The notes beneath the pieces are model-generated. The model saw nothing but the letters and a program-made list of their open reading frames with translations, had not been told where the DNA came from and did no database searches. A program made the translations under genes and the position numbers. A stretch of DNA of 64,000 nucleotides, from positions 14,260,001 through 14,324,000 of the forward strand of contig NC_135763.1 in assembly GCF_052425735.1 (NCBI RefSeq), in the 5' to 3' direction. This document shows positions 1 through 64,000 of the stretch, piece by piece. The stretch is from Oculina patagonica. Its lineage: Eukaryota. Position 1 is the first letter of the stretch, and each line of letters begins with the position of its first letter.

Positions 1-639
1 TTTAAAAAAGCAAAATTTGTATAACTCCTCTAAAGCTGTAATTATAATTGACGCCATTATCTGTGTTATAAAAGAAGACAAGTTTCATTCAAGAAAAATT
101 TAGGTTTTAAGAATTTTATGCCAAATTCACAAAAAAAATAAAACAAGTTCATTTCAAGATAGACGCGATGGCGCGACATAAGTCTGTCTTTCAATCTAAT
201 ACATGTATTCACGGAAGGCTTTACGGCTCCGATGTTTTTCATGTGGAATGTTTCGTTTGCCGACTATAAAACAATTGGACTAACATAATGATTTAAACGA
301 TAACAGAGCGATAATCTAACACGTATTACTTCCTTTAGCGTTCAAAACTACTTGGAAGGTATTTCTAAATGATTTTTCCAAAGTTTCAAACGACTTGAAC
401 GGAGATTCTAACGATTTTTACTAACGATATGAACGACTTTTCTTGATACATCTAACGACGTGCATGATCTTTTTTAACGATTTTTCTAACGCTTCTAACG
501 ACCAAGAAAATTTTTCTAACGACCATTCTAACGCTTCTAACGATTTTCTTAGTCGCTCTAACGGTAATCTAACGACTAACAAACGATTTAAGTCGTTTAA
601 CGAAAAATCGTTAAAGTACGTTTTCCCGTGCAAGGTCAC
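1..639. mobile_element. Non-autonomous TIR DNA transposon (MITE), copy 1, left part outside the window
   Basis: Near-identical to 2059-2878. Ends in the TIR CGTTAAAGTACGTTTTCCCGTGCAAGGTCAC followed by ATAT. Carries many CTAACGA subterminal repeats. Confidence 0.85.
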
Positions 640-1038
640 ATATCTCCTTAATGTCAGCAGCACTTTTTAAGACATAATTGTTGCTTTCAGCATCATTCAC
701 GGCGCTTTCAGAGCGGACATTTAGTTGATCCGCGCCCGCGTTCACAGAACGCAGCGTGCGCTCAAAATCAGGTAGCAACAGCATAGCAACGAGGACAGCG
801 CCTTTGTTTACGCTTGGGGCGTCGAAAAGTCATTGTGTTTAAACCAATCAAAACTACGCTTTTTGAGGGCCCAGAGCGTATTTTATTTCAAAATGGCAAA
901 GGGTAATGGCTGAAGAAGACGGGCGATGTCGAAAACCCGAACTTTTCAGCTTAAATTCTTGAATTTTTCGACCCAAACACACGCATTTCAATTCCTTATG
1001 TCTTCTTTCATGACATGGAGTGGCCAAAGTAATGAAAT

Positions 1039-2878
1039 GTGACCTTGCACGGGAAAACGTACTTTAACGATAATTCGTTAAACGGGCAAAAACTAACGTC
1101 TAACGAACGAGTAACTAACGACTTTTCCTAACGCTCTAACGACTTTTCTAACGAGTTGAACGCTCAAGCAAAAATATCTAACGACTTGCGAGAACATTCT
1201 AACGAAGTGCCTAACGACTTTTTAAAACGACTCTAACGAGCGAACTAACGAATTGGCTAAACAACTAAAACGTTCAAACTATCGACTGGCTTACTAAACT
1301 AAGACGTTTGATCAAAACATCCACCTTGTGAACTTATTTTAAAAGATTAAAATTTTTGCCAAGTAAAGCTTTAAATCATAACTCATTTCGCGCCGAGATC
1401 GAGAAGGCATTACGACCGAAACATGTGCTTTGAGCAAAAAATTGGACGAGAAATGATATACACCTAGTCTAAGAACTAGTCTAGCTTATTAGAAGGACGC
1501 CAAAACATTTCCAAATGATAAAATCTTTATTACTTACCGAAAGTTCCAAGTTCATAATGGTATAAAACAGTGCGTTCGCAAAACATTCACGGAAAGATCT
1601 CGCTGACATCGAAAGCAGAATTCGCTGCAGATGTAAAATAACTGTCGCATATTTTCGACTCTTCGACCACATCAGATTAAAGACGAGCATTGCGAGGAAG
1701 TTTCTTAAGTGTTTTCCTTCTTAACTTTAAGAAGAAACCGAGTTGGAGTTAGGTCGGTCCCGCCGAATCACAAACATAACCTGCGATCAGGCGATCATGA
1801 AGCACGTGTGTAATGTCACGCGTACGACTTGTTTGTGTTATGACGCTTTAGGACGCAAATATTAAACCTTAAAGTTGAATCTGTCATTTAGTTTTCTTTA
1901 GAAAAACACAGTTAGATGTGTATGAAAGAATCTAAATCGGATACCTTGCGTGCGGCGTTGTGTTACATTTATTTACGATGGAGTTTATTTGAAAGGTTTC
2001 AAATTACTTTTGACATATGCAAATTTTGCCAACTTTTAGACTCTTTTGGCTGCGCCGCTTTAAAAAAGCAAAATTTGTATAACTCCTCTAAAGCTGTAAT
2101 TATAATTTACGCCATTATCTGTGTTATAAATGAAGACAAGTTTCATTCAAGAAAAATTTAGGTTTTAAGAATTTTATGCCAAATTCACAAAAAAAATAAA
2201 ACAAGTTCATTTCAAGCTAGACGCGATGGCGCGACACAAGTCTGTCTTTCAATTTAATATTCACGGAAGGCTTTACGGCTCCGATGTTTTTCATGTGGAA
2301 TGTTTTGTTTGCCTACTACAGAATTTTCACAAGTAAAAGTTAAGAACCGGTTTTATTTACGGAAACTCTTGTCTGAATTCCCGACGTTTCGGCAACGCTG
2401 CCTTCTTCATGGGGACAAAATTATTTCTTGTTTGCTTGCTTGCTTTCGTGTTCGCATTTCTCCTAAACACAAGTCGAAGACACTGATTCGTTTGAGGTGC
2501 GTTTATAAAACAATTGGACTAACATAACGATTTAAACGATAACAGAGCGATAATCTAACAAGTATTACTTCCTTTAGCGTTCAAAACTACTTGGAAGGTA
2601 TTTCTAAATGATTTTTCCAAAGTTTCAAACGACTTGAACGGAGATTCTAACGATTTTTACTAACGATATGAACGACTTTTCTTGATACATCTAACGACGT
2701 GCATGATCTTTTTTAACGATTTTTCTAACGCTTCTAACGACAAAGAAAATTTTTCTAACGACCATTCTAACGCTTCTAACGATTTTCTTAGTCGCTCTAA
2801 CGGTAATCTAACGACTAACAAACGATTTAAGTCGTTTAACGAAAAAGCGTTAAAGTACGTTTTCCCGTGCAAGGTCAC
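1039..2878. mobile_element. Complete non-autonomous TIR DNA transposon (MITE), copy 2, 4-bp AWWT target (Sola1-like target preference)
   Basis: About 30-bp TIR GTGACCTTGCACGGGAAAACGTACTTTAACG...CGTTAAAGTACGTTTTCCCGTGCAAGGTCAC. AAAT flanks both sides (1035-1038, 2879-2882). CTAACGA arrays at both ends. Superfamily is tentative. Confidence 0.85.
2379..2415 (-). ncRNA. Degenerate minimal hammerhead ribozyme of Penelope-like (pLTR) type
   Basis: Minus strand reads UCCCC-AUGAAGA-AGGCAGCGUUGCC-GAAAC-GUC-GGGA, with AATAAA about 20 nt downstream. The core deviates from CUGANGA at one position. Confidence 0.5.
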
Positions 2879-3352
2879 AAATTCTTGCTCTGAGCATGGA
2901 GTTTTCCCGACGAATTTGAGGGCTTTCGAGGAAAGACTAATGATCAAAGATTCATGTTTGCAGGTAAGCTAATCTATGGATTGGCTTCTTCGGCACGTAA
3001 TTGCTTCGATGATTTTGGGTTCTCAGTCGCTCGCTCTCTGCCATTTTAAAATGCAAGCCGGATGGTCGGTCATGATTTTTCGCTAAAACGGTGTATGTAA
3101 AATTTCTTATATCATAGCTTTTTATATCGAACACAATTTTGGAGAAAATACATCTTTCTGTAGTTTTTCTAGTGAATAAAAATACACATTTTTGAGGTAT
3201 TGGAAACATTATTACAAAGCGCTCATTAAAGATGATGTGTCGTTGTATTCATGAAATTTAAACGGTCGTTTTCCGTCGGGCAGGAGTTAAGTTACAAATA
3301 TAGGAGTAAAATTATTGATACGAATTAAGCTTATGTTTATTTCAGTGTTTTT

Positions 3353-6300
3353 CTAAGTTGAAGCACTCGTGCTCGATTCCTCATCCTCGGCTGCTTTCCT
3401 TTTCAGGTTTCTTGTTCCTTTCTGGGGGATCAGTTCTCGGCCTTTTGGATTCACAACATAATGTTGCTCGAGCATCTTTTTTAAGCGTTCAAAGGCTGGC
3501 TTCACAGATATGTTTGTGTTTTCAAACAGTTTAAACTCGTGGTGAATTGATTCGCCTCCTTGCTCGCCAAAGAATCCAAGTGGAAATTTCCATTTTCTTA
3601 TGAATGGAACGACGTGGTCTTCCAGCATGTGGAGCTTTGGAGGAAATGTCCTCTCCGCAAAATTGCTTCGGTAGTAAGCAATAAACTGTTTGATGTCGTT
3701 TTCTGAAACAGCACACAAGAAATAATACGATTACTATGTTTATGGACCATGCATAGTGAGGTAAATTAAATCTCCTGTAAATGAACAAGTTATTTTTCAC
3801 CACCAAAGCCATTTATGTACTTGCCCAAAACTGTTATCTCAGGTTCTTTCATTGGAGAACTTGAGTTGAACTTAAAATGACACTGTCCAAACAATGTTAA
3901 GAGCTGTCTGTATTTGTCTTCAACAAGCCTAGCCAGCGTAGCTTGGCGTTCTAGTCAGTCGGGGAGAGCGAGAAATCGCGCGCGTGAGCAAAGCGACGGC
4001 AGAAGGCAGAAGGAAAGAAAGAACGCCAGCCGCCAGACGCCTCTTAAACGGGAGAAAATCTTTTCACGTAATTATGTAAATGATACGCGTAATTTGTGAA
4101 GACCGGAAATAAAAAGGTGACGTGTTCTGTCAAACTCACGTGTGGTATAGGATGTACAAAATAAATAAACCCCGGGAAAGTTATCAGGCTAATATTCGTT
4201 TTTGCAAAATGTCTGCAAATTTGGGAGGTCCAAAGAAAAAAATCATCTGCGAGTCGAAGCGGGGGAAGAAAACCAGTTAAAGTTATGGTCACTGCCGAGT
4301 TTGTTTGCCTGCAATAGCATCCATGTGTAATTCACACTGCTTTGCATCATTCGTCACTTGTCAAATGCTAATTGAGCGGCCTAAATGTTGGTGCATGGGG
4401 GAGTGCGAATGAGTCATTTGGAATAAATTAAAGCCAACAAACCAATCACAGGACAGATAAGCAATTTTAGCCAATGGGAATTAGCGGCCTCTGGAGGCCG
4501 CTAATTCGAAAGATTTCTCCAGTTTAAGAGGCGTCTGGCGGCTGGCGTTCTTTCTTTCCTTCTGCCTTCCGCCGTCGCTTTGCTCGCGCGCGCGATTTCT
4601 CGCTTTCCCCGACTGACTAGAACGCCAAGCTACGCTGGCTACAACAACCCTCTACAACTTTATGGCAGATCTTTTGGATGTTTTGTGTCTGTTTTGTAAA
4701 CAAAATCAATAACAATAAAAATTCACAACAACTATATAAAAAAAAATTCAATGCTAAAATCAAATTTAAAAGGGAATCTACCTTTAGGCAGGTAGTGACA
4801 TGATTTCCAACAAAGCTGTTGCTGTGGTAGGCTTGCCTTTTTACATTAAGCTCTTGAAGCTGGACCTCCATAGCAGCATGAATTTTGCTCATGTCCCTTG
4901 TAAAAACATTATTTTTCCGGATCTGCTTTACTAGAGAATCCTAGTTACATAAAAAAAAAAAAGTTAAAATTTTATAAAATAGGATTCAGCATGCATGTAA
5001 ATTTTTGTATAAGTAATACCCGTACCTCTTCTTGTGCTTTACGAAGTAAATACTGTCCATGCTGAATCTACATCTACATATAATTAGGTCGGTAAAAATC
5101 TTAAGATATCACACCAACTGCAGTATGAATCAGCTGCAGTATGTTTGGGTGTAAATTTGTAGCAGTGAGTTCAATGCCACAAATTGTAACCAGGTATGTC
5201 ATGTGGTCCTGGACTTGTTGGGCCTCTGCACGCAGACGCTCTGCAGACTTTTCATTTCAAGTTCTGCACTGGATGTTGCAGGGGTGTTGGAACTTGCCGC
5301 CTTTTTTTGAGCAATTTTATGTCAATCTCCTGGCACTCTTCTAGAAGGAGTTCGTAAAATTTAAGGAAGAGACCAAAGCTGATATGTAGTCCTGGGATAC
5401 AAATCTGAAAAATACAACACAATCCGGTTTTCACATTAGTCTAGGATGTTACATATTTAATTTTGTTAGGCTTTTTAAGAACACGATCATTGTAATTTAT
5501 ACCTGATCGATGGGAATGTCAAGAAGTGGTTCGTGGATTACATTAAAATAATCTTTTGCTTTTTTAAAGTCTCCATTAGCCTGGGTCTGAAACTTTTCAA
5601 GAGTTTCCTGGAGATGCTTAAGGGTTCGTTGTTGTATTGCCCCTCTCTTGTCGTGCGTCAAGTTCATTTCTAGTGCAAGAATAGTGCACCATAGACATGG
5701 GTATCGACCTGCGTGTTTAAAAAGAAGAAAAATGTTGAACTTTTAATCAGTTTTGTTTTTTCAAACTAATTTAAATTCAAATAATTGAAAAAGTTAATAT
5801 AAAATGTTACCATTTGCACCAGTGGTACCCATCACTTTGCACAAAAACTCGTAATCTCCAAAGAGGAACAGAACTAATCCTTTGCCCCTGAAAGTACAAT
5901 ACATAAAGAAAATATATAGTTTAAGATATTATTTTTTAGGTTACAAAGTGTAGTCAAAGAATGTAATGAACTATTCGCCATTCATTATAGTCTGGTTGAA
6001 TCCCTTACTGCCATGTTGTCTGCAACAAATCTTCAAGCTGACTCTTGTAGTTTGTTGTTATGGCCCTCAGATTGTTCCTTGTGTCTTTAGCTTCAAATAT
6101 GGCAAAGACCACTGTCCTTTTGCTGGAATTGAGTTTTACCACATTTGCAAGCTGAAACTCGAACTTCATTGAGCCTTGCCCGTGGTCGCCCCCTAGTTTT
6201 ACATACAGGAGGTTTTCTGGTATGTGTCCATTGTGCCAAGTAAGCTGTTCAGTGCTGAAATAAAGAGTTAAGTGTAAGGTTCATTTTTGGTAAAATGACT

Positions 6301-7187
6301 GAAATGTCATGCATTTGATATAACCAATAATATAGGCCAAACGAGTGATACCTTGCACTGTCCTCAACGTAAGCTGTGATACTTTCTTTTAGGTCCTTCA
6401 CATACGCACAGGGAGTTTTCTTTATTGCAGTCACCATTTTATTATTCTTTTTAAATGGGTGCTCAAGTGGTAGATCCTCGGCCTCCAGCGTTTCGCCAAT
6501 GAGTTCCTTCTTTTGGACCCTTTGCACCTTCTCACTGTCCATTTTTTGAATCATCTGCAAAACAGACAAGATAGGCACGGCTATTATGCCAAGCAAATGT
6601 ATGCAAACTAAATATCGAGCTAGAAGTAGGAAATTATTTTTTTACCTTCTGAGTTTGTTTAAGCGAAACCAGGACAACCCCACATCCTCTTTCATTGAGA
6701 GTGCTTCTCCCTCTGGTAACTCCAAGGTTAATTCACTCCTCAGCGCCTCAGTAATGATTCGCTTCCATTCTTCTTTCGACTCCCTCCGTAGCAAGTGAAC
6801 GATGTGTTTGTCCATCCCTCCACTGCTTACTGTGTGGCCCATCTTTTTTATTGCAGTTGTTCGACGGCGCAGGTGCCTTTCGGATACCTGTTCACTGGAC
6901 TTCTCAGCTTGTGGGACGTGTTGAATTACTAAAGACTATAGACCAAAATCAAAAAAGTTGTCCTTTCATTAGATTGTGTTAGATGAATAAGATTTAAGAA
7001 AAGGAAAAAGGGTTACCGAAAAAGGTTACAGAGGCAATTAAAACCATACCTTTCCAGGGCCAGCCAGTCGAGCTGTTCCATCAGTGGACTCTTTCATCAA
7101 AAGTTTGACTGCAGCAGTGCTCAGCCGCGCAACATCCTTAGAGAGCTTTCCCTGTTGAAGTTCGGCCAAAGCGTCCTCTAGGTTTAT
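3353..7187 (-). pseudogene. Multi-exon Chapaev/CMC-type (Transib/RAG1-core-related) DDE transposase, disrupted
   Basis: GT-AG exons at about 7050-7187, 6646-6935, 6352-6554, 6009-6254, 5810-5888, 5502-5708, 5026-5404, 4782-4941 and 3353-3709. They give VKLGGDHGQGS (D), LFGDYEFLCKVMGTTGANGRYPCLWC (D plus CxxC), ICIPGLHISFG and PPKLHMLEDHV...GFFGEQGGESIH (E). There is an in-frame TGA at about 6551 and an Academ insertion in an exon. Confidence 0.8.
3930..4641. mobile_element. Non-autonomous AcademH-type DNA transposon
   Basis: About 140-bp TIR TAGCCAGCGTAGC...GCTACGCTGGCTA (TAG..CTA termini). 9-bp TSD CAACAAGCC/CAACAACCC with one mismatch. Confidence 0.85.
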
Positions 7188-7312
7188 CTTACAGACAGAA
7201 ATCTATGGTTATACATGCAGATGACCAAAAACAATATCATTTAAAGAAATAAAACATGACATGTACAAGTAAATGTGTTTGTATATAAGCTGTGCTGCAT
7301 CTGGGAGATATA

Positions 7313-8160
7313 CCGTAAAGTTCCGTGTATAAGCCGCACCCGTAGATAAGCCGCACCCCCGATTTGGAAGCTCAAATTTTGGAAAAAAATATACAGACCA
7401 TAAAGTTTGAAGTTCAAGTGAAGTTCTATTGGTAAACAATCAAGGGCAAACAAGCACAGTTTCGAGACACTGACACGGTGGTTGTTGCAATGTTTAATAT
7501 AAATTAAGACTTACGAAAGCTAAATTTCACTTGTCATACCTCCTTTTTAGTTTGAGTTCACAATATCTTAAACTTGGATGCTCTCTTGATATCATTTTTT
7601 CGAGATTATCACTTTTAAACACTCCTGAAACGCTTGTAATTCGTTCGAATCGTTCGCGAATGATGAATGCTTAGTAGCCAAGCTCTAAATTGTAGAGAGG
7701 AGTCTGGGCATTAAAAACAAACATGGCGGCATTTACTTCGAAAGGAACCACGTTTTTATTTCAAGATTCTTGGAAACTGCTACCCGCAACTGGATTAAAA
7801 CTTCATGCAGAATAAGAGTTTGTTAATCCAGCAGATGTATTTGCTGTGAAGGTCAATAAAAAACCGAAGCGGTCAGGAATTTGCCTTGTGAGTATTTGCG
7901 TTTATCTTGGTGCCTTCTCGCACGCGGCAGAAAGACATGATTCGAAGTGACTGGCACGCTTCACTGCAAACAGCTTTGCAGAGGAACTAAAAGGTAGTGA
8001 ACAACAACAAAGTTTTCATGACGTCTTGAGAAGTTTTTTATGAATATTAATTAGGCCTTTGAGAACTCCAACCAGAGATGTTTCCGTAGATAAGCCGCAC
8101 CCCCGATTTTTGACTTGAATTTAGAGGAAAAAGGTGCGGCTTATACACGGAACTTTACGG
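7313..8160. mobile_element. Non-autonomous Tc1/mariner (pogo/Tc2-like) element
   Basis: TA|CCGTAAAGTTCCGTGTATAAGCCGCACC...GGTGCGGCTTATACACGGAACTTTACGG|TA, with repeated ATAAGCCGCACC subterminal motifs. Confidence 0.9.
7723..7955 (+). pseudogene. Degenerate HIRAN-domain-like fragment carried inside the pogo/Tc2 element
   Basis: Frameshifted translation resembles HIRAN (FQDSWK...KLHAE*EFVNPADVFAVKV...LPCEYLRLSWCLLARG...EVTG). Confidence 0.5.
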
Positions 8161-8259
8161 TAGTTATAAATATAGTAAAACGTGTTCTGTATTTTTTAAT
8201 TGGTGACATTTTTTATCAAAAAAGTAGCTGGCCGGCCATGAATTTTAACAGCCTAAATT

Positions 8260-8699
8260 ATCCCACCTAGATCCCACTTATATATCCTGCCAGATCACAG
8301 CTCTTTTGCTTGGGATCTCAGAAATAGTTTTTGTACTACTTGCTTGGAATCCAGGCTTATATCCTACAAATCCCACCACAGATCCTGAATGTCTCACCCA
8401 GGATCCCAACATTTCCCCCTGTGATCTCAGCTGCCCCTCCCGTGATCCCAACTTTCCTGCACAGAATCCCTACTGTCCCACCTGGGATCCCGACTTTCCC
8501 ACCAGAGATCCCTACTGGCTTGCCCGGGATCCCAACTGTCCCAGCTGGGATTCGTACTGTCCCACCCGGGATCCCAATTGTCCCACCCGGGATCCCAATT
8601 GTCCCACCTGGGATCCCGGCTATCCCACCTGGGATCCCACCTTTCCCGCCCGGGATCCCACCTATCCCGCCCGGGATCCCAGATTAATTTTTACATGGG
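8260..8699. repeat. About 21-bp tandem repeat (CCCACCCGGGATCCCAACTGT) ending in a probable EnSpm-like terminus
   Basis: About 20 units built on the GGGATCCC palindrome, more homogeneous toward the right. Ends ...AATTTTTACATGGG. Confidence 0.8.
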
Positions 8700-8739
8700 A
8701 ACCAGCAGAATATGTAAAATCAGCTCCTTAAAACACCTT

Positions 8740-9270
8740 TGCAATGTCTTGGAAAAGGTGACAGGTGCATTGCTCAATCCGAATGGCATCCTATTGTATT
8801 CATAGAGATCAAATGGGGTGATAAATGCGGTCTTGTGCCTGCAGGGTCCATATCCACCTGGTTAAATCCACTGGCTAGATCCACGGTACTGAACCACTTG
8901 GTGTTGTTGTCGACTTCATTCAAGCTCTCCTCCATTTTTAACAAAGGAAAGGCATCTCGCACTGTTTTTGCATTCAGGCTCAAATAGTCAGTGCATAGCC
9001 TCATGGAACCATCTTTCTTTGGAATAATAACTGGAGAAGCATAGAGGCTGTGACATTCTGAAGCGATTCCATTTTCTACCAGGTTCTGTATGTGGTCTTT
9101 CACCTCTTGATATTGGGTTGGTGGTATTCTCCTAAATGGCTGAGAAACCAGAACATCATCAGTGGTAGGGATCTTGTGCTGGTAGGTTTCAGTATAATCA
9201 AGATTGTCACCTTCCTGGACAAAGACATGGCATGCTTCACCAGGAGCTGCCTTGACTGTTGTTTCACTAC
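8740..9270 (-). pseudogene. Gypsy LTR retrotransposon reverse transcriptase N-terminal remnant
   Basis: SQPFRRIPP...EVKDHIQNLVENG...YASPVIIPKKDGSMRLCTDYLSLNAKTVRDAFPL...[14 protein letters not shown]. Confidence 0.9.
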
Positions 9271-9899
9271 TGGGGAACATTGAATGTCTTTGAGGTTCGA
9301 GTTCATTGCCAGTAACGTGTGGGCTTAACTCTCGCATAACAATCTCTTCTTTGTTCTGTTTGGGGTAATTTTTTCTCTTGCTTATGTCCCACTTTTTTGT
9401 CCTTCATGGCGTTCTTAAAATTCTTCCATGTGTCATCTTTGCTCGCCATTTTAAACGACTGCAAAGGATGGTTGCTCATGCACAACCGCAAGTCGTTCCG
9501 GTCTATGGCAATGATAGGCCTTGCAAAGTTTTGCTTTCATACTCTATTTTGCATTTCATTGCATTTTTTTTTTTTCATTTAGTTTTCGGTTCAATAATTT
9601 TCTAAGCAAAAAAAAAAACTGAAACTATTGGTATTTTCTTATTATGTAATTTTATTTTTGAACTACTTTTTACAATTCGATACCAATTTTTTATGGCAAT
9701 CTAAGGCAATAGATTAATAATAGACAAGGTACCATCTTCGTGATAACCACAAAGACAAGTACCAGCCACTGTAACAGACTGGCTTCCTGTGTACTGTGAA
9801 GGAATACTTCAGCTTGTCGTTGCCATAATAAACATAACATGAAAAATCATGCAAAAATGACTGTCTGCTGTCCGCCTCAAGACACGCTCTATGGATGAT

Positions 9900-10010
9900 C
9901 ACTTTCTACTAACTGCTTCTTCAGCCATTCGTTTAACAGATCCACCAGTGCCATCGCAGGGCCTCTTCTTGTGGCCAGCTTCTAAGTAATCCCATTCCAT
10001 TCCATTCTAC
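9900..10010 (-). pseudogene. Sola2-like transposase fragment
   Basis: MEWDYLEAGHKKRPCDGTGGSVKRMAEEAV matches the W.YFEAGHGKGPCDG.GG.VKR motif. Confidence 0.6.
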
Positions 10011-10539
10011 AATGCCCTAGTTATTCGACATAAGGACTCTTGTTTGGCGTGAAAAACTGTGGTATTGTGTTATTGGCGTGTGCTGCTAGGCGATGTGGTA
10101 TATCTGAGATGATAATTGGTGGAGGAAATTTCAAAGAACCTAGCTACTCCACAAAGTTGTTTGGACTTTCCCCTCATAATACAAACATGATGCTGTCAAC
10201 CACCATGTGTGGACATGATTTTGATTCCCATCCACTCCTAGATATTACAACCAAAAATAAAGTTGTTCTCCCTTAAAATACTATTCTTATTATCTTTATT
10301 CATCAGTAAACACTACTATTTCCGATATGCAAAGGAAATAAGCAGCAGGTACGGCACACAATTCATTGTAGGCCTTGTGGTTTATTACTCTAGCTTTTTA
10401 TATGGTTTCCTTTCCTATACAAAAAAAAACCCTTCAGAAATAATTCCAGTGACCATGGTTTTAGTACTTTCACTGTAACTAAAGAATTGTCTTTTTCTTA
10501 AGTACATTGGAAAAAAAGAAAACTTATTATCAGCTGCAA

Positions 10540-11250
10540 GTATTGCCAACTAATGGTGGTCTGTCGCATTTAATGTGTTGGGGTCTGTAATGTAAGTGAG
10601 TGGATTGCTGTCTGTCGAGACACGAAAGTAGTGATCATACAAGTAATCTTTAAACTTCTCTGTGACTGCCCACTTTAGTGCCAGGATTTCGCAGTGATAT
10701 GCCAAGTAGCGTTTCTCAGCCTCATTGACTGTACGACTTCCATAGGCGATTACTCGTTTTGTGCCTTCCTGAACCTGGTACAGAGCTGCACCATGACCAT
10801 CCTCAGAGGCATCCGTTTGTAGCATGAATGGCAGAGTAAAGTCTGGATAAGCAAGAATTGGTGGGGATGTCGATCTTTTCCACACAGATGAAAACATGGC
10901 CCATAGCAGATATTGGTCCCCTGTACCCTTGGAACATTCATCCTTGAAATGCTTCACCATGTTTGTTCCCCAAAAAATTGAAATTGGAATATTCCTTTTA
11001 CTGTTATTTTGTTTTTGGGAGCGCTTTGGTTTTATTCCATATCAGGGAAAATCACAGCCATTGTCTTGTGACTGCCCTTTACGCCAGACTCTTCACTAGG
11101 GAACTTCAAATCAATGGTCCAATGGTCAAAAGAGATTGTCTTTCACTTCTCGCGCCATGTAACCCATCTTGACACCATATCCAAAAGTGCTTTACACTGT
11201 TTTCCATCGGCGTACGCATTACACTCTTTCCCTTCTCCTACCAGGGATGT
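10540..11250 (-). pseudogene. Gypsy pol remnant (protease, RT end, RNase H; internally deleted)
   Basis: CKALLD protease-like motif at about 11190. SPPILAYPDFTLPFMLQTDASEDGHGAALYQ...VIAYGSR...EILALKWAVTEKFKDYLY...TDSNPL. Confidence 0.9.
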
Positions 11251-11499
11251 TAAAACACCTGGAGTTGTTTGGGGACTGGTGTTAATCCCAGCTCAGCTCG
11301 TTCCTTTTCCACTGTTCTTTGCCAAAATTCTCTTAGTCATCCTCTTTTTCTTTCCCCGCTTAGTGCCCGATCAAAGGGACTGTAGAAATAGAACTGTAAC
11401 CAGGATTAGACATGTATTAAAAAGGTAAAATGTTCTCTGGTGAAAAGGTTTAAAAACAAGCTTTCGGGTATCAGACTTTAGCCTTTAACAAATGAAAAT

Positions 11500-11760
11500 G
11501 TTAGTGCAAAGTGCCATGAAGAAATTTTCGGCTCTTGTCAACATTTACCCATTCTCAGGTCACATATAGCTAACAGAAATTTGGCATTGGATTGTCCCAT
11601 AACCTGGGTAAGCTCAAAGCTGTGAGGAATTGAAGCCGCAAAAACTGACGATAGAAACATAATACTGCCCTTGTCAAATGTGTTTGGGACGGGTTGCAGT
11701 TGCAGAAACTCCCCCAAAAGAATAAGTTGTTTCCTGCAAAGGGAAGTTGACAGCGACAAG
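11500..11760 (-). pseudogene. PIF1-family helicase fragment (TE-derived)
   Basis: KQLILLGEFLQLQPVP (motif III), FELTQVMGQS (motif IV), LRMGKC. Confidence 0.75.
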
Positions 11761-12099
11761 TTTAAAGATTCTTTGACAAAAAATACTTACCTTGAACGAA
11801 ATGATTACGTCAACAGATATCACTCTGCAGATTTTGCCCAAACTGCTATCAGGCCAGAAGTATAATTCTAGGCAAGGAGTAAGGGCACGTGCTCACTTCA
11901 TGACACTCTTTGGTGGCATGAAAATAAGCTTTCGATTCTTGGCAGAGCCTTTTTTCGCCATGATGAATGTACTCCCTTTTCATTTTGCCAACAATCACCA
12001 GGTCGAGAGGCAGCTGAGTTACAGCTGCAGAGTTAAAAAGCTTTTGGTTGCACCCATATTTGGTATTTATAGACCATGGTGTCGCAGCAGTTCATTGAG

Positions 12100-12330
12100 G
12101 TTGGCACGAAGGCTCCTGATGACAAAAATGGCATTTTGGAGGAAGTGCTACAGGTTTTTTTGAGTTGGAGCAGGTTGAGGACCATGAGACATGCCCTCTG
12201 ATGGCGTAGTAATTGCTGTTGAAGTAGGCGATGTGTTCTCCACTACATAGGTTTTCTTCCTTATGGGGCCACCTTTTCTCCTGCCTGTTGCTTTTTCTGC
12301 AGATTATTTCCCTTTCTTTTTGGCGTGTCT
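12100..12330 (-). pseudogene. MuDR-like transposase C-terminal remnant (paralog of about 17540-17760)
   Basis: Clear nucleotide homology to 17540-17760, the segment just downstream of a SWIM finger. Confidence 0.5.
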
Positions 12331-12379
12331 AATAAGTTAGACACGCCAAAAACGTTAAGTTAAAAAGGCGGCCCAGGGC

Positions 12380-12800
12380 TAATGTGGACCTTTTCAACAT
12401 TTCTAGCAATAAATAAACAAATAAATAAGTAAACCAAAACATAAATGAATAAATAGAACGTACAATAATATTTACAGAAAAAAAAGATAAAAATATATAC
12501 AAGTTAAAAACGAATTATTTGATTATACGCAAGTTAAGATATTTGCCCTGGCAAAATAAATGATTTCCATTTTCCCTATTTTTTCCTTATCATGTTTTTA
12601 GTGGTCCTAGTTTGTAAACTAATACTCTTTTACTTAGCTGCTTCGCAATCAGCTGCAAAATATTTTATAAGCACAATACTAATTTGACACTCTTTGTTAC
12701 TGTTGTCAAATTTAGAATGCTTAGCGGGTATCATTGGGATTAAAAACAAAGATACAGAACCACTATTTTGATAAAAAGCATACAAATATTTGAAGTATAT
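12380..12800 (-). repeat. AT-rich dispersed repeat with an unidentified ORF remnant (second copy at about 18076-18500)
   Basis: Both copies begin AATGTGGACCTTT and encode QNSGSV.LFLIP..PAK...FDNSNKEC.I.IVLI.YFAADCEA. Confidence 0.7.
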
Positions 12801-12939
12801 TAGGGCTGGGTCGCACCAGCATAAAAAGCTGTTTATTCTACCAAAAAATCTGTCATCATGTAGGTTTTGCTGGTCTGTCTCATTTGTCAACCAATTAAAA
12901 AAAAAAAGCGGAATGTACCAAATGTTCAAAGATACCGCC

Positions 12940-13340
12940 ACTTAAAATTGCCAAGCCCTGGACTTCGCCAAAAATGTCACAAAACGTTAGAAAAGCTATT
13001 TAATGTAAATGGCGCTTCCATAACATCTTGGGCTGCTTTGATCATGGTACTTTTCTCTACACCGAAGTTAGCGCCTATGGCTAAATATGAGTTTCCATGT
13101 GCGAAACAGTAAAGTCCAAGAGCAAGTACCTTCTCTGGGGGAATACAATTGTGCAAAGCGGTGTTTTGTTTCAAAAGAAATGGATGTAGCAGATTGAGAA
13201 GTGCATCAAAGGTATCTCTTGTCCTTCCAAGTACTGGGTAGGAATTGCCCGATTCCTAAAGTGTATTTCAAACCATGATCCATTTGGTCGCTGCAAATGC
13301 CACCAATTCGGATTGTGTAGTCTTCAAGTCTTTGCTGTCT
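12940..13340 (-). pseudogene. PIF/Harbinger transposase N-terminal remnant
   Basis: KQNTALHNCIPPEKVLALGLYCFAHGNSYLAIGANFGVEKSTMIKAAQDVMEA (Harbinger HTH region). Confidence 0.85.
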
Positions 13341-13559
13341 ACGTTGCCTCATTTGGTGCTCATAATTCAACAATGCCAGCCGAATGTTCAGGTTGTGCAG
13401 ATACATTGCATATTTAATATGCTAGCCATTCTTGCCTAGATGCAGGTTAAAAAGGCTAAAATCCCAAGGAAAGCGAAAGCTTTGTGTTGCAGTTCCATGT
13501 TTTTGTTCACGTGATAGCGTGACTCGATTTTAGCTTGAGCGCGAATTAAATATTGTCCT

Positions 13560-15260
13560 GTTGACAAGGGGACTGTTTGCTTACAATAAAACTCGAAAAT
13601 GGTTGCCACATCAGTTTCCCAATATTTAGCAGTAAGATTAACTGTAACTACAAACATGCCTCTACGTGTATAGGTAACAAAATCACAGGTTTTGAAACCT
13701 GAAACAGCCATGCAAGTCTGAACTTGAAAATAATGTATGTGATTTTCATCAAAAAAAAAAAAATACTTCCCTTCCTTATCTTTTTTTCCACTAATGCTGG
13801 GTAGCAGGAATGCAATTTTTTGGTCATTGCCTTTCCATGTAAATGGGCATTTAAACTCTACCACTAAAGGTTCACAACACTGACATTTTCTTACGCCATC
13901 TAAACTAGCTCCTATCCAGGAATATTGTCTACTTATGAGGAGGCCTGGCTCTCCAAGCTCAAATAAAGAGTGTTGTTTTCACTTACTTTTGAGTAGTAAA
14001 ATTTAGCATTGTTCTCTTCTTTTATCCCATATTGTATGGCTTCAGCATACACCTTGTTTTCTTCAAATTCTGTTTGGTCATGCAGTGGAATTTTTTACAG
14101 CGATAAATACATCAGTGAGAGGATTCTTTCTAAAGTTTTTTTGCCTTGTATACAGTGATTTAATTTTTTTACCGGTAAGTAGAAGGTGTCTCATCTCGTG
14201 CCAGGTTTTGTTCTTGTGTTGTCCCATAGTAGCCTGATTGATTTCCATTATGTCATTGACTGAAAATGTCAAGGCTTTCAGAAATTCTTCAGCACAATTA
14301 AACGGATTGTTTTCTGAAAGCTTATCAATATTTGCCCTGACATAGTCTTTAGCTTGGGATGATACATACAGATGTGAAATATTGTGTTCAGACTATGTTT
14401 TCAATATCATCAAAGTCATTTGAAGATGGTACAAAATGAAGAATACCAGAGCAGGGATCTATTTTTCTGAGTTTGTTTGCAAAGTCAATTTTTTCTTTCA
14501 TAGTTGTTCCCTCTCTATGTTTCATGGGCCTGGCATCAAATGAATCAACCCATGATTCATCACAGGGGGTCACTTTTCTTTTCTTCTTCTTTACAGTGCT
14601 GTGGAAATTTTTCATTTCTGGGACTGGTTTGTGGGTAGGTGCTGGTTTAGGGTTCAAATTAGCAGACATATCTAATTCAAACAAAGTTGCAACTTAATGT
14701 CTGCATCCTTCATCTGCTCCACCCTTTGCTCCTGCAGAATACAGAGTTCACTTACCTATTTGAATCAAGGACAAACCAGAGCCTGTAAAGCTTTCCGCCT
14801 TCTTTGGGTTTTTTCCTTCTGTGTGGGTATGACCCCAGCTAGACACAAAAAACCTACTGTCATCAAGGTCTTGTACAGATTTAAATCTAAGGCTCCTAAT
14901 ATGGCCATTTAAGCACAGATTATACTCATTAAATGAGCGCCAGGATGACAGCATGCCTTTGTCATAATCTGTTTTACTCATAATTAAATGTTTAAAAATG
15001 CCCAATAGTCCAAATGGAGGTAGTTGTGAAAAATCATTGGACAACGATGTCATTTGAAAAGGATCAGGGATGTTTTGTCGAGCTGGTAAAGTAAGGCGTC
15101 TTAGTAAACATGTATCAATGGAATCATTTTCAAAGTCAGGGTAAGTTGGAAGGTTCATACTAGCAACAGTTTTGGCTAACTGAATAAATTCAGATTTTCG
15201 GTAAGTGATGACTTGAACACCCATAGCAAAAATATGTCTTTTAGTTTCTTTCACATCCTT
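13560..15260 (-). pseudogene. SWIM plus YqaJ (lambda-exonuclease-like) protein remnant, ISL2EU-type accessory ORF
   Basis: SWIM-like CRSKGGADEGCRH, then GQHKNKTWHEMRHLLLTG, AIQYG, GLLIS..YSWIGASLDG, VEFKCPF and HYFQVQTCMAVSGFKTCDFVTYT. Frameshifted. Confidence 0.85.
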
Positions 15261-15269
15261 GTTGTCAAA

Positions 15270-15720
15270 TTCATGATCAGCTGTAGTAGTGGCCTGTTTT
15301 GAAGATGGTTGCCTCATTGCTGTAGGTTTATTTGTAGATGTGAGAGAACTGGTCAAAAGAAGATGCAGATGGTTGCTTAGCAGAAATTAGAGTTGTAGCT
15401 GGGGCTGGTTTTTAACAAGAGATGGTTGCTTGGCGACAGCAACTCAAGTAGCAGGAGCCGGCTGTTTTACAGAAGATGAGGCTGGTAGTCGCTTGGCAGC
15501 AGTCGGTTTAGCAGCTGGGCTGGTTGTTTGTCAGAAGATGGTTGCTTAGTACATGTACCTCCAACTGGTTGATTATCAGGAGATGGCTGCTTGGTAGTTC
15601 TGATTGGTTGTTTAACAGATTGTTGCTTGGCAGGTAAAGGTTCAGTAGCTGTGGCTAGCTGTTTATCAGATGTTTGCTTAGCAGTAATAACTTTTCCTGA
15701 TTGAGATGGCTTTTTAACCT
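15270..15720 (-). repeat. Degenerate coding-type tandem repeat (GATGGTTGCTTGGC-like; KQPSS motifs)
   Basis: Repeated AGATGG(T/C)TGCTT motif, giving a low-complexity Ser/Thr/Pro/Gln translation on the minus strand. Confidence 0.55.
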
Positions 15721-15779
15721 TTGTTTCAATATATAAGGATGATGCTTTTGTATTGGTAGAAGATGGAAAGGTGGCTTGA

Positions 15780-15930
15780 CATCGTTGATTTCGTTATTGG
15801 TCATGCACAAGGGCCAACAGACTTTCAATATTTCCCTGAGGCATTTGTTAAGAAAGCTGTCAAGCTTTTTTTTTATCCGCCTTGTCATTCTTCATGTCTT
15901 GCATCCATACAACAGGGCAGCTATGAAATT
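15780..15930 (-). pseudogene. RTE-clade LINE ORF C-terminal fragment
   Basis: ALLYGCKT*RMTRRIKKKLDSFLNKCLREILKVCWP...TNNE. Confidence 0.75.
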
Positions 15931-17499
15931 TGACTTGTCATGGTCTGTCAATGAAAATTGCAATTTGATGGCAAAAATAAGTATTCACCAAACATTCCAC
16001 TTGTACTTGCGTGCCTTTCGTCTGTGGATATTTGCAACATGGAGTCTGAGCCTGTGATTCTTTCAATTGCTACGCTTCTCGTTTTAATAATCAATCTCAC
16101 AGGACACTTGCCGTTTTTTACACTTGTAACAGGAAAAAAAAATCAACAATTACCCCCCTGCTCCATTGCAATGTTGTGTACCTTGAACAAACAATACCTT
16201 CCGTTGCCGTCTATTTTGCAACAGCGGCTTAGGGGGAAGGGGGTTTTTCATTTCTGGGAATTCCCAACAGAATGGCAGGTTATAATGGTTGAAATTAGTG
16301 TCCCAAAGAATTATGGCACGGATGGTAGATAAATCGTGTTGCAGATGTATTTTCTTCATAAGAGAAGACAGCAGGAGTGGATGACTGCTCTCCTTGTTTT
16401 AATGTCTTGTTATATATCATGTTTCGTGCTGGGTTATCCTGTACTAAACATAACTTGTCTTATACCCACTCACAGTGCGTTCCTTGGAATTCCTTGTAAC
16501 AAAGCATCTTTGGCAATTTGCTTTAATAGTTTCGTCTTTCCCCAATTCTTTCATTGCTGTTTTGACCATTTTCTCCTTCTCTTCCTTCTACCTTTGCTGG
16601 ATCAACAACTCAACTCTTCTTCCTTCTCTATGGATAAAAAGCAAAAAAGCCTCGTCTGAAATATGAAGCTATCTACGTACTCTTTACTGTCTATAAAAGG
16701 GGGTGCATTTGAGAAACAACTTCAGGGAAGTGTTGACGTCCAACGTTAGCAACAATCTTGGCTTTTCAATGGTGTTTTTTAACGATGAGAAATGCATGGT
16801 AATGAGATGATGTTTATAAAGGCATGCAACTGACTCTCCTGGTCAACCCTCAACATATAATCGATAAAATTGTTTTTCTGATTCGAAAAGCCTAGTGTTG
16901 AATCTCCCCATTTCAAGGATTCCATAAAGTCTACATGAGTCAAAATAATATGCAGAGGGTGTGGCAAACCGTCTGTGAAAGCTGCTCAAACAGTTCCAGT
17001 CCCAAGGACTGCCATTTTCTTCAAAACATGTGAAAACCAGCCAATCCATCATCTCCATTGGGAAAGAAAATTGGTCTTCATTTTCCTTGACAGTGTTTGA
17101 TCACACAACGTTCAGACATCAGCAGTTAGTCTGGATAGAAGTTTACTACCTGTAAAAACTCTGGTCCCCTGACTCTTGAATTGCCACCTAGATCAAACCT
17201 GCGAACCCTGCGAACAGTGAATAACAGCAGCTAGCAAGGTCAATCCTTGTGTGGCAGGTGGGTGTGTATGCTGGAATAAGTTAGAAGGCATATGCCTCTG
17301 ACCCTATGTCCACACCGATTTCTCTTTATCCAAGTGTCGCTGCCAAACAGTGTATTTTTAAAACTCTTGTTTCTTTAAAATGTATCAGAAGCGCATCACC
17401 ATCAACCCCATTAAAAAACTCCCATGCTTCCTTTTTTAAGGTCGTCTGACTTATTCACTCAAAGCCATCCACTGTGGTTAGCCACAGTGGACGGTTTGA

Positions 17500-17930
17500 T
17501 TTCGAAAAGAAAAATGTAGGATTGTTTCATGGAAAATGTAAAAATCGCCATCTGGAGGAAGTGCTTCCAGATTTTTGAGTTGGAGCAGTTTGAGGACCAC
17601 GAGACATGCTCTTCTAAGTTTGTAGTAATTGCTGTTGTTGAAGTAGGCGATGTGTTCTCCACTACATAGGTTTTCTTCCTTATGGGGCCACCTTTTCTCC
17701 TACCTGTCGCTTTTTCTTCAGTTTATTTTCCTAAACTTTTTGGCATGTCTAGTAAGGCAAGTGATGTGGCATCTGCCTTGGCCCCTATGGCAACTTTGCT
17801 TAAAAACGTGTGAGTCTCCTCGGATACTTCAGCTGCTGCCAAAGTGTGGTGACAGAATTTGTAAGTGGCCCAATTCACACAAGAGGTGTCACAGACAAAC
17901 TTCCAAATTCCCCTGTGAATCACTTAACGG
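17500..17930 (-). pseudogene. MuDR-like transposase C-terminus with SWIM zinc finger
   Basis: VCDTSCVNWATYKFCHHTLAAAE (SWIM CxxxC..CxH), followed by LALLDMPKSLGK. Confidence 0.6.
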
Positions 17931-18075
17931 GGATTATTAGTCCATGACTTGCTGGCTACATAGTAAACACTCATTGAATACGTGAATTTCGCTCGCTGCG
18001 CTGGTGACGATTTGCAGACTCTTAAAATATTCCTTCAGTTTTTGGAAAGGGATATGAACAACAACAACTTAATTT

Positions 18076-18500
18076 AATGTGGACCTTTATTAAAACATTT
18101 CTAGCGATAAATGAGCAAATAAATAAATAAGTAAACCAAAACAAATGAATAAGTAGAACGTACGATAATATTTACAAAAAATAGTTAAAAATAAATACAA
18201 GTTGAAAACTAATTATTACATAAGAAGATATTTGCCCTGGCGAAAAAAATGATTGTCGTTTTCCCTAAATTTTTTTCTTACCATAATCATGTTTTTTAGT
18301 GCGTTTATTTTGTAAACTTTATATATACTCTTTTTCTTATCTGCTTCGCAATCAGCTGCAAAATATTCTATAAGCACAATATCAATATGGCACTCTTTGT
18401 TACTGTTGTCAAAATTATAATATTTAGCAGGTGTTATTGGGATTAAAAACAAGCATACGGAACCACTATTTTGAAAAAACATTCAAATTTTTGAGGTGTA
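18076..18500 (-). repeat. Second copy of the AT-rich repeat at 12380-12800
   Basis: Direct nucleotide and translated homology. Confidence 0.7.
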
Positions 18501-19069
18501 TTAAAAATTAGAACAAACTTTGATGTGCATTGAGCAGATAGAAAAACAAAGTAAGAAATAATTATTATTTGACTGAATCGTTATCAATACAACATGTATG
18601 GCATTCAATTAAAAGTTTTTGTTTGTTGAAGTCAACGTTGTTTAATTTGTACATTCATTTTCCTTTTGCTTATATTTGCCGTTGCATAACGATTTTTTCA
18701 CTCCTGCTCCAAAGTTTCCTCTGCTTGTAGGGGGCAATGTTTCAATACGCAACCTGTTAAAGCGTGTCACCCTCGCTCCCTCCATTTATTGAGCACAGCC
18801 ACCAGCAGCAAGGCCAAATCTAATAGTTTACCACATCAAAATCAATTTTTCTGCGTTTCAGACTACAATTAATCCACATGACTCGATAAACAACCTAAAA
18901 ACAGCCATAAAAACAATCCTTGAAATCATCTGTGAGGCTAAGTGAAGAAAGTAGTTGACTATTCCCAGAGAGTAATTTGTTGTACTGCAAAATTAGTGAT
19001 GTTTCAATGTTATCTTCTTAGACTTGGTTTTGTCGATTGTTAAATTCTGGAGAAGTGAAAAAACTTTCA

Positions 19070-19620
19070 GATGCCAACGGGCCTAGAGTACAGTTAAATC
19101 TTTTAACTAAACCCTCAGTCTGTGGGTGATAACTGGACGTGTTTACATTGTGAATTTGAAAAAAAAACTTGCAAACTTCAGCTAGTAGTTTTGATATAAG
19201 GTTCTTTCCTCTATAAGAAAGCAGCACTTTTGGAGCACCATGCCTAGCAATGATTTCGTCAACAAACAGGCGAGCAATAACAGTAGCTTCAGCATCGGGA
19301 ACTGCAAATGATTCGCACCAAATGGAAGGTAATGGCTAAAAACAACAATGCACCTATTACCCTTCCTTTACGGTGGAAATGGGCCTGAAATATCAACAGC
19401 TACCCTTTCGAATGCATTGCTGACAGAAATACGAAATAATGGTGGTCTCTTATAGAGATCCTTCGTGGTCTCCTTATTGAGCAATCCTGACAAGACTCAC
19501 AGCAGTGCTCAACGTCTTTAAAGATGCCTTTCCACAAGTACCTTCGCTTAGCCTTCTGAAAAGTTTTGTGAACTCCGAAATGATCACCAGAAACATGATC
19601 ATGGACCTAAGATAAGACTT
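19070..19620 (-). pseudogene. Gypsy integrase remnant (HHCC plus rve core)
   Basis: HDHVSGDHFGVHKTFQK...YLWKGIFKDVEHC, RLFVDEIIARHGAPKVLLS.RGKN, SSYHPQTEGLVKRFN. Confidence 0.85.
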
Positions 19621-20234
19621 TTAATTTTAAAGCCTGAGGAATCACTCTTTCTGTCGCAAGGATAATGACAAATTTCTAGAGGATGCACGAGAAGATTTGT
19701 GGCTTGTGTTGGAGATTTTGCTTGTTTTGGTCGACCGTGATGTAGTTGAGCCTTTCAATTTATGTTTTTGTTCAATGGATTTAATTCGTTCGCTCGCCAT
19801 TTTACGAGTTTCGTTATTTTAGCAAGAAATAACTTCCAATTCTTCGTACATGAGTTTTCTTTCTTCTTTGCCTTCGATTACAAAATCTTATGCTTCGTGT
19901 CACTCTAAGAACTGTGTCATTTTCTGTCTAGATGTAGATCAAGGAAATCTTATGAATGCAAGAGTACTACCTGATTTATGGGCACAAGTGATGTTTTGAA
20001 AGTTCTCAAAATTGCACAAGCCCTCTTATTCTCAGTTGTTAGAAGCTGCAAGCATACTGGTCTGCTAATCTGTTTTCAAATGTTTTTTTTTTATCTCACT
20101 CAGCCTTAGTGTATAACATTCAGATTTACAGACCTTGGTGAACTGCATTGTCCTTGAGTCATGTTAAGTACCCCATTTCTTCTTTACTAAACTGACTTTG
20201 TTTACCTTATAAAAATGATAGTATATGTTAACTG

Positions 20235-20510
20235 TCACAACTTTTGCAGGGAAGTAATCTTGAATGTCAAACCCTTTGTCCGCATGACATCACCAGGGTG
20301 TAAGTAACAGTCAATAGCATGAGACATTTTTTTTAACTCTCTGTCACTAATGCTTCCAGTGTACAGCTCACTTAAGAAAACCAGAGCTCTAATGGAGAAA
20401 AGACCTACAAGGCCTTTCATAGTTGCTGTGCCCAGTTCAACTCCCAGAACCCAGACATGTGAGCTGCTGCTGGGGTCCACTTGACTCCTCTCTTTTGCAA
20501 TTCTTGGCAA
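20235..20510 (-). pseudogene. ISL2EU/IS5-like (DDE_Tnp_4) transposase fragment
   Basis: TMKGLVG...FLSELYTGSISDREL...LHPGDVM..KG. Confidence 0.8.
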
Positions 20511-20519
20511 ATCTCTACG

Positions 20520-21850
20520 TGGTTTCAGCCATTGATGGCTTCGTTGAGTTCAGGTTCTGCGCCAGCAAAGTTAGTGACTCTATCTGATCTTATCGAAAGG
20601 CCATAATGCAATCGCACGATTAACAGGGTTGCCTCTTCTAGCACTTCTGTGATTAGTGTTCCTGTCTTTGGAAAGGCTTCCTGGGACCTCACCCAGTAGC
20701 AAAAAGGCGCTAGCCAAGTAGCGTAAAGCTGCAATTTTAACTAAGAACTGTAGCGCAATATCATCTTGTAAACAACCTGAATGAGCTCTAAGGTGAGGGC
20801 TTATAGTCCTGATTGAATGAGTATGTGCTTCACTTCGAACTTCAAGATCGTCATGTAAAAAAATTTGCCAACCTCGGGTTTGGGCCAGTTATTCTCCAAT
20901 TGCCACAGATACTCCGGTCCTTTCCAACAGCGATATTGATTTGATAACTTTTGAAACTTTAAATCGTGCAAAGCATCGTCAGCTTGGCTCAATTTCCTAC
21001 GACATTGCCTCCATTCAGCAATTCTGTTAGCTACGTAGGTGTTGAAATACTTTTTTATTCTAAATGTACTGTAACGAAGTCTGAGAATCGGTCCAGAATA
21101 CCACTCTGTTAATCATGTAGGTTAATGTAGCATTAAACTCGACAAATCTTGGCAGATAGCAATGCAGCTTGAGATTAAAATAGCTCTCACCTTTGATTAA
21201 GAAACAAGCACTAAACCATCTATATAAACGAACCGAAAAAAGGAGCACATACCCTAACCTTCTTTTGATACAGCTGAGAATTGGTGGACAGAGATTTCCT
21301 TTTCTTCTCTTTGAAGCTGGAGAGAGCATCTTGGTATTTGAACTTGCAGCAAAGCTGCAGTGGTAACTCAGACTTCAAACGTTCCCAGTGGGCCTGCTCA
21401 AATTCTGGGACAGGGTCGCCCCAACCCAACTGTTATTTCCACAGCTGCTGCATGGTCTTCTTTGCTTCTAGCACAGCTGGACAGACAAAACACACAGGAT
21501 CGTCAAGGGAACTGATAGTTGACAGGACACCTCGCTTGTTTGTCTGGCTTTACGAATTTAAACTGGACCACATCTGTCGCGATAGTCCACAGGACTCCCA
21601 GTGCTCTTTCGAACCTCAACTGATCCAGAATTACCCAGGTTGAGAGTTGGCTGTGCCCGTTTATCTGCAGGTGTGTTGGCTAACATTCCATGACAATTAC
21701 TTGTCCACAGCCCTCAGAAAACTGTTCCTCCCCGTCCTTAGTTCATATTTGTCACTCTCTTTCTTCTGAAGACTTAGTAGCTTCTGGTTATTGCATCGTC
21801 AGCACAGCACCAGGAAGTAATTTTTTTGTCATTTAAATCCCATTTCCTCC
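20520..21850 (-). pseudogene. Old BEL/Pao pol remnant (RT, RNase H, integrase pieces)
   Basis: WGDPVPEFEQAHWERL, VVFWTDSQTSLQYI, WKGPEYLWQLENNWP, IRSDRVTNFAGAEPELNEA. Confidence 0.85.
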
Positions 21851-22474
21851 AGGTAATTTCTTGTAACACTCAGGTGAAAAATGAATGTGGCAAATGAGAG
21901 AATGTGGCAACTGCTCTACAAAATTGGCTCTTTTCAACTGCAGAAGACTTAATTACTGTTGCCTCAAATATGTGTCGTTTGGTAACTTATGCATAGTATT
22001 CCCTGTCTCGTTCCAGTCACTACAAAACTGAGCAACACAACGCTTACAATTTTGAAGAATTAAAAAAATTCTGATTGAAACTACGCACACATATGCTTAC
22101 AAGACTGCATAGAGATTCCACCTGTGACTCACAGGCAAGATGGTCAACGTTTCGAATTTTAGGGAGCTTCCTCAATGTGAAAACAGTCTTAGATGAAAAA
22201 ATAAATACACATTCCACATAAGTGATACATGTATTTAATAACTGTGTTACACCAAAAAGTTGCATTTTGGGGTTTACATGCCCTTAAACGACTAACTGTT
22301 TCATAGCTACATTCTGCAGCATGTATGTAGAGATGCTCTGGTCTTTCTTAGTCCCCATAACTATCAGTAACTGACTCACTTTGTTGAAATACTTGTCTAT
22401 TGGATCATGGTGTAGAATGAATTTGATGTGACAGTGGTTCCAGGCAGTGCTTTTCAAGTAAGTGCCAGCTGTGT

Positions 22475-23010
22475 CTAGTTCTTTGTAGCTTCATGGTGGC
22501 TACTTTGAACTACTGCTTGGAAGTATGGAATCACTTCTGGAAAAGATACTGAAATCACAATGTCATTTGACGGATAAATCATCCAGTCTGTTACTGTTAT
22601 AGGCCGACTAGTTCTTGGTATGCCAGTCGTGAGATATGCTTGAATTGTTATTACAGCTGATGCAGCTTCATCATCATGAGAAACAGGCTGGCTTAGATCA
22701 CCCCTCGAAAGTAGATGATCATCAGCGATATTCAGAATTTTGATTTTAATTTCCTGAAAATTGGTTCGGCCATAAGATTCTTCATGGTAAATCCATTTCA
22801 CTTTGAAGGGTGTGCTGTCCTTGAGTGTTTCATTGTATCTTTGTTGAAAAGTGCAGATCCAACGATGAATTCGATCTGGTGGTGCAGGGATGAGGTGCAA
22901 TGTGAAGATGGCCTGTAAACTTCCAAGCTGATTGACTCAAACTTTAGAGCTTTCTTTTTTTCTGATTTCTCTTTATCACTAATGATATACTTTGCTTTGA
23001 TCTCCTCCAT
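22475..23010 (-). pseudogene. Unidentified coding remnant, possibly LINE ORF1 N-terminus
   Basis: 141-aa ORF with VITIQAYLTTG, reminiscent of CR1/L2 ORF1 N-termini. Weak. Confidence 0.3.
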
Positions 23011-23081
23011 TCTGAAGAATTAAACCCAAAGAAAGAGAGAGCAAAAGTGAAAAACGAAAGCAATTATGGACACATAAGGCA

Positions 23082-24516
23082 GAGTTTCCCTAATGGTCGC
23101 GGGTCGCGGGTCGCGGGTTTCAAGTCGCGTGTCGCGGGTTTTAAATAAGTCGCGGGTTTTGAAAAAGTCGCGGGTTTTGAAAAAAGTCGCGTGTTTTTAA
23201 AAAGTTGCGAGTTTTCAATAGAATGCATTTATTTCTCAGTAGAATTCATTCAAACAAATTTAAACCGGTTGCAAAGACGCCGGTTTTAAAATGATCGCGT
23301 TTTCTTAGGAACTACGTTACGAAGTAACGTTGCGAGTTAGACAATCAAATTGCGAACTTCGGATCAAACTTCCCAAACTTTGCCGACTGAACTTCTGAAC
23401 TTCCCAAGTTTGCAAGTTGAGGAGGAACGAGACACGTTACAAAGTGGTGGCAGAAATATTTCAGCGATTCTAACTGCTCGAGTTTCAAAATAGTTGTTTG
23501 AACAAGCACGGCGTCGGTATCAACGTTCTGACCCACAGTAAGTATAAGGATTACATATACCGTCCGTTGCATCACGTCCTGACATAAAAAAAACATGTTC
23601 AAATTGGGTATCAAACATTGCATGATTTGCAATCAAGCTTTTAAGTTTGAAAACAACGTTGCGCGCGAGCGATCATGAAGTTGAACCAAAGTATTCATGA
23701 TTGAACGCGTACGGTTCATAAATATATTTTACTAGTATTCTGTGGCAAAAACTCTTTAAAATATTTTTAACTGGCGCAGATTTTAAAAAACCCTTTTGTA
23801 GTTATGTTGACAGAAATGGTTTTGCTTCACTAAACCATCGGAAGAAAACACGTACCATAAAAATAGAATTGAGCCGTAAACGTGTCGCGACTTTTATAAA
23901 TTCAAATTTGTCTGACTCTTTCGCATTTGTATAAAATTAATTTTACGTGAAGATCGGTAAAGCCGTACAGTTTCATTCAGTTTACAAACGCAGAAGAGTT
24001 GACATTGAAGTTAAAGCCTCACAAAAATTTTAAAGATGTATTTGCTGTATATAAAAAGTTAAATTTGACCAAATTTCAGCCGACGTAAAATTTATTTATC
24101 GCAGATCGCTCATGCGAAACGACGTCAGACTCTTCAACTTCAACCAAATATTTTGTAACTCTAGCCACTGGAATCGCTGGAACGTTACCGCTGCTGCCAT
24201 GTTTTCTTCACCTGAATTTCCGACATGAACACGACTTTCGAGCAATATGTCTTGTTCCTCCTCAACTTGCAAACTTGGGAAGTTTAGCCGGACCAAAGTT
24301 GGGGAGTTTGTTCCGAAGTTCGTAATTTGATTGTTTAACCCGCAAAGTAATTGGCTTCTTTGTAACGTAGTTCCCCCCAAAAAAAAAAACACGCAATTTT
24401 TTAAAAACACGCGACTTTTTTCAAAACCCGCGACTTTTTCAAAACCCGCGACTTTAAAACCCGCGACACGCGACTTGAAACCCGCGACCCGCGACACGCG
24501 ACCATTAGGGAAACTC
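23082..24516. mobile_element. Non-autonomous MuDR/Mutator (foldback-like) element
   Basis: TIR GAGTTTCCCTAATGGTCGCG...CGCGACCATTAGGGAAACTC with internal GTCGCGG tandem repeats. Imperfect inverted homology for about 400 bp. Perfect 9-bp TSD CATAAGGCA. Confidence 0.9.
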
Positions 24517-26379
24517 CATAAGGCACGTCTGTTGCATGCTATGTTGCCTAATGATAATAACGATTAGCAAACACAGTGATCCACACTAAAAGTCGACTCT
24601 CTGAAGTACAGTGAGAACGGCTTGTAAAGATTTAGTCCATGAATTTGAATGTTGCTTGCTTCAATTCCGTTGCTGTATTGTTAAATTTGTCTACTGAATA
24701 CCAGTGAGAGTTTGTGTAACCACCATGTGCGATGACTTGGCATAGTGAATACCTTTTACTTTTTTCCTGCATTGTTGTGAAGTAACAGTGATTTGTTCAC
24801 CAGAATAAGGCCAAAAGAAGCCCAAAAAGCACTGTCTACACTTTCAGATCCAGATGTGAAGTCCTTGCGAGGGACAATAAGGGGGAGGCTTATCAGGTTC
24901 TGCACCATGGTACTTCCCTTTAGTGTGTTGTAAAGGCAACTTGAATGAATTTATTGAAATGTACTTTTGGTGTCCCTAATTGTTCTCAATTTAAAATTAC
25001 TTATCCTGAACTATATCAGTGACGGGAACATTTTGGCGGGTAAGGTCTTCTGTTGTTGCCCTTATCATAAAAAAATACTATAACAGAACTCTTCCGACCA
25101 ATGCAAGCTACGGTTTCAACCCCAAAAAATCTTTAGCATCCCCATTTGTTGCCACTTTTCCAGCAACAAATCTTCTTTTTCCTGATGGCGATGAGCCAGG
25201 TGCAGACTGGTTTTTGTCTTTCATAAAGAGCCAAACTTTAATGCCTTCCTCTAGATTCTAATTCTGGTGTGCTTCCAGTTTTGATGCATTTTCTCCCATC
25301 AGCTAGTCCATCATGAGCATATCAGCCAGGGCTAACACTGTGTTCAACATACAGTTCAGACCAGTAGTGTGCCCTTGCTTGATTGACTATGATAAATTAA
25401 CCCAGTAAGTTTGTATTTCCCTTGGAACACATCAAACCCTTGGTCAACTTGGTGAAGCATCAGCCTTAAAAAGTTCAAATATAATACGTTTTGTAATTGT
25501 TTTTATAGTTGTAGTTCAAAGTGTGGGTTTATTGCATTTTTACATCATTTCCAACTTGAAAGACATGATCACATGTGCCTGCAAGACAGGAGTATCCACT
25601 ACTCATAGCTTGTCGTTTAAAGTTTTTTTTTTACTAAACTTACAGACATTTTTTGATGTATTTGATGTAAGGGATTAATGTGGTCTTTAGGAATTGTTTT
25701 AACCACTATTATTTTCAAAGTTCTGCTACATTGCTTCCTAATTGTGAATTTGTGCCCACTGAATTTTGAACATTTCCTTGACACTGATGTGTTAAAGCTA
25801 AAGAATTTTCGTTCCTCTTGGCCCATGTAGTAATTTAATAAATGCATACTGCGCTTTAAGACTACATTGGTTACCAAGTCTATAGTATATGCGACCATTA
25901 CATGTTTCATTTTGTAGCAACAACCACAAAGCCATCTTACTCAATCTCATGGTATTTACCACTGCAATATTGAGAGTCCATACAGATTTTAAGGCTCATA
26001 GTGCTTTGGTCTGTTGTGTGTGTGTTGGTGAAGGTGATAAAAACTCCGGATTTCTGTTATAACAAATTAAAAAGGCATCTTGATGACAGGAGTTTTAAAC
26101 ATTGTTTAAACCTTAACATATGAATTAAATAACAATGAAACTTGTGGCTGGTCATGACTAGTTGACTGTTGTTTAGTTGTAGTATTACCATTCAAACTAA
26201 GGGTTTTAAGCAGCTCTCTTATTTTTCTTAATGCACTTGGTTTGGTTGCAAATGATATTAGTATACTTTCAGAAAGCTTCTGAAGCAAGTAGCTACACTT
26301 AAACCATTATACACTCTTTGTTAGTGTTTACTTGTTTTAATTATCTGCTGGTTTGGGAGCAACAAATTCATCTGTGCCA

Positions 26380-27560
26380 GGGCTGCAAAATTGCCTAATT
26401 TCCTGAAAGAGATAATTTGTGTGCGTTCTATCAAGGCCATTTGGCAAATAGTCGAGGGAAGCGGTAATGCTGATGTCTTATTGGAAACATATTTAAGGAT
26501 TTGGTATTCTGTCTCCCAGGAATCGACATATTCATGACAAAGAACTACAACTGGGTGTTTTTTAGAGAATCTAAAATGATGGTATTTGCCAGGAATTTAC
26601 TTGAAACAATGTTCAAAATGAGAGACCCAATCATACACTGGCACCATGCCACGACAGTGCCGTCATGAAAACCGCACAGTTAAGACACATTTACACCTGT
26701 GACAGTCGTGCTGTCAACACACTGCATCAGGTCAAACAGGGAGGACACAGGTTCGTCTGAAGGACTGCTTGGGCAGACCAAAACTCCAATCAGGACTAAA
26801 TTTTGTGTGTCCAGCAATTAAAAAAAAAATATGTATTAAGAATAGATTGGTGGAACCACACAATACCCACCAGCAATAGTACCAAATGACATAATTACTT
26901 TTGTTTTGTCTGTCACAGTTGTCTGCATAAATGTGCACGTCTGTTTTTCCAGCACCCTAAATAGTAAAGAAATCATGAACATAGCTAATAGTGGCATTGG
27001 CCCCTTCGCCCATCATTACTGCTTCGTCAATTAGGCAGTACCTGTTGAGCATAATCATAAGAGTAATGAACCCTTCCTCTAAATGAGCACGCCTGCTGTT
27101 GTTTCAGGAGATCAACATCAGTGTTTTCAAAAGTCTCCTTGCAACAATTTACCGAATCCTTGTAGAAGTCCCTCTCCTTCATAGCCTTAGTAATGTGTCC
27201 ATTTTGTTGTTCAAGTAAACTTTTCTTCTCCACTTTACTGACGTTGGCATTTCTGAATATCTTAGTGTTATTCATGCACTTGGCAAGTGATGCAAAGGTC
27301 AGTCGCTGGAGTCATAAATATAAAATTAACCTTCTCTTGAAAAAAGTTGGTCCTTGAGCGTTGCATACCAGATGAAGTTTTCGTCTGACTGTGAATCGTA
27401 GTCATAATCACGAGATGAAGTTCAGCTGATGAACATCGAATGCACTGCGCTCGATGTTCTATGATATCTTGAAAATCTAGTGATTTACTGCAAGGTCCTC
27501 TGTTTCTACCGTAAGTAAACACCCATAGTCACGCTCTTGAAATGTCTTCGTCTAGGAATG
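26380..27560 (-). pseudogene. Sola1-like transposase remnant
   Basis: FMTPATDLCITCQ, HYSYDYAQQV, HIYADNCDRQNKSN, FLIAGHTKFSPDWSFG. Confidence 0.8.
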
Positions 27561-30500
27561 ATGACTCGATCGAAGAGGGACCTTTTCAGTGGTATCTATT
27601 TGGTATCTGTTTGTTCTAGGTCAAATTCATTATCACTGGACTCTGAGGCTACCAACCGCCACATTCGCGGGATTTTAGTCATATCCTGTACGCAAATGTG
27701 TAGGTCTTTTTCCTGTTCACACACTAGTTGGAACGTGATTTATACTCTTTAGTATAGGTATAAAGTAAGTTCCTTTATGTATCTTGTTCAAACTCCCATA
27801 GAGCACAACATACATAAACGCACTTTATAGATTTTTGAAGATATTCTTTGTTGTTTTAACAGCTATTTCCATTTTTATTATTACAATCTTGTAAATATTC
27901 TTGTAATTATATTTAATTAATGGTCAATCACGCCATGAGTTGAAATTGATGTGTGCTGAGATTATAGTGAAATTAATCTGGAGCAGAGGGGAATTTTGTG
28001 CCCTTTCCAAGTCACGTATCTTTAAACCAGCAGTAATTTCCTAAGCAAGTAATGCCTCTTTCTTTCCTCTGACGATCTTTTTGCTCTCTTTCTCTTTGTT
28101 CAACTTCTGGCTGTTCCTTTAGTCTCTTTTCATCCTCCTTTTTTTGCCTTTCTCTTTCCTCCTTTTGTAATCGTTCTTCTCATTATTGCCTCCAGCTTCA
28201 TCACTTCCTGTTTTTGGGCTTTCAGAAGTCTTCCACTTTCATTTCTTTCTCCTTCCCTTCTAACGCTCATCTTCGGCCTTCTTTGCATTTTGCGCTTTCA
28301 AAAGATTGAAGAGCCTCAGTAGACTTCCTCACGGTTTTCACTGTTGAGCCATGTTTCGATGCCTTGGCTTGAGTCTTTTTCAATTGATCTGTGGGTGGCT
28401 GTACCATTTTTAAGATTTTAGCCTGTGAATGAATGACTTGTGAATGACTGATAGTGAAGTATAGAACAATAATTTACTGATGAAGAATAGTCGGCAGCCT
28501 AATATAATAAGAAATCCATACAAACCAAGGACAGATATTGCCTATTGTACTTGAAATGACAATAATAATAATATAATGTTTATTGGAAACTCATTGCAGT
28601 AATAACTGAATTACAGAGTAAAATACAAGGTATAAATAAAATAGGGCCCCAATGGGTCCATGTGTTTTGCTGCTAGAGCAAAGTCTTAGGGAACATGTTG
28701 ATGAAAGACAAGTGAGTCGAGATTGAAATCCAACGTCTTTTATTGTCTGTCACTTGTGTGCAGGTTAATAATTGCACTATATTGTAGTCACTTTGTGTTA
28801 ATTCAATCCTGATAATTTTACTGATCAATGTTATGTTGAAATCAAAGACAGCAAACATAATTTAATTACTAGTAAGTTAACGTAATGTCTGACATGATTG
28901 TCTCTTTGATAAAAAACAGAAACTCTTAACATTATAAAAAAATCTCAATGAACTCAATGTGATTCTTTTAGTGGCGTTATCTCACTGGTTACCGTTAGTT
29001 GTATTTGGAATCATTGTCACAATGGTAGCGTTTTAACAACAACGAAAAAGACAGAATCTATTGACCTTATAAGAACTCAATGTGATATATTTATTAGTGA
29101 CAAGACAGTGGTTCTTTAACCACTTTCACCCAAATTAAACACTGGAACAACTAACTCTTAACAAACTTGTTGTGTCACCCTGAGTTAAATATGCAAAATT
29201 CAGAAATTATAAATAATCGCACGCGCACCGGCGTACAACAACAGAAAGACGGCGTTGAACGTAACGCAAAGTTCATTTTGAAAGCGAAAGTTTACAAATA
29301 ATTATTATCATTCGTCAGTCATCCCTTCACGCATGAACACTCGTCGAATTTCAGTGTCTTCACAACAAGATCGGAAGATCGATAAGGACCAATTTTTGAT
29401 TCTGCGAAAGTTCGTTTTCTTAAAGTTTTAGAAATTTGTGAAGTTGGAGGATTCACTGAGGACTGCGTAGCCGAAGATGCAGTGGCTCGCTGGACATCAA
29501 ATTCTATTTTTCCCGGCGTTTAATTAATCTTCACAAAATAAACATGTGGCGCCAGCCCGTCTGGCAGTCAAAAATTCATTTTTCAAAAAACTTTCCCTTT
29601 CCAGCTATTTTAGCGGGGCTTATACTATAGTACCTACCTGTCAGTCGTAGAAAAGCTGAAATTTAAGGATGAACTGTTTATTAAATGAAGACCGTATTAT
29701 TTTTTAATAACTAGTAAACAAACTGGTCGCCACGCATTTAAACACGAACTGACGAATGTTGCATCTGATGCAGTGAATCTGGTGAATGAGAACTTCCTTT
29801 AATATTTCTTTGTTTTCGACGGTGTGCACCACTGAATAAGTTTCTTTCCCATTGTGATGTTACTAGTATTAATTCGTTTCTAGCTGTCTTTTATATAGCT
29901 CGAATACATCTACAATTAGCGGTGCAGCCTACCAGCATGGTATATTCCTTTCCAGCTGTCTTTGCGTGACAAGTTACACGTTCATACATTTTATTTTAAA
30001 ATATGAATTTCAGAGTTAATACAGTACTAGTATGCTGTAGACAGTGTAGACAAGGTGAGGGTAAGTTTATTTTCAAAGCGAAAGTTTACAAACTGTGCAC
30101 TAACCGGTCCTTTGGAGAAAATATTTATGACCTTCGGCGAGGTTCCAAGTCTTCGCTCTTTTCGTAAATGATGAAAACTGCAGAATAATTTTCTCATAAA
30201 ACTGGAGTGGTCGCGCCACAGTTTGTTTTCTTTCCCAATGCGATATACTTTTAAATCGGTTTTCTGTTTTCCAACGTGTCCAACGTGGTTTGCGTTCGAA
30301 TACTTTGGCCCGTAACTTCGAATGCGATCAGCGCTACGGTTCATTGGTTTCGATTTTGTTTGTTCATGGATTTGATTGACATCGGTAGTTCAGATTTCTC
30401 CTCTGTTACGGCACTTACACCTTACGGCACTTACACCTTACACCTTACGGCACAAACTTCAGCTCTCAATGTGTTTTGCTTGCAGCCATTGCGGCTGCAG

Positions 30501-31868
30501 CAAAACACAAACTATTAATTACAATATATATACAATATAAGGTTCTATTATAAACAAGCTAGTTCGAGATTTATAGCGAGAAGTGACGAAGTCCTGAGAA
30601 TGCTTCGTTCTGCAAGACTTGATGGTGCTACGACTTGTGCCGGATCTTAAATTGCAGTCATCCCTAGAAATAGTGTAAGCTGAATTTTCAAACAAGCACA
30701 AGATGAAACTTAATCCTTCTAAATGCAACAAAATGTTGATCAATTTTATGAGTAAACACCCAAACGCCGTTTGATATGACTCCACCAGTTCCTACTATTT
30801 GATTGGTAGAAACGTTTCTTAGCAGATTTTACGACGTGTAGAACAACTCTAACAGTGACTGGTACTTGTCCCAGAAGGCCTTGGTTGTTGCCAGTTGGGA
30901 AACAGTGTTTCTCGGTTACTTAAAGAACCACTCTTCATATTTTTGGATATGTTTGTGACGTCATAAAGTAAAGCATTTAAGTTTTTAAACAACAAGAAAA
31001 GGCAAGAAATATTTTGTTCAAGTTAACTGCTGTGATAACACAAAAATGCAGGTTCAATACAAATAGTTCTGTGGTATAATTTAATTTTTTTTAATTTTCT
31101 TACCTGCCAAAAATTGTAATTTAATTTCCTATTTTTTTTGCTATGATAGGCCTGCCACTTGATGGTCACTTGACATTTTTCCCTGGAGAGTACCCTCCAA
31201 AGCTTCACTGGTGGACCCGCACCTTTTGGAAGTTTTTGGTTGGGAGCTCATAATTTAAAACAATGTGTTGTTGACAAGTTTTGCCATAATATTTTGATGT
31301 CAATAATACGTTTTTATATATTTTGCTTTTGTTTCCTGACTAAAATGTTCCACCTTAATGCTCCATTTTTCCTACTTAATGCACGGAAAATACTTTTGAC
31401 ACAAAGGGTTTATTAATTATTTTAACTGTTAACACTTACAAAAGTTTCGCAAGTAACAGTAACCACATATTCAAGGTCATATAAACAGCAAAAAAACATA
31501 ATCTTCGAAATGATCTGCAAGGCTAAGTAAGGGAAGTAGTTGACTATCCCTAGAAAGTGATTAAAATATTCTAAGAAGTGTACTTGTTGATTGTTGAGTT
31601 ATGTAGAAATGAAAAAAAAAGTAAATTTTTTTAATTAAACCATCATTCTCTGGGTGATAAGTTAACATGTTTACATTGCGAATTTGAATAATCCTGCAAG
31701 TTTCAGCTAGTAGTTTTAAAAGTAAGTCCTTTCCTCTATAAAGAAGGAGCACTTTAGAACCACCATTCTTAGCAATGATTTCATCAACCAACAGACGAGC
31801 AATTACAGAAGCTTCAGTATCGGAACTGCAAATGCCTCGCACCAAAAGGTTAGGTAATGGCTAAAAAC
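26501..31868 (+). repeat. Segmental duplication, copy A (copy B = 35210-41465)
   Basis: 26501-28631 matches 35210-37325 (offset 8709 at the start, identical ORF translations). 30508-31868 matches 37336-37575 plus 40291-41465. Confidence 0.9.
28560..28640 (-). mobile_element. 3' tail of an L2/CR1-type LINE
   Basis: Minus strand ...CTCTGTAATTCAGTTATTACTGCAATGAGTTTCCAATAAAC followed by a (TTA)n tail. Confidence 0.45.
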
Positions 31869-32030
31869 AACAATGTACCTATTACCCTTCTTTGACGGTG
31901 GAAACGGGCCTAAAACATCAACAGCTACCCTTTCGAGTGCATTGCGGACAGAAATAGAAAAATAACGGTGGTCTCTTAGAGTTCTTTGGTAATTTTCTAA
32001 TTAAGCAATCCTGACAAGACCACCAGTAGT
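31630..32030 (-). pseudogene. Gypsy integrase remnant, second copy
   Basis: ARLLVDEIIAKNGGSKVLLLYRGKD...TYHPENDGLI; homologous to 19070-19510. Confidence 0.8.
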
Positions 32031-33143
32031 GCTTAAGAGGGCGTCTTTCTTAAAAGCACCCACTCAATTTCGCTTAAAAAATAATTTTGCCTGAAACTCT
32101 GTCAACTGAAAGACATTACCAAGGCAAGAACTAAAACAGATATGGTTTGATTTGAAATGATATTCTGGCCGCGTTAGGAGCCATAAAATATTTTCCCTTG
32201 TCGGCGCCGGTCACAACGTCTCGAAAATTGAAAAATATGCACTTTACGTAACACTGTAAAATATTTATTTCGCATCATCTAGTCGCAAATTTTATATCAA
32301 CTTGCTCATAAACCTTTCTAGTTTTACAAGACAGTCACAATTTGCCTCGATTATCCTGAAAAGGCAAAATCGAGCGTATTATGACCACTACTAATCGCCT
32401 TTGAGCAAAGGCTGTAAATTGGCTTCGATTTAGAGGCTATTTTTTAAATTTTGGGACCAACCTAATACTTCTAGCCTATCCAGCCGACAAGAGTAGTCGT
32501 TTATCTACAAATATGTGCAAAATCCCATGTACGTTTTCAATATTTCAAAAATTATGACCGTTTTTATCAGCACATGTACCAGCATTTTCGATTTTTCGCC
32601 TATATTAAAATCGACTTCTCTCGAGCAGATTTTGACACACATACAGCCTACCTGCTTCTCATCTCGGCTTATGTCCAACGTTAGACGGTTAACAATCCCC
32701 AGATTGCTAAATCTCATAATAACTCCAGCAAATTGGTAGGTATTGCCTTCAAAACTTGAGCACCACGGCATCTATCGAGTCCCTTGTTAGCGAGCGAAAG
32801 CCCGAATCCAAGGCTATATTTCGCACTAAATACCCCATTAAACACCGTTTCAGAGCCGTATTTCTTCGAGAATCAGACAAAAGACCCTCCGAGACTGGTA
32901 TTTAGAGAACATAGCCGTGATTTGAGGTCTTAAATTCCGAAGAAACATCACCATTTACAGTGTACATCTTGACAATCGATACTGTGTGATGCTGTTTCCG
33001 CAGAGGTCCGCATAAATGGGGAGACCGCTGCTCGCCTGTGCCAACAACCACGTCTAAATGTTACCATATTTTTTTTAAATCAAAATTTGGAAAGCAATTT
33101 CGAGTTTTAAAGAAATCAATCCTATAAATAAATAAACAAACAC

Positions 33144-33447
33144 GAAGCCTCGTGCCAAATGGCCCATACTGTCACAGCTTATCCCGGTTTCGATAGCATT
33201 GAGCGGCTAGGAATATTTCTACTCCCTCCTGGATGGAATTCTAGTCCATCGCAGTTCCCCACCCCCCGGCCCTCCCAGCATTATTTTGCCGGTACCTATT
33301 TATACAGCTGGGTGGGTAGAGGCGCTATGAGAGTAAAGTGTCTTACTCAAGAATAGTACAACACAGTAACCCTGGCCAGGGATCGAACCCGGACAGTTCG
33401 ATCTGGAGTCCGGCCGGCGCGCTAACAAATAGGCCACCGCGCCTCCC
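33144..33447 (-). mobile_element. tRNA-derived SINE (in left TIR)
   Basis: Reverse complement of 34600-34903; pol III A/B-box head. Confidence 0.85.
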
Positions 33448-33649
33448 ATATGAATAAATAAATAAATAAATAAATAAATAAATATCATTCGCCGTCTGTA
33501 AGATATAGCATTTTGAATTTCGGAGTTTCACGCCACACAAGACTTTAGATGGCCGCCAGAAAGCTGCCACGTTTTCTTAAAAAAAATTGCCTTATCCTGA
33601 CATTTTTAATACTCTGGACAATTTTTGACGGATAACTAGAGTACGGAAT

Positions 33650-34065
33650 AACGTGCAGATCTGAGGATGGGCCCTAAGCAAACCGAGGAGCAACGTTAGA
33701 TTTTCGCCGAAGGTTAAAGAACACCTTACGGCACGGTTTACTCTAGGAGAAAGAACTGGGCGAAAGGCGCACCCTTCCCAAAATGTCGCCAGATGACGAG
33801 AAAGATGTCCAATGCCTCCAGGAAAATACCCGTTAACCTGGTAGACCAGGTTAACAGAGAAATCAACGTCTCCCATCCCATCTGCTACGACACGTATGAC
33901 TTCTGTGAGTGTTACTACAGCAACACGCTTCAAAAATTCAATGTGGTCATGCTGAAAGCCACCTGTAGCCACTTTGGGATTCCTGTAAAATCAAAAGAAA
34001 AAAAGAAAATTCTGATAGACAAGCTGACGGACATGATCCGTGAATATGAATGTGTTTCTGACTAA
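33650..34065 (+). pseudogene. Sola3-like transposase C-terminal remnant
   Basis: GWALSKPRSNVRFSPKVKEHLTARFTLGERTGRKAHP and HPICYDTYDFCE...FNVVMLKATCSHFGI. Confidence 0.65.
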
Positions 34066-34553
34066 AACAATGTTAAACATCCCATAAGAGTAACAGACAG
34101 TCGTTGAGTAGTCTTGGCTTCATGCCTAAACGCAGCTGTGCTTTCATTACGTTAAGTCCTCTCATCCCTCTCATCAAAACATAATGTTAAGGTAGGCAGG
34201 CAGGCTAAGAATACCTGTACCATCACATCCTATAGGTGGTTTTCACTGTCATGCCGCGAAAAATAAAACCAAAACTATTGAGTAAAAAAAATCAAGAATA
34301 TTACAGATTGTAGAAGACTACTATATAAACTACCGTTACTTGTCCAAGTTTCAGAGCTTTACATTATTCCGTACTCTAGTTATCCGTAAAAATGTTTCAC
34401 GCAAATTTGGAGAGCACAGACACTGATCTGGCATTAAATTCTGCTACAAATCAGAACACCATCACGAAAAAGGAAACATTCAAATAAACACTTTCCGCAA
34501 AACCTCGACGCTAAACTGTCCAGAGAATTAAAAATGGCAGGATGAGGCAATTT

Positions 34554-34588
<35 letters not shown>

Positions 34589-34599
34589 TTCATTCATAT

Positions 34600-34903
34600 G
34601 GGAGGCGCGGTGGCCTATTTGTTAGCGCGCCGGCCGGACTCCAGATCGAACTGTCCGGGTTCGATTCCTGGCCAGAGTTACTGTGTTGTACTATTCTTGA
34701 GTAAGACACTTTACTCTCATAGCGCCTCTACCCACCCAGCTGTATAAATAGGTACCGGCAAAATAATGCTGGGAGGGCCGGGGGGTGGGGAACTGCGATG
34801 GACTAGAATTCCATCCAGGAGGGAGTAGAAATATTCCTAGCCGCTTAATGCTATCGAGACCGGGATAAGCTGTGACAGTATGGGCCATTTGGCACGAGGC
34901 TTC
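34600..34903 (+). mobile_element. tRNA-derived SINE (in right TIR)
   Basis: GGAGGCGCGGTGGCCT (A box)...GGGTTCGATTCC (B box), body TTCTTGAGTAAGACACTTTACTCTCA...GGGATAAGCT, set in an (ATTT)n tract. Confidence 0.85.
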
Positions 34904-37575
34904 GTGTTTGTTTATTTATTTATAGGATTGATTTCTTTAAAACTCGAAATTGCTTTCCAAATTTTGATTTAAAAAAATATGGTAACATTTAGCCGTGGTT
35001 GTTGGCACAGGCGAGCAGCGGTCTCCCCATTTATGCGGACCTCTGCGGAAACAGCATCACACAGTATCGATTGTCGAGATGTACACTGTAAATGGTGTTG
35101 TTTCTTCGGAATTTAAGACCTCAAATCACGGCTATGTTCTCTAAATACCAGTCTCGGAGGGTCTTTTGTCTGATTCTCGAAGAAATACGGCTCTGAAACG
35201 GCTCTGAAATTGGTATTCTGTCTCCCAGGAATCGACATATTCATGACAAAGAACTACAACTGGGTGTTTTTTAGAGAATCTAAAATGATGGTATTTGCCA
35301 GGAATTTACTTGAAACAATGTTCAAAATGAGAGACCCAATCATACACTGGCACCATGCCACGACAGTGCCGTCATGAAAACCGCACAGTTAAGACACATT
35401 TACACCTGTGACAGTCGTGCTGTCAACACACTGCATCAGGTCAAACAGGGAGGACACAGGTTCGTCTGAAGGACTGCTTGGGCAGACCAAAACTCCAATC
35501 AGGACTAAATTTTGTGTGTCCAGCAATTAAAAAAAAAATATGTATTAAGAATAGATTGGTGGAACCACACAATACCCACCAGCAATAGTACCAAATGACA
35601 TAATTACTTTTGTTTTGTCTGTCACAGTTGTCTGCATAAATGTGCACGTCTGTTTTTCCAGCACCCTAAATAGTAAAGAAATCATGAACATAGCTAATAG
35701 TGGCATTGGCCCCTTCGCCCATCATTACTGCTTCGTCAATTAGGCAGTACCTGTTGAGCATAATCATAAGAGTAATGAACCCTTCCTCTAAATGAGCACG
35801 CCTGCTGTTGTTTCAGGAGATCAACATCAGTGTTTTCAAAAGTCTCCTTGCAACAATTTACCGAATCCTTGTAGAAGTCCCTCTCCTTCATAGCCTTAGT
35901 AATGTGTCCATTTTGTTGTTCAAGTAAACTTTTCTTCTCCACTTTACTGACGTTGGCATTTCTGAATATCTTAGTGTTATTCATGCACTTGGCAAGTGAT
36001 GCAAAGGTCAGTCGCTGGAGTCATAAATATAAAATTAACCTTCTCTTGAAAAAAGTTGGTCCTTGAGCGTTGCATACCAGATGAAGTTTTCGTCTGACTG
36101 TGAATCGTAGTCATAATCACGAGATGAAGTTCAGCTGATGAACATCGAATGCACTGCGCTCGATGTTCTATGATATCTTGAAAATCTAGTGATTTACTGC
36201 AAGGTCCTCTGTTTCTACCGTAAGTAAACACCCATAGTCACGCTCTTGAAATGTCTTCGTCTAGGAATGATGACTCGATCGAAGAGGGACCTTTTCAGTG
36301 GTATCTATTTGGTATCTGTTTGTTCTAGGTCAAATTCATTATCACTGGACTCTGAGGCTACCAACCGCCACATTCGCGGGATTTTAGTCATATCCTGTAC
36401 GCAAATGTGTAGGTCTTTTTCCTGTTCACACACTAGTTGGAACGTGATTTATACTCTTTAGTATAGGTATAAAGTAAGTTCCTTTATGTATCTTGTTCAA
36501 ACTCCCATAGAGCACAACATACATAAACGCACTTTATAGATTTTTGAAGATATTCTTTGTTGTTTTAACAGCTATTTCCATTTTTATTATTACAATCTTG
36601 TAAATATTCTTGTAATTATATTTAATTAATGGTCAATCACGCCATGAGTTGAAATTGATGTGTGCTGAGATTATAGTGAAATTAATCTGGAGCAGAGGGG
36701 AATTTTGTGCCCTTTCCAAGTCACGTATCTTTAAACCAGCAGTAATTTCCTAAGCAAGTAATGCCTCTTTCTTTCCTCTGACGATCTTTTTGCTCTCTTT
36801 CTCTTTGTTCAACTTCTGGCTGTTCCTTTAGTCTCTTTTCATCCTCCTTTTTTTGCCTTTCTCTTTCCTCCTTTTGTAATCGTTCTTCTCATTATTGCAT
36901 CCAGCTTCATCACTTCCTGTTTTTGGGCTTTCAGAAGTCTTCCACTTTCATTTCTTTCTCCTTCCCTTCTAACGCTCATCTTCGGCCTTCTTTGCATTTT
37001 GCGCTTTCAAAAGATTGAAGAGCCTCAGTAGACCTCCTCACGGTTTTTACTGTTGAGCCATGTTTCGATGCCTTGGCTTGAGTCTTTTTCAATTGATCTA
37101 TGGGTGGTTTTACCATTTTTAAGATTTTAGCCTGTGAATGACTGATAATGAAGTATAGAACAATAATTTACTGATGAAGAATAGTCAGCAGCCTAATATA
37201 ATAAGAAATCCATACAAACCAAGGACAGATATTGCCTATTGTACTTGAAATGACAACAATAATAATATAATGTTTAATGGAAACTCATTGCAGTAATGAC
37301 TGAATTACAGAGTAAAATACAAGGTGTTACATATAAACTATTAATTACAATATAGATATAATATAAGGTTCTATTATAAACAAGCTAGTTCGAGATTAAT
37401 AGTGAAAAGTGACGAAGTCCTGAGAACGCTTCGCTCTGCAAGACTTGATGGTGCTACGACTTGTGCCGGATCTTAAATTGCAGTCATCCCTAGAAATAGT
37501 GTAAGCTTGCTTAACTTTGCTGCCAACGATAGTTTTGAGTTTTCAAACGAGCAAAACAAAATGTTGATCAATTTG

Positions 37576-40292
37576 TATATGTAATTGGACTACATGCTGT
37601 CCAATTTGGAGATAATTGGATGAGAAAAATTCCGAGGACAGCCAATTTGGCTGTTCAAGGAATTTTTCGAGTCCAATTATCTCCAAATTGGACAAGCATG
37701 TAGTCCTGTTACTTATTAATTATATAGCATCCTTAAACAAGTGAACCTGGCAAATCTTTGACCCCCAAAAAGAAAAAATATATATACAACATTTCTTTCC
37801 ATTTAATTTAATTTTTTTTTATTTTTATCTGCAGCATCATGTGTGACCCTAATTAAATTAGAGCAAACAGGAAAATATGAAAATGTTCCATTGAGAACTG
37901 TTGATCATGCTTATTTAAACATAGAATTAAAAAATTGACTGAAAAAAAAATGATTCATTTGGATCAAGAATGATATAAAATTTTCAAATGTACCATTTGA
38001 CACAAAATCAAATGGAGTCTATAAAATATTCAACAGCAAATTCAAGGCTGTACATATTCAATATATTTTAAGGCAGTTTTTACTGTAGAAATTTAAAAAC
38101 AAATAATATTAAACCTGACAACATTTAAATATGATCACACTGCAAAAGTTTGGCAGAAACAAGGCAATGTTGTAAAAACCTTTATAAAATAAGGTGTTTA
38201 AAATAGCAAATTGTATGCTGAACTTAATCCACATAATTGAAGTCACAACTTTCTGATCTGCTGAAGATTAATCCTCATCAGAATCTGATAGCACTCTCAG
38301 CATCTACCAGGGCTTTCTGGGACTTGGTGACACACTGGGGGGCACTGTAGATGGCCCAGGCATACCAGGGGCCCCAAATCCACCGTAGAAATTAACAGTT
38401 CCAGTGAAGTTGTTGTTCACAACAGTATTATGCAACTGAAGGGGAGGCTTGTTATTGGGCCCTTCATTAGGCTTATTTCCACTTAGAATATATGAGAGCT
38501 GCCTGCATTGATTCTCGTCGTCCCCTTCATACGAGTTGAGGCTGGTAATACTGCGGTGCCCAGTTACATCAATTATCTGGTCTCGGGGAACACCAGTACT
38601 TTTAAGCTTCTGTACGCACGTCTGGCGGCTTGAGTGGTTGGTGAATTTTTTCCTGTGGAAGCTGACAAGCCAGACCTCTTCGCCATGGATCTCATGATTT
38701 CCCCAATTCTTGTGTTCCCACATTCACTGTCGGCTGAACCACACTTCCCCCTTTGGCTTGGATATGGTGGTGAGGTAAAATGCACCATTGGTTTTCATGT
38801 CAGGAGGTCGTCTGTGTTTGAATAAAAATACTTATTTATGATCTACTGGGTAGACAAGTTCGAATTCTGGCATTTCAAAAGTCTGAAATATTTACACAGA
38901 GGAAAGAAATGGAAAAATTATTTGACGAGGTATTTTTAAAATTACATAATTTTTCTCCCAGACTTATCAATACAACAAATTTTAATTAAAAAATCCTAAT
39001 AAGAAAATAACAGCAGGAAAAATATTCCATTAAATAAAAAGAGAGGTATATGCTTCTGATTAAGGCCAACTAATTTTGATAAAGGACATTGTAAACATTG
39101 GACCATGCAGGTAGTGTTTCGATCGAATCACAGTGTGGCAACTAGGGTTTTTGTCATAGTTATGCTTCGCTATGCAGTAATTTATCAAAAGCGAAATTAT
39201 ATATCCCTAAATTGATTTAATTAACAACAACAATTACCTTTTAATCATCTCCTCAAACAACATGACAGGACATTTTTCATCCCCTGTTGCGAACATTTTG
39301 GGATGGATGGCCCTCTGCTTGACCCTCAGGCTTCCTTGCCTTGTTTTGGTCGGACCCTCACTAAATTTGACGTACTTTACACTGTTGTCTGGACTTGTAA
39401 TTATTTGAAAGTCCTCGATTTGCATCGAGTAGTGTTCTTGTCGTCCGCACAGCCTAAAGTGCTCCTTCAAATTCTTGAAGTTCACGTTAACTAACGTTTG
39501 TGCAGAGTGTTTTCCAAGCTCCCCAGCCTGCCATAGAAACTCTTCATCCTCTTTGCTCAGGGCGTTTGCTGCATTTTTCTTTTTACCGAACGCATTCTCC
39601 CGAAGTTGCTGTCTCGACTTGGCGAATTTTTAGTCGCCAAGGACGCTGTAATTCCGGCCGCTGTTCTTTAGGTGCCGGTCCAAGGAGCCTTGCATAACAG
39701 CAAGGCTATCAGGCTCGTATTCTTCTCCGCTTTTCTTCCTAATCTTGGCATAAAACTGGCAAAGGACGTCGTCAAGCTCGTCTTCGGGGATGTCCTCAAG
39801 CTTTCTCAATTCGCTTCGCTCCGTACGCCACAGGTCAAACACTTTAACCCAGTTGTTGGTGCTTTTTTGAGTGTTCTTGTTTTGGTTATTCTCCCTCATC
39901 TCGACCAAATCCGTAGGTCCAATCTCTGGAAACCTACATGTAGAAGGCAGAGAAGGCTCCATTCCAAAGTTTGGGAGTCCAAAAAGGTCGATAGAAAAGT
40001 CGGGAAAGTCGGCCATTATCAAAACAATCCTCGGTCGGTGAAGTGACTTTTGATGGTAGTGATAATAGCCGCATGCTGATTGGCATGTACTCTGTTCCCT
40101 TTTTTTCGTGACATTTGATTGGTTGTTGGAAAGTATTCAAATTTTTCTTTAATTGGACAGTTTTCTCAAAACTGAGCAAAACCCTTAAACAGAAAGTGTC
40201 CAATTTATTTTAAATTTGGACAGCTGTAAAAAATTAACAAAAAATCTATCTGTTGGCAATATAGGATTTACTGACAGCTATATAATTATATG
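37576..40292 (-). mobile_element. Crypton (tyrosine-recombinase DNA transposon) with both ends
   Basis: Absent from the paralogous site at about 30745. TATATG direct repeats at 37576-37581 and 40287-40292. About 130-nt terminal palindrome. Encodes a DUF3504-type recombinase. Confidence 0.9.
38304..40016 (-). pseudogene. Crypton tyrosine recombinase (DUF3504/ZMYM-QRICH1-like), two exons, disrupted
   Basis: NKNTQKSTNNW, RKKSGEEYEPDSL, GRQEH, EGPTKTRQG, CPV, TNHSSRQT, TGHRSITSLNSY. GT-AG intron at 38812-39237. Contains stops and a frameshift. Confidence 0.9.
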
Positions 40293-41189
40293 AGTAAACA
40301 CCCAAACGCCGTTTGATGACTCCACCAGTTCCTACTATTTGATTGGCAGAAACGTTTCTTAGCAGATTTTACGACAAGTGTAGAACAACTCTAACAGTGG
40401 CTGGTACTTGTCCCAGAAGGCCTTGGCTGTTGCCAGTTGGGAAACAATGTTTCTCGGTCACTTAAAGAACAACTTTTCATATTTTTGGATATGTTTGTGA
40501 CCTCATAAAGTAAAGCATTTAAGTTTTTAAACAACAGAAAAGGCAAGAAATATTTTGTTCAAGTTAACTGCTGTGATAACACAAAAATGCAGGTTTAATC
40601 GAAGAGTTCTGTGGTATAATATATATTTTTTAATTTCCTTACCTGCAAACAAATAGTAATGTAATTTACTATTTTTTTTTCTATGATAGGCCTGCCACTT
40701 GATGGTCACTTGACTTTTTTTCCCTGGAGAGTACTCTCCAAAGCTTCACTGGTGGATCCGCACCTTTTGGAAGTTTTTGATATTTTTTGGTTGGGAGCTT
40801 ATAATTTAAAACAATGTGTTGTTGACAAGTTTTGGTTACAGCTGCCATAATATTTTGATGTCAATAATACGTTTTTATATATTTTGCTTTTGTTTCCTGA
40901 CTAAAATGTTTCACCTTAATGCTCCATTTTTCCTACTTAAATGCACGGAAAATACTTATGACACAAAGGGTTTATTAATTATTTTAACTGTTAACACTTA
41001 CGAAAGTTTTGCAAGTAACAGCAACCACATATTCAAGGTCATAACAACAGCAAAAAAAAACATAATCCTCGAAATTATTTGCAAGGCTAAGTAAGGAAAG
41101 TAGTTGACTATCCCTAGAAATTAATTAAAATCTTCTAAGAAGTGTTCTTGTTGATTGTTGAATTTTGTAGAAATGAAAAAAAAAAACCT

Positions 41190-41465
41190 CTTTCAGATGC
41201 CAACAGGCATAGAGTAGAGTAAACTTTTTCAATTAAACCATCATTCTCTGGGTGATAAGTTAACATGTTTACATTGCAAATTTGAAAAATCCTGCAAGTT
41301 TCAGCTAGTAGTTTTAAAAGTAAGTTCTTTCCTCTAAAACAAAAGCAGCACTTTAGAACCACATTCTTAGCAATGATTTCATCAACCAACAGGCGAGCAA
41401 TTACAGAAGCTTCAGTATCAAAACTGCAAATGCCTCGCACCAAAAGGTTAGATAATGGCTAAAAA
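41190..41465 (-). pseudogene. Gypsy integrase remnant, third copy
   Basis: ARLLVDEIIAKN...TYHPENDGLIEKVYSTLCLLASE. Confidence 0.8.
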
Positions 41466-43285
41466 CTGTTGTAAATGTTTCTTTGGTTTCTAAGACTGTG
41501 CTTGCAAACAAAACAAACATGCGCAAGAGATTCAATCAGCGTTGATTCGGCACTTTCCATGGAAGAATGAAGTGCTCTACCAGCACATGCCTTCATTAAT
41601 CGTGCAGGGAAAACTAAGTACTCTTTGAAAAGCAAAGAGGTATTTGGAGAATGATTTAGATGAATTAAAAGGCATGCTATTTCTGTTGATAAAAAATGTA
41701 GTCGCGAATGTCCTGTCTGGGAAGCAGTTTTGGTCTCGAGGCCCTTTTGTATTCCCTTAGGTGATAGGTGATTACCTATCATGACCTTTCTACCATGTTC
41801 GTCCCTTACCATGAAAAATTTTTGAAGCCATTTTCAATAAAACACAGTTTCTTTCCTTGAGAAAACGATGATGTTCCTGCATGGTATGCGCTTTACTGAC
41901 TCCTGAAGCTTGCTCTCTTTCACTTCTTTTAGAAGCCGAAAGGGTTCTGAGTTCTTTGGCTCAGCTTGGATTGACAGAAAACAGAAGCAGCAACATTGTG
42001 ACGTCTATATGCAGTCGTGCCTTGATAGCACCTGAGGCCCCTTCCTACTTACTGAACAGTTTTCTAACAGTTTGAAAGCAGTTTCACAATTGGCATGCTT
42101 TTTTCAAAGACTTGCACCTTCTCCAACTGACTTCGCAATGCATGAAGTTGGTGGACAGCCTCTACATCTTTTTAGTCCTTACGGCTCTGATCTAAGTGAA
42201 TATACTTGGCAGAAATTAAAAGCGAGTGAATATAGTGAGCGGCTGTGGACTTCTGGACCACCTTTTGGTTTGCAAGTAATGCAACAATGATTCTACCAAT
42301 GCCATGTCATCTACTAGGGCCAGTGCAGGTTTCCGATTTAACTCCTTCAAGGTGCAACTAAAGAATGTGACAAGTCGTTCCATGTGCTTCGCCCAAGTTG
42401 AATCAGTCATCATGGGTGTGCGTCTCCTGTAGTTAAGTATAGAAAGTTTTCATCTCATTTATTTCCATGATGACAGTTTTGAACGGGATGCAGTCTTATT
42501 TTCGTTTCTTCAACAGCAGAGCAACCTTGTTGCCATTTTCTTCATGTGGAAAGTTGCCTTTGACATGTGACCCAACGCTGTCTTCGTCTTCGTCACCGTC
42601 ATAGCTCGAACATTCTTCTTCCTGTGGTGGAAATTCTGACTCATCCTCGTTTCCACTTTCAGCACACTCTGGGATTTCAAGAGCCTCGGTCAAAAAAAGG
42701 TTTTTTGCTTGCGACACTAGCAGCAGTTGGGTGTGTTGGTTTCGTGATCTCGTCAATCGAAAACCTGTTTTTTTTTGCCTTTTTCTGGCAATCTATTTTG
42801 ACTAAAGACACTGTCAAAAAGGAAAGCTGATAATTTGCTAAGCCTTGCCTGTCGACTGATCCCTTTTAACTTTCATAACAGCACTATTGCATTCAGTTGT
42901 CTTAAAATGGACCCTATTCTCAAATGGAATAGAACTACAACTTTCAATAAACTTTGTGCTTTCATTTTAAGCACGTGATTGGTGATTAGCTTGCAGTACT
43001 AATACGTCTCGCTTAGTAATTAGTGAAATTACTTTATAACTAGCTAGTTGTGGTCTGGCCTTTCTGACCTTCTTTTGAATGTTTGTAGGGCATCTGACTA
43101 GATAAATTCGTAATGCTTGCATGAAGGATTTTATTGTTTGTCTCGGCGTTCCACTGAAGACTTTCTTGCATACTTCTATGAAAGCATGGTACATCTTGCC
43201 ATCGTTGTCTAACACTGTAAACAATGTTTCGATCGGGTCGCTGCTCTCTCGGTCAACAGTAGCATAGGGTGCGTCCTCAGTTACC
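41466..43285 (-). pseudogene. Tyrosine recombinase with N-terminal Ski/Sno/Dachshund-like domain, disrupted
   Basis: N-terminal QTIKSFMQALRIYLVRCP...SLITKRDVLVL, then an acidic linker and a helical domain. Catalytic motifs: FSVNPS*AKELRTL (Arg codon now TGA), FINRNSMPF, TINE.RHVLVEHF, ESLAH...KHSLRNQRNIY. Confidence 0.65.
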
Positions 43286-43785
43286 TAATAATTGTAAGTA
43301 AAAATGCTACCGAATAAGCACTTAAGCCATTTGCAAACATTTGTTTTAAATAAATTCTCAAGCCTTGAGAAAATGAATATGTAATGTGAATGAAAATAAC
43401 TGGATCTCTGCCGACCTCAAACCTGATGGAGAGCAAGTTTAAATCACCGACTTTGAACTGTCGCCCAAATTTAAAGCAACCAAATTAAATGGCTGTGGTT
43501 TGAAATATGCTTGAGAATCTCTAATGTTCTCAAACTGACCCTTGTTGAGATAGGGGGTCGAGGGGTGAGGGAGGGGTACACTCACACGAGTCCATGTACC
43601 TGTTACATTTAAATTAATTTTCGTCCAAATACACAACTGTTCATAACTTTTGACAAAGCGATTTGGGTTAGGGATTTTTCTTTAATCAACATGACGCTTA
43701 AACACTTCAGCCATTTAACAGATCGATTTCCACACCAAAATTAATTCGATTTGTAAAAAGAAATAAATAGGTGAATAAATAAATA

Positions 43786-46207
43786 AACAAGACGCCTAAA
43801 GCTTAATGCTTAAAACCGGGCGGTTGATGTTTAACAAGTACAGCAAAAACTTTTAAAATACCATTTAATTTATATTGAGTAACACGCAAGTCTGTGGATT
43901 GCTTGTCCATGCTTGGACAAATACCTGCTTAGGCTTTCAAATTTTTATTTTTCTTCCGAATACTGAATAACGTAGGTATTGAAAACGTTTTGTGTGCAAT
44001 CTTGAATAAATGAACTCAAACCAGTTAAATGGCAGTACAAATGATCTCCGACCGAAACAAACAAACAAACAATTTCGTTAAAAACTAAGACGTGTTTTTA
44101 CATGTAAACATTTTTAAAAAGGTACCACACCAAAAAAATGGGAATAAGAACAAGATAAGAAAGCTTTTCAGCTTTCAAACATGCAAGCTCTTTACGTCAA
44201 TTTTGGGAAGCAGTCACGCAAACGCAAGTTCTTGATTGCGTGATTCATTGCAGGTCATTTCTCCATCGCCGTTCGGTTCCGACTGAAACTCAAAACCCTT
44301 GAATGAAAAACAAAAAATATATATTTTATATTCCTCGCTAAAAAGAGCGGAGTAACCAGAAAATTACAGTATTGGCTCCTGCTCGAATAAAACGAGTAAC
44401 ATAAATAATAAAAAAAACGAATAAAACGAGTCAAATATCAAGAATAACAGAAAAATTTCTAAACAAAATTACAAAAGAAAATAAAAAGACTAAAAAAGGG
44501 CATGCATTAGACCACATGTATTAGATAACAGATGCTGTTAAAAATCTCAAGTAAATGTGAAAAAAAAGATTCAAGATGAGGCGAAGAAACATTTGAATTG
44601 CATTAAAAATTTTGAATCCTTAAAAGCCGTGAAAATACTGATGCCGTGATAAAATAATTAATTATACGCGCCGAAGGGCAAGTTTTCATTTTTGCCGTCT
44701 ATTATTTCACACGATGGCTTTACCGATTTACATTCCATTCTAGTTTGAAGAAATTATTATATTATTACTTTGCATTTCCATTTTGTTTTATGAGTTCTTG
44801 AAAAGTGTGCAAGTAAAGTTTTTACATCAAGAACAAAATAAGGTTCTTTTGTTGTGTAAACATTCAATTCGTCTGTGACACACGACTTTGTCGGCCCAAC
44901 TGTACACGGATGGAAATAGACAAAATGGACACAATTCTTGCTAAATGAAAAGCATCTTCAAAGTAGAGTCTGGAGCCGTTTTTAAATGCAGGAGCTTGCT
45001 GCAAAAACATTGCGTGACTGATGTAAAAAAAGCTTCGACCTCAGCGACCTGTCGAAACAATCACCGGTTTCGGACTCCAGAACTCGCTTGAGTCGAACCC
45101 TTGAATAAAAACACAAAAATATATCTTTCACGTTTAACAGAAATCGGGGTATTAGATAAAATTTTAATTGCTCCTGCTGAGTAAATATCAAAAGTGCGGT
45201 ATCTAAATCCTGGCCAAGAAAGCGGCCGAGTGAACTACTACGACAAATAACGCAAATATGTAAACATCAACATGGTGCCTCAATCTATAAATAGATGCCG
45301 TGTTCGTTTCAAAAGCCTAAAAAGGCAACTATTAAATACAAACGTGAAAAAATAAAAAAGAAACATGAAAACGTTTTAGATGAATTTTAATTCAAGATGG
45401 GGTCAAGAAACATTTTAAAAGGCAAAAAGATTTAGAAAATTTCAAAAACGTGAAATTTGCATGCCGTGGTAGAATTTAATTACTGTACATGTATAAAATT
45501 ACCCGCGCCAAGATTTCATTTTCATTTTGCAGACCATTTGTTTTACTTGCTGGCTTTGCGGATCCCTTCACAAATACCATCATAGTTCGTAGAAATACTA
45601 TACATTACCATTTTGTTGACTGAAGTCTTGGGAAGTGTGTAAGTAAAGCTTTTACATCAAGAACAAAAATAAGATTATTTCGCTGTGCAAACATTCAATC
45701 GTCTCTGATATGCGACTTTGCCGGCTCAACTGTACACGGATGAAAATGGACACAATTTTTTCTATTAAATGAAGAGCATCTTCAAAGTAATCCGGCTCAA
45801 AAATTCTCTGGCTACCAGCCCTTTTTTAAAAGCAGTTATGCGTGAAGCTTGCTGCAAAATCATTGCGTGACTGACGTAGCAGTTTTCAAAAAAAAAAAAA
45901 TAATAATTGCTTGGACGTGTCAAAAAAATCACCGGTTTCGCAAACCAGTACTCAAACACTTGAATAACACAAAAATATATATTTCACGCTTAAGAGAATT
46001 GAGGGTATTAGATAAAATTTAAAATAGGAGAGTGATTTAATAGCTTCTGCCGAGTAAACATCAAGGGTGCGTGATTTGAATCCTGGCCAAGAAAGTGGCC
46101 GAGCGGGTCTGGAACGATTTACCGACAAGACTACTACTACTACGACGACGAAAAAATTCCGGGCGATTTATGAACCGGGCCGGCCCAGTCTCCCCGCCCG
46201 GTTAATA
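43786..46207 (-). mobile_element. Helentron-associated non-autonomous element (HINE/DINE-like) with large internal tandem repeats
   Basis: On the minus strand: 5' TTATTAACCGGGCGG subTIR with nearby inverted GCCCGGTT, then a (GTC/GTA)n microsatellite, then about 2.5 units of 0.8-0.9 kb, then the 3' subTIR CCGCCCGGTT, an AAGCATTAAGCTT hairpin and TCTTGTT. Confidence 0.7.
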
Positions 46208-46214
46208 AAAATTA

Positions 46215-46900
46215 ACCTATGCGAGACTTTGCATTTTTAAATAAAATCTTTTTAACGGCGTTGATAAAAGGGGCATATGAAGTGATGTTTCTAATGTTTG
46301 CTGGCCATTGAAACTAGTTGCGGCCATATGTTGAAAGGTATCCGCCTCTCTTGGAACTGACAGTTTATAAGCTGTAACTGAGTGTACATCCAAACGTTGG
46401 TAGTCCAGCCAGTGATTGTTTTGTTGTACTTTGAATGTCATTTTTAGGAGATTTAACTCCCTTCTTTCTCACACCGGTAGCCATTTCAAACTTATTAATA
46501 CATCGTTAACAGTTGCGAATTTCCCCAACACAAAAGCGGCGCATGCATTCTGCACACGTTGCAGGCGTTTTAGCATGTACTCTGGTATAGGGTTATATAC
46601 GATAGCACAGTAGTCAAGTTTTGATAATACCAGAATTTCAGCCAACTGTTTTCTTAATGAGAAAGAAGCTAAATTTATTAATTTTATTAAGACTGCTAGA
46701 CTGCCATAACAATAAGATACTGTCTTTGGTACATGTACGTGTTCACTCCACGATAGGTGATTGTCTAAGTTAATCCCTAACAGTTTAGTTTGGCGAGTAC
46801 GATCTAATGTAGCTCTGTGAGCTTCGGTAAGATGCAATGGCCTTAATGAATGTACACGACTCATCTGTGCAGTAGACGCCAACATCCAATTTGTTTTAGC
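46215..46900 (-). pseudogene. L2/CR1 LINE ORF2 C-terminal remnant
   Basis: KLLGINLDNHLSWSEHV...LVLSKLDYCAIVY...LQRVQNACAAFV...LKWLPV. Confidence 0.9.
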
Positions 46901-46919
46901 TTTATTTAGTGAAGATATC

Positions 46920-47790
46920 ATCTCTGACTTTTTCCAGGTGCCGGGGACTGGATTCCTAAATGCCTGGGAAAGTTTCTTGAGTTTCTCATCGGTACTTTCT
47001 GCTTCCAGGCTAAACAATAATTCTTCAATGCTTCCAAGCAATGCAAAGAGAAAGCTTTCTTCTCTTTAGAATTCTTCTGGATGGGCAGACCCTTCCAACT
47101 CATACTCAAGTAACACCTTATCTAAGCTTTCTGTACTTTCTTCCTGTGTATATTTCATTCTTCTCCGATCCAGCTCCCAGAGGAATATTGGAAAGACAGC
47201 ACTTTTCAATGTGCCGCTTATTATTGAGGCAATCGATTTCGTGTAGTGCACTAGCTGTGAGAACGTCTTCATCGTTGCTTCAAGTCATTCCATTTAAGCA
47301 GAAACCGCTTCAAATTGTCTAGCATTTCATGCAAACTTGGGGTTTCCTGCTTTCTTTCCTTTTCTTTGTCGTTGTCCTCTTGAAACACGTTGACAAAGTC
47401 CGAGACACTCACACATGAATTTGTTAAAAAATGCTTCTGCCAATTCGGTATCTTCTGGATAACTTGATATTGCATGAAACAAATCAAGTTTGACAGGAAT
47501 TTCTTGTCCAAAAACCTTTCAATTTTCTTGCGTACTTGGCAACAGTTACCACGAATGTTGCTTCAACAAGAACACCTTGTTTATCCAGCCTCACTTTTAA
47601 ACCTTTCAGCAAATTTTCGACATGATCAAACGACGTTCCTTTTGTCAATTTACCAGACTACTACTTGCCCTTTCTCCTTTAGGATACAAAAAAGAGAATC
47701 GTATTGCGTAACCTACTTGTTGTCAGCAAATGCACGCCGATGTTTGCGGCAACCCTCGTCTGACCACTTTTGTTTGTTGGATGTGCTAAT
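46920..47790 (-). pseudogene. Zisupton/KDZ-related transposase remnant
   Basis: Across frameshifts: VAANIG, VTQYDSLFCILKEKGQVVVW, NCCQVRKK, VKLDLFHAI (DxxH), HIEKCCLSNIPLGAGSEKNE. Confidence 0.6.
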
Positions 47791-49459
47791 AGTTATACAG
47801 GAAGGCCCCTCTTGCAACATTAGCCAATTCTCAACCTGCTTAACGGGTAGCTGTTTCGGATCTTGCCGTGCCTCGTTTTAACGTAAATTTCTTAGATAAT
47901 CTACAGTCTTTTTAACCATGCCTTAAACTTTCTATAGTTCAGCTTATTTGGCATCTTTTTGCATTGTTTCTTTTTCCACAGTCACACCCTCTTTGTCTTC
48001 CGCTTTGTTCAAGGGCTGGCCGTTTGACGACTTGTCTGCAAATTGCTGTATTGTCTCGGCTGCCCGAGATGCTTCACTGAATTCGGTTGAAAGGCTTGGC
48101 GCTTTAGCACAAGAGTTGCTTATCCCGTTCCCTACAGCCACGTCCTGTTTGTCTACTTGTTTGTGCAAGGGCTGACCGTTTGAAGACCTGTCTGTGAATT
48201 GCTTTTTTGTCCGGGCTGCCCAAGAAGCAGTCAGATCTTCTCGCAAGTAAAGTAAATCGCAGTTTTTTTTGTGATGCTCATGGCAATGAGTACCCCACTC
48301 ATCAACGTCTGCTCCAACTGTCTTGTTTTCTTGCAGTATTGTAATTATGAATTTATGAATGTTGGTGGCTCTGACCCGCAAGTCCGATCATACCCCACTT
48401 CGGAGCCACATCTCTGGCAGCCTTCTATTGATTGTACCATTTGTAAATCGCTTGCCAGAGCTTTGCAAGAACAGGTAATCATCCCGTGGACTGGGAAAAT
48501 ACGGGTAATCTTTTCCACATAGACAGTAGTTCTACCAGTTCGAAGCTGACTGAGCTTCTTGAATACTTTAATTAATAGTTGACCAACGTGCTCTGCATCA
48601 AAAGGCATCTGATGGTGTTTCAGGTACTTGTTCAGTTCTTACCAATACTAGTATGGGTACAAAGTTGCCCAAGCTTTGACCAGAGATGCTGTGGAAGAAA
48701 TCATCTATCCTTTGACAGACGATGCAATTAATCTGAGTGGACTAGAAGATCTGACGTCTAGATCGAGTTATTATCAAGGGTCTGAATTATCTACTAAAAC
48801 AGCAAAGTCTTTAATTTGGGGCAGTTACGTAAATCAAAAGCTACCTGTCACACTCCCATCCAAGCTTGGACTGAAATCCTTTAACAGCATTAATTTAAGG
48901 GCTTTGTCACTGATTTTACAGTTTTTTTGAACAGCCAAAAAATATATTTGCATCGTAGAAAGCCTAACAATTGCCATGTTGGAGCACCGAAAATATGCTT
49001 ATAAACTCTTCTGATCCCCCTGCTGTGATTCGAAATTTTTTGTCCCCCTCCCCACTCTATTTGTTCTTACATTTTTCCCCCTCCCCACTCTAAACAGGCG
49101 ACCAACTTTTTTGCCACCTTTTTTGTTTCCTGTTGTTTGCGGGTGAATCTTCGGCCGTCATCATCAAGAATGCAATACCTTTAGCAAAGATTGTGTAAAA
49201 ACGAATCAAAACACTGCATGGATCAAGTCCGCTGAAGAAAGATACAGGAACCTGATGCAAGGTACCGACCTGTACTGAATAGCTGAGCCTGAACTTATTA
49301 CAGAGAATTTCATGATGTTTATAAACTTAAGCTTACTTTCTGAGCGCAGTTTCGATAGATTCTGTTTAGATCTTTCCGTAACTTAAGCTTTCAGTCTCTT
49401 TAATTGTGATGTGAAGTACATTTAAGCTTACGCTTACATGTCAGTTAATTTTTTTTGTT

Positions 49460-49745
49460 CCCCTGAGTTGGTTTTATTTGCTATGGATTTACCGATTATC
49501 TATTGCCGCAAGTTGATTTTTTTTGGCCGCCAATAAAGTCGAATTCTAATCCTTTAGCGGCTGTGAGAGTTTATTTCTTATTGCTGTGAGTTTATTCCCA
49601 CTTTTAGCCTTACATTTTTCTCGGCTGAAGAAATTCATACAGTATAAGTGACGTCTTTCGAAGTGCTAAACGACGATAAAGCAAAAAGCTCGAACAAAAT
49701 AAATTTATTTAAACTAAACCTGCTCTGAAAAAAACATGTTTACCC
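49460..49745 (+). repeat. Dispersed repeat (second copy at 63718-64000)
   Basis: CCCTGAGTTGGTTTTATTTGCTATGG...AACATGTTTACCC; high identity between the two copies. Confidence 0.85.
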
Positions 49746-51432
49746 CATCTAGCTCGTGCGCGAGGTGAAAAAACTGACTCATATTTTTCAAAGTAGATCA
49801 AACGATTATTTTGCTTTTATAGTGTAGCCCACTTTAACACTGAATAACTACACTGATAGAGATGAATTAGTGTACGTTTAAGTTGTTTAAACTGTGCACA
49901 TGGTAAGAAATAAAAAATGAGTTTTAAATATGCGTACGTGACTGAGCAACCCATTTCAGTGCGCCGATGCCCACAAAATATATTGACATCATTTTGTCTA
50001 AAGCAAAAGAATAAGAGGATCGTAAAACTATTCTTTTCTTAGAAAGCAGAGAATTAACTTTTAATTTATTTGTAGGTTCTGAGTTGTATTAAAGCAAAAC
50101 GATAAGTGAATCGTGCAACTATTTTCTATTCTTTTGAAAGCGGTGAGGGTACAAGGCGGAATTAGTTTGTGGAATGGCATGTGGCATGACTTGCGGAATG
50201 GCATAATTATGCGGAATGTAATTTTTGCGGAAATTATGACTCTGACATAAATTATACTAAAAAAGCGCGCCAATTTTTGAGAAGCCGCTTTGTTAAATAC
50301 CGCGGGCTCAAACATGATAAAAATTGTTTGAAGAGCATCGATCGAGTCTTATAATTTGATTTTCACGTATGATATTCTTCAAGGATTCTGCGAAAAGAGT
50401 TTGGCGGCTAATGCTAAGGCTTTCCGCTTCTGTGGACGATGTATCACTCTAGGTCAGAGGATAAAACAGAGGATAAAAAAGCACCCACCGTAGGTCTTAT
50501 GAGCCATAAAATGCCTCGAATACAACTTGGTCCACTTCGTGCACCATTAATTACACGCGACTGGATGTATGGCCAAAACATCGAGACAGAAAGTCAAGTT
50601 TTGGCGGATGTCATCTCAGCCTCAGTAGTGAGCACTCGGTTGTATCCAGTCTCAAGCATGTCAGGTTCGGGCTGTGAAGGAGACTTGCTTCCGCCATAAC
50701 AAAGACTATAAAAACTCAATGAAAAACATGAACAGGTTTTACGAGACCTTACTACGTTTCGCTGAAAAAAATATATGTCGTACGTGGCTCAATTTCATTA
50801 TTGGTACAATTATTATTTTCCTTTGTTTTATACTTTGTTTAATCAGGTTTTATACTTGTGTATGATACCACAAAAACAGACAAAAACAAACAAGGAAATG
50901 ACGTCATTGCCCCCAGGGTGGATATATAGGTGTGTCGCTGTGAAGGGTGTGGGGCCACTCGCATACACAAATGAAGGAAGGATTTGATGTAACAAACTTT
51001 TAACTCAACTATTTTATTCACTGTGGTCATGGCAACCTATAAAACTGAATCGCTTCCATCTCACAATTTCTTTTTTTGTTCTTCAATAACAGCAACTAAA
51101 GGAGGCTCAGCAAATGCATAATCTAACTACACTTCCATGGAAAAAACTGAATTGCTCGTCTTACAGACAATTTTTTTAGCCACGGTATAAAAACTTGTGA
51201 GTTTCCCCACATTCTATTGTTTTGATTTTTTCCAAGTACTTTAACAAATGTATAATCTTGACACAAATCTGGGTGGAGGGGGTGGCTGACATACAAAAAA
51301 ACTGGATTTCTCACATCTTACAAACAATTTCTTAGCCACTATTGGGGAAAATGAAGTATAAAAGCTTGTAACGTAATTTGTTTTCCTTCTTTTTTTCTCA
51401 TTCAACAACAGTAACCCAATGCCCGATTCTCT

Positions 51433-51542
51433 CTATGGCGCGTGCCTGCAGGGAATTATGGTAATTGCATTCATTGTTGCTAAGTCTTGCGCATGGTTTG
51501 ATGAATACAATTACTGTGATTCCCTGCAGGCACGTGCCATAG
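51433..51542. repeat. 110-bp hairpin or mini-MITE
   Basis: 43-bp arms CTATGGCGCGTGCCTGCAGGGAAT.../...ATTCCCTGCAGGCACGTGCCATAG. Confidence 0.85.
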
Positions 51543-51879
51543 TGGGAAACTCGCTGTGAAAATGACAGTATTAGCACCTTGTGTATCTAAAGTAGCTCAT
51601 GAAATGTTTTATCTAAATCTAGATCCTGGGAGGGGGCTGCCACATAAAAAGAATGATGAATCAAGCTTGTTGTAAAACCTCAAAAAGGTATCAAAATAAA
51701 ATTTAGAAATTACTAAGCAGTTTCTTGATTTTTATCATTGGTAAATTATTGTGGGTTGGTATTTATTATTGGTTAGTTGTGGGTGGGTACATGTGTGTTT
51801 ACAAATGTCACCCATTTCAATACAATCTATTTAGAGAAAAAACAATGTAAAAAACACATTGGCTGATTTCCACTCACCC

Positions 51880-52260
51880 ATAGACATGAAAATGGTCAGA
51901 GGCTACTTTATTGGCTCTCCAAACTCCAAGGTCATCAGATTTAAGATCATCCACATTTTCAAACAATGTATTATCCACCAGGAATACAACATCATCTTGA
52001 ATGTTGGTTGGAATGGTAGAACAAACAACGTCATCATGATCTGTAAAAAGTAGGTGCTATGTGATATCAACAGCTGATAAAGAGTTCCCTTTCAACCCAC
52101 TTTTGAAAATAGGCAGTGCTAAATTTACACCGTAATACTCTATTTCTTCATGTTTTACATCATCTGAGGACATGCTTAGAAACTGGACAGGTGGATTTTC
52201 ATCATCGCTGGATGAGCTACACAGGTCAATAATGTCATGCTCTTGTTTCTGTGATAACCT
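51880..52260 (-). pseudogene. Probable N-terminal remnant of a MuDR-like transposase
   Basis: VCSTIPTNIQDDVVFLVDNTLFENVDDLKSDDLGVW motif, recalled from cnidarian MULE-like proteins. Confidence 0.45.
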
Positions 52261-52494
52261 TTTGACACTATGAGATAAAAGAATTATATAGATTGAGATA
52301 AATAATGAGGATAAAATAAAAGGAAGCAGATAACTTGTACCCAATTTAACTTGTTGTGCAAGACCAAAAAAATATTTCTAAGCTGGGGGAGCGCACACCC
52401 CCGTTTCCCACACACAAATTTAGCAGAGCTGTGCTCAAGCAGTGCCCGAGTGCCACAGGCAACTTACTTTTGTCTTTGCCGGGTGACTTGTATT

Positions 52495-53900
52495 AAATAG
52501 ATTTAGCCAAGGCTAAAAGCGGAGCTCCCGGATTATTTACTTCGCCCTTTTCGTAAATCCGAATTTACTGACCGATAAGTAGCCTGCGTTGCAGACGAAC
52601 AAAACCCCGGTTGTATGCGTCTGCGAATTAGAGCACAAAAGCTTGTTCCGGCCACCCGCGTGTTACCAGGGATTTCTATAATAACCTCTGATTGGCTCTT
52701 TAAAAGGGCTGTTCTTTCGTGCGCCGTTATTGGTCGGTTGATCTTGTGAAACCATAGTTACGCGTTCGATGAATACCAGATACCACTACCAGTTACACTG
52801 AGGCGTTCTTGTCGTATAATTTGTATATTTGCCGCTCTGTGGAATTGGTCATCCAATTTATTTCGCTTTTCACTTGTCTAGAAAGGGCACTTTATGCTGT
52901 AAGCTGTATTATTTGGAGGCGTTTTAAATTGCGTAGAGCCATAAGACTGTCGCTGCACGGCTTTTTGTTTGTATGTTTTGACTGTTTTGACATCTCTGTG
53001 TTAAATTTGCCATATGTAATTACTATTGCGGTTAGTCTTTGAACATTCATGTTTGCAAGATATTTTATGAGCTCTCGAAATATTTGCTCTGGTCCTAAAT
53101 TTTCCGTGAAGATGTCGACTACTTGCATTCTGCATTTGTAACGCCGGGTTCGGCTGTTTATTGTGTTGCAAGGTCATGTTGCTTCTTATTACGGATGACG
53201 GATGGTTCGTTGTGTGACATTCTTTCACCACAAGACAGTGACCTTTTTGCTTGTCAGTTGTGTTTGTTTCTTGTCGTTATTGCTTTCTTTTTTATCAGAT
53301 AGTTCGAACCGGTTGCTTTTTTACCGCTTCAAACTTTTATTCTCACCGATCTGCCTTGATCGCCGCAAGTTTATTGTGTATCTGTTATTCATCAAAAGCG
53401 TAACTATGGTGTTACGAGATCCATTCGACCAATCCCGACGCACAAAAGAACGGCCCTATCAAAGAGCCAATCAGAGGTAATTATAGAAATCCCTGGTAGC
53501 GCGCGGGGGGGCGGAACAAGCTTTTGTGCTCTAATTCGCAGACGCATATAACCGGGGTTTTGTTCGTCTGCAACGCAGGCTAACCGATAAGAGGAAAAAA
53601 TAAATCACTTGAGCCCGCGATCTAATGTAAACCATTAATTGGTCAGTGGTAAACTTCAAAAAACATTCCACCTCAATGGGTTCTACTTGTGAGCCCGCGA
53701 TGTGGTCATGTGATACTGGTCAGTGGACACCTTGTTTTGACAGCTGTCAATTGACCATGACATGGATGTCCAATATCAAAGATGTAAGCATGCGTTACCA
53801 TAACCTTAAACCTATTTCTGAAGTATGGCCGCCATGTTGGGGCGACATCGTGCGCACGCGCACATGAACCATGCCACTAGCCGTGACGACCATGAAAAAC
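52495..53900 (-). mobile_element. Truncated Helentron-associated (HINE-like) repeat interrupted by Academ
   Basis: AATAGATTTAGCCAAGGCTAAAAGCGGAGCTCC (hairpin plus subTIR end). The sequence resumes after the Academ TSD. Confidence 0.55.
52580..53582. mobile_element. Non-autonomous AcademH-type DNA transposon
   Basis: Long TIR TAGCCTGCGTTGCAGACG...CGTCTGCAACGCAGGCTA. Perfect 9-bp TSD ACCGATAAG. Confidence 0.9.
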
Positions 53901-53914
53901 CAAAAGCCTGTGTC

Positions 53915-54362
53915 TGTTAATTTAGTAATTTTGGTTGTAATATCATAGGTGACAAATTACTCCTTAATTTTGGCGCGAAATTTCAACGTTAATTTATAAT
54001 TTCAAAGTGAAATTATAAAATTGCCATGGCAACGTAGTTAGCGGCAAGATGGCGTCCGGATTTTTCGCTTGAATTTCATCTTAGCCAGCTAGCCTTGGCC
54101 ATGTACTAAAACTTTTGATGATATTTTATATTTCAAAACGTCAAAACGACTTCAAGACCTACGCCAATTACATAAATGGCATCGAGCGAATTTTTAGCGT
54201 TTTACACGGGCGCCGTTTTCAGTTCATTCAACTATGGTCATAATTGTCAAAATTCTAATAATTTCCCTCGTCTAAAGGCTCGGGAAATTATAAGAATTTT
54301 GACAAAACGCGCGTGAAATTCTTTCCTAATTTCACTCGTCACCATTTAATTACCCATACTTA
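53915..54362. mobile_element. Short palindrome-ended repeat, possibly a non-autonomous Crypton-like element
   Basis: Terminal hairpins TTGTCAAAATTCT..AATTTCCC..GGGAAATT..AGAATTTTGACAA and GTGAAATT..AATTTCAC. No TSD or TIR found. Confidence 0.35.
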
Positions 54363-54376
54363 TACCCAGAAGGATC

Positions 54377-54626
54377 TGTGAAGAATGAAAAGAAGGTCCT
54401 CAAATACTCTTTAGACTCTTTAATTCGATAACTCTTCAGACTCAATTCCAAGACTTTTTCGAACGAGAATTTCTTACAATACTTTAACTCTTCTCTCCGA
54501 CAAAACAACATGTGTGAAGTGATTTTCCGAGGTCAGATGTCAATCAAGCGATCACGCGCTTACGATTACGTAGCTACAGAAATACAAATGATAATCACGC
54601 GAGGGTAACGCAATCTCTTTTTGACA
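54377..54626 (-). repeat. 3' LTR of the BEL/Pao element
   Basis: TGT...ACA ends. Adjacent PPT (minus strand AAGGGGGAGTG) at 54627-54637. Confidence 0.95.
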
Positions 54627-55844
54627 CACTCCCCCTTGATTGACCTAGTCAATCAAAGAATCTTAATAAACTAATAAAACTAATGTCAATGTTCACTGTT
54701 CGGCAATGTTCCTTAAAAAGTTAACTCTGAGTGTTTAGACAATGTTCAGTCACAACGCACAATCTCTACTTGTTCATCGGGAACAAATCTGATGGCTTGA
54801 TTTCACTAAAGACCATTGTCTCAAAGTCCTTGGCCCCAAACTCCTTCTGATTTGGCCAACCGTTCAGAACCTTTCGTCAAGAAATCAGGACCTTCCCACC
54901 ACGTTTTGTCGTCCTTTAGCCTTGAGGCCTTGCATCCACGTGACGCGACATCAGCCGGATTCTGATCAGTGGGAACATACTTCCATAAATCTGGGGAAAT
55001 GAGCTTTCGGATTTCTACAACTCGGTTTTGTACGAATGGTTTGAATTCCTTTTCAATCTTGGTGATCCACCACAATGCTATCTCTGAATCCAACCAACAG
55101 ACACATTTTTCTATCTTCAGAGATGGAACAAGTGCCTTGTGAACGCTCGTGAGCAATCTTGCTAACACTAGTGCAGACAACAGTTCCAATCTGGGTGTGG
55201 TGGCACCGGTGATGGGCGATACCCTTGTTTTCGAGGCGACAAGTTTGCACACAACTGAGTTCCCACTAAGGTGCAGGATTGCGGTTTATCAAAATCTCAT
55301 GATAGAATATCATTAGTTTGATAACTGATATTTTGATATCTCAGTGATATTTTGGTGATAACTGCATGATAATATCAACAAATATTTTTCCGTTTTAAAT
55401 ATCAAAAATATCATTATCATATCGTATTTACATGATAGTTGCTAGAATACTTTTTGTTATCAAATTTTTAAATTATCATTATCAAGGTATCACTATCAAG
55501 TTAGAATCATATCATGTATCACTATCATTTTCAAATCTCACTCAAGCAATAACAGACACAATGATATTATGATATATCGTGATAATATCAAAATTGTCCA
55601 CAAAACTACATAATCACATTGCTATTTACTCCTTTTAGACACGGCAAGATTAACTTTCGTAACACCCGATTTTGGCTTTTTTTAACTCATTCTTTGGCCT
55701 TTTAATGACTGTCATTCACAAACCAGAAAATATTTAGTTTGTACTGCGTCATTTTTCTTGCAACTTTCAAATACGTATTTAGTAAGATGCGGGTAAGATT
55801 TACGTATTGGTATTGTCTGGGGTTAATGTAAGTTATCGTTTAAA

Positions 55845-56012
55845 ATTAGGGTTAGAGTTCAGAGGCAATGTTATTCAGGGTTAGCGTTTAAGTAAGGGTT
55901 AGGGTTAGGTTAGGGAGGTTAGGGTTAAGGTTAGGTTAGGGTTAGGGTTAGGGTTAGATTAGGTTAGGCTAGGCTAGGCTAGGTTAGGTTAGGTTAGGGT
56001 TAGGGTTTAGGG
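55845..56012 (+). repeat. Interstitial telomere-like (TTAGGG/TTAGG)n tract
   Basis: Direct reading of the sequence. Confidence 0.9.
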
Positions 56013-56021
56013 TAAGTGCAG

Positions 56022-57010
56022 TATTCTGATAAAATCATGATTTATCATTTTATCACTGAGAGGAGAAGAAAAGTTAGTTAATTAAATATTCTGATAATAT
56101 CATGATAAATCACTCTATCACTGGGAGGAGAAGTAAAGTTAGTTAATTAAGTATTCTGATAATATCATGATTTATCACTATCACTAGGAAGAGAAGAAAT
56201 ACTACTTCATTAAATATTCTGATAATATCATGATAAATCACTCTATCACTGGGAGGAGAAGTAAAGTTAGTTAATTAAGTATTCTGATAATATCATGATT
56301 TATCACTCTATCACTAGGAGGAGAAGAAATACTACTTCATTAAATATTCTGATAATATCATGATAAATCACTCTATCACTGGGAGGAGAAGTAAAGTTAG
56401 TTAATTAAGTATTCTGATAATATTATGATTTATCACTCTATCACTAGGAGGAGAAGAAATACTACTTCATTAAATATTCTGATAATATCATGATAAATCA
56501 CTCTATCACTGGGAGGAGAAGAAATACTGCTTAATTAAATATTCTGATAATATCATGATTTATCACTATATCACTGGGAGGAGAAGAAATACTACCTAAT
56601 TAAATATTCTGATAATATCATGATTTATCACTATATCACTGGCAAGAGAAATAAAGTTAGTTAATTAAATATTCTGATAATATCATGATTTATCACTCTA
56701 TCACTGGGAGGAGAAGAAAAACCACTTAAATATTCTGATAATATCATGATTTATCACTATATCACTGGGAGGAGAAGAAATACTACTTAATTAAATATTC
56801 TGATAATATCATGATTTATCACTATATCACTGGGAGGAGAAGAAATACTACTTAATTAAATATTCTGATAATATCATGATTTATCACTCTATCACTGGGA
56901 GGAGAAGAAAAACCACTTAATTATATATTCTGATAATATCATGATAAATCACTGTATCACAGGGAAAAGAGAAATAGTTACTTATTTAAGTATTCTGATA
57001 ATATCATGAT
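56022..57010. repeat. About 65-bp minisatellite, about 15 units
   Basis: Unit TATTCTGATAATATCATGATTTATCACTCTATCACTGGGAGGAGAAGAAATACTACTTAATTAAA. Confidence 0.95.
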
Positions 57011-58483
57011 AACATATCTTTATAATCAGAGAAAACCCCATTGCGGAATATCAAAAAATCAACCCCTTATATCACCAAAGATATATCATGATAATAGCAC
57101 TATCCCTTAGAAGAAACATATAGAAAAAAACGTGATATATCATAATTGATTATTAGTCCTGATATAATGATAATACGCAATACTGCACCTCTCTCTGAGT
57201 TCCCTGACTGTATTCTGAGATAAACGACACCACCAAAAGTCCTTTCAGAAGCATCACCAAACCCGTGCAATTCAATCATGGAAGTTTCAAGAGAGTTCAG
57301 TTCAGATGAGTAACATCTGTCAATTGAGAAACTTGAAATGTTTTGCATGTCCTGCAGCAATGATCTCCACTGCTTCAGTACTTCCCCACCCAATTGAGTG
57401 TCCCAATCAATTTCTTTCTTGAAAATCTCTTGAAACAGTATTTTGAAAGCAACAAAGACTGGAGATAGCATTCCAAGCGGGTCGAATATCTTCGCAATAG
57501 AACTGAGAATGATTCGTTTGGTGACATGTTCTTCTGTTAAATGACTGGTGAGGTTCTTGAAGGTAAACACAAGCTTATCAGCCGCATGATTCCAAGATGT
57601 TCCCAGCACCCTTGGAAGATCTTCTGTGTTTTCCTGGCACTTAAACTGCGACTTTGAGAATGTCTGATCTTCTTGCTGGAATTCAGGGATGGGCTGTTGC
57701 TGACTCCCCCCTTGGTCTTCTTCAGCGTTGATTCTGTTCGCCAATTCTTGATCGTTTGTCAACCATTTGCGCATATTGAACCCAGCCTTCTTGAATCTTG
57801 TCTTGAGTTTGGAATACAAATCATAAGCTGAGGTACCGTCTGGTTTCGAAGATGCCAGATCATCCACATACATAGAGTGCAAGACTTCCTCCACAAATGC
57901 TGGGTCACTATCCAAGTAAGAGTTCAAATGATGGCGAATTGTTCCATTGAGGAGGAAAGGGCTGGAGTTGACCCCAAAGACTACTCTTGTGAATCGTCTT
58001 ATGACCAATTGCGGATTGTCAGTCAAAATGTCATCAATCCAAAGAAATCGCAGGAAGTCACGGTGCTCTGGGGCTATGGCAACATTCAAGAATGCCTTCT
58101 CTATATCAGCGGTGAGTGCGATTTGGTGAGCTCGGAATCGTACCATTACATCAAAGATCATTGGAGTGAGTGGTGGTCCAGAGTAAAGACAATCATTGAG
58201 GATAGGTCCACCCCGTTTAGCGGATGCGTCATAGAGAACACGGAGTTTAGTAGTGTCCTTGTCAAGCCTTATAACTTCTCGGTGGGGCAGATAATGGACC
58301 TTGCCTAGTTCAGGTTGTTCTTCCTGATTCACCGCTTCAATAATGTTTTTCTCAAGTTGATCCTGAAAAATAGAATCGTAATGTTTGAGGACTTCAGGTT
58401 TTGATTTAAGTCGCCGCACCAATGACTCCAGCCTCAATTTGCTCAACTGGTTGTTGTCTGGAAGAAGAGGGTGACTTTCCTTG

Positions 58484-58760
58484 TAAGTAAGTAAGTAAGT
58501 AAGTATGACTTTATTTAACGAGGGTGACACCCGACAGTAATCAAACTGATAAACTTGTGGCCCTCATAAAAATATAACAATGGTATAAACTTTAAAAATA
58601 GATATTGATTTAGATAAAACTATGTACAACATTAAATACAATAAGACAATTAAGAATTAAAATTACATGAATGATTGCGTATGGATTTGATTATTTAAAA
58701 TTTGTTTAAAAAGAGAACGCTTAAAAAAGTTAACACTTGGGCTCCGTTTTAAGTCCGCGC
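58484..58760 (-). mobile_element. 5'-truncated L2/CR1-type LINE 3' end inserted in BEL pol
   Basis: Minus strand ...SVNFFKRSLLNKF*, 3' UTR, AATAAA and a (TTAC)n tail. TSD TCCTTG. Splits KLPFKE|SHPLLPDN. Confidence 0.85.
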
Positions 58761-60985
58761 TCCTTGAAAGGCAACTTGACCTCATACCTCTCTCCATCAT
58801 GCACGATGTCTTCTATGAATTTCTCGTAGACTGACGGCTCGTCAGGTTTGATTCCCAGAGTTTCCAAGTCCCAGAAATGTTTGATTTCTCCTTCAAATGA
58901 GTTTCTTTCTTCGACAACAGAACTGGAGACCTTGAGTACATGAGTTTCAGTAAGGTTAACTGTCGAGTCTCCCTGTCCTGGCACTGGTATTCCAACCGGT
59001 CCAGAAAGTACATAACCAAGCTTGGTAGAGAGGGCAATAGGAGCTGATCCTGGACCACGAACAACGCCTCCACTTACAAAATGCCAATAGAAGTCTGCAC
59101 CAATAAGAATGTCTATATTCAATTCTTCGTTACCATGGGAACTATCAGCAAGCCTTAAGCACTGCAAGTGAGGGTAGTTTGCTTGGGTGGACTCAATGAT
59201 TTGATTACTGATAGGTGCACAGATCACAGGTACTACATATGCCGAAACATAGATCTGCATACCGTCAATAGTCTCCACAGCCATTTGAACAATGTCACAC
59301 TGTCGGAGTTTATCAGTAGACTCTCCAAATGTCTTGATCAGTAGTGTCTCCTGGCCAGTGATTGGAAGGTTCAAAGCTTTTTGCAAGTTCTCTGAGATGT
59401 AGCTCCTTTGACTGCCACTATCAAACACTATTCTTGCATTGACGGAATGTTTACCATTTCCTGGCTTGGAGATGTTCGCTCTCGCTGTCTGCAAAAGGAC
59501 ACTAGATTTCGAGTTGATAAACATACTAGTTGTTGGTGCTTGAAATGTTGCTGCGCTTGAGGTGGGTGCATCTCCTTCTCTTGTGGCTGCACTCCCTCCA
59601 GGGTGGGCTGCCTGATTCTCATTACCCTGATTTTCACAGATTGAGGCGTGGTGTCTCCAACCACAGATGTAACACACTTTGCCATTGTCACATTGATTAG
59701 CGAGGTGACCAGTACGCAAACATCTAAAACACCTTCCCTTTTGTCGCAGAATCTGTTTCCTTGCAGAGATGTTAGTCACCACATTGCAATTGATGGATGG
59801 ATGTGATCCCTTGCAGTATGTACACCAATGGCCCTGATGAGTGTTCTTTCCACCTTCCGTAAACAATGCTGAAGTTGTCGATGGTTGATCGGATGGTACA
59901 CGCCTTGAAGTATTCGGGAACCGAGGCTCCTTATTGCTGACATCTCCAGAGACATGTTGGCAGTTTTCTCGCAGTTGCAACTCCCTTTGAAATTCGATTA
60001 AAATATCCTTAAGGACCCAGGTTTCCGACGTTAGATTTCGGGAGATGGCAATCCGGAACTCTTCAGTTCTGGCAATTTTTGCATGATGGTGGGCGTTAGA
60101 AAGCAGCCATACATCTCTTGTGAAATTTCCAAACTCTCAAGCGCACGCACATGTGATTCCACGGTATCGTACAGATTACGAAGACGTTTGACCTCATGAA
60201 TGCTCGTTATTTTGGGGATTTTAGTGAGAGCTTCCATGTGGCTCGAAATGATGACCTGACGATTTCCGAATCTCTTTTTCAGGAGATCAACTGCCTTCTC
60301 GTAATTGGCGCTTGTCAGAGTCAATCCTGCGATTACGTGTGCAGCAGAACCCACAAGGAGTGAATTTGGATAATTGAACTTATCTACTCCAGACAGAGCG
60401 GTGTTTCGATGGACGGCTGATTCAAAGCACTCCCAGAACGGATACCAGTCGATTGGATTCCCGTAGAACTTCTTCAATTCGAGTTTCGGTAGTTTGGCAT
60501 GTCTGCGAACTGAGGAAACACTCGCATGCGTCCCTGTTTGAGTGTTGTTCAAACCAGCTCCAGCAGATTGCGAAACAAATGCCACTCCTTGACTCTGTCC
60601 TTGATCTTTTTCCGAACTTAAGGCTGTTTCCAGGTCGACAATGCACTCCTGTATTGCGCTGGTGAATTCGCAGCTTTCATTCACCTCTCCATCGATTTTC
60701 GACTCGTCGAGCAGATATTCAAGAACCTCTCCATCCAAGCGTTTAAGCTCCGAAAGCTTATCCAGAAGAGTGGATTTTAAGGATTTAAGCTTCTTCAGAT
60801 CAACAGATTCTCCACTATCTATTGATTCCCTCGCTTCGGTGATAATTTTCTTGACGAATGTTCGATGTCTTTCGCGGATCTTCGTCTTTTTCTTTAATTT
60901 CTTCTTCGCTTCGGCCATGTTTAACACGCATTCCTTCATAAACCTTGCCTTCAATTATCTTCCCGACGAATTTCCCGGCGAATGT

Positions 60986-61003
60986 TCCCGGGTCTCGGCA
61001 CCA
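60986..61003 (-). promoter_or_regulatory. Primer-binding site (tRNA-Phe-like)
   Basis: TGGTGCCGAGACCCGGGA, 4 nt inside the 5' LTR. One mismatch to the complement of the tRNA-Phe 3' end, TGGTGCCGAAACCCGGGA. Confidence 0.8.
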
Positions 61004-61007
61004 GCAA

Positions 61008-61257
61008 TGTGAAGAATGAAAACAAGGTCTTCAAATACTCTTTAGACTCTTTAATTCGATGACTCTTCAGACCCAATTCCAAGACTTTTTCGAACGAGAA
61101 TTTCTTACAATACTTTAACTCTTCTCTCCGATAAAACAACATGTGTGAAGTGATTTTCCGAGGTCAGATGTCAATCAAGCGATCACGCGCTTACGATTAC
61201 GTAGCTACAGAAATACAAATGATAATCACGCGAGGGTAACGCAATCTCTTTTTGACA
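61008..61257 (-). repeat. 5' LTR of the BEL/Pao element
   Basis: 98% identical to 54377-54626 and followed by the TSD GGATC. Confidence 0.95.
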
Positions 61258-62520
61258 GGATCTATGACATTTGTAATCTACTGTACGGCAAAAGTGTTAT
61301 TTTTACATTAAATTAAGTCCTGTTTGAAAAAAATGAAACAATATACTATAATCATCAACTTTCATTTTTTTGGACGATACTTAAAATCTGACAAACCTAT
61401 GACCCTAAGGAACCAAAGAACAAGAACAAAATACCCGACAAACACACCTTGCATTTCTTTCTTTATCTCTCTTCTCTTTTTTCAAAGCTGGTAGAGGATT
61501 TTTATAAAAAAGAAAGGAATATTATAGCTAAATAACAGATTATTGATTTTCTTTTTAAGGACAACTGGTGAGGGAATGTTTATTGTTTATTATATGTTTT
61601 AGATACCATTTGAACTAATGCACACCAGAAATACCAAATAGTCTGTCACATTTTGATACTTCAAAAGTGGTGAAATGGATAAAGACATAACCTTTAACAA
61701 AATAATAAAATAACACATAGAAATAACCATTAAAATGAACTTCTCTTTGAGCAGACCTTGAAAAGTAATGGTTATTTAGGAAACAGCTATAGAAATAAAC
61801 ATTTTCAAACTTACTTCCACTTCTGTTTTAATGTAAACCACATCTTGATATTTTTGTCTGAACAAGTAAAATAAGCAGATTAATATCTGATGACATTCTC
61901 TTTACTTGTTTAAGTATTTGACGAAAACCCCTGGGACCTCCATATCTAATGATGGACCTAGTAGAGAAACCCACTAAGCCAAGCAAAGGTGAAATATCTA
62001 AGGGGGGAGGGCGGACATTGTAATTTTAAACATCAGTTCATACACTGTCCCTTTCTCTTGTTCCTTTGGAAAGTAAACACGCTCAAAGAAGTGCCAGTCC
62101 TGGCAGATAACGTGGCTTGAGCTTGGCGCACACACCACAATGCCTTTTTCTGTTTGAGCATATACCAACATATCTGATGTAAAAGTATGCAGGTTTCTAC
62201 AGATTAATGCATGTACAAATACGATGACAAGTTAATTTCTCATCAGCCGGGCTTGCATAACTTTTTCAAATTAAATAATAATACAAAGGGAAAATGGCTA
62301 CTTACTTCATTTTTACTGGAGAAGCACTGGGACTACAATGGAATAAAAAAAAACAACCATTATAATCAGCAATACAGGTAAAGGGTAAGCACGACTGTGT
62401 ACACAGAATCCCCTACTTTTGTATAAAATAAGGTTAAAAGATTTTGATTAGGTTGAAAGAGTCTGATTTCCAAAACAACATGGGGAGTGTTAATATGAGT
62501 TAAGTCTTTAAGTAGCGAAT

Positions 62521-62695
62521 CTCACTTGTCATACCTCCTTTTAGTTTGAGTTCACTGTATCTTAAATTTGCGATGCTCTCTCTTGGTACGATTTTCTCAA
62601 GATTGTCCCTTGTACTGTCAACACTCGAATGAATGCTTAGTAGCCAAGCCTTGAAATGTAGAGAGGAATCTGGGCATCACAATACAAATATGGCA
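62521..62695 (+). repeat. Internal fragment related to the pogo/Tc2 element at 7313-8160
   Basis: CACTTGTCATACCTCCTTTTAGTTTGAGTTCAC...GAATGCTTAGTAGCCAAGC...TCTGGGCAT is homologous to about 7528-7727. Confidence 0.7.
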
Positions 62696-62803
62696 AATTT
62701 TCCTCGCGAGTTTTTGTACGTGACGGAAAGACATGCGTCGAAATGACCGGCTGCAAGCGTCACTGCTCAGCTTTGCAAAAAATAGAAAAGGCAGTAAACA
62801 GCA

Positions 62804-63707
62804 CATCCTCGGAGACCCAGGGGCAGTTAGTGGGGGCGACGTGCAGCTTATCGGGACAACGGGATTTTCGGGCGAAAGTTTACAACATAGAGCGTAACAG
62901 CCCCTGGGCACTTTGTCTTACCGAACCAGTTCCAGAAGCGTTTGAACTCCTTCCTCTTGATTGGCCACAAAAATATTTTTGTGGCCAATCAGCGAGGTTG
63001 ACCAGAAGAGCGACTCTGACGTCTTCTTACACGAAGTTGTTTTCCTCATAGACTCGACGTGGCTGTTAAGCCCGTCCATCGGATGATACTACGTGGGTCT
63101 CAGATAAAAAAAGCGAAACAAAAACAAAACAACGAGGCCTGGGAATATGTTAAATGTAGCATAGCGCAAGGAAACCAAAAGTTTTTAAAGCTATACGCGA
63201 GCACCTCTTGTTTATAAGTTTTGCTTTTGTTATTTAAATATCCAACAAATTAAACAAAAACCCGTTGTTTTAACTGTCAAGCTGGCAACAAAATAACAAT
63301 AGGTGACGACAGCGGTATCTTCGCTAACGCGTGGCCCGTGCAGTGAAGTACCCAGACCGTGGCAAGTTCCAGAAGTCGGGCAACGACGGGTCCTGACATC
63401 GACCGAGAAAAATAATAAGAATTGTTGTTTACTCAATTAACTATTAAAAAGCGCACAACTAACAGTGTAGAACTGGCAGTCGTCTAAGGCTTATTTTTTT
63501 CTGAGACTCTCCATGTAATAGCATCCGATTGATGGGCAGAGCATCCAGGCACGACGAGTCTATGAGGAAAACAACTTCGTGTAAGAAGACATCAGAGTCT
63601 CCTGGCCGGTCCTTGTCGCTGATTGGCCACAAAAATATTTTTGTGGCCAATCAGGAAGAAGGAGTTCAGACGCTTCTGGAACTGGTTCGGTAAGACAAAG
63701 TGCCCAG
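62804..63707. mobile_element. Non-autonomous long-TIR DNA transposon, right end truncated
   Basis: Starts CATCCTCGGAGACCCAGGGGCAG. About 62903-63060 is inverted at about 63550-63707. Confidence 0.75.
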
Positions 63708-63717
63708 AGTTGAGTTT

Positions 63718-64000
63718 GCCCTGAGTTGGTTTTATTTGCTATGGATTTACCGATTATCTATTGCCGCAAGTTGATTTTCTTTGGCCGTCAATAAAGTCGA
63801 ATTCTAATCCTTTAGCAGCCGTGAGAGTTTATTTCTTATTGCTGTGAGTTTATTCCGACTTTTAGCCTTACATTTTCTCGGCGGAAGAAATTCATACAGT
63901 ATAAGTGACGTCTTTCGAAGTGCTAAACGACGACAAAGCAAAAAGCTCGAACAAAATAAATTTATTTAAACAAACGTGCTCTGAAAAAACATGTTTACCC
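63718..64000 (+). repeat. Second copy of the repeat at 49460-49745 (runs off the window)
   Basis: Direct homology. Confidence 0.85.

Follow-up and report, generated by a model that had tools for sequence, protein, structure and literature searches.

Introduction

Graveyards or islands of transposable elements (TEs), formed by nested insertion and deletion-biased decay, are found in pericentric regions or in gaps of gene clusters in many animal and plant genomes. Elements of the ISL2EU superfamily encode an IS5/ISL2-like DDE transposase, often together with a YqaJ-type exonuclease gene, and have a 2-bp target site duplication (TSD). One-strand piRNA clusters are expected to yield many small RNAs of 24-31 nt with a 5'-U from a single strand, out of a long precursor antisense to the TEs that starts at a defined promoter. 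Among such clusters, of which Drosophila flamenco is an example, those of the sea anemone Nematostella have been described as loci rich in truncated transposons, and 402 of the 457 piRNA clusters of this animal are single-stranded (PMC5731801).

In this study, a window of 64,000 nucleotides from a chromosome of the stony coral Oculina patagonica (NC_135763.1, positions 14,260,001 to 14,324,000) was analysed. Positions 8740-28640 of the window were found to be, with a probability of roughly 0.75, an old heap of broken TEs that arose by ordinary insertion and then deletion. This explanation best accounts for what was observed: the families to which the fragments belong, their shortening against full-length relatives and their in-place deletions; and, in addition, intact insertions with TSDs, junctions in common with other coral runs and CpG decay in place.

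Results

The span belongs to a TE island of ~100 kb, which occupies a gap within a tandem array of plus-strand 7TM receptor (GPCR) genes; receptor genes lie on both sides, at -39 kb and at +72, +80 and +91 kb, all on the plus strand. The nearer part of the left flank contains TE ORFs of mixed orientation. The excess of plus-strand ORFs in the left flank was considered as a second cluster arm and rejected, being caused by the receptor genes. A CpG-rich block (-1 to +3 kb) was likewise rejected as a promoter island, since it is made up of a young 1.85-kb element with terminal inverted repeats (TIRs), present in two copies.

Recognisable TE coding remnants make up 33% of positions 8740-28640, non-coding repeat families 41% and unassigned sequence 26%. 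The coding remnants comprise Gypsy RT and RNase H, BEL/Pao pol-integrase, Helitron helicase, an IS5-like DDE_Tnp_4 transposase and a chromovirus integrase. In the genome search, the fragments were only 66-88% identical to their nearest copies, which indicates their age; copy numbers from this search are lower bounds, as high-copy pieces fill the best 40 candidates scored, and with such pieces weak relatives of old fragments may be missed. The features with coding content, together with the left edge, are as follows.

8360-8695: 21-bp tandem repeat of ~16 units, left neighbour of the span, which truncates the Gypsy RT fragment
8700-9226, minus strand: Ty3/Gypsy protease-RT N-terminal fragment; protein identity to a Gypsy pol at another site (aa 343-519 of L018) is 59-64%
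10553-11041, minus strand: Gypsy-type RNase H fragment (RT_RNaseH, E=3e-25)
11505-11873, minus strand: Helitron PIF1-helicase fragment alpha (L004, aa 139-245), with an in-place deletion of ~700 bp at 11826
13567-15790, minus strand: internal 2.2-kb piece of family C, an element of ~5.7 kb with TIRs of ~390 bp (L001/L002)
16418-16996, minus strand: Helitron PIF1-helicase fragment beta (L004, aa 352-646), with an in-place deletion of ~420 bp
18896-19654, minus strand: chromovirus (Gypsy) integrase fragment, with 74-80% protein identity to aa 126-314 of L014
20259-20423, minus strand: IS5-like DDE_Tnp_4 transposase fragment of PIF/Harbinger-ISL2EU type, with 42% identity to the transposase of family C
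20441-21707, minus strand: BEL/Pao pol fragment from the Peptidase_A17 region into the integrase; 4.9-kb LTR elements at other genomic sites (L011-L013) are collinear with it
38307-40136, minus strand: Crypton recombinase, inside the co-oriented block
46418-46939, minus strand: RT, inside the co-oriented block
54377-61257, minus strand: BEL/Pao element with 250-bp LTRs, inside the co-oriented block
8700-60954, minus strand: co-oriented block, within which all detected TE coding remnants are on this strand

The preliminary description had reported coding-core fragments, without their termini, from unrelated TE groups, and this was borne out by the truncated internal pieces identified at 8700-21707. 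None of the identified coding pieces has an LTR or TIR of its own here: no LTR is present at the Gypsy RT fragment, and LTRs are absent from the BEL/Pao fragment, which represents 1.27 kb of a 4.9-kb LTR element and lacks ~610 bp at 20593/20609. For the RNase H fragment, the genome search found no relatives at the DNA level. Pieces related to the chromovirus integrase, in the same orientation, are found at 31624-32034 and 41207-41455. The family C piece contains, besides an alkaline-exonuclease/YqaJ-like gene and two unknown ORFs, the end of an OTU gene, and the DDE_Tnp_4 transposase and both TIRs of the family are absent from it. Family C, to which the transposase fragment at 20259-20423 is related, encodes HTH_Tnp_4, DDE_Tnp_4 and the alkaline-exonuclease/YqaJ-like gene, which is compatible with ISL2EU or PIF/Harbinger. 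The order of the pieces is scrambled, as had been stated: on the minus (coding) strand the RNase H lies upstream of the RT start, and the two Helitron helicase fragments are permuted, with beta upstream of alpha.

In a Pfam scan of ~60 stop-free ORF pieces most had no match, and none of the pieces in 21708-28640 had any; no coding homology was found in that part. An ESM Atlas search with two unexplained ORFs gave no usable match. The remaining features are mainly non-coding.

9482-9707: solitary TIR of a ~240-bp type, from a TIR family of ~1.4 kb
12124-12802: repeat A, a direct repeat of A' (81-86% identity)
12803-13566, minus strand: PIF/Harbinger-type MITE or deletion derivative B, with its 5' TIR GGGCTGGGTCGCAC and TTA target kept
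15934-16394: family D, in halves (15934-16092 and 16326-16394) around element E
16102-16328: element E, ~225 bp, with at least 20 copies elsewhere that have their ends in common
17540-18503: repeat A', the second copy of A, with an extra segment of ~320 bp at 17756-18075
19942-20167: palindromic MITE-like family, at least 10 copies elsewhere; ~300 bp of the interior is missing here
23082-24516: complete non-autonomous TIR element of 1.4 kb with a 9-bp TSD, CATAAGGCA, Mutator-like
24867-25180: complete high-copy SINE/MITE-like element of ~315 bp, at least 37 copies, 77-86% identity, ends in common
26501-28631: first copy of a 2131-bp local direct repeat, 98.8% identical to the second (35210-37325)

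These features set limits to the view that the span lacks termini and matching halves. The element at 23082-24516 has TIRs of ~350 bp, near-perfect over 134 bp and less similar to each other beyond, and it occurs elsewhere in at least 35 full-length copies (91-93% identity). MITE B retains a TIR at a TTA target, and the right end of repeat A is the exact point of its insertion. Thus, the statement that TIRs and TSDs are lacking was wrong for the span as a whole, which also holds complete elements; it stands for the coding pieces. Similarly, matching halves had been reported as missing, whereas element E splits family D in a classical nested insertion, in which ~23 bp were replaced at the site (uninterrupted D copies are L005 and L006); family D is the only clear case of a split host element found in the span. 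MITE B itself carries a transposase remnant at 13013-13222; its final ~130 bp, and with them the 3' TIR, are gone, and no matching half lies past the next piece. The ~240-bp repeat at 9482-9707 is found as inverted pairs elsewhere in the genome.

Two repeat pairs were considered as LTRs and rejected. The interior between A and A' consists of unrelated families (B, C, D, E and Helitron), and the repeat is not extended by upstream homology. For the 2131-bp repeat no genome copies were found beyond the two at 26501-28631 and 35210-37325, and homology runs past its ends (30509-31868 vs 37335-41466); it is therefore a local duplication, belonging to a larger one (26501-32036 vs 35210-41466).

The number of superfamilies, given earlier as more than 10, was reduced to about 5-6 that can be demonstrated (Gypsy, BEL/Pao, Helitron, PIF/Harbinger-ISL2EU type, Mutator-like TIR and unclassified MITE/SINE-like). 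Several pieces do abut within 0-17 bp, as at A|B (12802/12803), B|C (13566/13567) and transposase|BEL (20423/20441), but an almost end-to-end arrangement of coding fragments does not hold for a span of which they form only a third. The adjacency of the ISL2EU-type transposase and the BEL integrase was also found, although the junction is at 20423/20441 with a gap of 17 bp, and not a fusion at about 20515.

Between 8.7 and 60.9 kb at least 10 independent TE coding remnants were counted, all of them on the minus strand and none on the plus strand (two-sided p ~0.002 for 10/10), and this uniform strand is newly noted here. The CpG observed/expected ratio was 0.54 in the block, compared with ~0.9-1.0 in the flanking GPCR genes, and the CpG decay was directional (BEL, 20 vs 7).

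The junctions A|B, B|C, C|D and E/D/Helitron are spanned by contigs of runs that carry other organism labels, at ~99% (X5) and ~96-97% (X10) identity. A comparison with the same locus in related species had been proposed, and in these runs the junctions recur. As the same junctions occur in coral runs diverged by ~1% and ~3.5%, the mosaic is old and not an assembly error; misjoining of repeats, to which a repeat-rich region is prone, is hardly credible when independent contigs from several studies and under other organism labels bridge the key junctions and most fragments are low-copy or unique in the genome.

Discussion

The history of the locus may be outlined as follows. Old Gypsy, BEL/Pao, Helitron and Harbinger/ISL2EU-type elements would have inserted first, over a long time, and MITE, SINE-like and Mutator-like elements, some of which keep TIRs and TSDs, would have arrived later. 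Deletions with blunt ends or 1-bp microhomology, together with local duplications, would then have stripped termini and interiors, so that the recognisable leftovers are probably conserved coding domains. Deletion compaction, one of two possibilities raised in the preliminary description, agrees with the clean in-place deletions seen against relatives (BEL ~610 bp; Helitron ~700 and ~420 bp; MITE ~300 bp). Comparison with full-length relatives, which had been put forward as a check, revealed truncations, one nested insertion and TSDs. The idea that coding cores were retained reflects largely detection bias, since the other two thirds of the span are non-coding repeats or sequence that is not recognisable. 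The permuted Helitron pieces beside the A/A' repeats require an extra duplication or tandem insertion. Moreover, B|C and transposase|BEL abut without leftover halves, and the stepwise history of those junctions is therefore not reconstructable. A dedicated mechanism of fragment capture is unnecessary.

Random insertion and deletion alone do not predict one shared strand. The uniform minus strand and the CpG depletion suggest long-standing plus-strand germline transcription across the block, which would have filtered the insertions that survived; its likeliest source may be a one-strand piRNA precursor, and the alternative would be a long host transcript. In the first case the locus would be a functional flamenco-like piRNA cluster, in which a plus-strand precursor over ~8-61 kb, antisense to the TEs, is made into TE-targeting piRNAs, and would constitute a heritable record of past invaders. 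This reading supplements the structural explanation and is compatible with it, and is considered possible but well short of probable. It is favoured by the dense truncated fragments, by at least 10 coding remnants in one orientation with young insertions among them, and by the conservation of the locus in related corals; in addition, the in-place CpG decay points to long-term germline methylation. A few exact low-depth contigs also fell on unique old fragments, in runs guessed to be RNA; that label (X19/X21) is itself a guess, and the contigs are short, scattered and unstranded, with a depth of 2-3, and may be DNA carry-over. Furthermore, the CpG-rich block just upstream is young TIR transposons and no promoter, and local duplication accounts for part of the co-orientation. 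Judged from the sequence, the same-strand remnants fit a piRNA source locus without proving one. Only tentatively may the 8.7-61 kb block be regarded as one of a set of conserved same-strand TE graveyards acting as one-strand piRNA source loci in O. patagonica.

The block might instead belong to a plus-strand host gene, as part of a long intron or untranslated region that follows, for instance, a distant first exon of a downstream receptor gene; sense insertions would then have been purged for disturbing splicing or polyadenylation and antisense ones left. In favour of this, the flanking receptor genes all have plus-strand orientation, to which every TE remnant runs antisense, and the CpG depletion resembles gene-body methylation of transcribed regions. 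However, each receptor ORF is a single exon, neither an upstream exon nor a spliced contig was seen, the nearer left flank has TE ORFs of mixed orientation, and the antisense bias of introns is usually moderate and not 100%. An intronic position is thus unlikely.

Active capture, in which end joining or template switching would have placed pieces of TE cDNA or extrachromosomal DNA, never with termini at this locus, in double-strand breaks, is very improbable. Internal fragments without termini do lie 0-17 bp apart, the microhomology at B|C, a junction check suggested beforehand, is at most 1 bp, and B, C and BEL all lack matching halves. Against this, many fragments derive from DNA transposons (Helitron, the DDE_Tnp_4 transposase, MITE and Mutator-like elements), and a cDNA-only origin is therefore excluded; template switching of cDNA, the other possibility raised earlier, also fails for elements that arrived by normal transposition with TIR and TSD. 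The left end of MITE B is a proper TIR at a TTA target, later internal deletions in the fragments indicate that deletion was active at the locus, capture does not predict uniform orientation, and there are no regular spacers or repeats.

A fragment-capturing array would have been a new mechanism, but the evidence points to ordinary insertion and deletion instead, and the locus becomes a worked example of how detection bias and deletion yield coding cores without termini. If the piRNA reading is true, stony corals keep flamenco-like heritable TE "memory" loci inside receptor-gene arrays. As the locus is well delimited, CpG-depleted and conserved across species, with one-stranded remnants, it is a candidate for inclusion in a first map of piRNA clusters in a stony coral.

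Compared with known systems, the block differs from a CRISPR-like spacer array in that no regular separator stands between segments, the only repeats being A/A', the 2.1-kb duplication and TIRs; the earlier likening to an array of acquired memory segments corresponds to a piRNA cluster, an idea with which the uniform strand and the low CpG content agree, and no sign of an active acquisition machine was seen. It resembles the filler-DNA or template-switch chimeras of repaired double-strand breaks in its short pieces without termini and with little or no microhomology, but its pieces include DNA transposons, several elements bear normal transposition marks, and the fragments went on losing interior sequence after arrival. 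The likeness to a TE graveyard is closer: old truncated fragments of many families lie beside young complete elements, with nested insertions, TSDs, internal deletions and CpG decay, and the arrangement is kept as neutral sequence in close relatives. However, the coding remnants share one strand over ~52 kb, a bias that neutral decay does not predict. In this respect the block is like the one-strand piRNA clusters of Drosophila (flamenco) and Nematostella (PMC5731801), with tens of kilobases of truncated, co-oriented fragments of unrelated TE families; as read from its DNA, it still gains insertions and persists across related species.

Results

The window forms part of a TE-rich gap that reaches from about -36 kb to about +70 kb (window coordinates; 100 kb was examined on each side) and interrupts a tandem array of rhodopsin-type 7TM receptor genes, each with a single exon, and the receptor genes in the 100-kb flanks were on the plus strand in almost all cases. 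At least 18 single-exon 7tm_1 genes of two subfamilies were found in the array (-97,000 to -59,000; -39,000; +72,000 to +135,000; +148,000 to +158,000), and a P450 gene was located at about -53,000. The left flank also contained a virus-like gene cluster (L026:5900-L028:1800, about -24,000 to -8,000). It included a packaging ATPase of the Pox_A32 type, a late transcription factor resembling VLTF3 and a phospholipase-A2-like domain, together with large ORFs, one of 681 aa and one of 1274 aa that had an Endonuclease VII motif. This cluster could represent an endogenous insert of Polinton-like or giant-virus-like type beside the TE island.

The content of positions 8740-28640 was determined by scanning stop-free ORF pieces against Pfam, by searching the same genome at the DNA level, by comparison with the relatives L001-L018 from it and by tblastn with the long ORFs of these relatives; copy numbers from the genome search are lower bounds, as 40 candidates were scored per query. 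The span consisted of 33% TE coding remnants, 41% non-coding repeat families and 26% unassigned sequence. Right of 21707, neither Pfam on ORF pieces nor tblastn with the relatives' ORFs found coding homology in the span.

Coding remnants in the span
8700-9226, minus strand, Gypsy protease/RT N-terminal piece
10553-11041, minus strand, Gypsy RNase H
11505-11873 and 16418-16996, minus strand, two Helitron PIF1-helicase pieces
13567-15790, internal 2.2-kb piece (C) of a ~5.7-kb TIR element
18896-19654, minus strand, chromovirus integrase piece
20259-20423, minus strand, DDE_Tnp_4 transposase piece
20441-21707, minus strand, BEL/Pao pol-to-integrase piece

Where the ~5.7-kb element was complete (L001, 1-5685; L002), it had TIRs of ~390 bp and encoded an HTH_Tnp_4/DDE_Tnp_4 transposase on one strand, and the opposite strand carried an alkaline-exonuclease/YqaJ-like gene, an OTU protease and a further two unknown ORFs; it is an unusually gene-rich Harbinger/ISL2EU-type element. 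The BEL/Pao piece was collinear with 4.9-kb LTR elements bearing Peptidase_A17, rve and DUF5641. Identity between the window fragments and their nearest genome copies was 66-88%, and several fragments lacked any DNA-level relative in the same-genome searches. The fragments are old, and it is for this reason that the eye picks out only their conserved coding domains.

The preliminary description had depicted a tightly packed, scrambled mosaic of coding cores without termini, and several points of this layout were borne out. Compared with the relatives, the coding pieces were indeed internal fragments without LTRs or TIRs of their own. Some pieces did abut tightly: repeat A and the PIF/Harbinger-type MITE B met at 12802/12803, B and C at 13566/13567, and the transposase and BEL integrase pieces were 17 bp apart (20423/20441), at a junction formerly set at about 20515. 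The ISL2EU label given to this transposase is compatible with the Pfam result, which PIF/Harbinger fits indistinguishably. The order on the coding strand was also scrambled, with RNase H ahead of the RT start and the two Helitron pieces permuted. The documented TE groups, however, numbered about five or six instead of more than 10 superfamilies, and the supposed lack of TIRs, TSDs and matching halves proved false for the span overall, where complete elements, a 9-bp TSD and a split repeat were present.

The non-autonomous element at 23082-24516 was complete, its long TIRs being flanked by a perfect 9-bp TSD (CATAAGGCA); elsewhere, full-length copies with 91-93% identity numbered at least 35. 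Two complete small elements (24867-25180 and 16102-16328) had ends common to dozens of copies, and the second of these, E, divided a member of repeat family D into halves that were contiguous in L005 and L006. Moreover, MITE B was inserted at a TTA target within repeat A, with a TIR at its start; full B copies were 752 bp long, with the TIR GGGCCGGGTCGCAC and TTA/TAA duplications.

Local duplication was also found, as 26501-28631 was one member of a 2.1-kb duplicate pair with 98.8% identity. The larger duplication (26501-32036 versus 35210-41466, offset 8.7 kb) comprised successive blocks of 98.8%, 96% and 90% identity, with a 1.9-kb insert in copy 1 and a Crypton at about 37508-40283 in copy 2. 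Copy 2 was abutted by a 640-bp inverted repeat (32845-33484 versus 34563-35201, 98.6%). Two inverted adh_short (short-chain dehydrogenase) fragments, 33150-33341 (plus strand) and 34706-34897 (minus strand), lay inside the TE island and resembled the ORF L038:5796-6356, about 96 kb right of the window end. The direct repeats A and A' (12124-12802 and 17540-18503) were 81-86% identical, and on the coding strand each Helitron piece lay downstream of one copy. The two pieces represent complementary protein parts (aa 139-245 and aa 352-646), and the arrangement may derive from an old tandem Helitron pair or an old 5.4-kb duplication.

Several window copies were internally deleted relative to other copies. 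The BEL piece lacked ~610 bp that were present in five other copies and lay within open reading frames in L011, one of the 4.9-kb elements; the helicase ORF, elsewhere uninterrupted, was shortened by ~700 and ~420 bp in the Helitron pieces; and a palindromic MITE in the span lacked ~300 bp. The last ~130 bp of B were gone and were not found beyond C, and microhomology at the B-C junction was at most 1 bp. The deletion junctions were clean, being blunt or with a 1-bp overlap. Judged from these comparisons, the window copies have evidently lost sequence after arrival. Of the two origins that had been proposed, deletion-driven compaction is therefore directly supported, whereas cDNA capture through template switching fails to account for the array, because its Helitron, DDE-transposase, MITE and Mutator-like pieces are not derivable from cDNA.

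Window positions 12000-17999 were compared with contigs of public runs labelled as other organisms. In run X5, contigs bridged the A-B junction (12444-13195, 6 differences in 751), passed from the end of C into D (15113-16042, 3 in 929) and crossed E, D and the Helitron piece (16136-17150, 12 in 1015). Run X10 yielded contigs at 12649-13211 and 13277-13703, the latter bridging B and C, with 3-4% differences, and a third at 15394-16166. No gain or loss of segments was seen in these 6 kb. The bridging contigs indicate that the mosaic is not an assembly artefact and is older than the divergence of these corals. Two runs guessed to be RNA contained exact matches, X21 to the unique fragments 12986-13202 and 16598-16768 and X19 to 13944-14210, 15942-16141 and 16423-16610; these short unstranded contigs of depth 2-3 are too weak for a claim of transcription.

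All TE protein matches in the window, by tblastn with the relatives' ORFs, were on the minus strand. After removal of local duplicates, with each element counted once, 10 independent coding remnants were on the minus strand versus 0 on the plus strand (two-sided p ~0.002). Those counted in the span were Gypsy RT, Gypsy RNase H, Helitron, the B transposase remnant, chromovirus integrase, DDE_Tnp_4 and BEL/Pao.

Coding features in the window right of the span
38307-40136, minus strand, Crypton recombinase (Phage_integrase, DUF3504)
46418-46939, minus strand, RT
54377-61257, minus strand, BEL/Pao element with 250-bp LTRs (DUF1759, DUF1758, RVT_1, Peptidase_A17)

Inside this BEL/Pao element, between the pol ORFs and a pol remnant (54845-55261), lay a ~1-kb tandem array (56020-57010) with a period of ~65 or 130 bp and zero CpG. 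Left of the window, TE orientations were mixed; an excess of plus-strand ORFs farther left was rejected as a TE signal, because receptor genes account for it.

CpG observed/expected was 0.54 in the span versus about 0.9-1.0 in the receptor-gene flanks, and window copies were lower than their relatives (BEL, 0.52 versus 0.85; Helitron, ~0.5 versus 0.93; Gypsy, 0.25 versus 0.68). In BEL, 20 sites were CpG in the relative and TpG/CpA in the window, and 7 showed the reverse. This directional loss points to long-term germline methylation at the locus. The 4 kb directly upstream (-1 to +3 kb) had a ratio of ~1.7 and were rejected as a promoter island, as this stretch is made up of a young 1.85-kb TIR element present twice. 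This complete DNA transposon family (1037-2882 and about -1024 to 644; at least 15 copies, 92-97%) and a young complete 712-bp family with 134-bp TIRs (3930-4641; at least 15 copies, 93-96%) both had ratios of ~1.7, in sharp contrast to the adjacent depleted old fragments.

Discussion

Insertion of the normal kind, deletion and local duplication best account for the structure of the span, which we read as an old transposon island with a probability of about 0.75. Judged by its uniform orientation and methylation signature, the block may long have undergone plus-strand transcription. Of these two sequence features, the most likely reading would be a piRNA source locus of the one-strand type; the alternative is that the block belongs to a long intron or UTR in a host gene on the plus strand. 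That the block is a functional piRNA cluster is rated as less likely than not. In Nematostella, 402 of 457 piRNA clusters are single-stranded, and the loci are enriched in truncated transposons (PMC5731801).

Follow-up and report, generated by a model that had tools for sequence, protein, structure and literature searches.

A decayed tyrosine-recombinase gene with a Ski/Sno/Dachshund-like domain, likely the remnant of a mobile element family

Results

The window (the 64-kb stretch of DNA analyzed here) contains on its minus strand, from 43663 to 41467, a decayed copy of a gene whose predicted product joins an N-terminal Ski/Sno/Dachshund homology domain (DHD) to a tyrosine recombinase, with an intact length of ~730 aa. 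Our reading, to which we assign a probability of roughly two in three, is that this stretch is a dead, 3′-truncated copy from a family of tyrosine-recombinase elements that move in a Crypton-like manner, with the roles of the individual modules as proposed in the Discussion.

The window copy

A frameshift-aware alignment to an intact relative (P0054) places the minus strand of the window, from 43230 to 41468, collinear with residues 15–584 of that protein (285 of 547 positions identical), and counts ~11 frameshifts and nine in-frame stops in the window copy. The order of parts in the alignment (N-terminal domain, acidic linker, helical core-binding region, catalytic region) is the one that the first-pass annotation, made by eye, had described. 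The extent given there, 41466–43285, took in the core of the copy; the element in fact starts further upstream, at 43663, and ends at 41467. Position 43663 is a sharp 5′ boundary that is common to a second copy (L020:9527), and the two are 90% identical over 740 bp, a match that ends sharply and beyond which the flanks are unrelated.

All of the following features are on the minus strand. The element opens with a noncoding 5′ leader (43258–43663), which is 90% identical to L020:9527 to ~9930 and is partly covered (43248–43573) by related high-depth contigs from sequencing run X5. At 43255–43257 the window has GTT where relatives have the start Met ("TVDRESS" vs. "MDRISSS", the opening of P0054), and the start codon has apparently been lost. 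The winged-helix domain that resembles the DHD lies in an open frame (42970–43230; 47%–87% identity to the N-terminal domains of the family) that is closed by TAA at 42967–42969. The 85-aa frame at 42967–43224 from which the domain was originally called does exist, as part of a longer open stretch of 105 codons (42970–43284). A decayed engrailed-homology-1 (eh1)-like motif, "FSIDEIT" (42743–42763; FSIDHIL or FLVENLL in the family), is followed by an acidic Ser/Glu/Asp-rich linker with last residues "LLLKKRK" (42499–42665) and by the core-binding (SAM-like) N-terminal recombinase domain (42067–42449), which is in two frames and has a stop at 42172–42174. The remnant of the catalytic domain (41468–42044), delimited by the alignment to P0054 and by the fold of the family model, has several frameshifts and stops. 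The catalytic motifs that had been claimed by eye are all present, namely "NPS*AKELRTL" (vs. "NPGRAKELRTL" in relatives), in which TGA at 41961–41963 replaces the catalytic Arg I that every relative has; "PCTIN" and then "RHVLVEHF"; and "SLAHVCFVCKHSLRNQRNIY". The codon of the catalytic Tyr is at 41471–41473 ("KHSLRNQRNIY").

Two codons past this Tyr, at 41466/41467, the copy is cut by the start of another repeat, so the last ~140 residues of the family protein are missing; the BAH-like domain and the RING-finger ORF described below were removed by the same repeat. Because the start codon and Arg I are gone, the frame is broken many times and the tail is cut off, the window copy cannot act. 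The truncating repeat (40801–41466, no strand assigned) is unrelated to the element and lies outside it. It has further copies at 31250–31868 (88%) and 18896–19343 (74%), and it alone recurs within the 64-kb window, where no second copy of the element was found. It holds an open stretch of 107 codons, including "YHPENDGLIEKV", that by eye looks like a fragment of a retroviral-type integrase; Pfam gave no match on any of ten pieces of the window, that of this repeat among them. Searches of PDB sequences, by phmmer with pieces of the window and by hmmsearch with family profiles, returned nothing useful. A fragment of a DUF3504 Crypton lies 1.5 kb from the copy, and the family has no detectable sequence relation to it (hhalign probability 3.7%), as the first-pass annotation had judged.

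The family protein

Searches recovered ~60 relatives, and every one with a named source is anthozoan. At least 23 of them are full length (670–793 aa) and intronless, with the N-terminal domain and the recombinase in one ORF and the parts in a fixed order: DHD, eh1-like motif, acidic linker, two-domain tyrosine recombinase, and C-terminal BAH-like barrel. The heptad between the DHD and the acidic linker (FSIDHIL, FSISHIL, FSIEHIL, or FLVENLL; 19 of the 23 full-length relatives) fits the eh1 pattern F-x-I/V-x-x-I/L-L, in a region that appears to be disordered. Downstream from the recombinase gene, at a distance of 0.6–1.2 kb and on the same strand, lies a small RING-finger ORF; it is present at every locus with enough downstream sequence and across all subfamilies. 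Pfam gave no identity for the ORFs that lie upstream in L019 or for those that lie downstream in L014/L022.

Both the predicted fold and the conserved residues support a complete two-domain tyrosine recombinase. Confidence in the recombinase model is moderate (mean pLDDT 65.6) and is low in its catalytic-domain part (45–67); with this model, Foldseek returned Cre, XerA, Tn1549 Int, and XerH (probability up to 0.99, E 7e-3). Of the 12 best rows from VIA-align, tyrosine recombinases, whole or as N-terminal domains, take up 10 and Ndc10 D1 the other two; full-length recombinases (eight rows) align over 236–281 residues at Z 8.2–10.1. The fold matches include Cre, XerH, IntI, Tn1549, and lambda Int, and residues 23–150 of the model are similar in fold to Ndc10 D1 and to the N-terminal domains of integrases. 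NPGR (Arg I), [FY]KT (Lys), and N-x2-RH occur in 23 of 23 full-length members; the strict pattern KH[ST]xRxQxxxY occurs in 21, with the H (of KHS) and the Y kept across all 23. Throughout the family, Asn stands where the canonical catalytic set has His-II. No member matches Pfam Phage_integrase (PF00589), related catalytic models, or DUF3504 at E ≤ 10, and six of 14 members have sub-threshold matches to Phage_int_SAM_1/5 (E about 0.01). The original call of a tyrosine recombinase is thus borne out by fold matches at Z 8–10 over 250–280 residues and by the retained catalytic residues, with no Phage_integrase match in Pfam. A family profile search for distant recombinases found family members alone (all E < 1e-25) and no bridge to a known eukaryotic group. 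In the literature, we found no paper describing a tyrosine recombinase fused to a Ski/Dachshund domain.

The C-terminal barrel (model residues 417–509, folded within the larger model) is best described as BAH-like. VIA-align matches it to DNMT1 BAH1 (Z 7.3, rmsd 2.2, 76 residues aligned) and to ~10 other BAH entries at Z 5–6, Tudor matches also appear in Foldseek, and Pfam gave no match on the barrel.

Mobile element or resident gene

Among the neighboring called genes that were looked up, as far as 10 kb from intact copies, Pfam matched no reverse transcriptase, in agreement with the earlier remark that none is adjacent. In sequencing run X5, contigs that are 86%–90% like the element have a word depth of 2230–2650 vs. 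58–73 for near-identical single-locus contigs, and in run X12 the depth is ~240 vs. 19–30, word depth being only a loose guide to copy number. The high-depth contigs lack several of the indels that break the frame of the window copy. One fragment of a relative (P0006) is fused to sequence that reads by eye as the tail of a LINE, where Pfam gave no match. It is because no reverse transcriptase is adjacent, copies occur at unrelated sites, and the high-depth contigs imply many copies that we favor a Crypton-like DNA transposon.

The description of the window copy as a remnant of a tyrosine-recombinase mobile element is therefore likely to be right, in view of the unrelated sites and the high-depth contigs, with ends that are partly defined: the known boundary is the 5′ end alone, from two copies with unrelated flanks, and neither a 3′ end nor the short terminal direct repeats that are usual in Cryptons were found. 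A candidate 3′ end at L009:12007, sharp and common to L009 and L010, was rejected, as L013/L022 and L014 already leave L009 at 10538 and are mutually collinear beyond that point, and also since a part of the terminal segment occurs again in L010.

Synteny between species and purifying selection, both seen for some of the intact copies, make a host gene a live rival. On that account, which we consider possible but unlikely, the family is an old domesticated or resident recombinase, paired with the RING-finger gene and having the role of a chromatin factor, a transcription factor, or a programmed recombinase, and the window holds a duplicated pseudogene. The best-sampled intact genes (P0005-type) sit at one locus as syntenic orthologues in three lineages, with the downstream sequence collinear for 6–10 kb, and have dN/dS of 0.15–0.22 at dS of 0.22–0.40. 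Another gene (P0046) occupies a single fixed locus in all eight places shown, out of 24 contigs. In both respects these genes behave like residents of the host and not like a freely moving transposon. The protein also has parts that are like those of a transcription factor (DHD, eh1-like motif, BAH-like domain), and Crypton-derived host genes provide a precedent (PMC3212892). However, catalytic residues are kept across 23 members of the family, whereas in Crypton-derived genes, of which Cbf2 and Gcr1 are examples, the site is reported to have been lost (PMC3212892). Moreover, the sites of decayed copies are unrelated and rich in transposons; the depth of related contigs suggests that one species has tens of copies; and copies have sharp 5′ boundaries in common while their upstream flanks are unrelated. 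The 5′ breakpoint shared by the P0005-type loci may also reflect a Starship-like arrangement, in which the recombinase gene stands at the 5′ edge of an element of >10 kb, or an integron-like one, with an attachment site beside the gene.

The N-terminal domain

Comparison of a predicted structure with solved ones supports the identification of the N-terminal domain as a DHD, and a sequence link through one family member (P0128) adds to this. The AF2 model of the family domain (pLDDT 90.8) matches the beta-beta-alpha-alpha-beta-alpha-wing-alpha winged-helix fold of the DHD, and the register that had been assigned by eye agrees with the predicted order of secondary-structure elements. The best 12 matches from Foldseek are the DHDs of SKIL, SKI, and DACH1 (TM 0.66–0.78). 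VIA-align, which is independent of Foldseek, aligns 83 of 94 residues and gives Z 11.2 and rmsd 1.8 for 3eq5 and Z 11.1 and rmsd 1.9 for 1l8r; next best after the DHDs is SMARCB1 (Z 8.7), so that the DHDs lead by 2.4 Z, and by 5 Z over generic MerR-type folds. P0128 scores above the gathering threshold of Pfam Ski_Sno_DHD (PF02437; 28.9 vs. 24.5 bits, E 9.8e-7), and hhalign joins the family N-domain profile to P0128 with a probability of 99.1% (E 1.6e-18). The window domain is tied to PF02437 by these two steps, as neither the window ORF nor any of 25 sequences in our alignment (A2) reaches the gathering threshold. The Ski/Dachshund call made from the letters, in short, agrees with the ranking of both structure aligners and with the Pfam hit of P0128. 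A lack of any profile hit, which the first-pass annotation had given as grounds for refuting its reading, is thus not what the analysis returned.

It could be argued that the domain is no more than a generic winged helix, akin to those of KilA-N/Bro-N or MerR, and that its likeness to Ski/Dachshund is convergent or trivial. Identity to solved human DHDs is 12%–19%, a profile made from the family matched no PDB sequence, one of the 25 A2 members touches Ski_Sno_DHD (E 0.11, the best value among them), and giant-virus and phage KilA-N/Bro-N proteins are among the viral fold matches. But DHDs come first in two independent aligners over nearly the whole domain, and P0128 passes a curated threshold while being joined to the family with near certainty; we therefore hold the generic winged helix to be very improbable. 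As for a chance juxtaposition of two unrelated fragments, which a region so rich in broken transposons might suggest and which the first-pass annotation had named as another outcome that would undo its reading, it is refuted to our satisfaction by at least 23 relatives in which a single unbroken ORF holds both domains in the same order, with the window collinear over 570 residues.

Discussion

The family is most like the Crypton DNA transposons (groups CryptonA/F/I/S) (Kojima and Jurka 2011; PMC3212892). In both, the tyrosine recombinase is the sole enzyme, there is no reverse transcriptase, and, at the one end of the family element that has been seen, there are no long terminal repeats. The recombinase of CryptonF is fused to GCR1_C, and that of the family is likewise fused to an extra DNA-binding domain; some CryptonS carry a small second ORF (a C48 peptidase), where the family has its small RING ORF. 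The differences are that the DHD, eh1-like motif, BAH-like barrel, and RING ORF are not among the accessory domains listed for any Crypton group (PMC3212892), and that the family has no Pfam match to DUF3504 or Phage_integrase. DIRS, Ngaro, PAT, and VIPER elements include an RT/RNase H gene, whereas none was found beside intact family copies, and the putative integrase fragment beside the window copy belongs to the separate repeat.

If the family does move as DNA in the manner of Cryptons, the recombinase would excise a circle, which would be reinserted by strand exchange through the Tyr nucleophile. Going by domain identity alone, the DHD may be a sequence-specific DNA-binding module for the element ends or the target, the BAH-like domain may steer the protein to marked chromatin, and the eh1-like motif may recruit a Groucho/TLE co-repressor. 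The chromovirus integrase is also a mobile-element enzyme with a C-terminal beta-barrel of the chromatin-reader type that could steer insertion, and the BAH-like barrel (a call from fold matches at Z 5–7 only) can be likened to the chromovirus chromodomain; the chromovirus enzyme, however, is a DDE integrase, whereas that of the family is a tyrosine recombinase.

In Ski, SnoN, and Dachshund, the DHD (PF02437; 1sbx, 3eq5, 1l8r) belongs to a SMAD or Six–Eya co-regulator, whereas in this family it is the N-terminus of the enzyme of a repeated element. The fold is alike along the full length of the domain (Z 11, TM 0.7–0.78), but family DHDs, unlike those of Ski, SnoN, and Dachshund, mostly fall under the Pfam threshold, with one member above it. 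DNA-binding domains of developmental regulators that are common to host transcription factors and tyrosine-recombinase elements have been described before, as ALOG in DIRS1-type elements and GCR1_C in CryptonF (PMC3537659; PMC3212892). Both of these lie within the recombinase or are specific to it, whereas the DHD of the family is a separate module. The Ski/Dachshund domain has itself been proposed to come from mobile or viral DNA (PMC3537659), and the relevance of this element to the origin of the domain, which was raised when the sequence was first read, is speculation. We think it rather improbable, although worth stating, that one of two further readings applies: either the intact, syntenic, selected copies are host-resident and catalytically competent recombinases, with targeting modules like those of transcription factors (a DHD, a Groucho-binding motif, a BAH-like reader, and a RING partner), that act in corals by rearranging DNA in a programmed way or by silencing specific sites, or the animal Ski/Sno/Dachshund DNA-binding domain and the element domain descend from one ancestor in a mobile element, in the way that ALOG and GCR1_C share ancestry with other elements of the tyrosine-recombinase type.

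In eukaryotes, transposons with a tyrosine recombinase form a small and poorly understood group, and it is not known how they select the DNA sites that they use. The family described here would provide a recombinase in which three modules for targeting or regulation can be recognized, together with a RING protein as its partner, and has intact copies that can be used for biochemistry. With this family, the Ski/Dachshund domain, which is a hallmark of developmental co-repressors in animals, is found within a repeated genetic element, and the proposal of a mobile or viral origin for that domain therefore becomes testable by phylogeny. If the syntenic, selected copies are host genes that keep an active site, then a site-specific recombinase, its use as yet unexplained, would be resident in corals.

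A decayed gene in the window

Between 43300 and 41460 the minus strand of the window carries numerous short open pieces and no long ORF. The longest of these at the N-terminal side (42970-43284, minus strand, 105 codons) includes the ORF named in the first-pass annotation, which had proposed a tyrosine recombinase with a Ski/Sno/Dachshund-like domain. Pfam gave no significant match on any of ten pieces, and a PDB sequence search with the two largest was empty. In a frameshift-aware alignment the copy is collinear with residues 15-584 of P0054, an intact relative (285 of 547 identities), with ~11 frameshifts and 9 in-frame stops. Alignment to the family places a GTT codon (43255-43257, minus strand) at the start Met of the relatives, and a TGA (41961-41963, minus strand) at the first catalytic Arg of every relative, as had been read by eye. 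The N..RH and HS..IY motifs noted then are still legible, as ‘PCTIN’ plus ‘RHVLVEHF’ and ‘KHSLRNQRNIY’.

The copy stops at 41467, two codons past the catalytic Tyr, because another repeat cuts it there and not because the gene naturally ends; the last ~140 residues of the family are therefore missing. When the region is compared with the window by BLAST, this abutting repeat (40801-41466) proves to occur three times, on alternating strands (other copies at 31250-31868, 88%, and 18896-19343, 74%). Inside it, an open 107-codon stretch containing ‘...TYHPENDGLIEKV...’ was read by eye as a possible retroviral-type integrase fragment, a reading that Pfam did not confirm on the repeat piece. At the other end, a second copy on a related coral contig (L020) matches window 42929-43663 at 90% identity. 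The two copies begin sharply at the same point and have unrelated flanks at either end, and the 5′ end of the element was thus moved to 43663. A very high-copy repeat (43754-45000; contig word depths sum to thousands in 4/4 runs) begins ~90 bp outside this end.

Relatives and shared architecture

A full HMMER scan over 1.84 billion representatives with the 105-aa window piece returned 20 matches, two of them long (P0004, 634 aa; P0005, 728 aa). Further relatives were recovered by word-index search with P0005 (38) and by profile search (59), and querying with the family's most divergent member added two more. Named sources are anthozoans only, namely the stony coral Desmophyllum pertusum (KAJ7351049/50) and the octocoral Dendronephthya gigantea; the remaining relatives come from metagenome assemblies, Tara samples among them. 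The D. gigantea proteins (P0017, XP_028418854, 195 aa; P0057, XP_028419049, 272 aa) have the DHD-like domain only (DHD, Ski/Sno/Dachshund homology domain), at 32% identity to the window ORF, and may be solo-domain derivatives. A further protein, P0013 (1432 aa), is built of ~28 tandem ~50-aa units (‘...FxxNCRKVFATTKRQIISS...’) similar to the DHD's first half; 12 stretches of it were matched in the 105-aa search.

The family alignment shows a fixed order of parts: an N-terminal domain of ~80 residues comes first, then a short conserved motif and a Ser-rich acidic linker, next a helical and after it a catalytic region, and last a C-terminal domain of ~100 residues. One copy, L021, is near-intact (one frameshift, two stops).

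The N-terminal domain

We accept the N-terminal domain as a DHD (Pfam Ski_Sno_DHD, PF02437), as first proposed by eye. An AF2 model built from 25 family sequences (pLDDT 90.8) has helices and strands in the order implied by the by-eye register, and the first 12 Foldseek rows against the PDB are exclusively DHDs of SKIL (3eq5), SKI (1sbx), and DACH1 (1l8r), with TM 0.66-0.78 and rmsd mostly 1.5-2.7 Å. DHDs also rank first in a Foldseek-independent structure search (3eq5, Z 11.2; 1l8r, Z 11.1; 83/94 residues aligned, rmsd 1.8-1.9), followed by the SMARCB1 winged helix (Z 8.7) and generic MerR-type folds (5-6). At the sequence level, the family profile found no match among PDB chains, and the Pfam model touched 1 of 25 members (E 0.11). 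The divergent full-length member P0128 exceeds the curated Pfam cut-off (28.9 vs. 24.5 bits, E 9.8e-7, residues 3-79), and its domain matches the family profile (hhalign probability 99.1%, E 1.6e-18) and the window ORF (BLASTP E 1e-9).

In a viral structure library, uncharacterised giant-virus proteins match the domain best and KilA-N/Bro-N proteins come next with lower scores, a ranking consistent with published work (PMC3537659) that treats the Dachshund domain as a relative of KilA from DNA viruses and transposons. The first-pass annotation suggested that the family may bear on the origin of the Ski/Dach domain; the narrow anthozoan range argues against the family being the source of this pan-animal domain, and the low identity to animal DHDs makes it less likely that a host gene was captured recently.

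The recombinase and accessory parts

The recombinase assignment is likewise accepted, and bears out the earlier proposal. The Pfam catalytic model matched no family member; SAM-like N-terminal models matched 6/14 below threshold. An AF2 model of residues 207-728 has mean pLDDT 65.6 (core-binding part 80-93, catalytic part 45-67), and both the catalytic call and the BAH-like call below derive from this medium-confidence 522-residue model, searched whole. Its Foldseek list is dominated by Cre, XerA, Tn1549 integrase, and XerH (probability up to 0.99). In the best 12 rows of an independent structure search, 10 are tyrosine recombinases or their N-terminal domains (SroF, XerH, integron integrase, Brujita Int, Cre, XerA, Tn1549 Int, lambda Int), and the eight full-length ones align over 236-281 residues across both domains (Z 8.2-10.1). 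The core-binding part also resembles D1 of Ndc10, a Crypton-derived protein (Z 8.8). All 23 full-length members keep NPGR.., [FY]KT, and N-x2-RH, and 21 keep the strict KH[ST]xRxQxxxY pattern; the sole deviation from the canonical catalytic set in the family is an Asn at His-II. Intact members are expected to be active.

In 19/23 members the DHD is followed, ahead of the acidic linker, by FSIDHIL, FSISHIL, or FLVENLL, which we take to be the engrailed-homology-1 pattern; this pattern binds Groucho/TLE. Its decayed counterpart in the window is ‘FSIDEIT’ (42743-42763, minus strand). The C-terminal domain (model residues 417-509) is, with moderate confidence, BAH-like: it matches BAH1 of DNMT1 (Z 7.3) and BAH domains of MTA1, ORC1, EBS, ASI1, AIPP3, TNRC18, and PBRM1 (Z 5-6), and Tudor domains more weakly.

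Every locus with enough sequence has a conserved same-strand ORF of ~135 aa 0.6-1.2 kb downstream (L009:3605-4009; L013:14474-14869; L014:9702-10094; L001:13352-13741; L015:14967-15311; L021:4261-4488). Its Cys/His pattern is invariant, and zf-RING_2 matched below threshold in 6/6 sampled copies (best E 1.6e-5). Because this RING-finger ORF is found in every subfamily, with D. pertusum and the subfamily of the window copy (L021) among them, the conserved unit comprises two genes, the second of which truncation removed from the window copy. In L013 the 5′ part of the ORF is triplicated in 1-kb tandem units. We infer the putative roles of these accessory parts solely from domain identity.

Flanks of the intact copies

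All P0005-type intact genes have one sharp breakpoint ~180 bp before the ATG (‘AGGTTCCTTTCTGTGGGG...’; L009:640; L010:999; L012:3498; L019:3614; L013:9914; L014:6474), preceded by at least four mutually unrelated sequences. Candidate explanations are a hot spot for insertion, an attachment-like site next to the recombinase gene, and an assembly artefact. One intact copy is immediately preceded by three same-strand ORFs set close together (L019:1019-3558; 460, 254, and 120 aa, of which the latter two overlap by 4 bp); Pfam matched none of the three, and their layout looks viral or prokaryotic. In two species, long satellite arrays closely precede intact copies (L013:44-6681, with a 641-bp unit carrying a 75-aa ORF; L015:1-9800), the D. 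pertusum array having units of ~85 bp and ~135 bp. At L009:11975-12007 and L010:12603-12729, the stretch common to these two contigs terminates in a small hairpin, CAGTGT..ACACTG, which is not accepted as an element end; in L010, a portion of the terminal 126 bp is repeated 230 bp further on.

Relation to known elements, and mobility

In full-text literature searches that paired Ski/Dachshund with tyrosine recombinase, no such fusion was described. Cryptons, as surveyed, carry GCR1_C, DDE, C48, and HTH accessory domains, with DUF3504 for the animal group and no mention of Ski (PMC3212892); the coral family instead carries a DHD. Profile comparison finds the neighbouring DUF3504 Crypton fragment unrelated to the family, in agreement with the first-pass annotation, and no reverse transcriptase was found beside any intact copy, which extends its remark that no DIRS-type RT is adjacent.

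A serious but less likely rival is domestication, with the family being a host-resident gene. The P0046 gene occupies one same locus in 8/8 places shown, and P0005-type genes of three lineages are collinear downstream for 6-10 kb, with dS 0.22-0.40 and dN/dS 0.15-0.22. However, the window copy and L020 share a 5′ end in unrelated contexts, as a once-mobile repeated element would. Copy number, estimated from contig word depth only, also speaks for a repeated element: depth in run X5 is 2230-2650 for contigs 86-90% like the element vs. 58-73 for near-identical contigs of the window locus, with ~240 vs. 19-30 in X12 and 113 vs. 25-37 in X1. Several indels that break the frame of the window copy do not occur in the high-depth contigs. 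One relative, P0006, is a DHD fragment joined to sequence that was taken by eye for the tail of a LINE, which Pfam does not confirm. The near-intact copy L021 and the lack of a reverse transcriptase beside the intact copies count on the same side. Overall, we give a probability of about two in three to the family being a Crypton-like DNA element of low copy number whose resident copies are long-lived.
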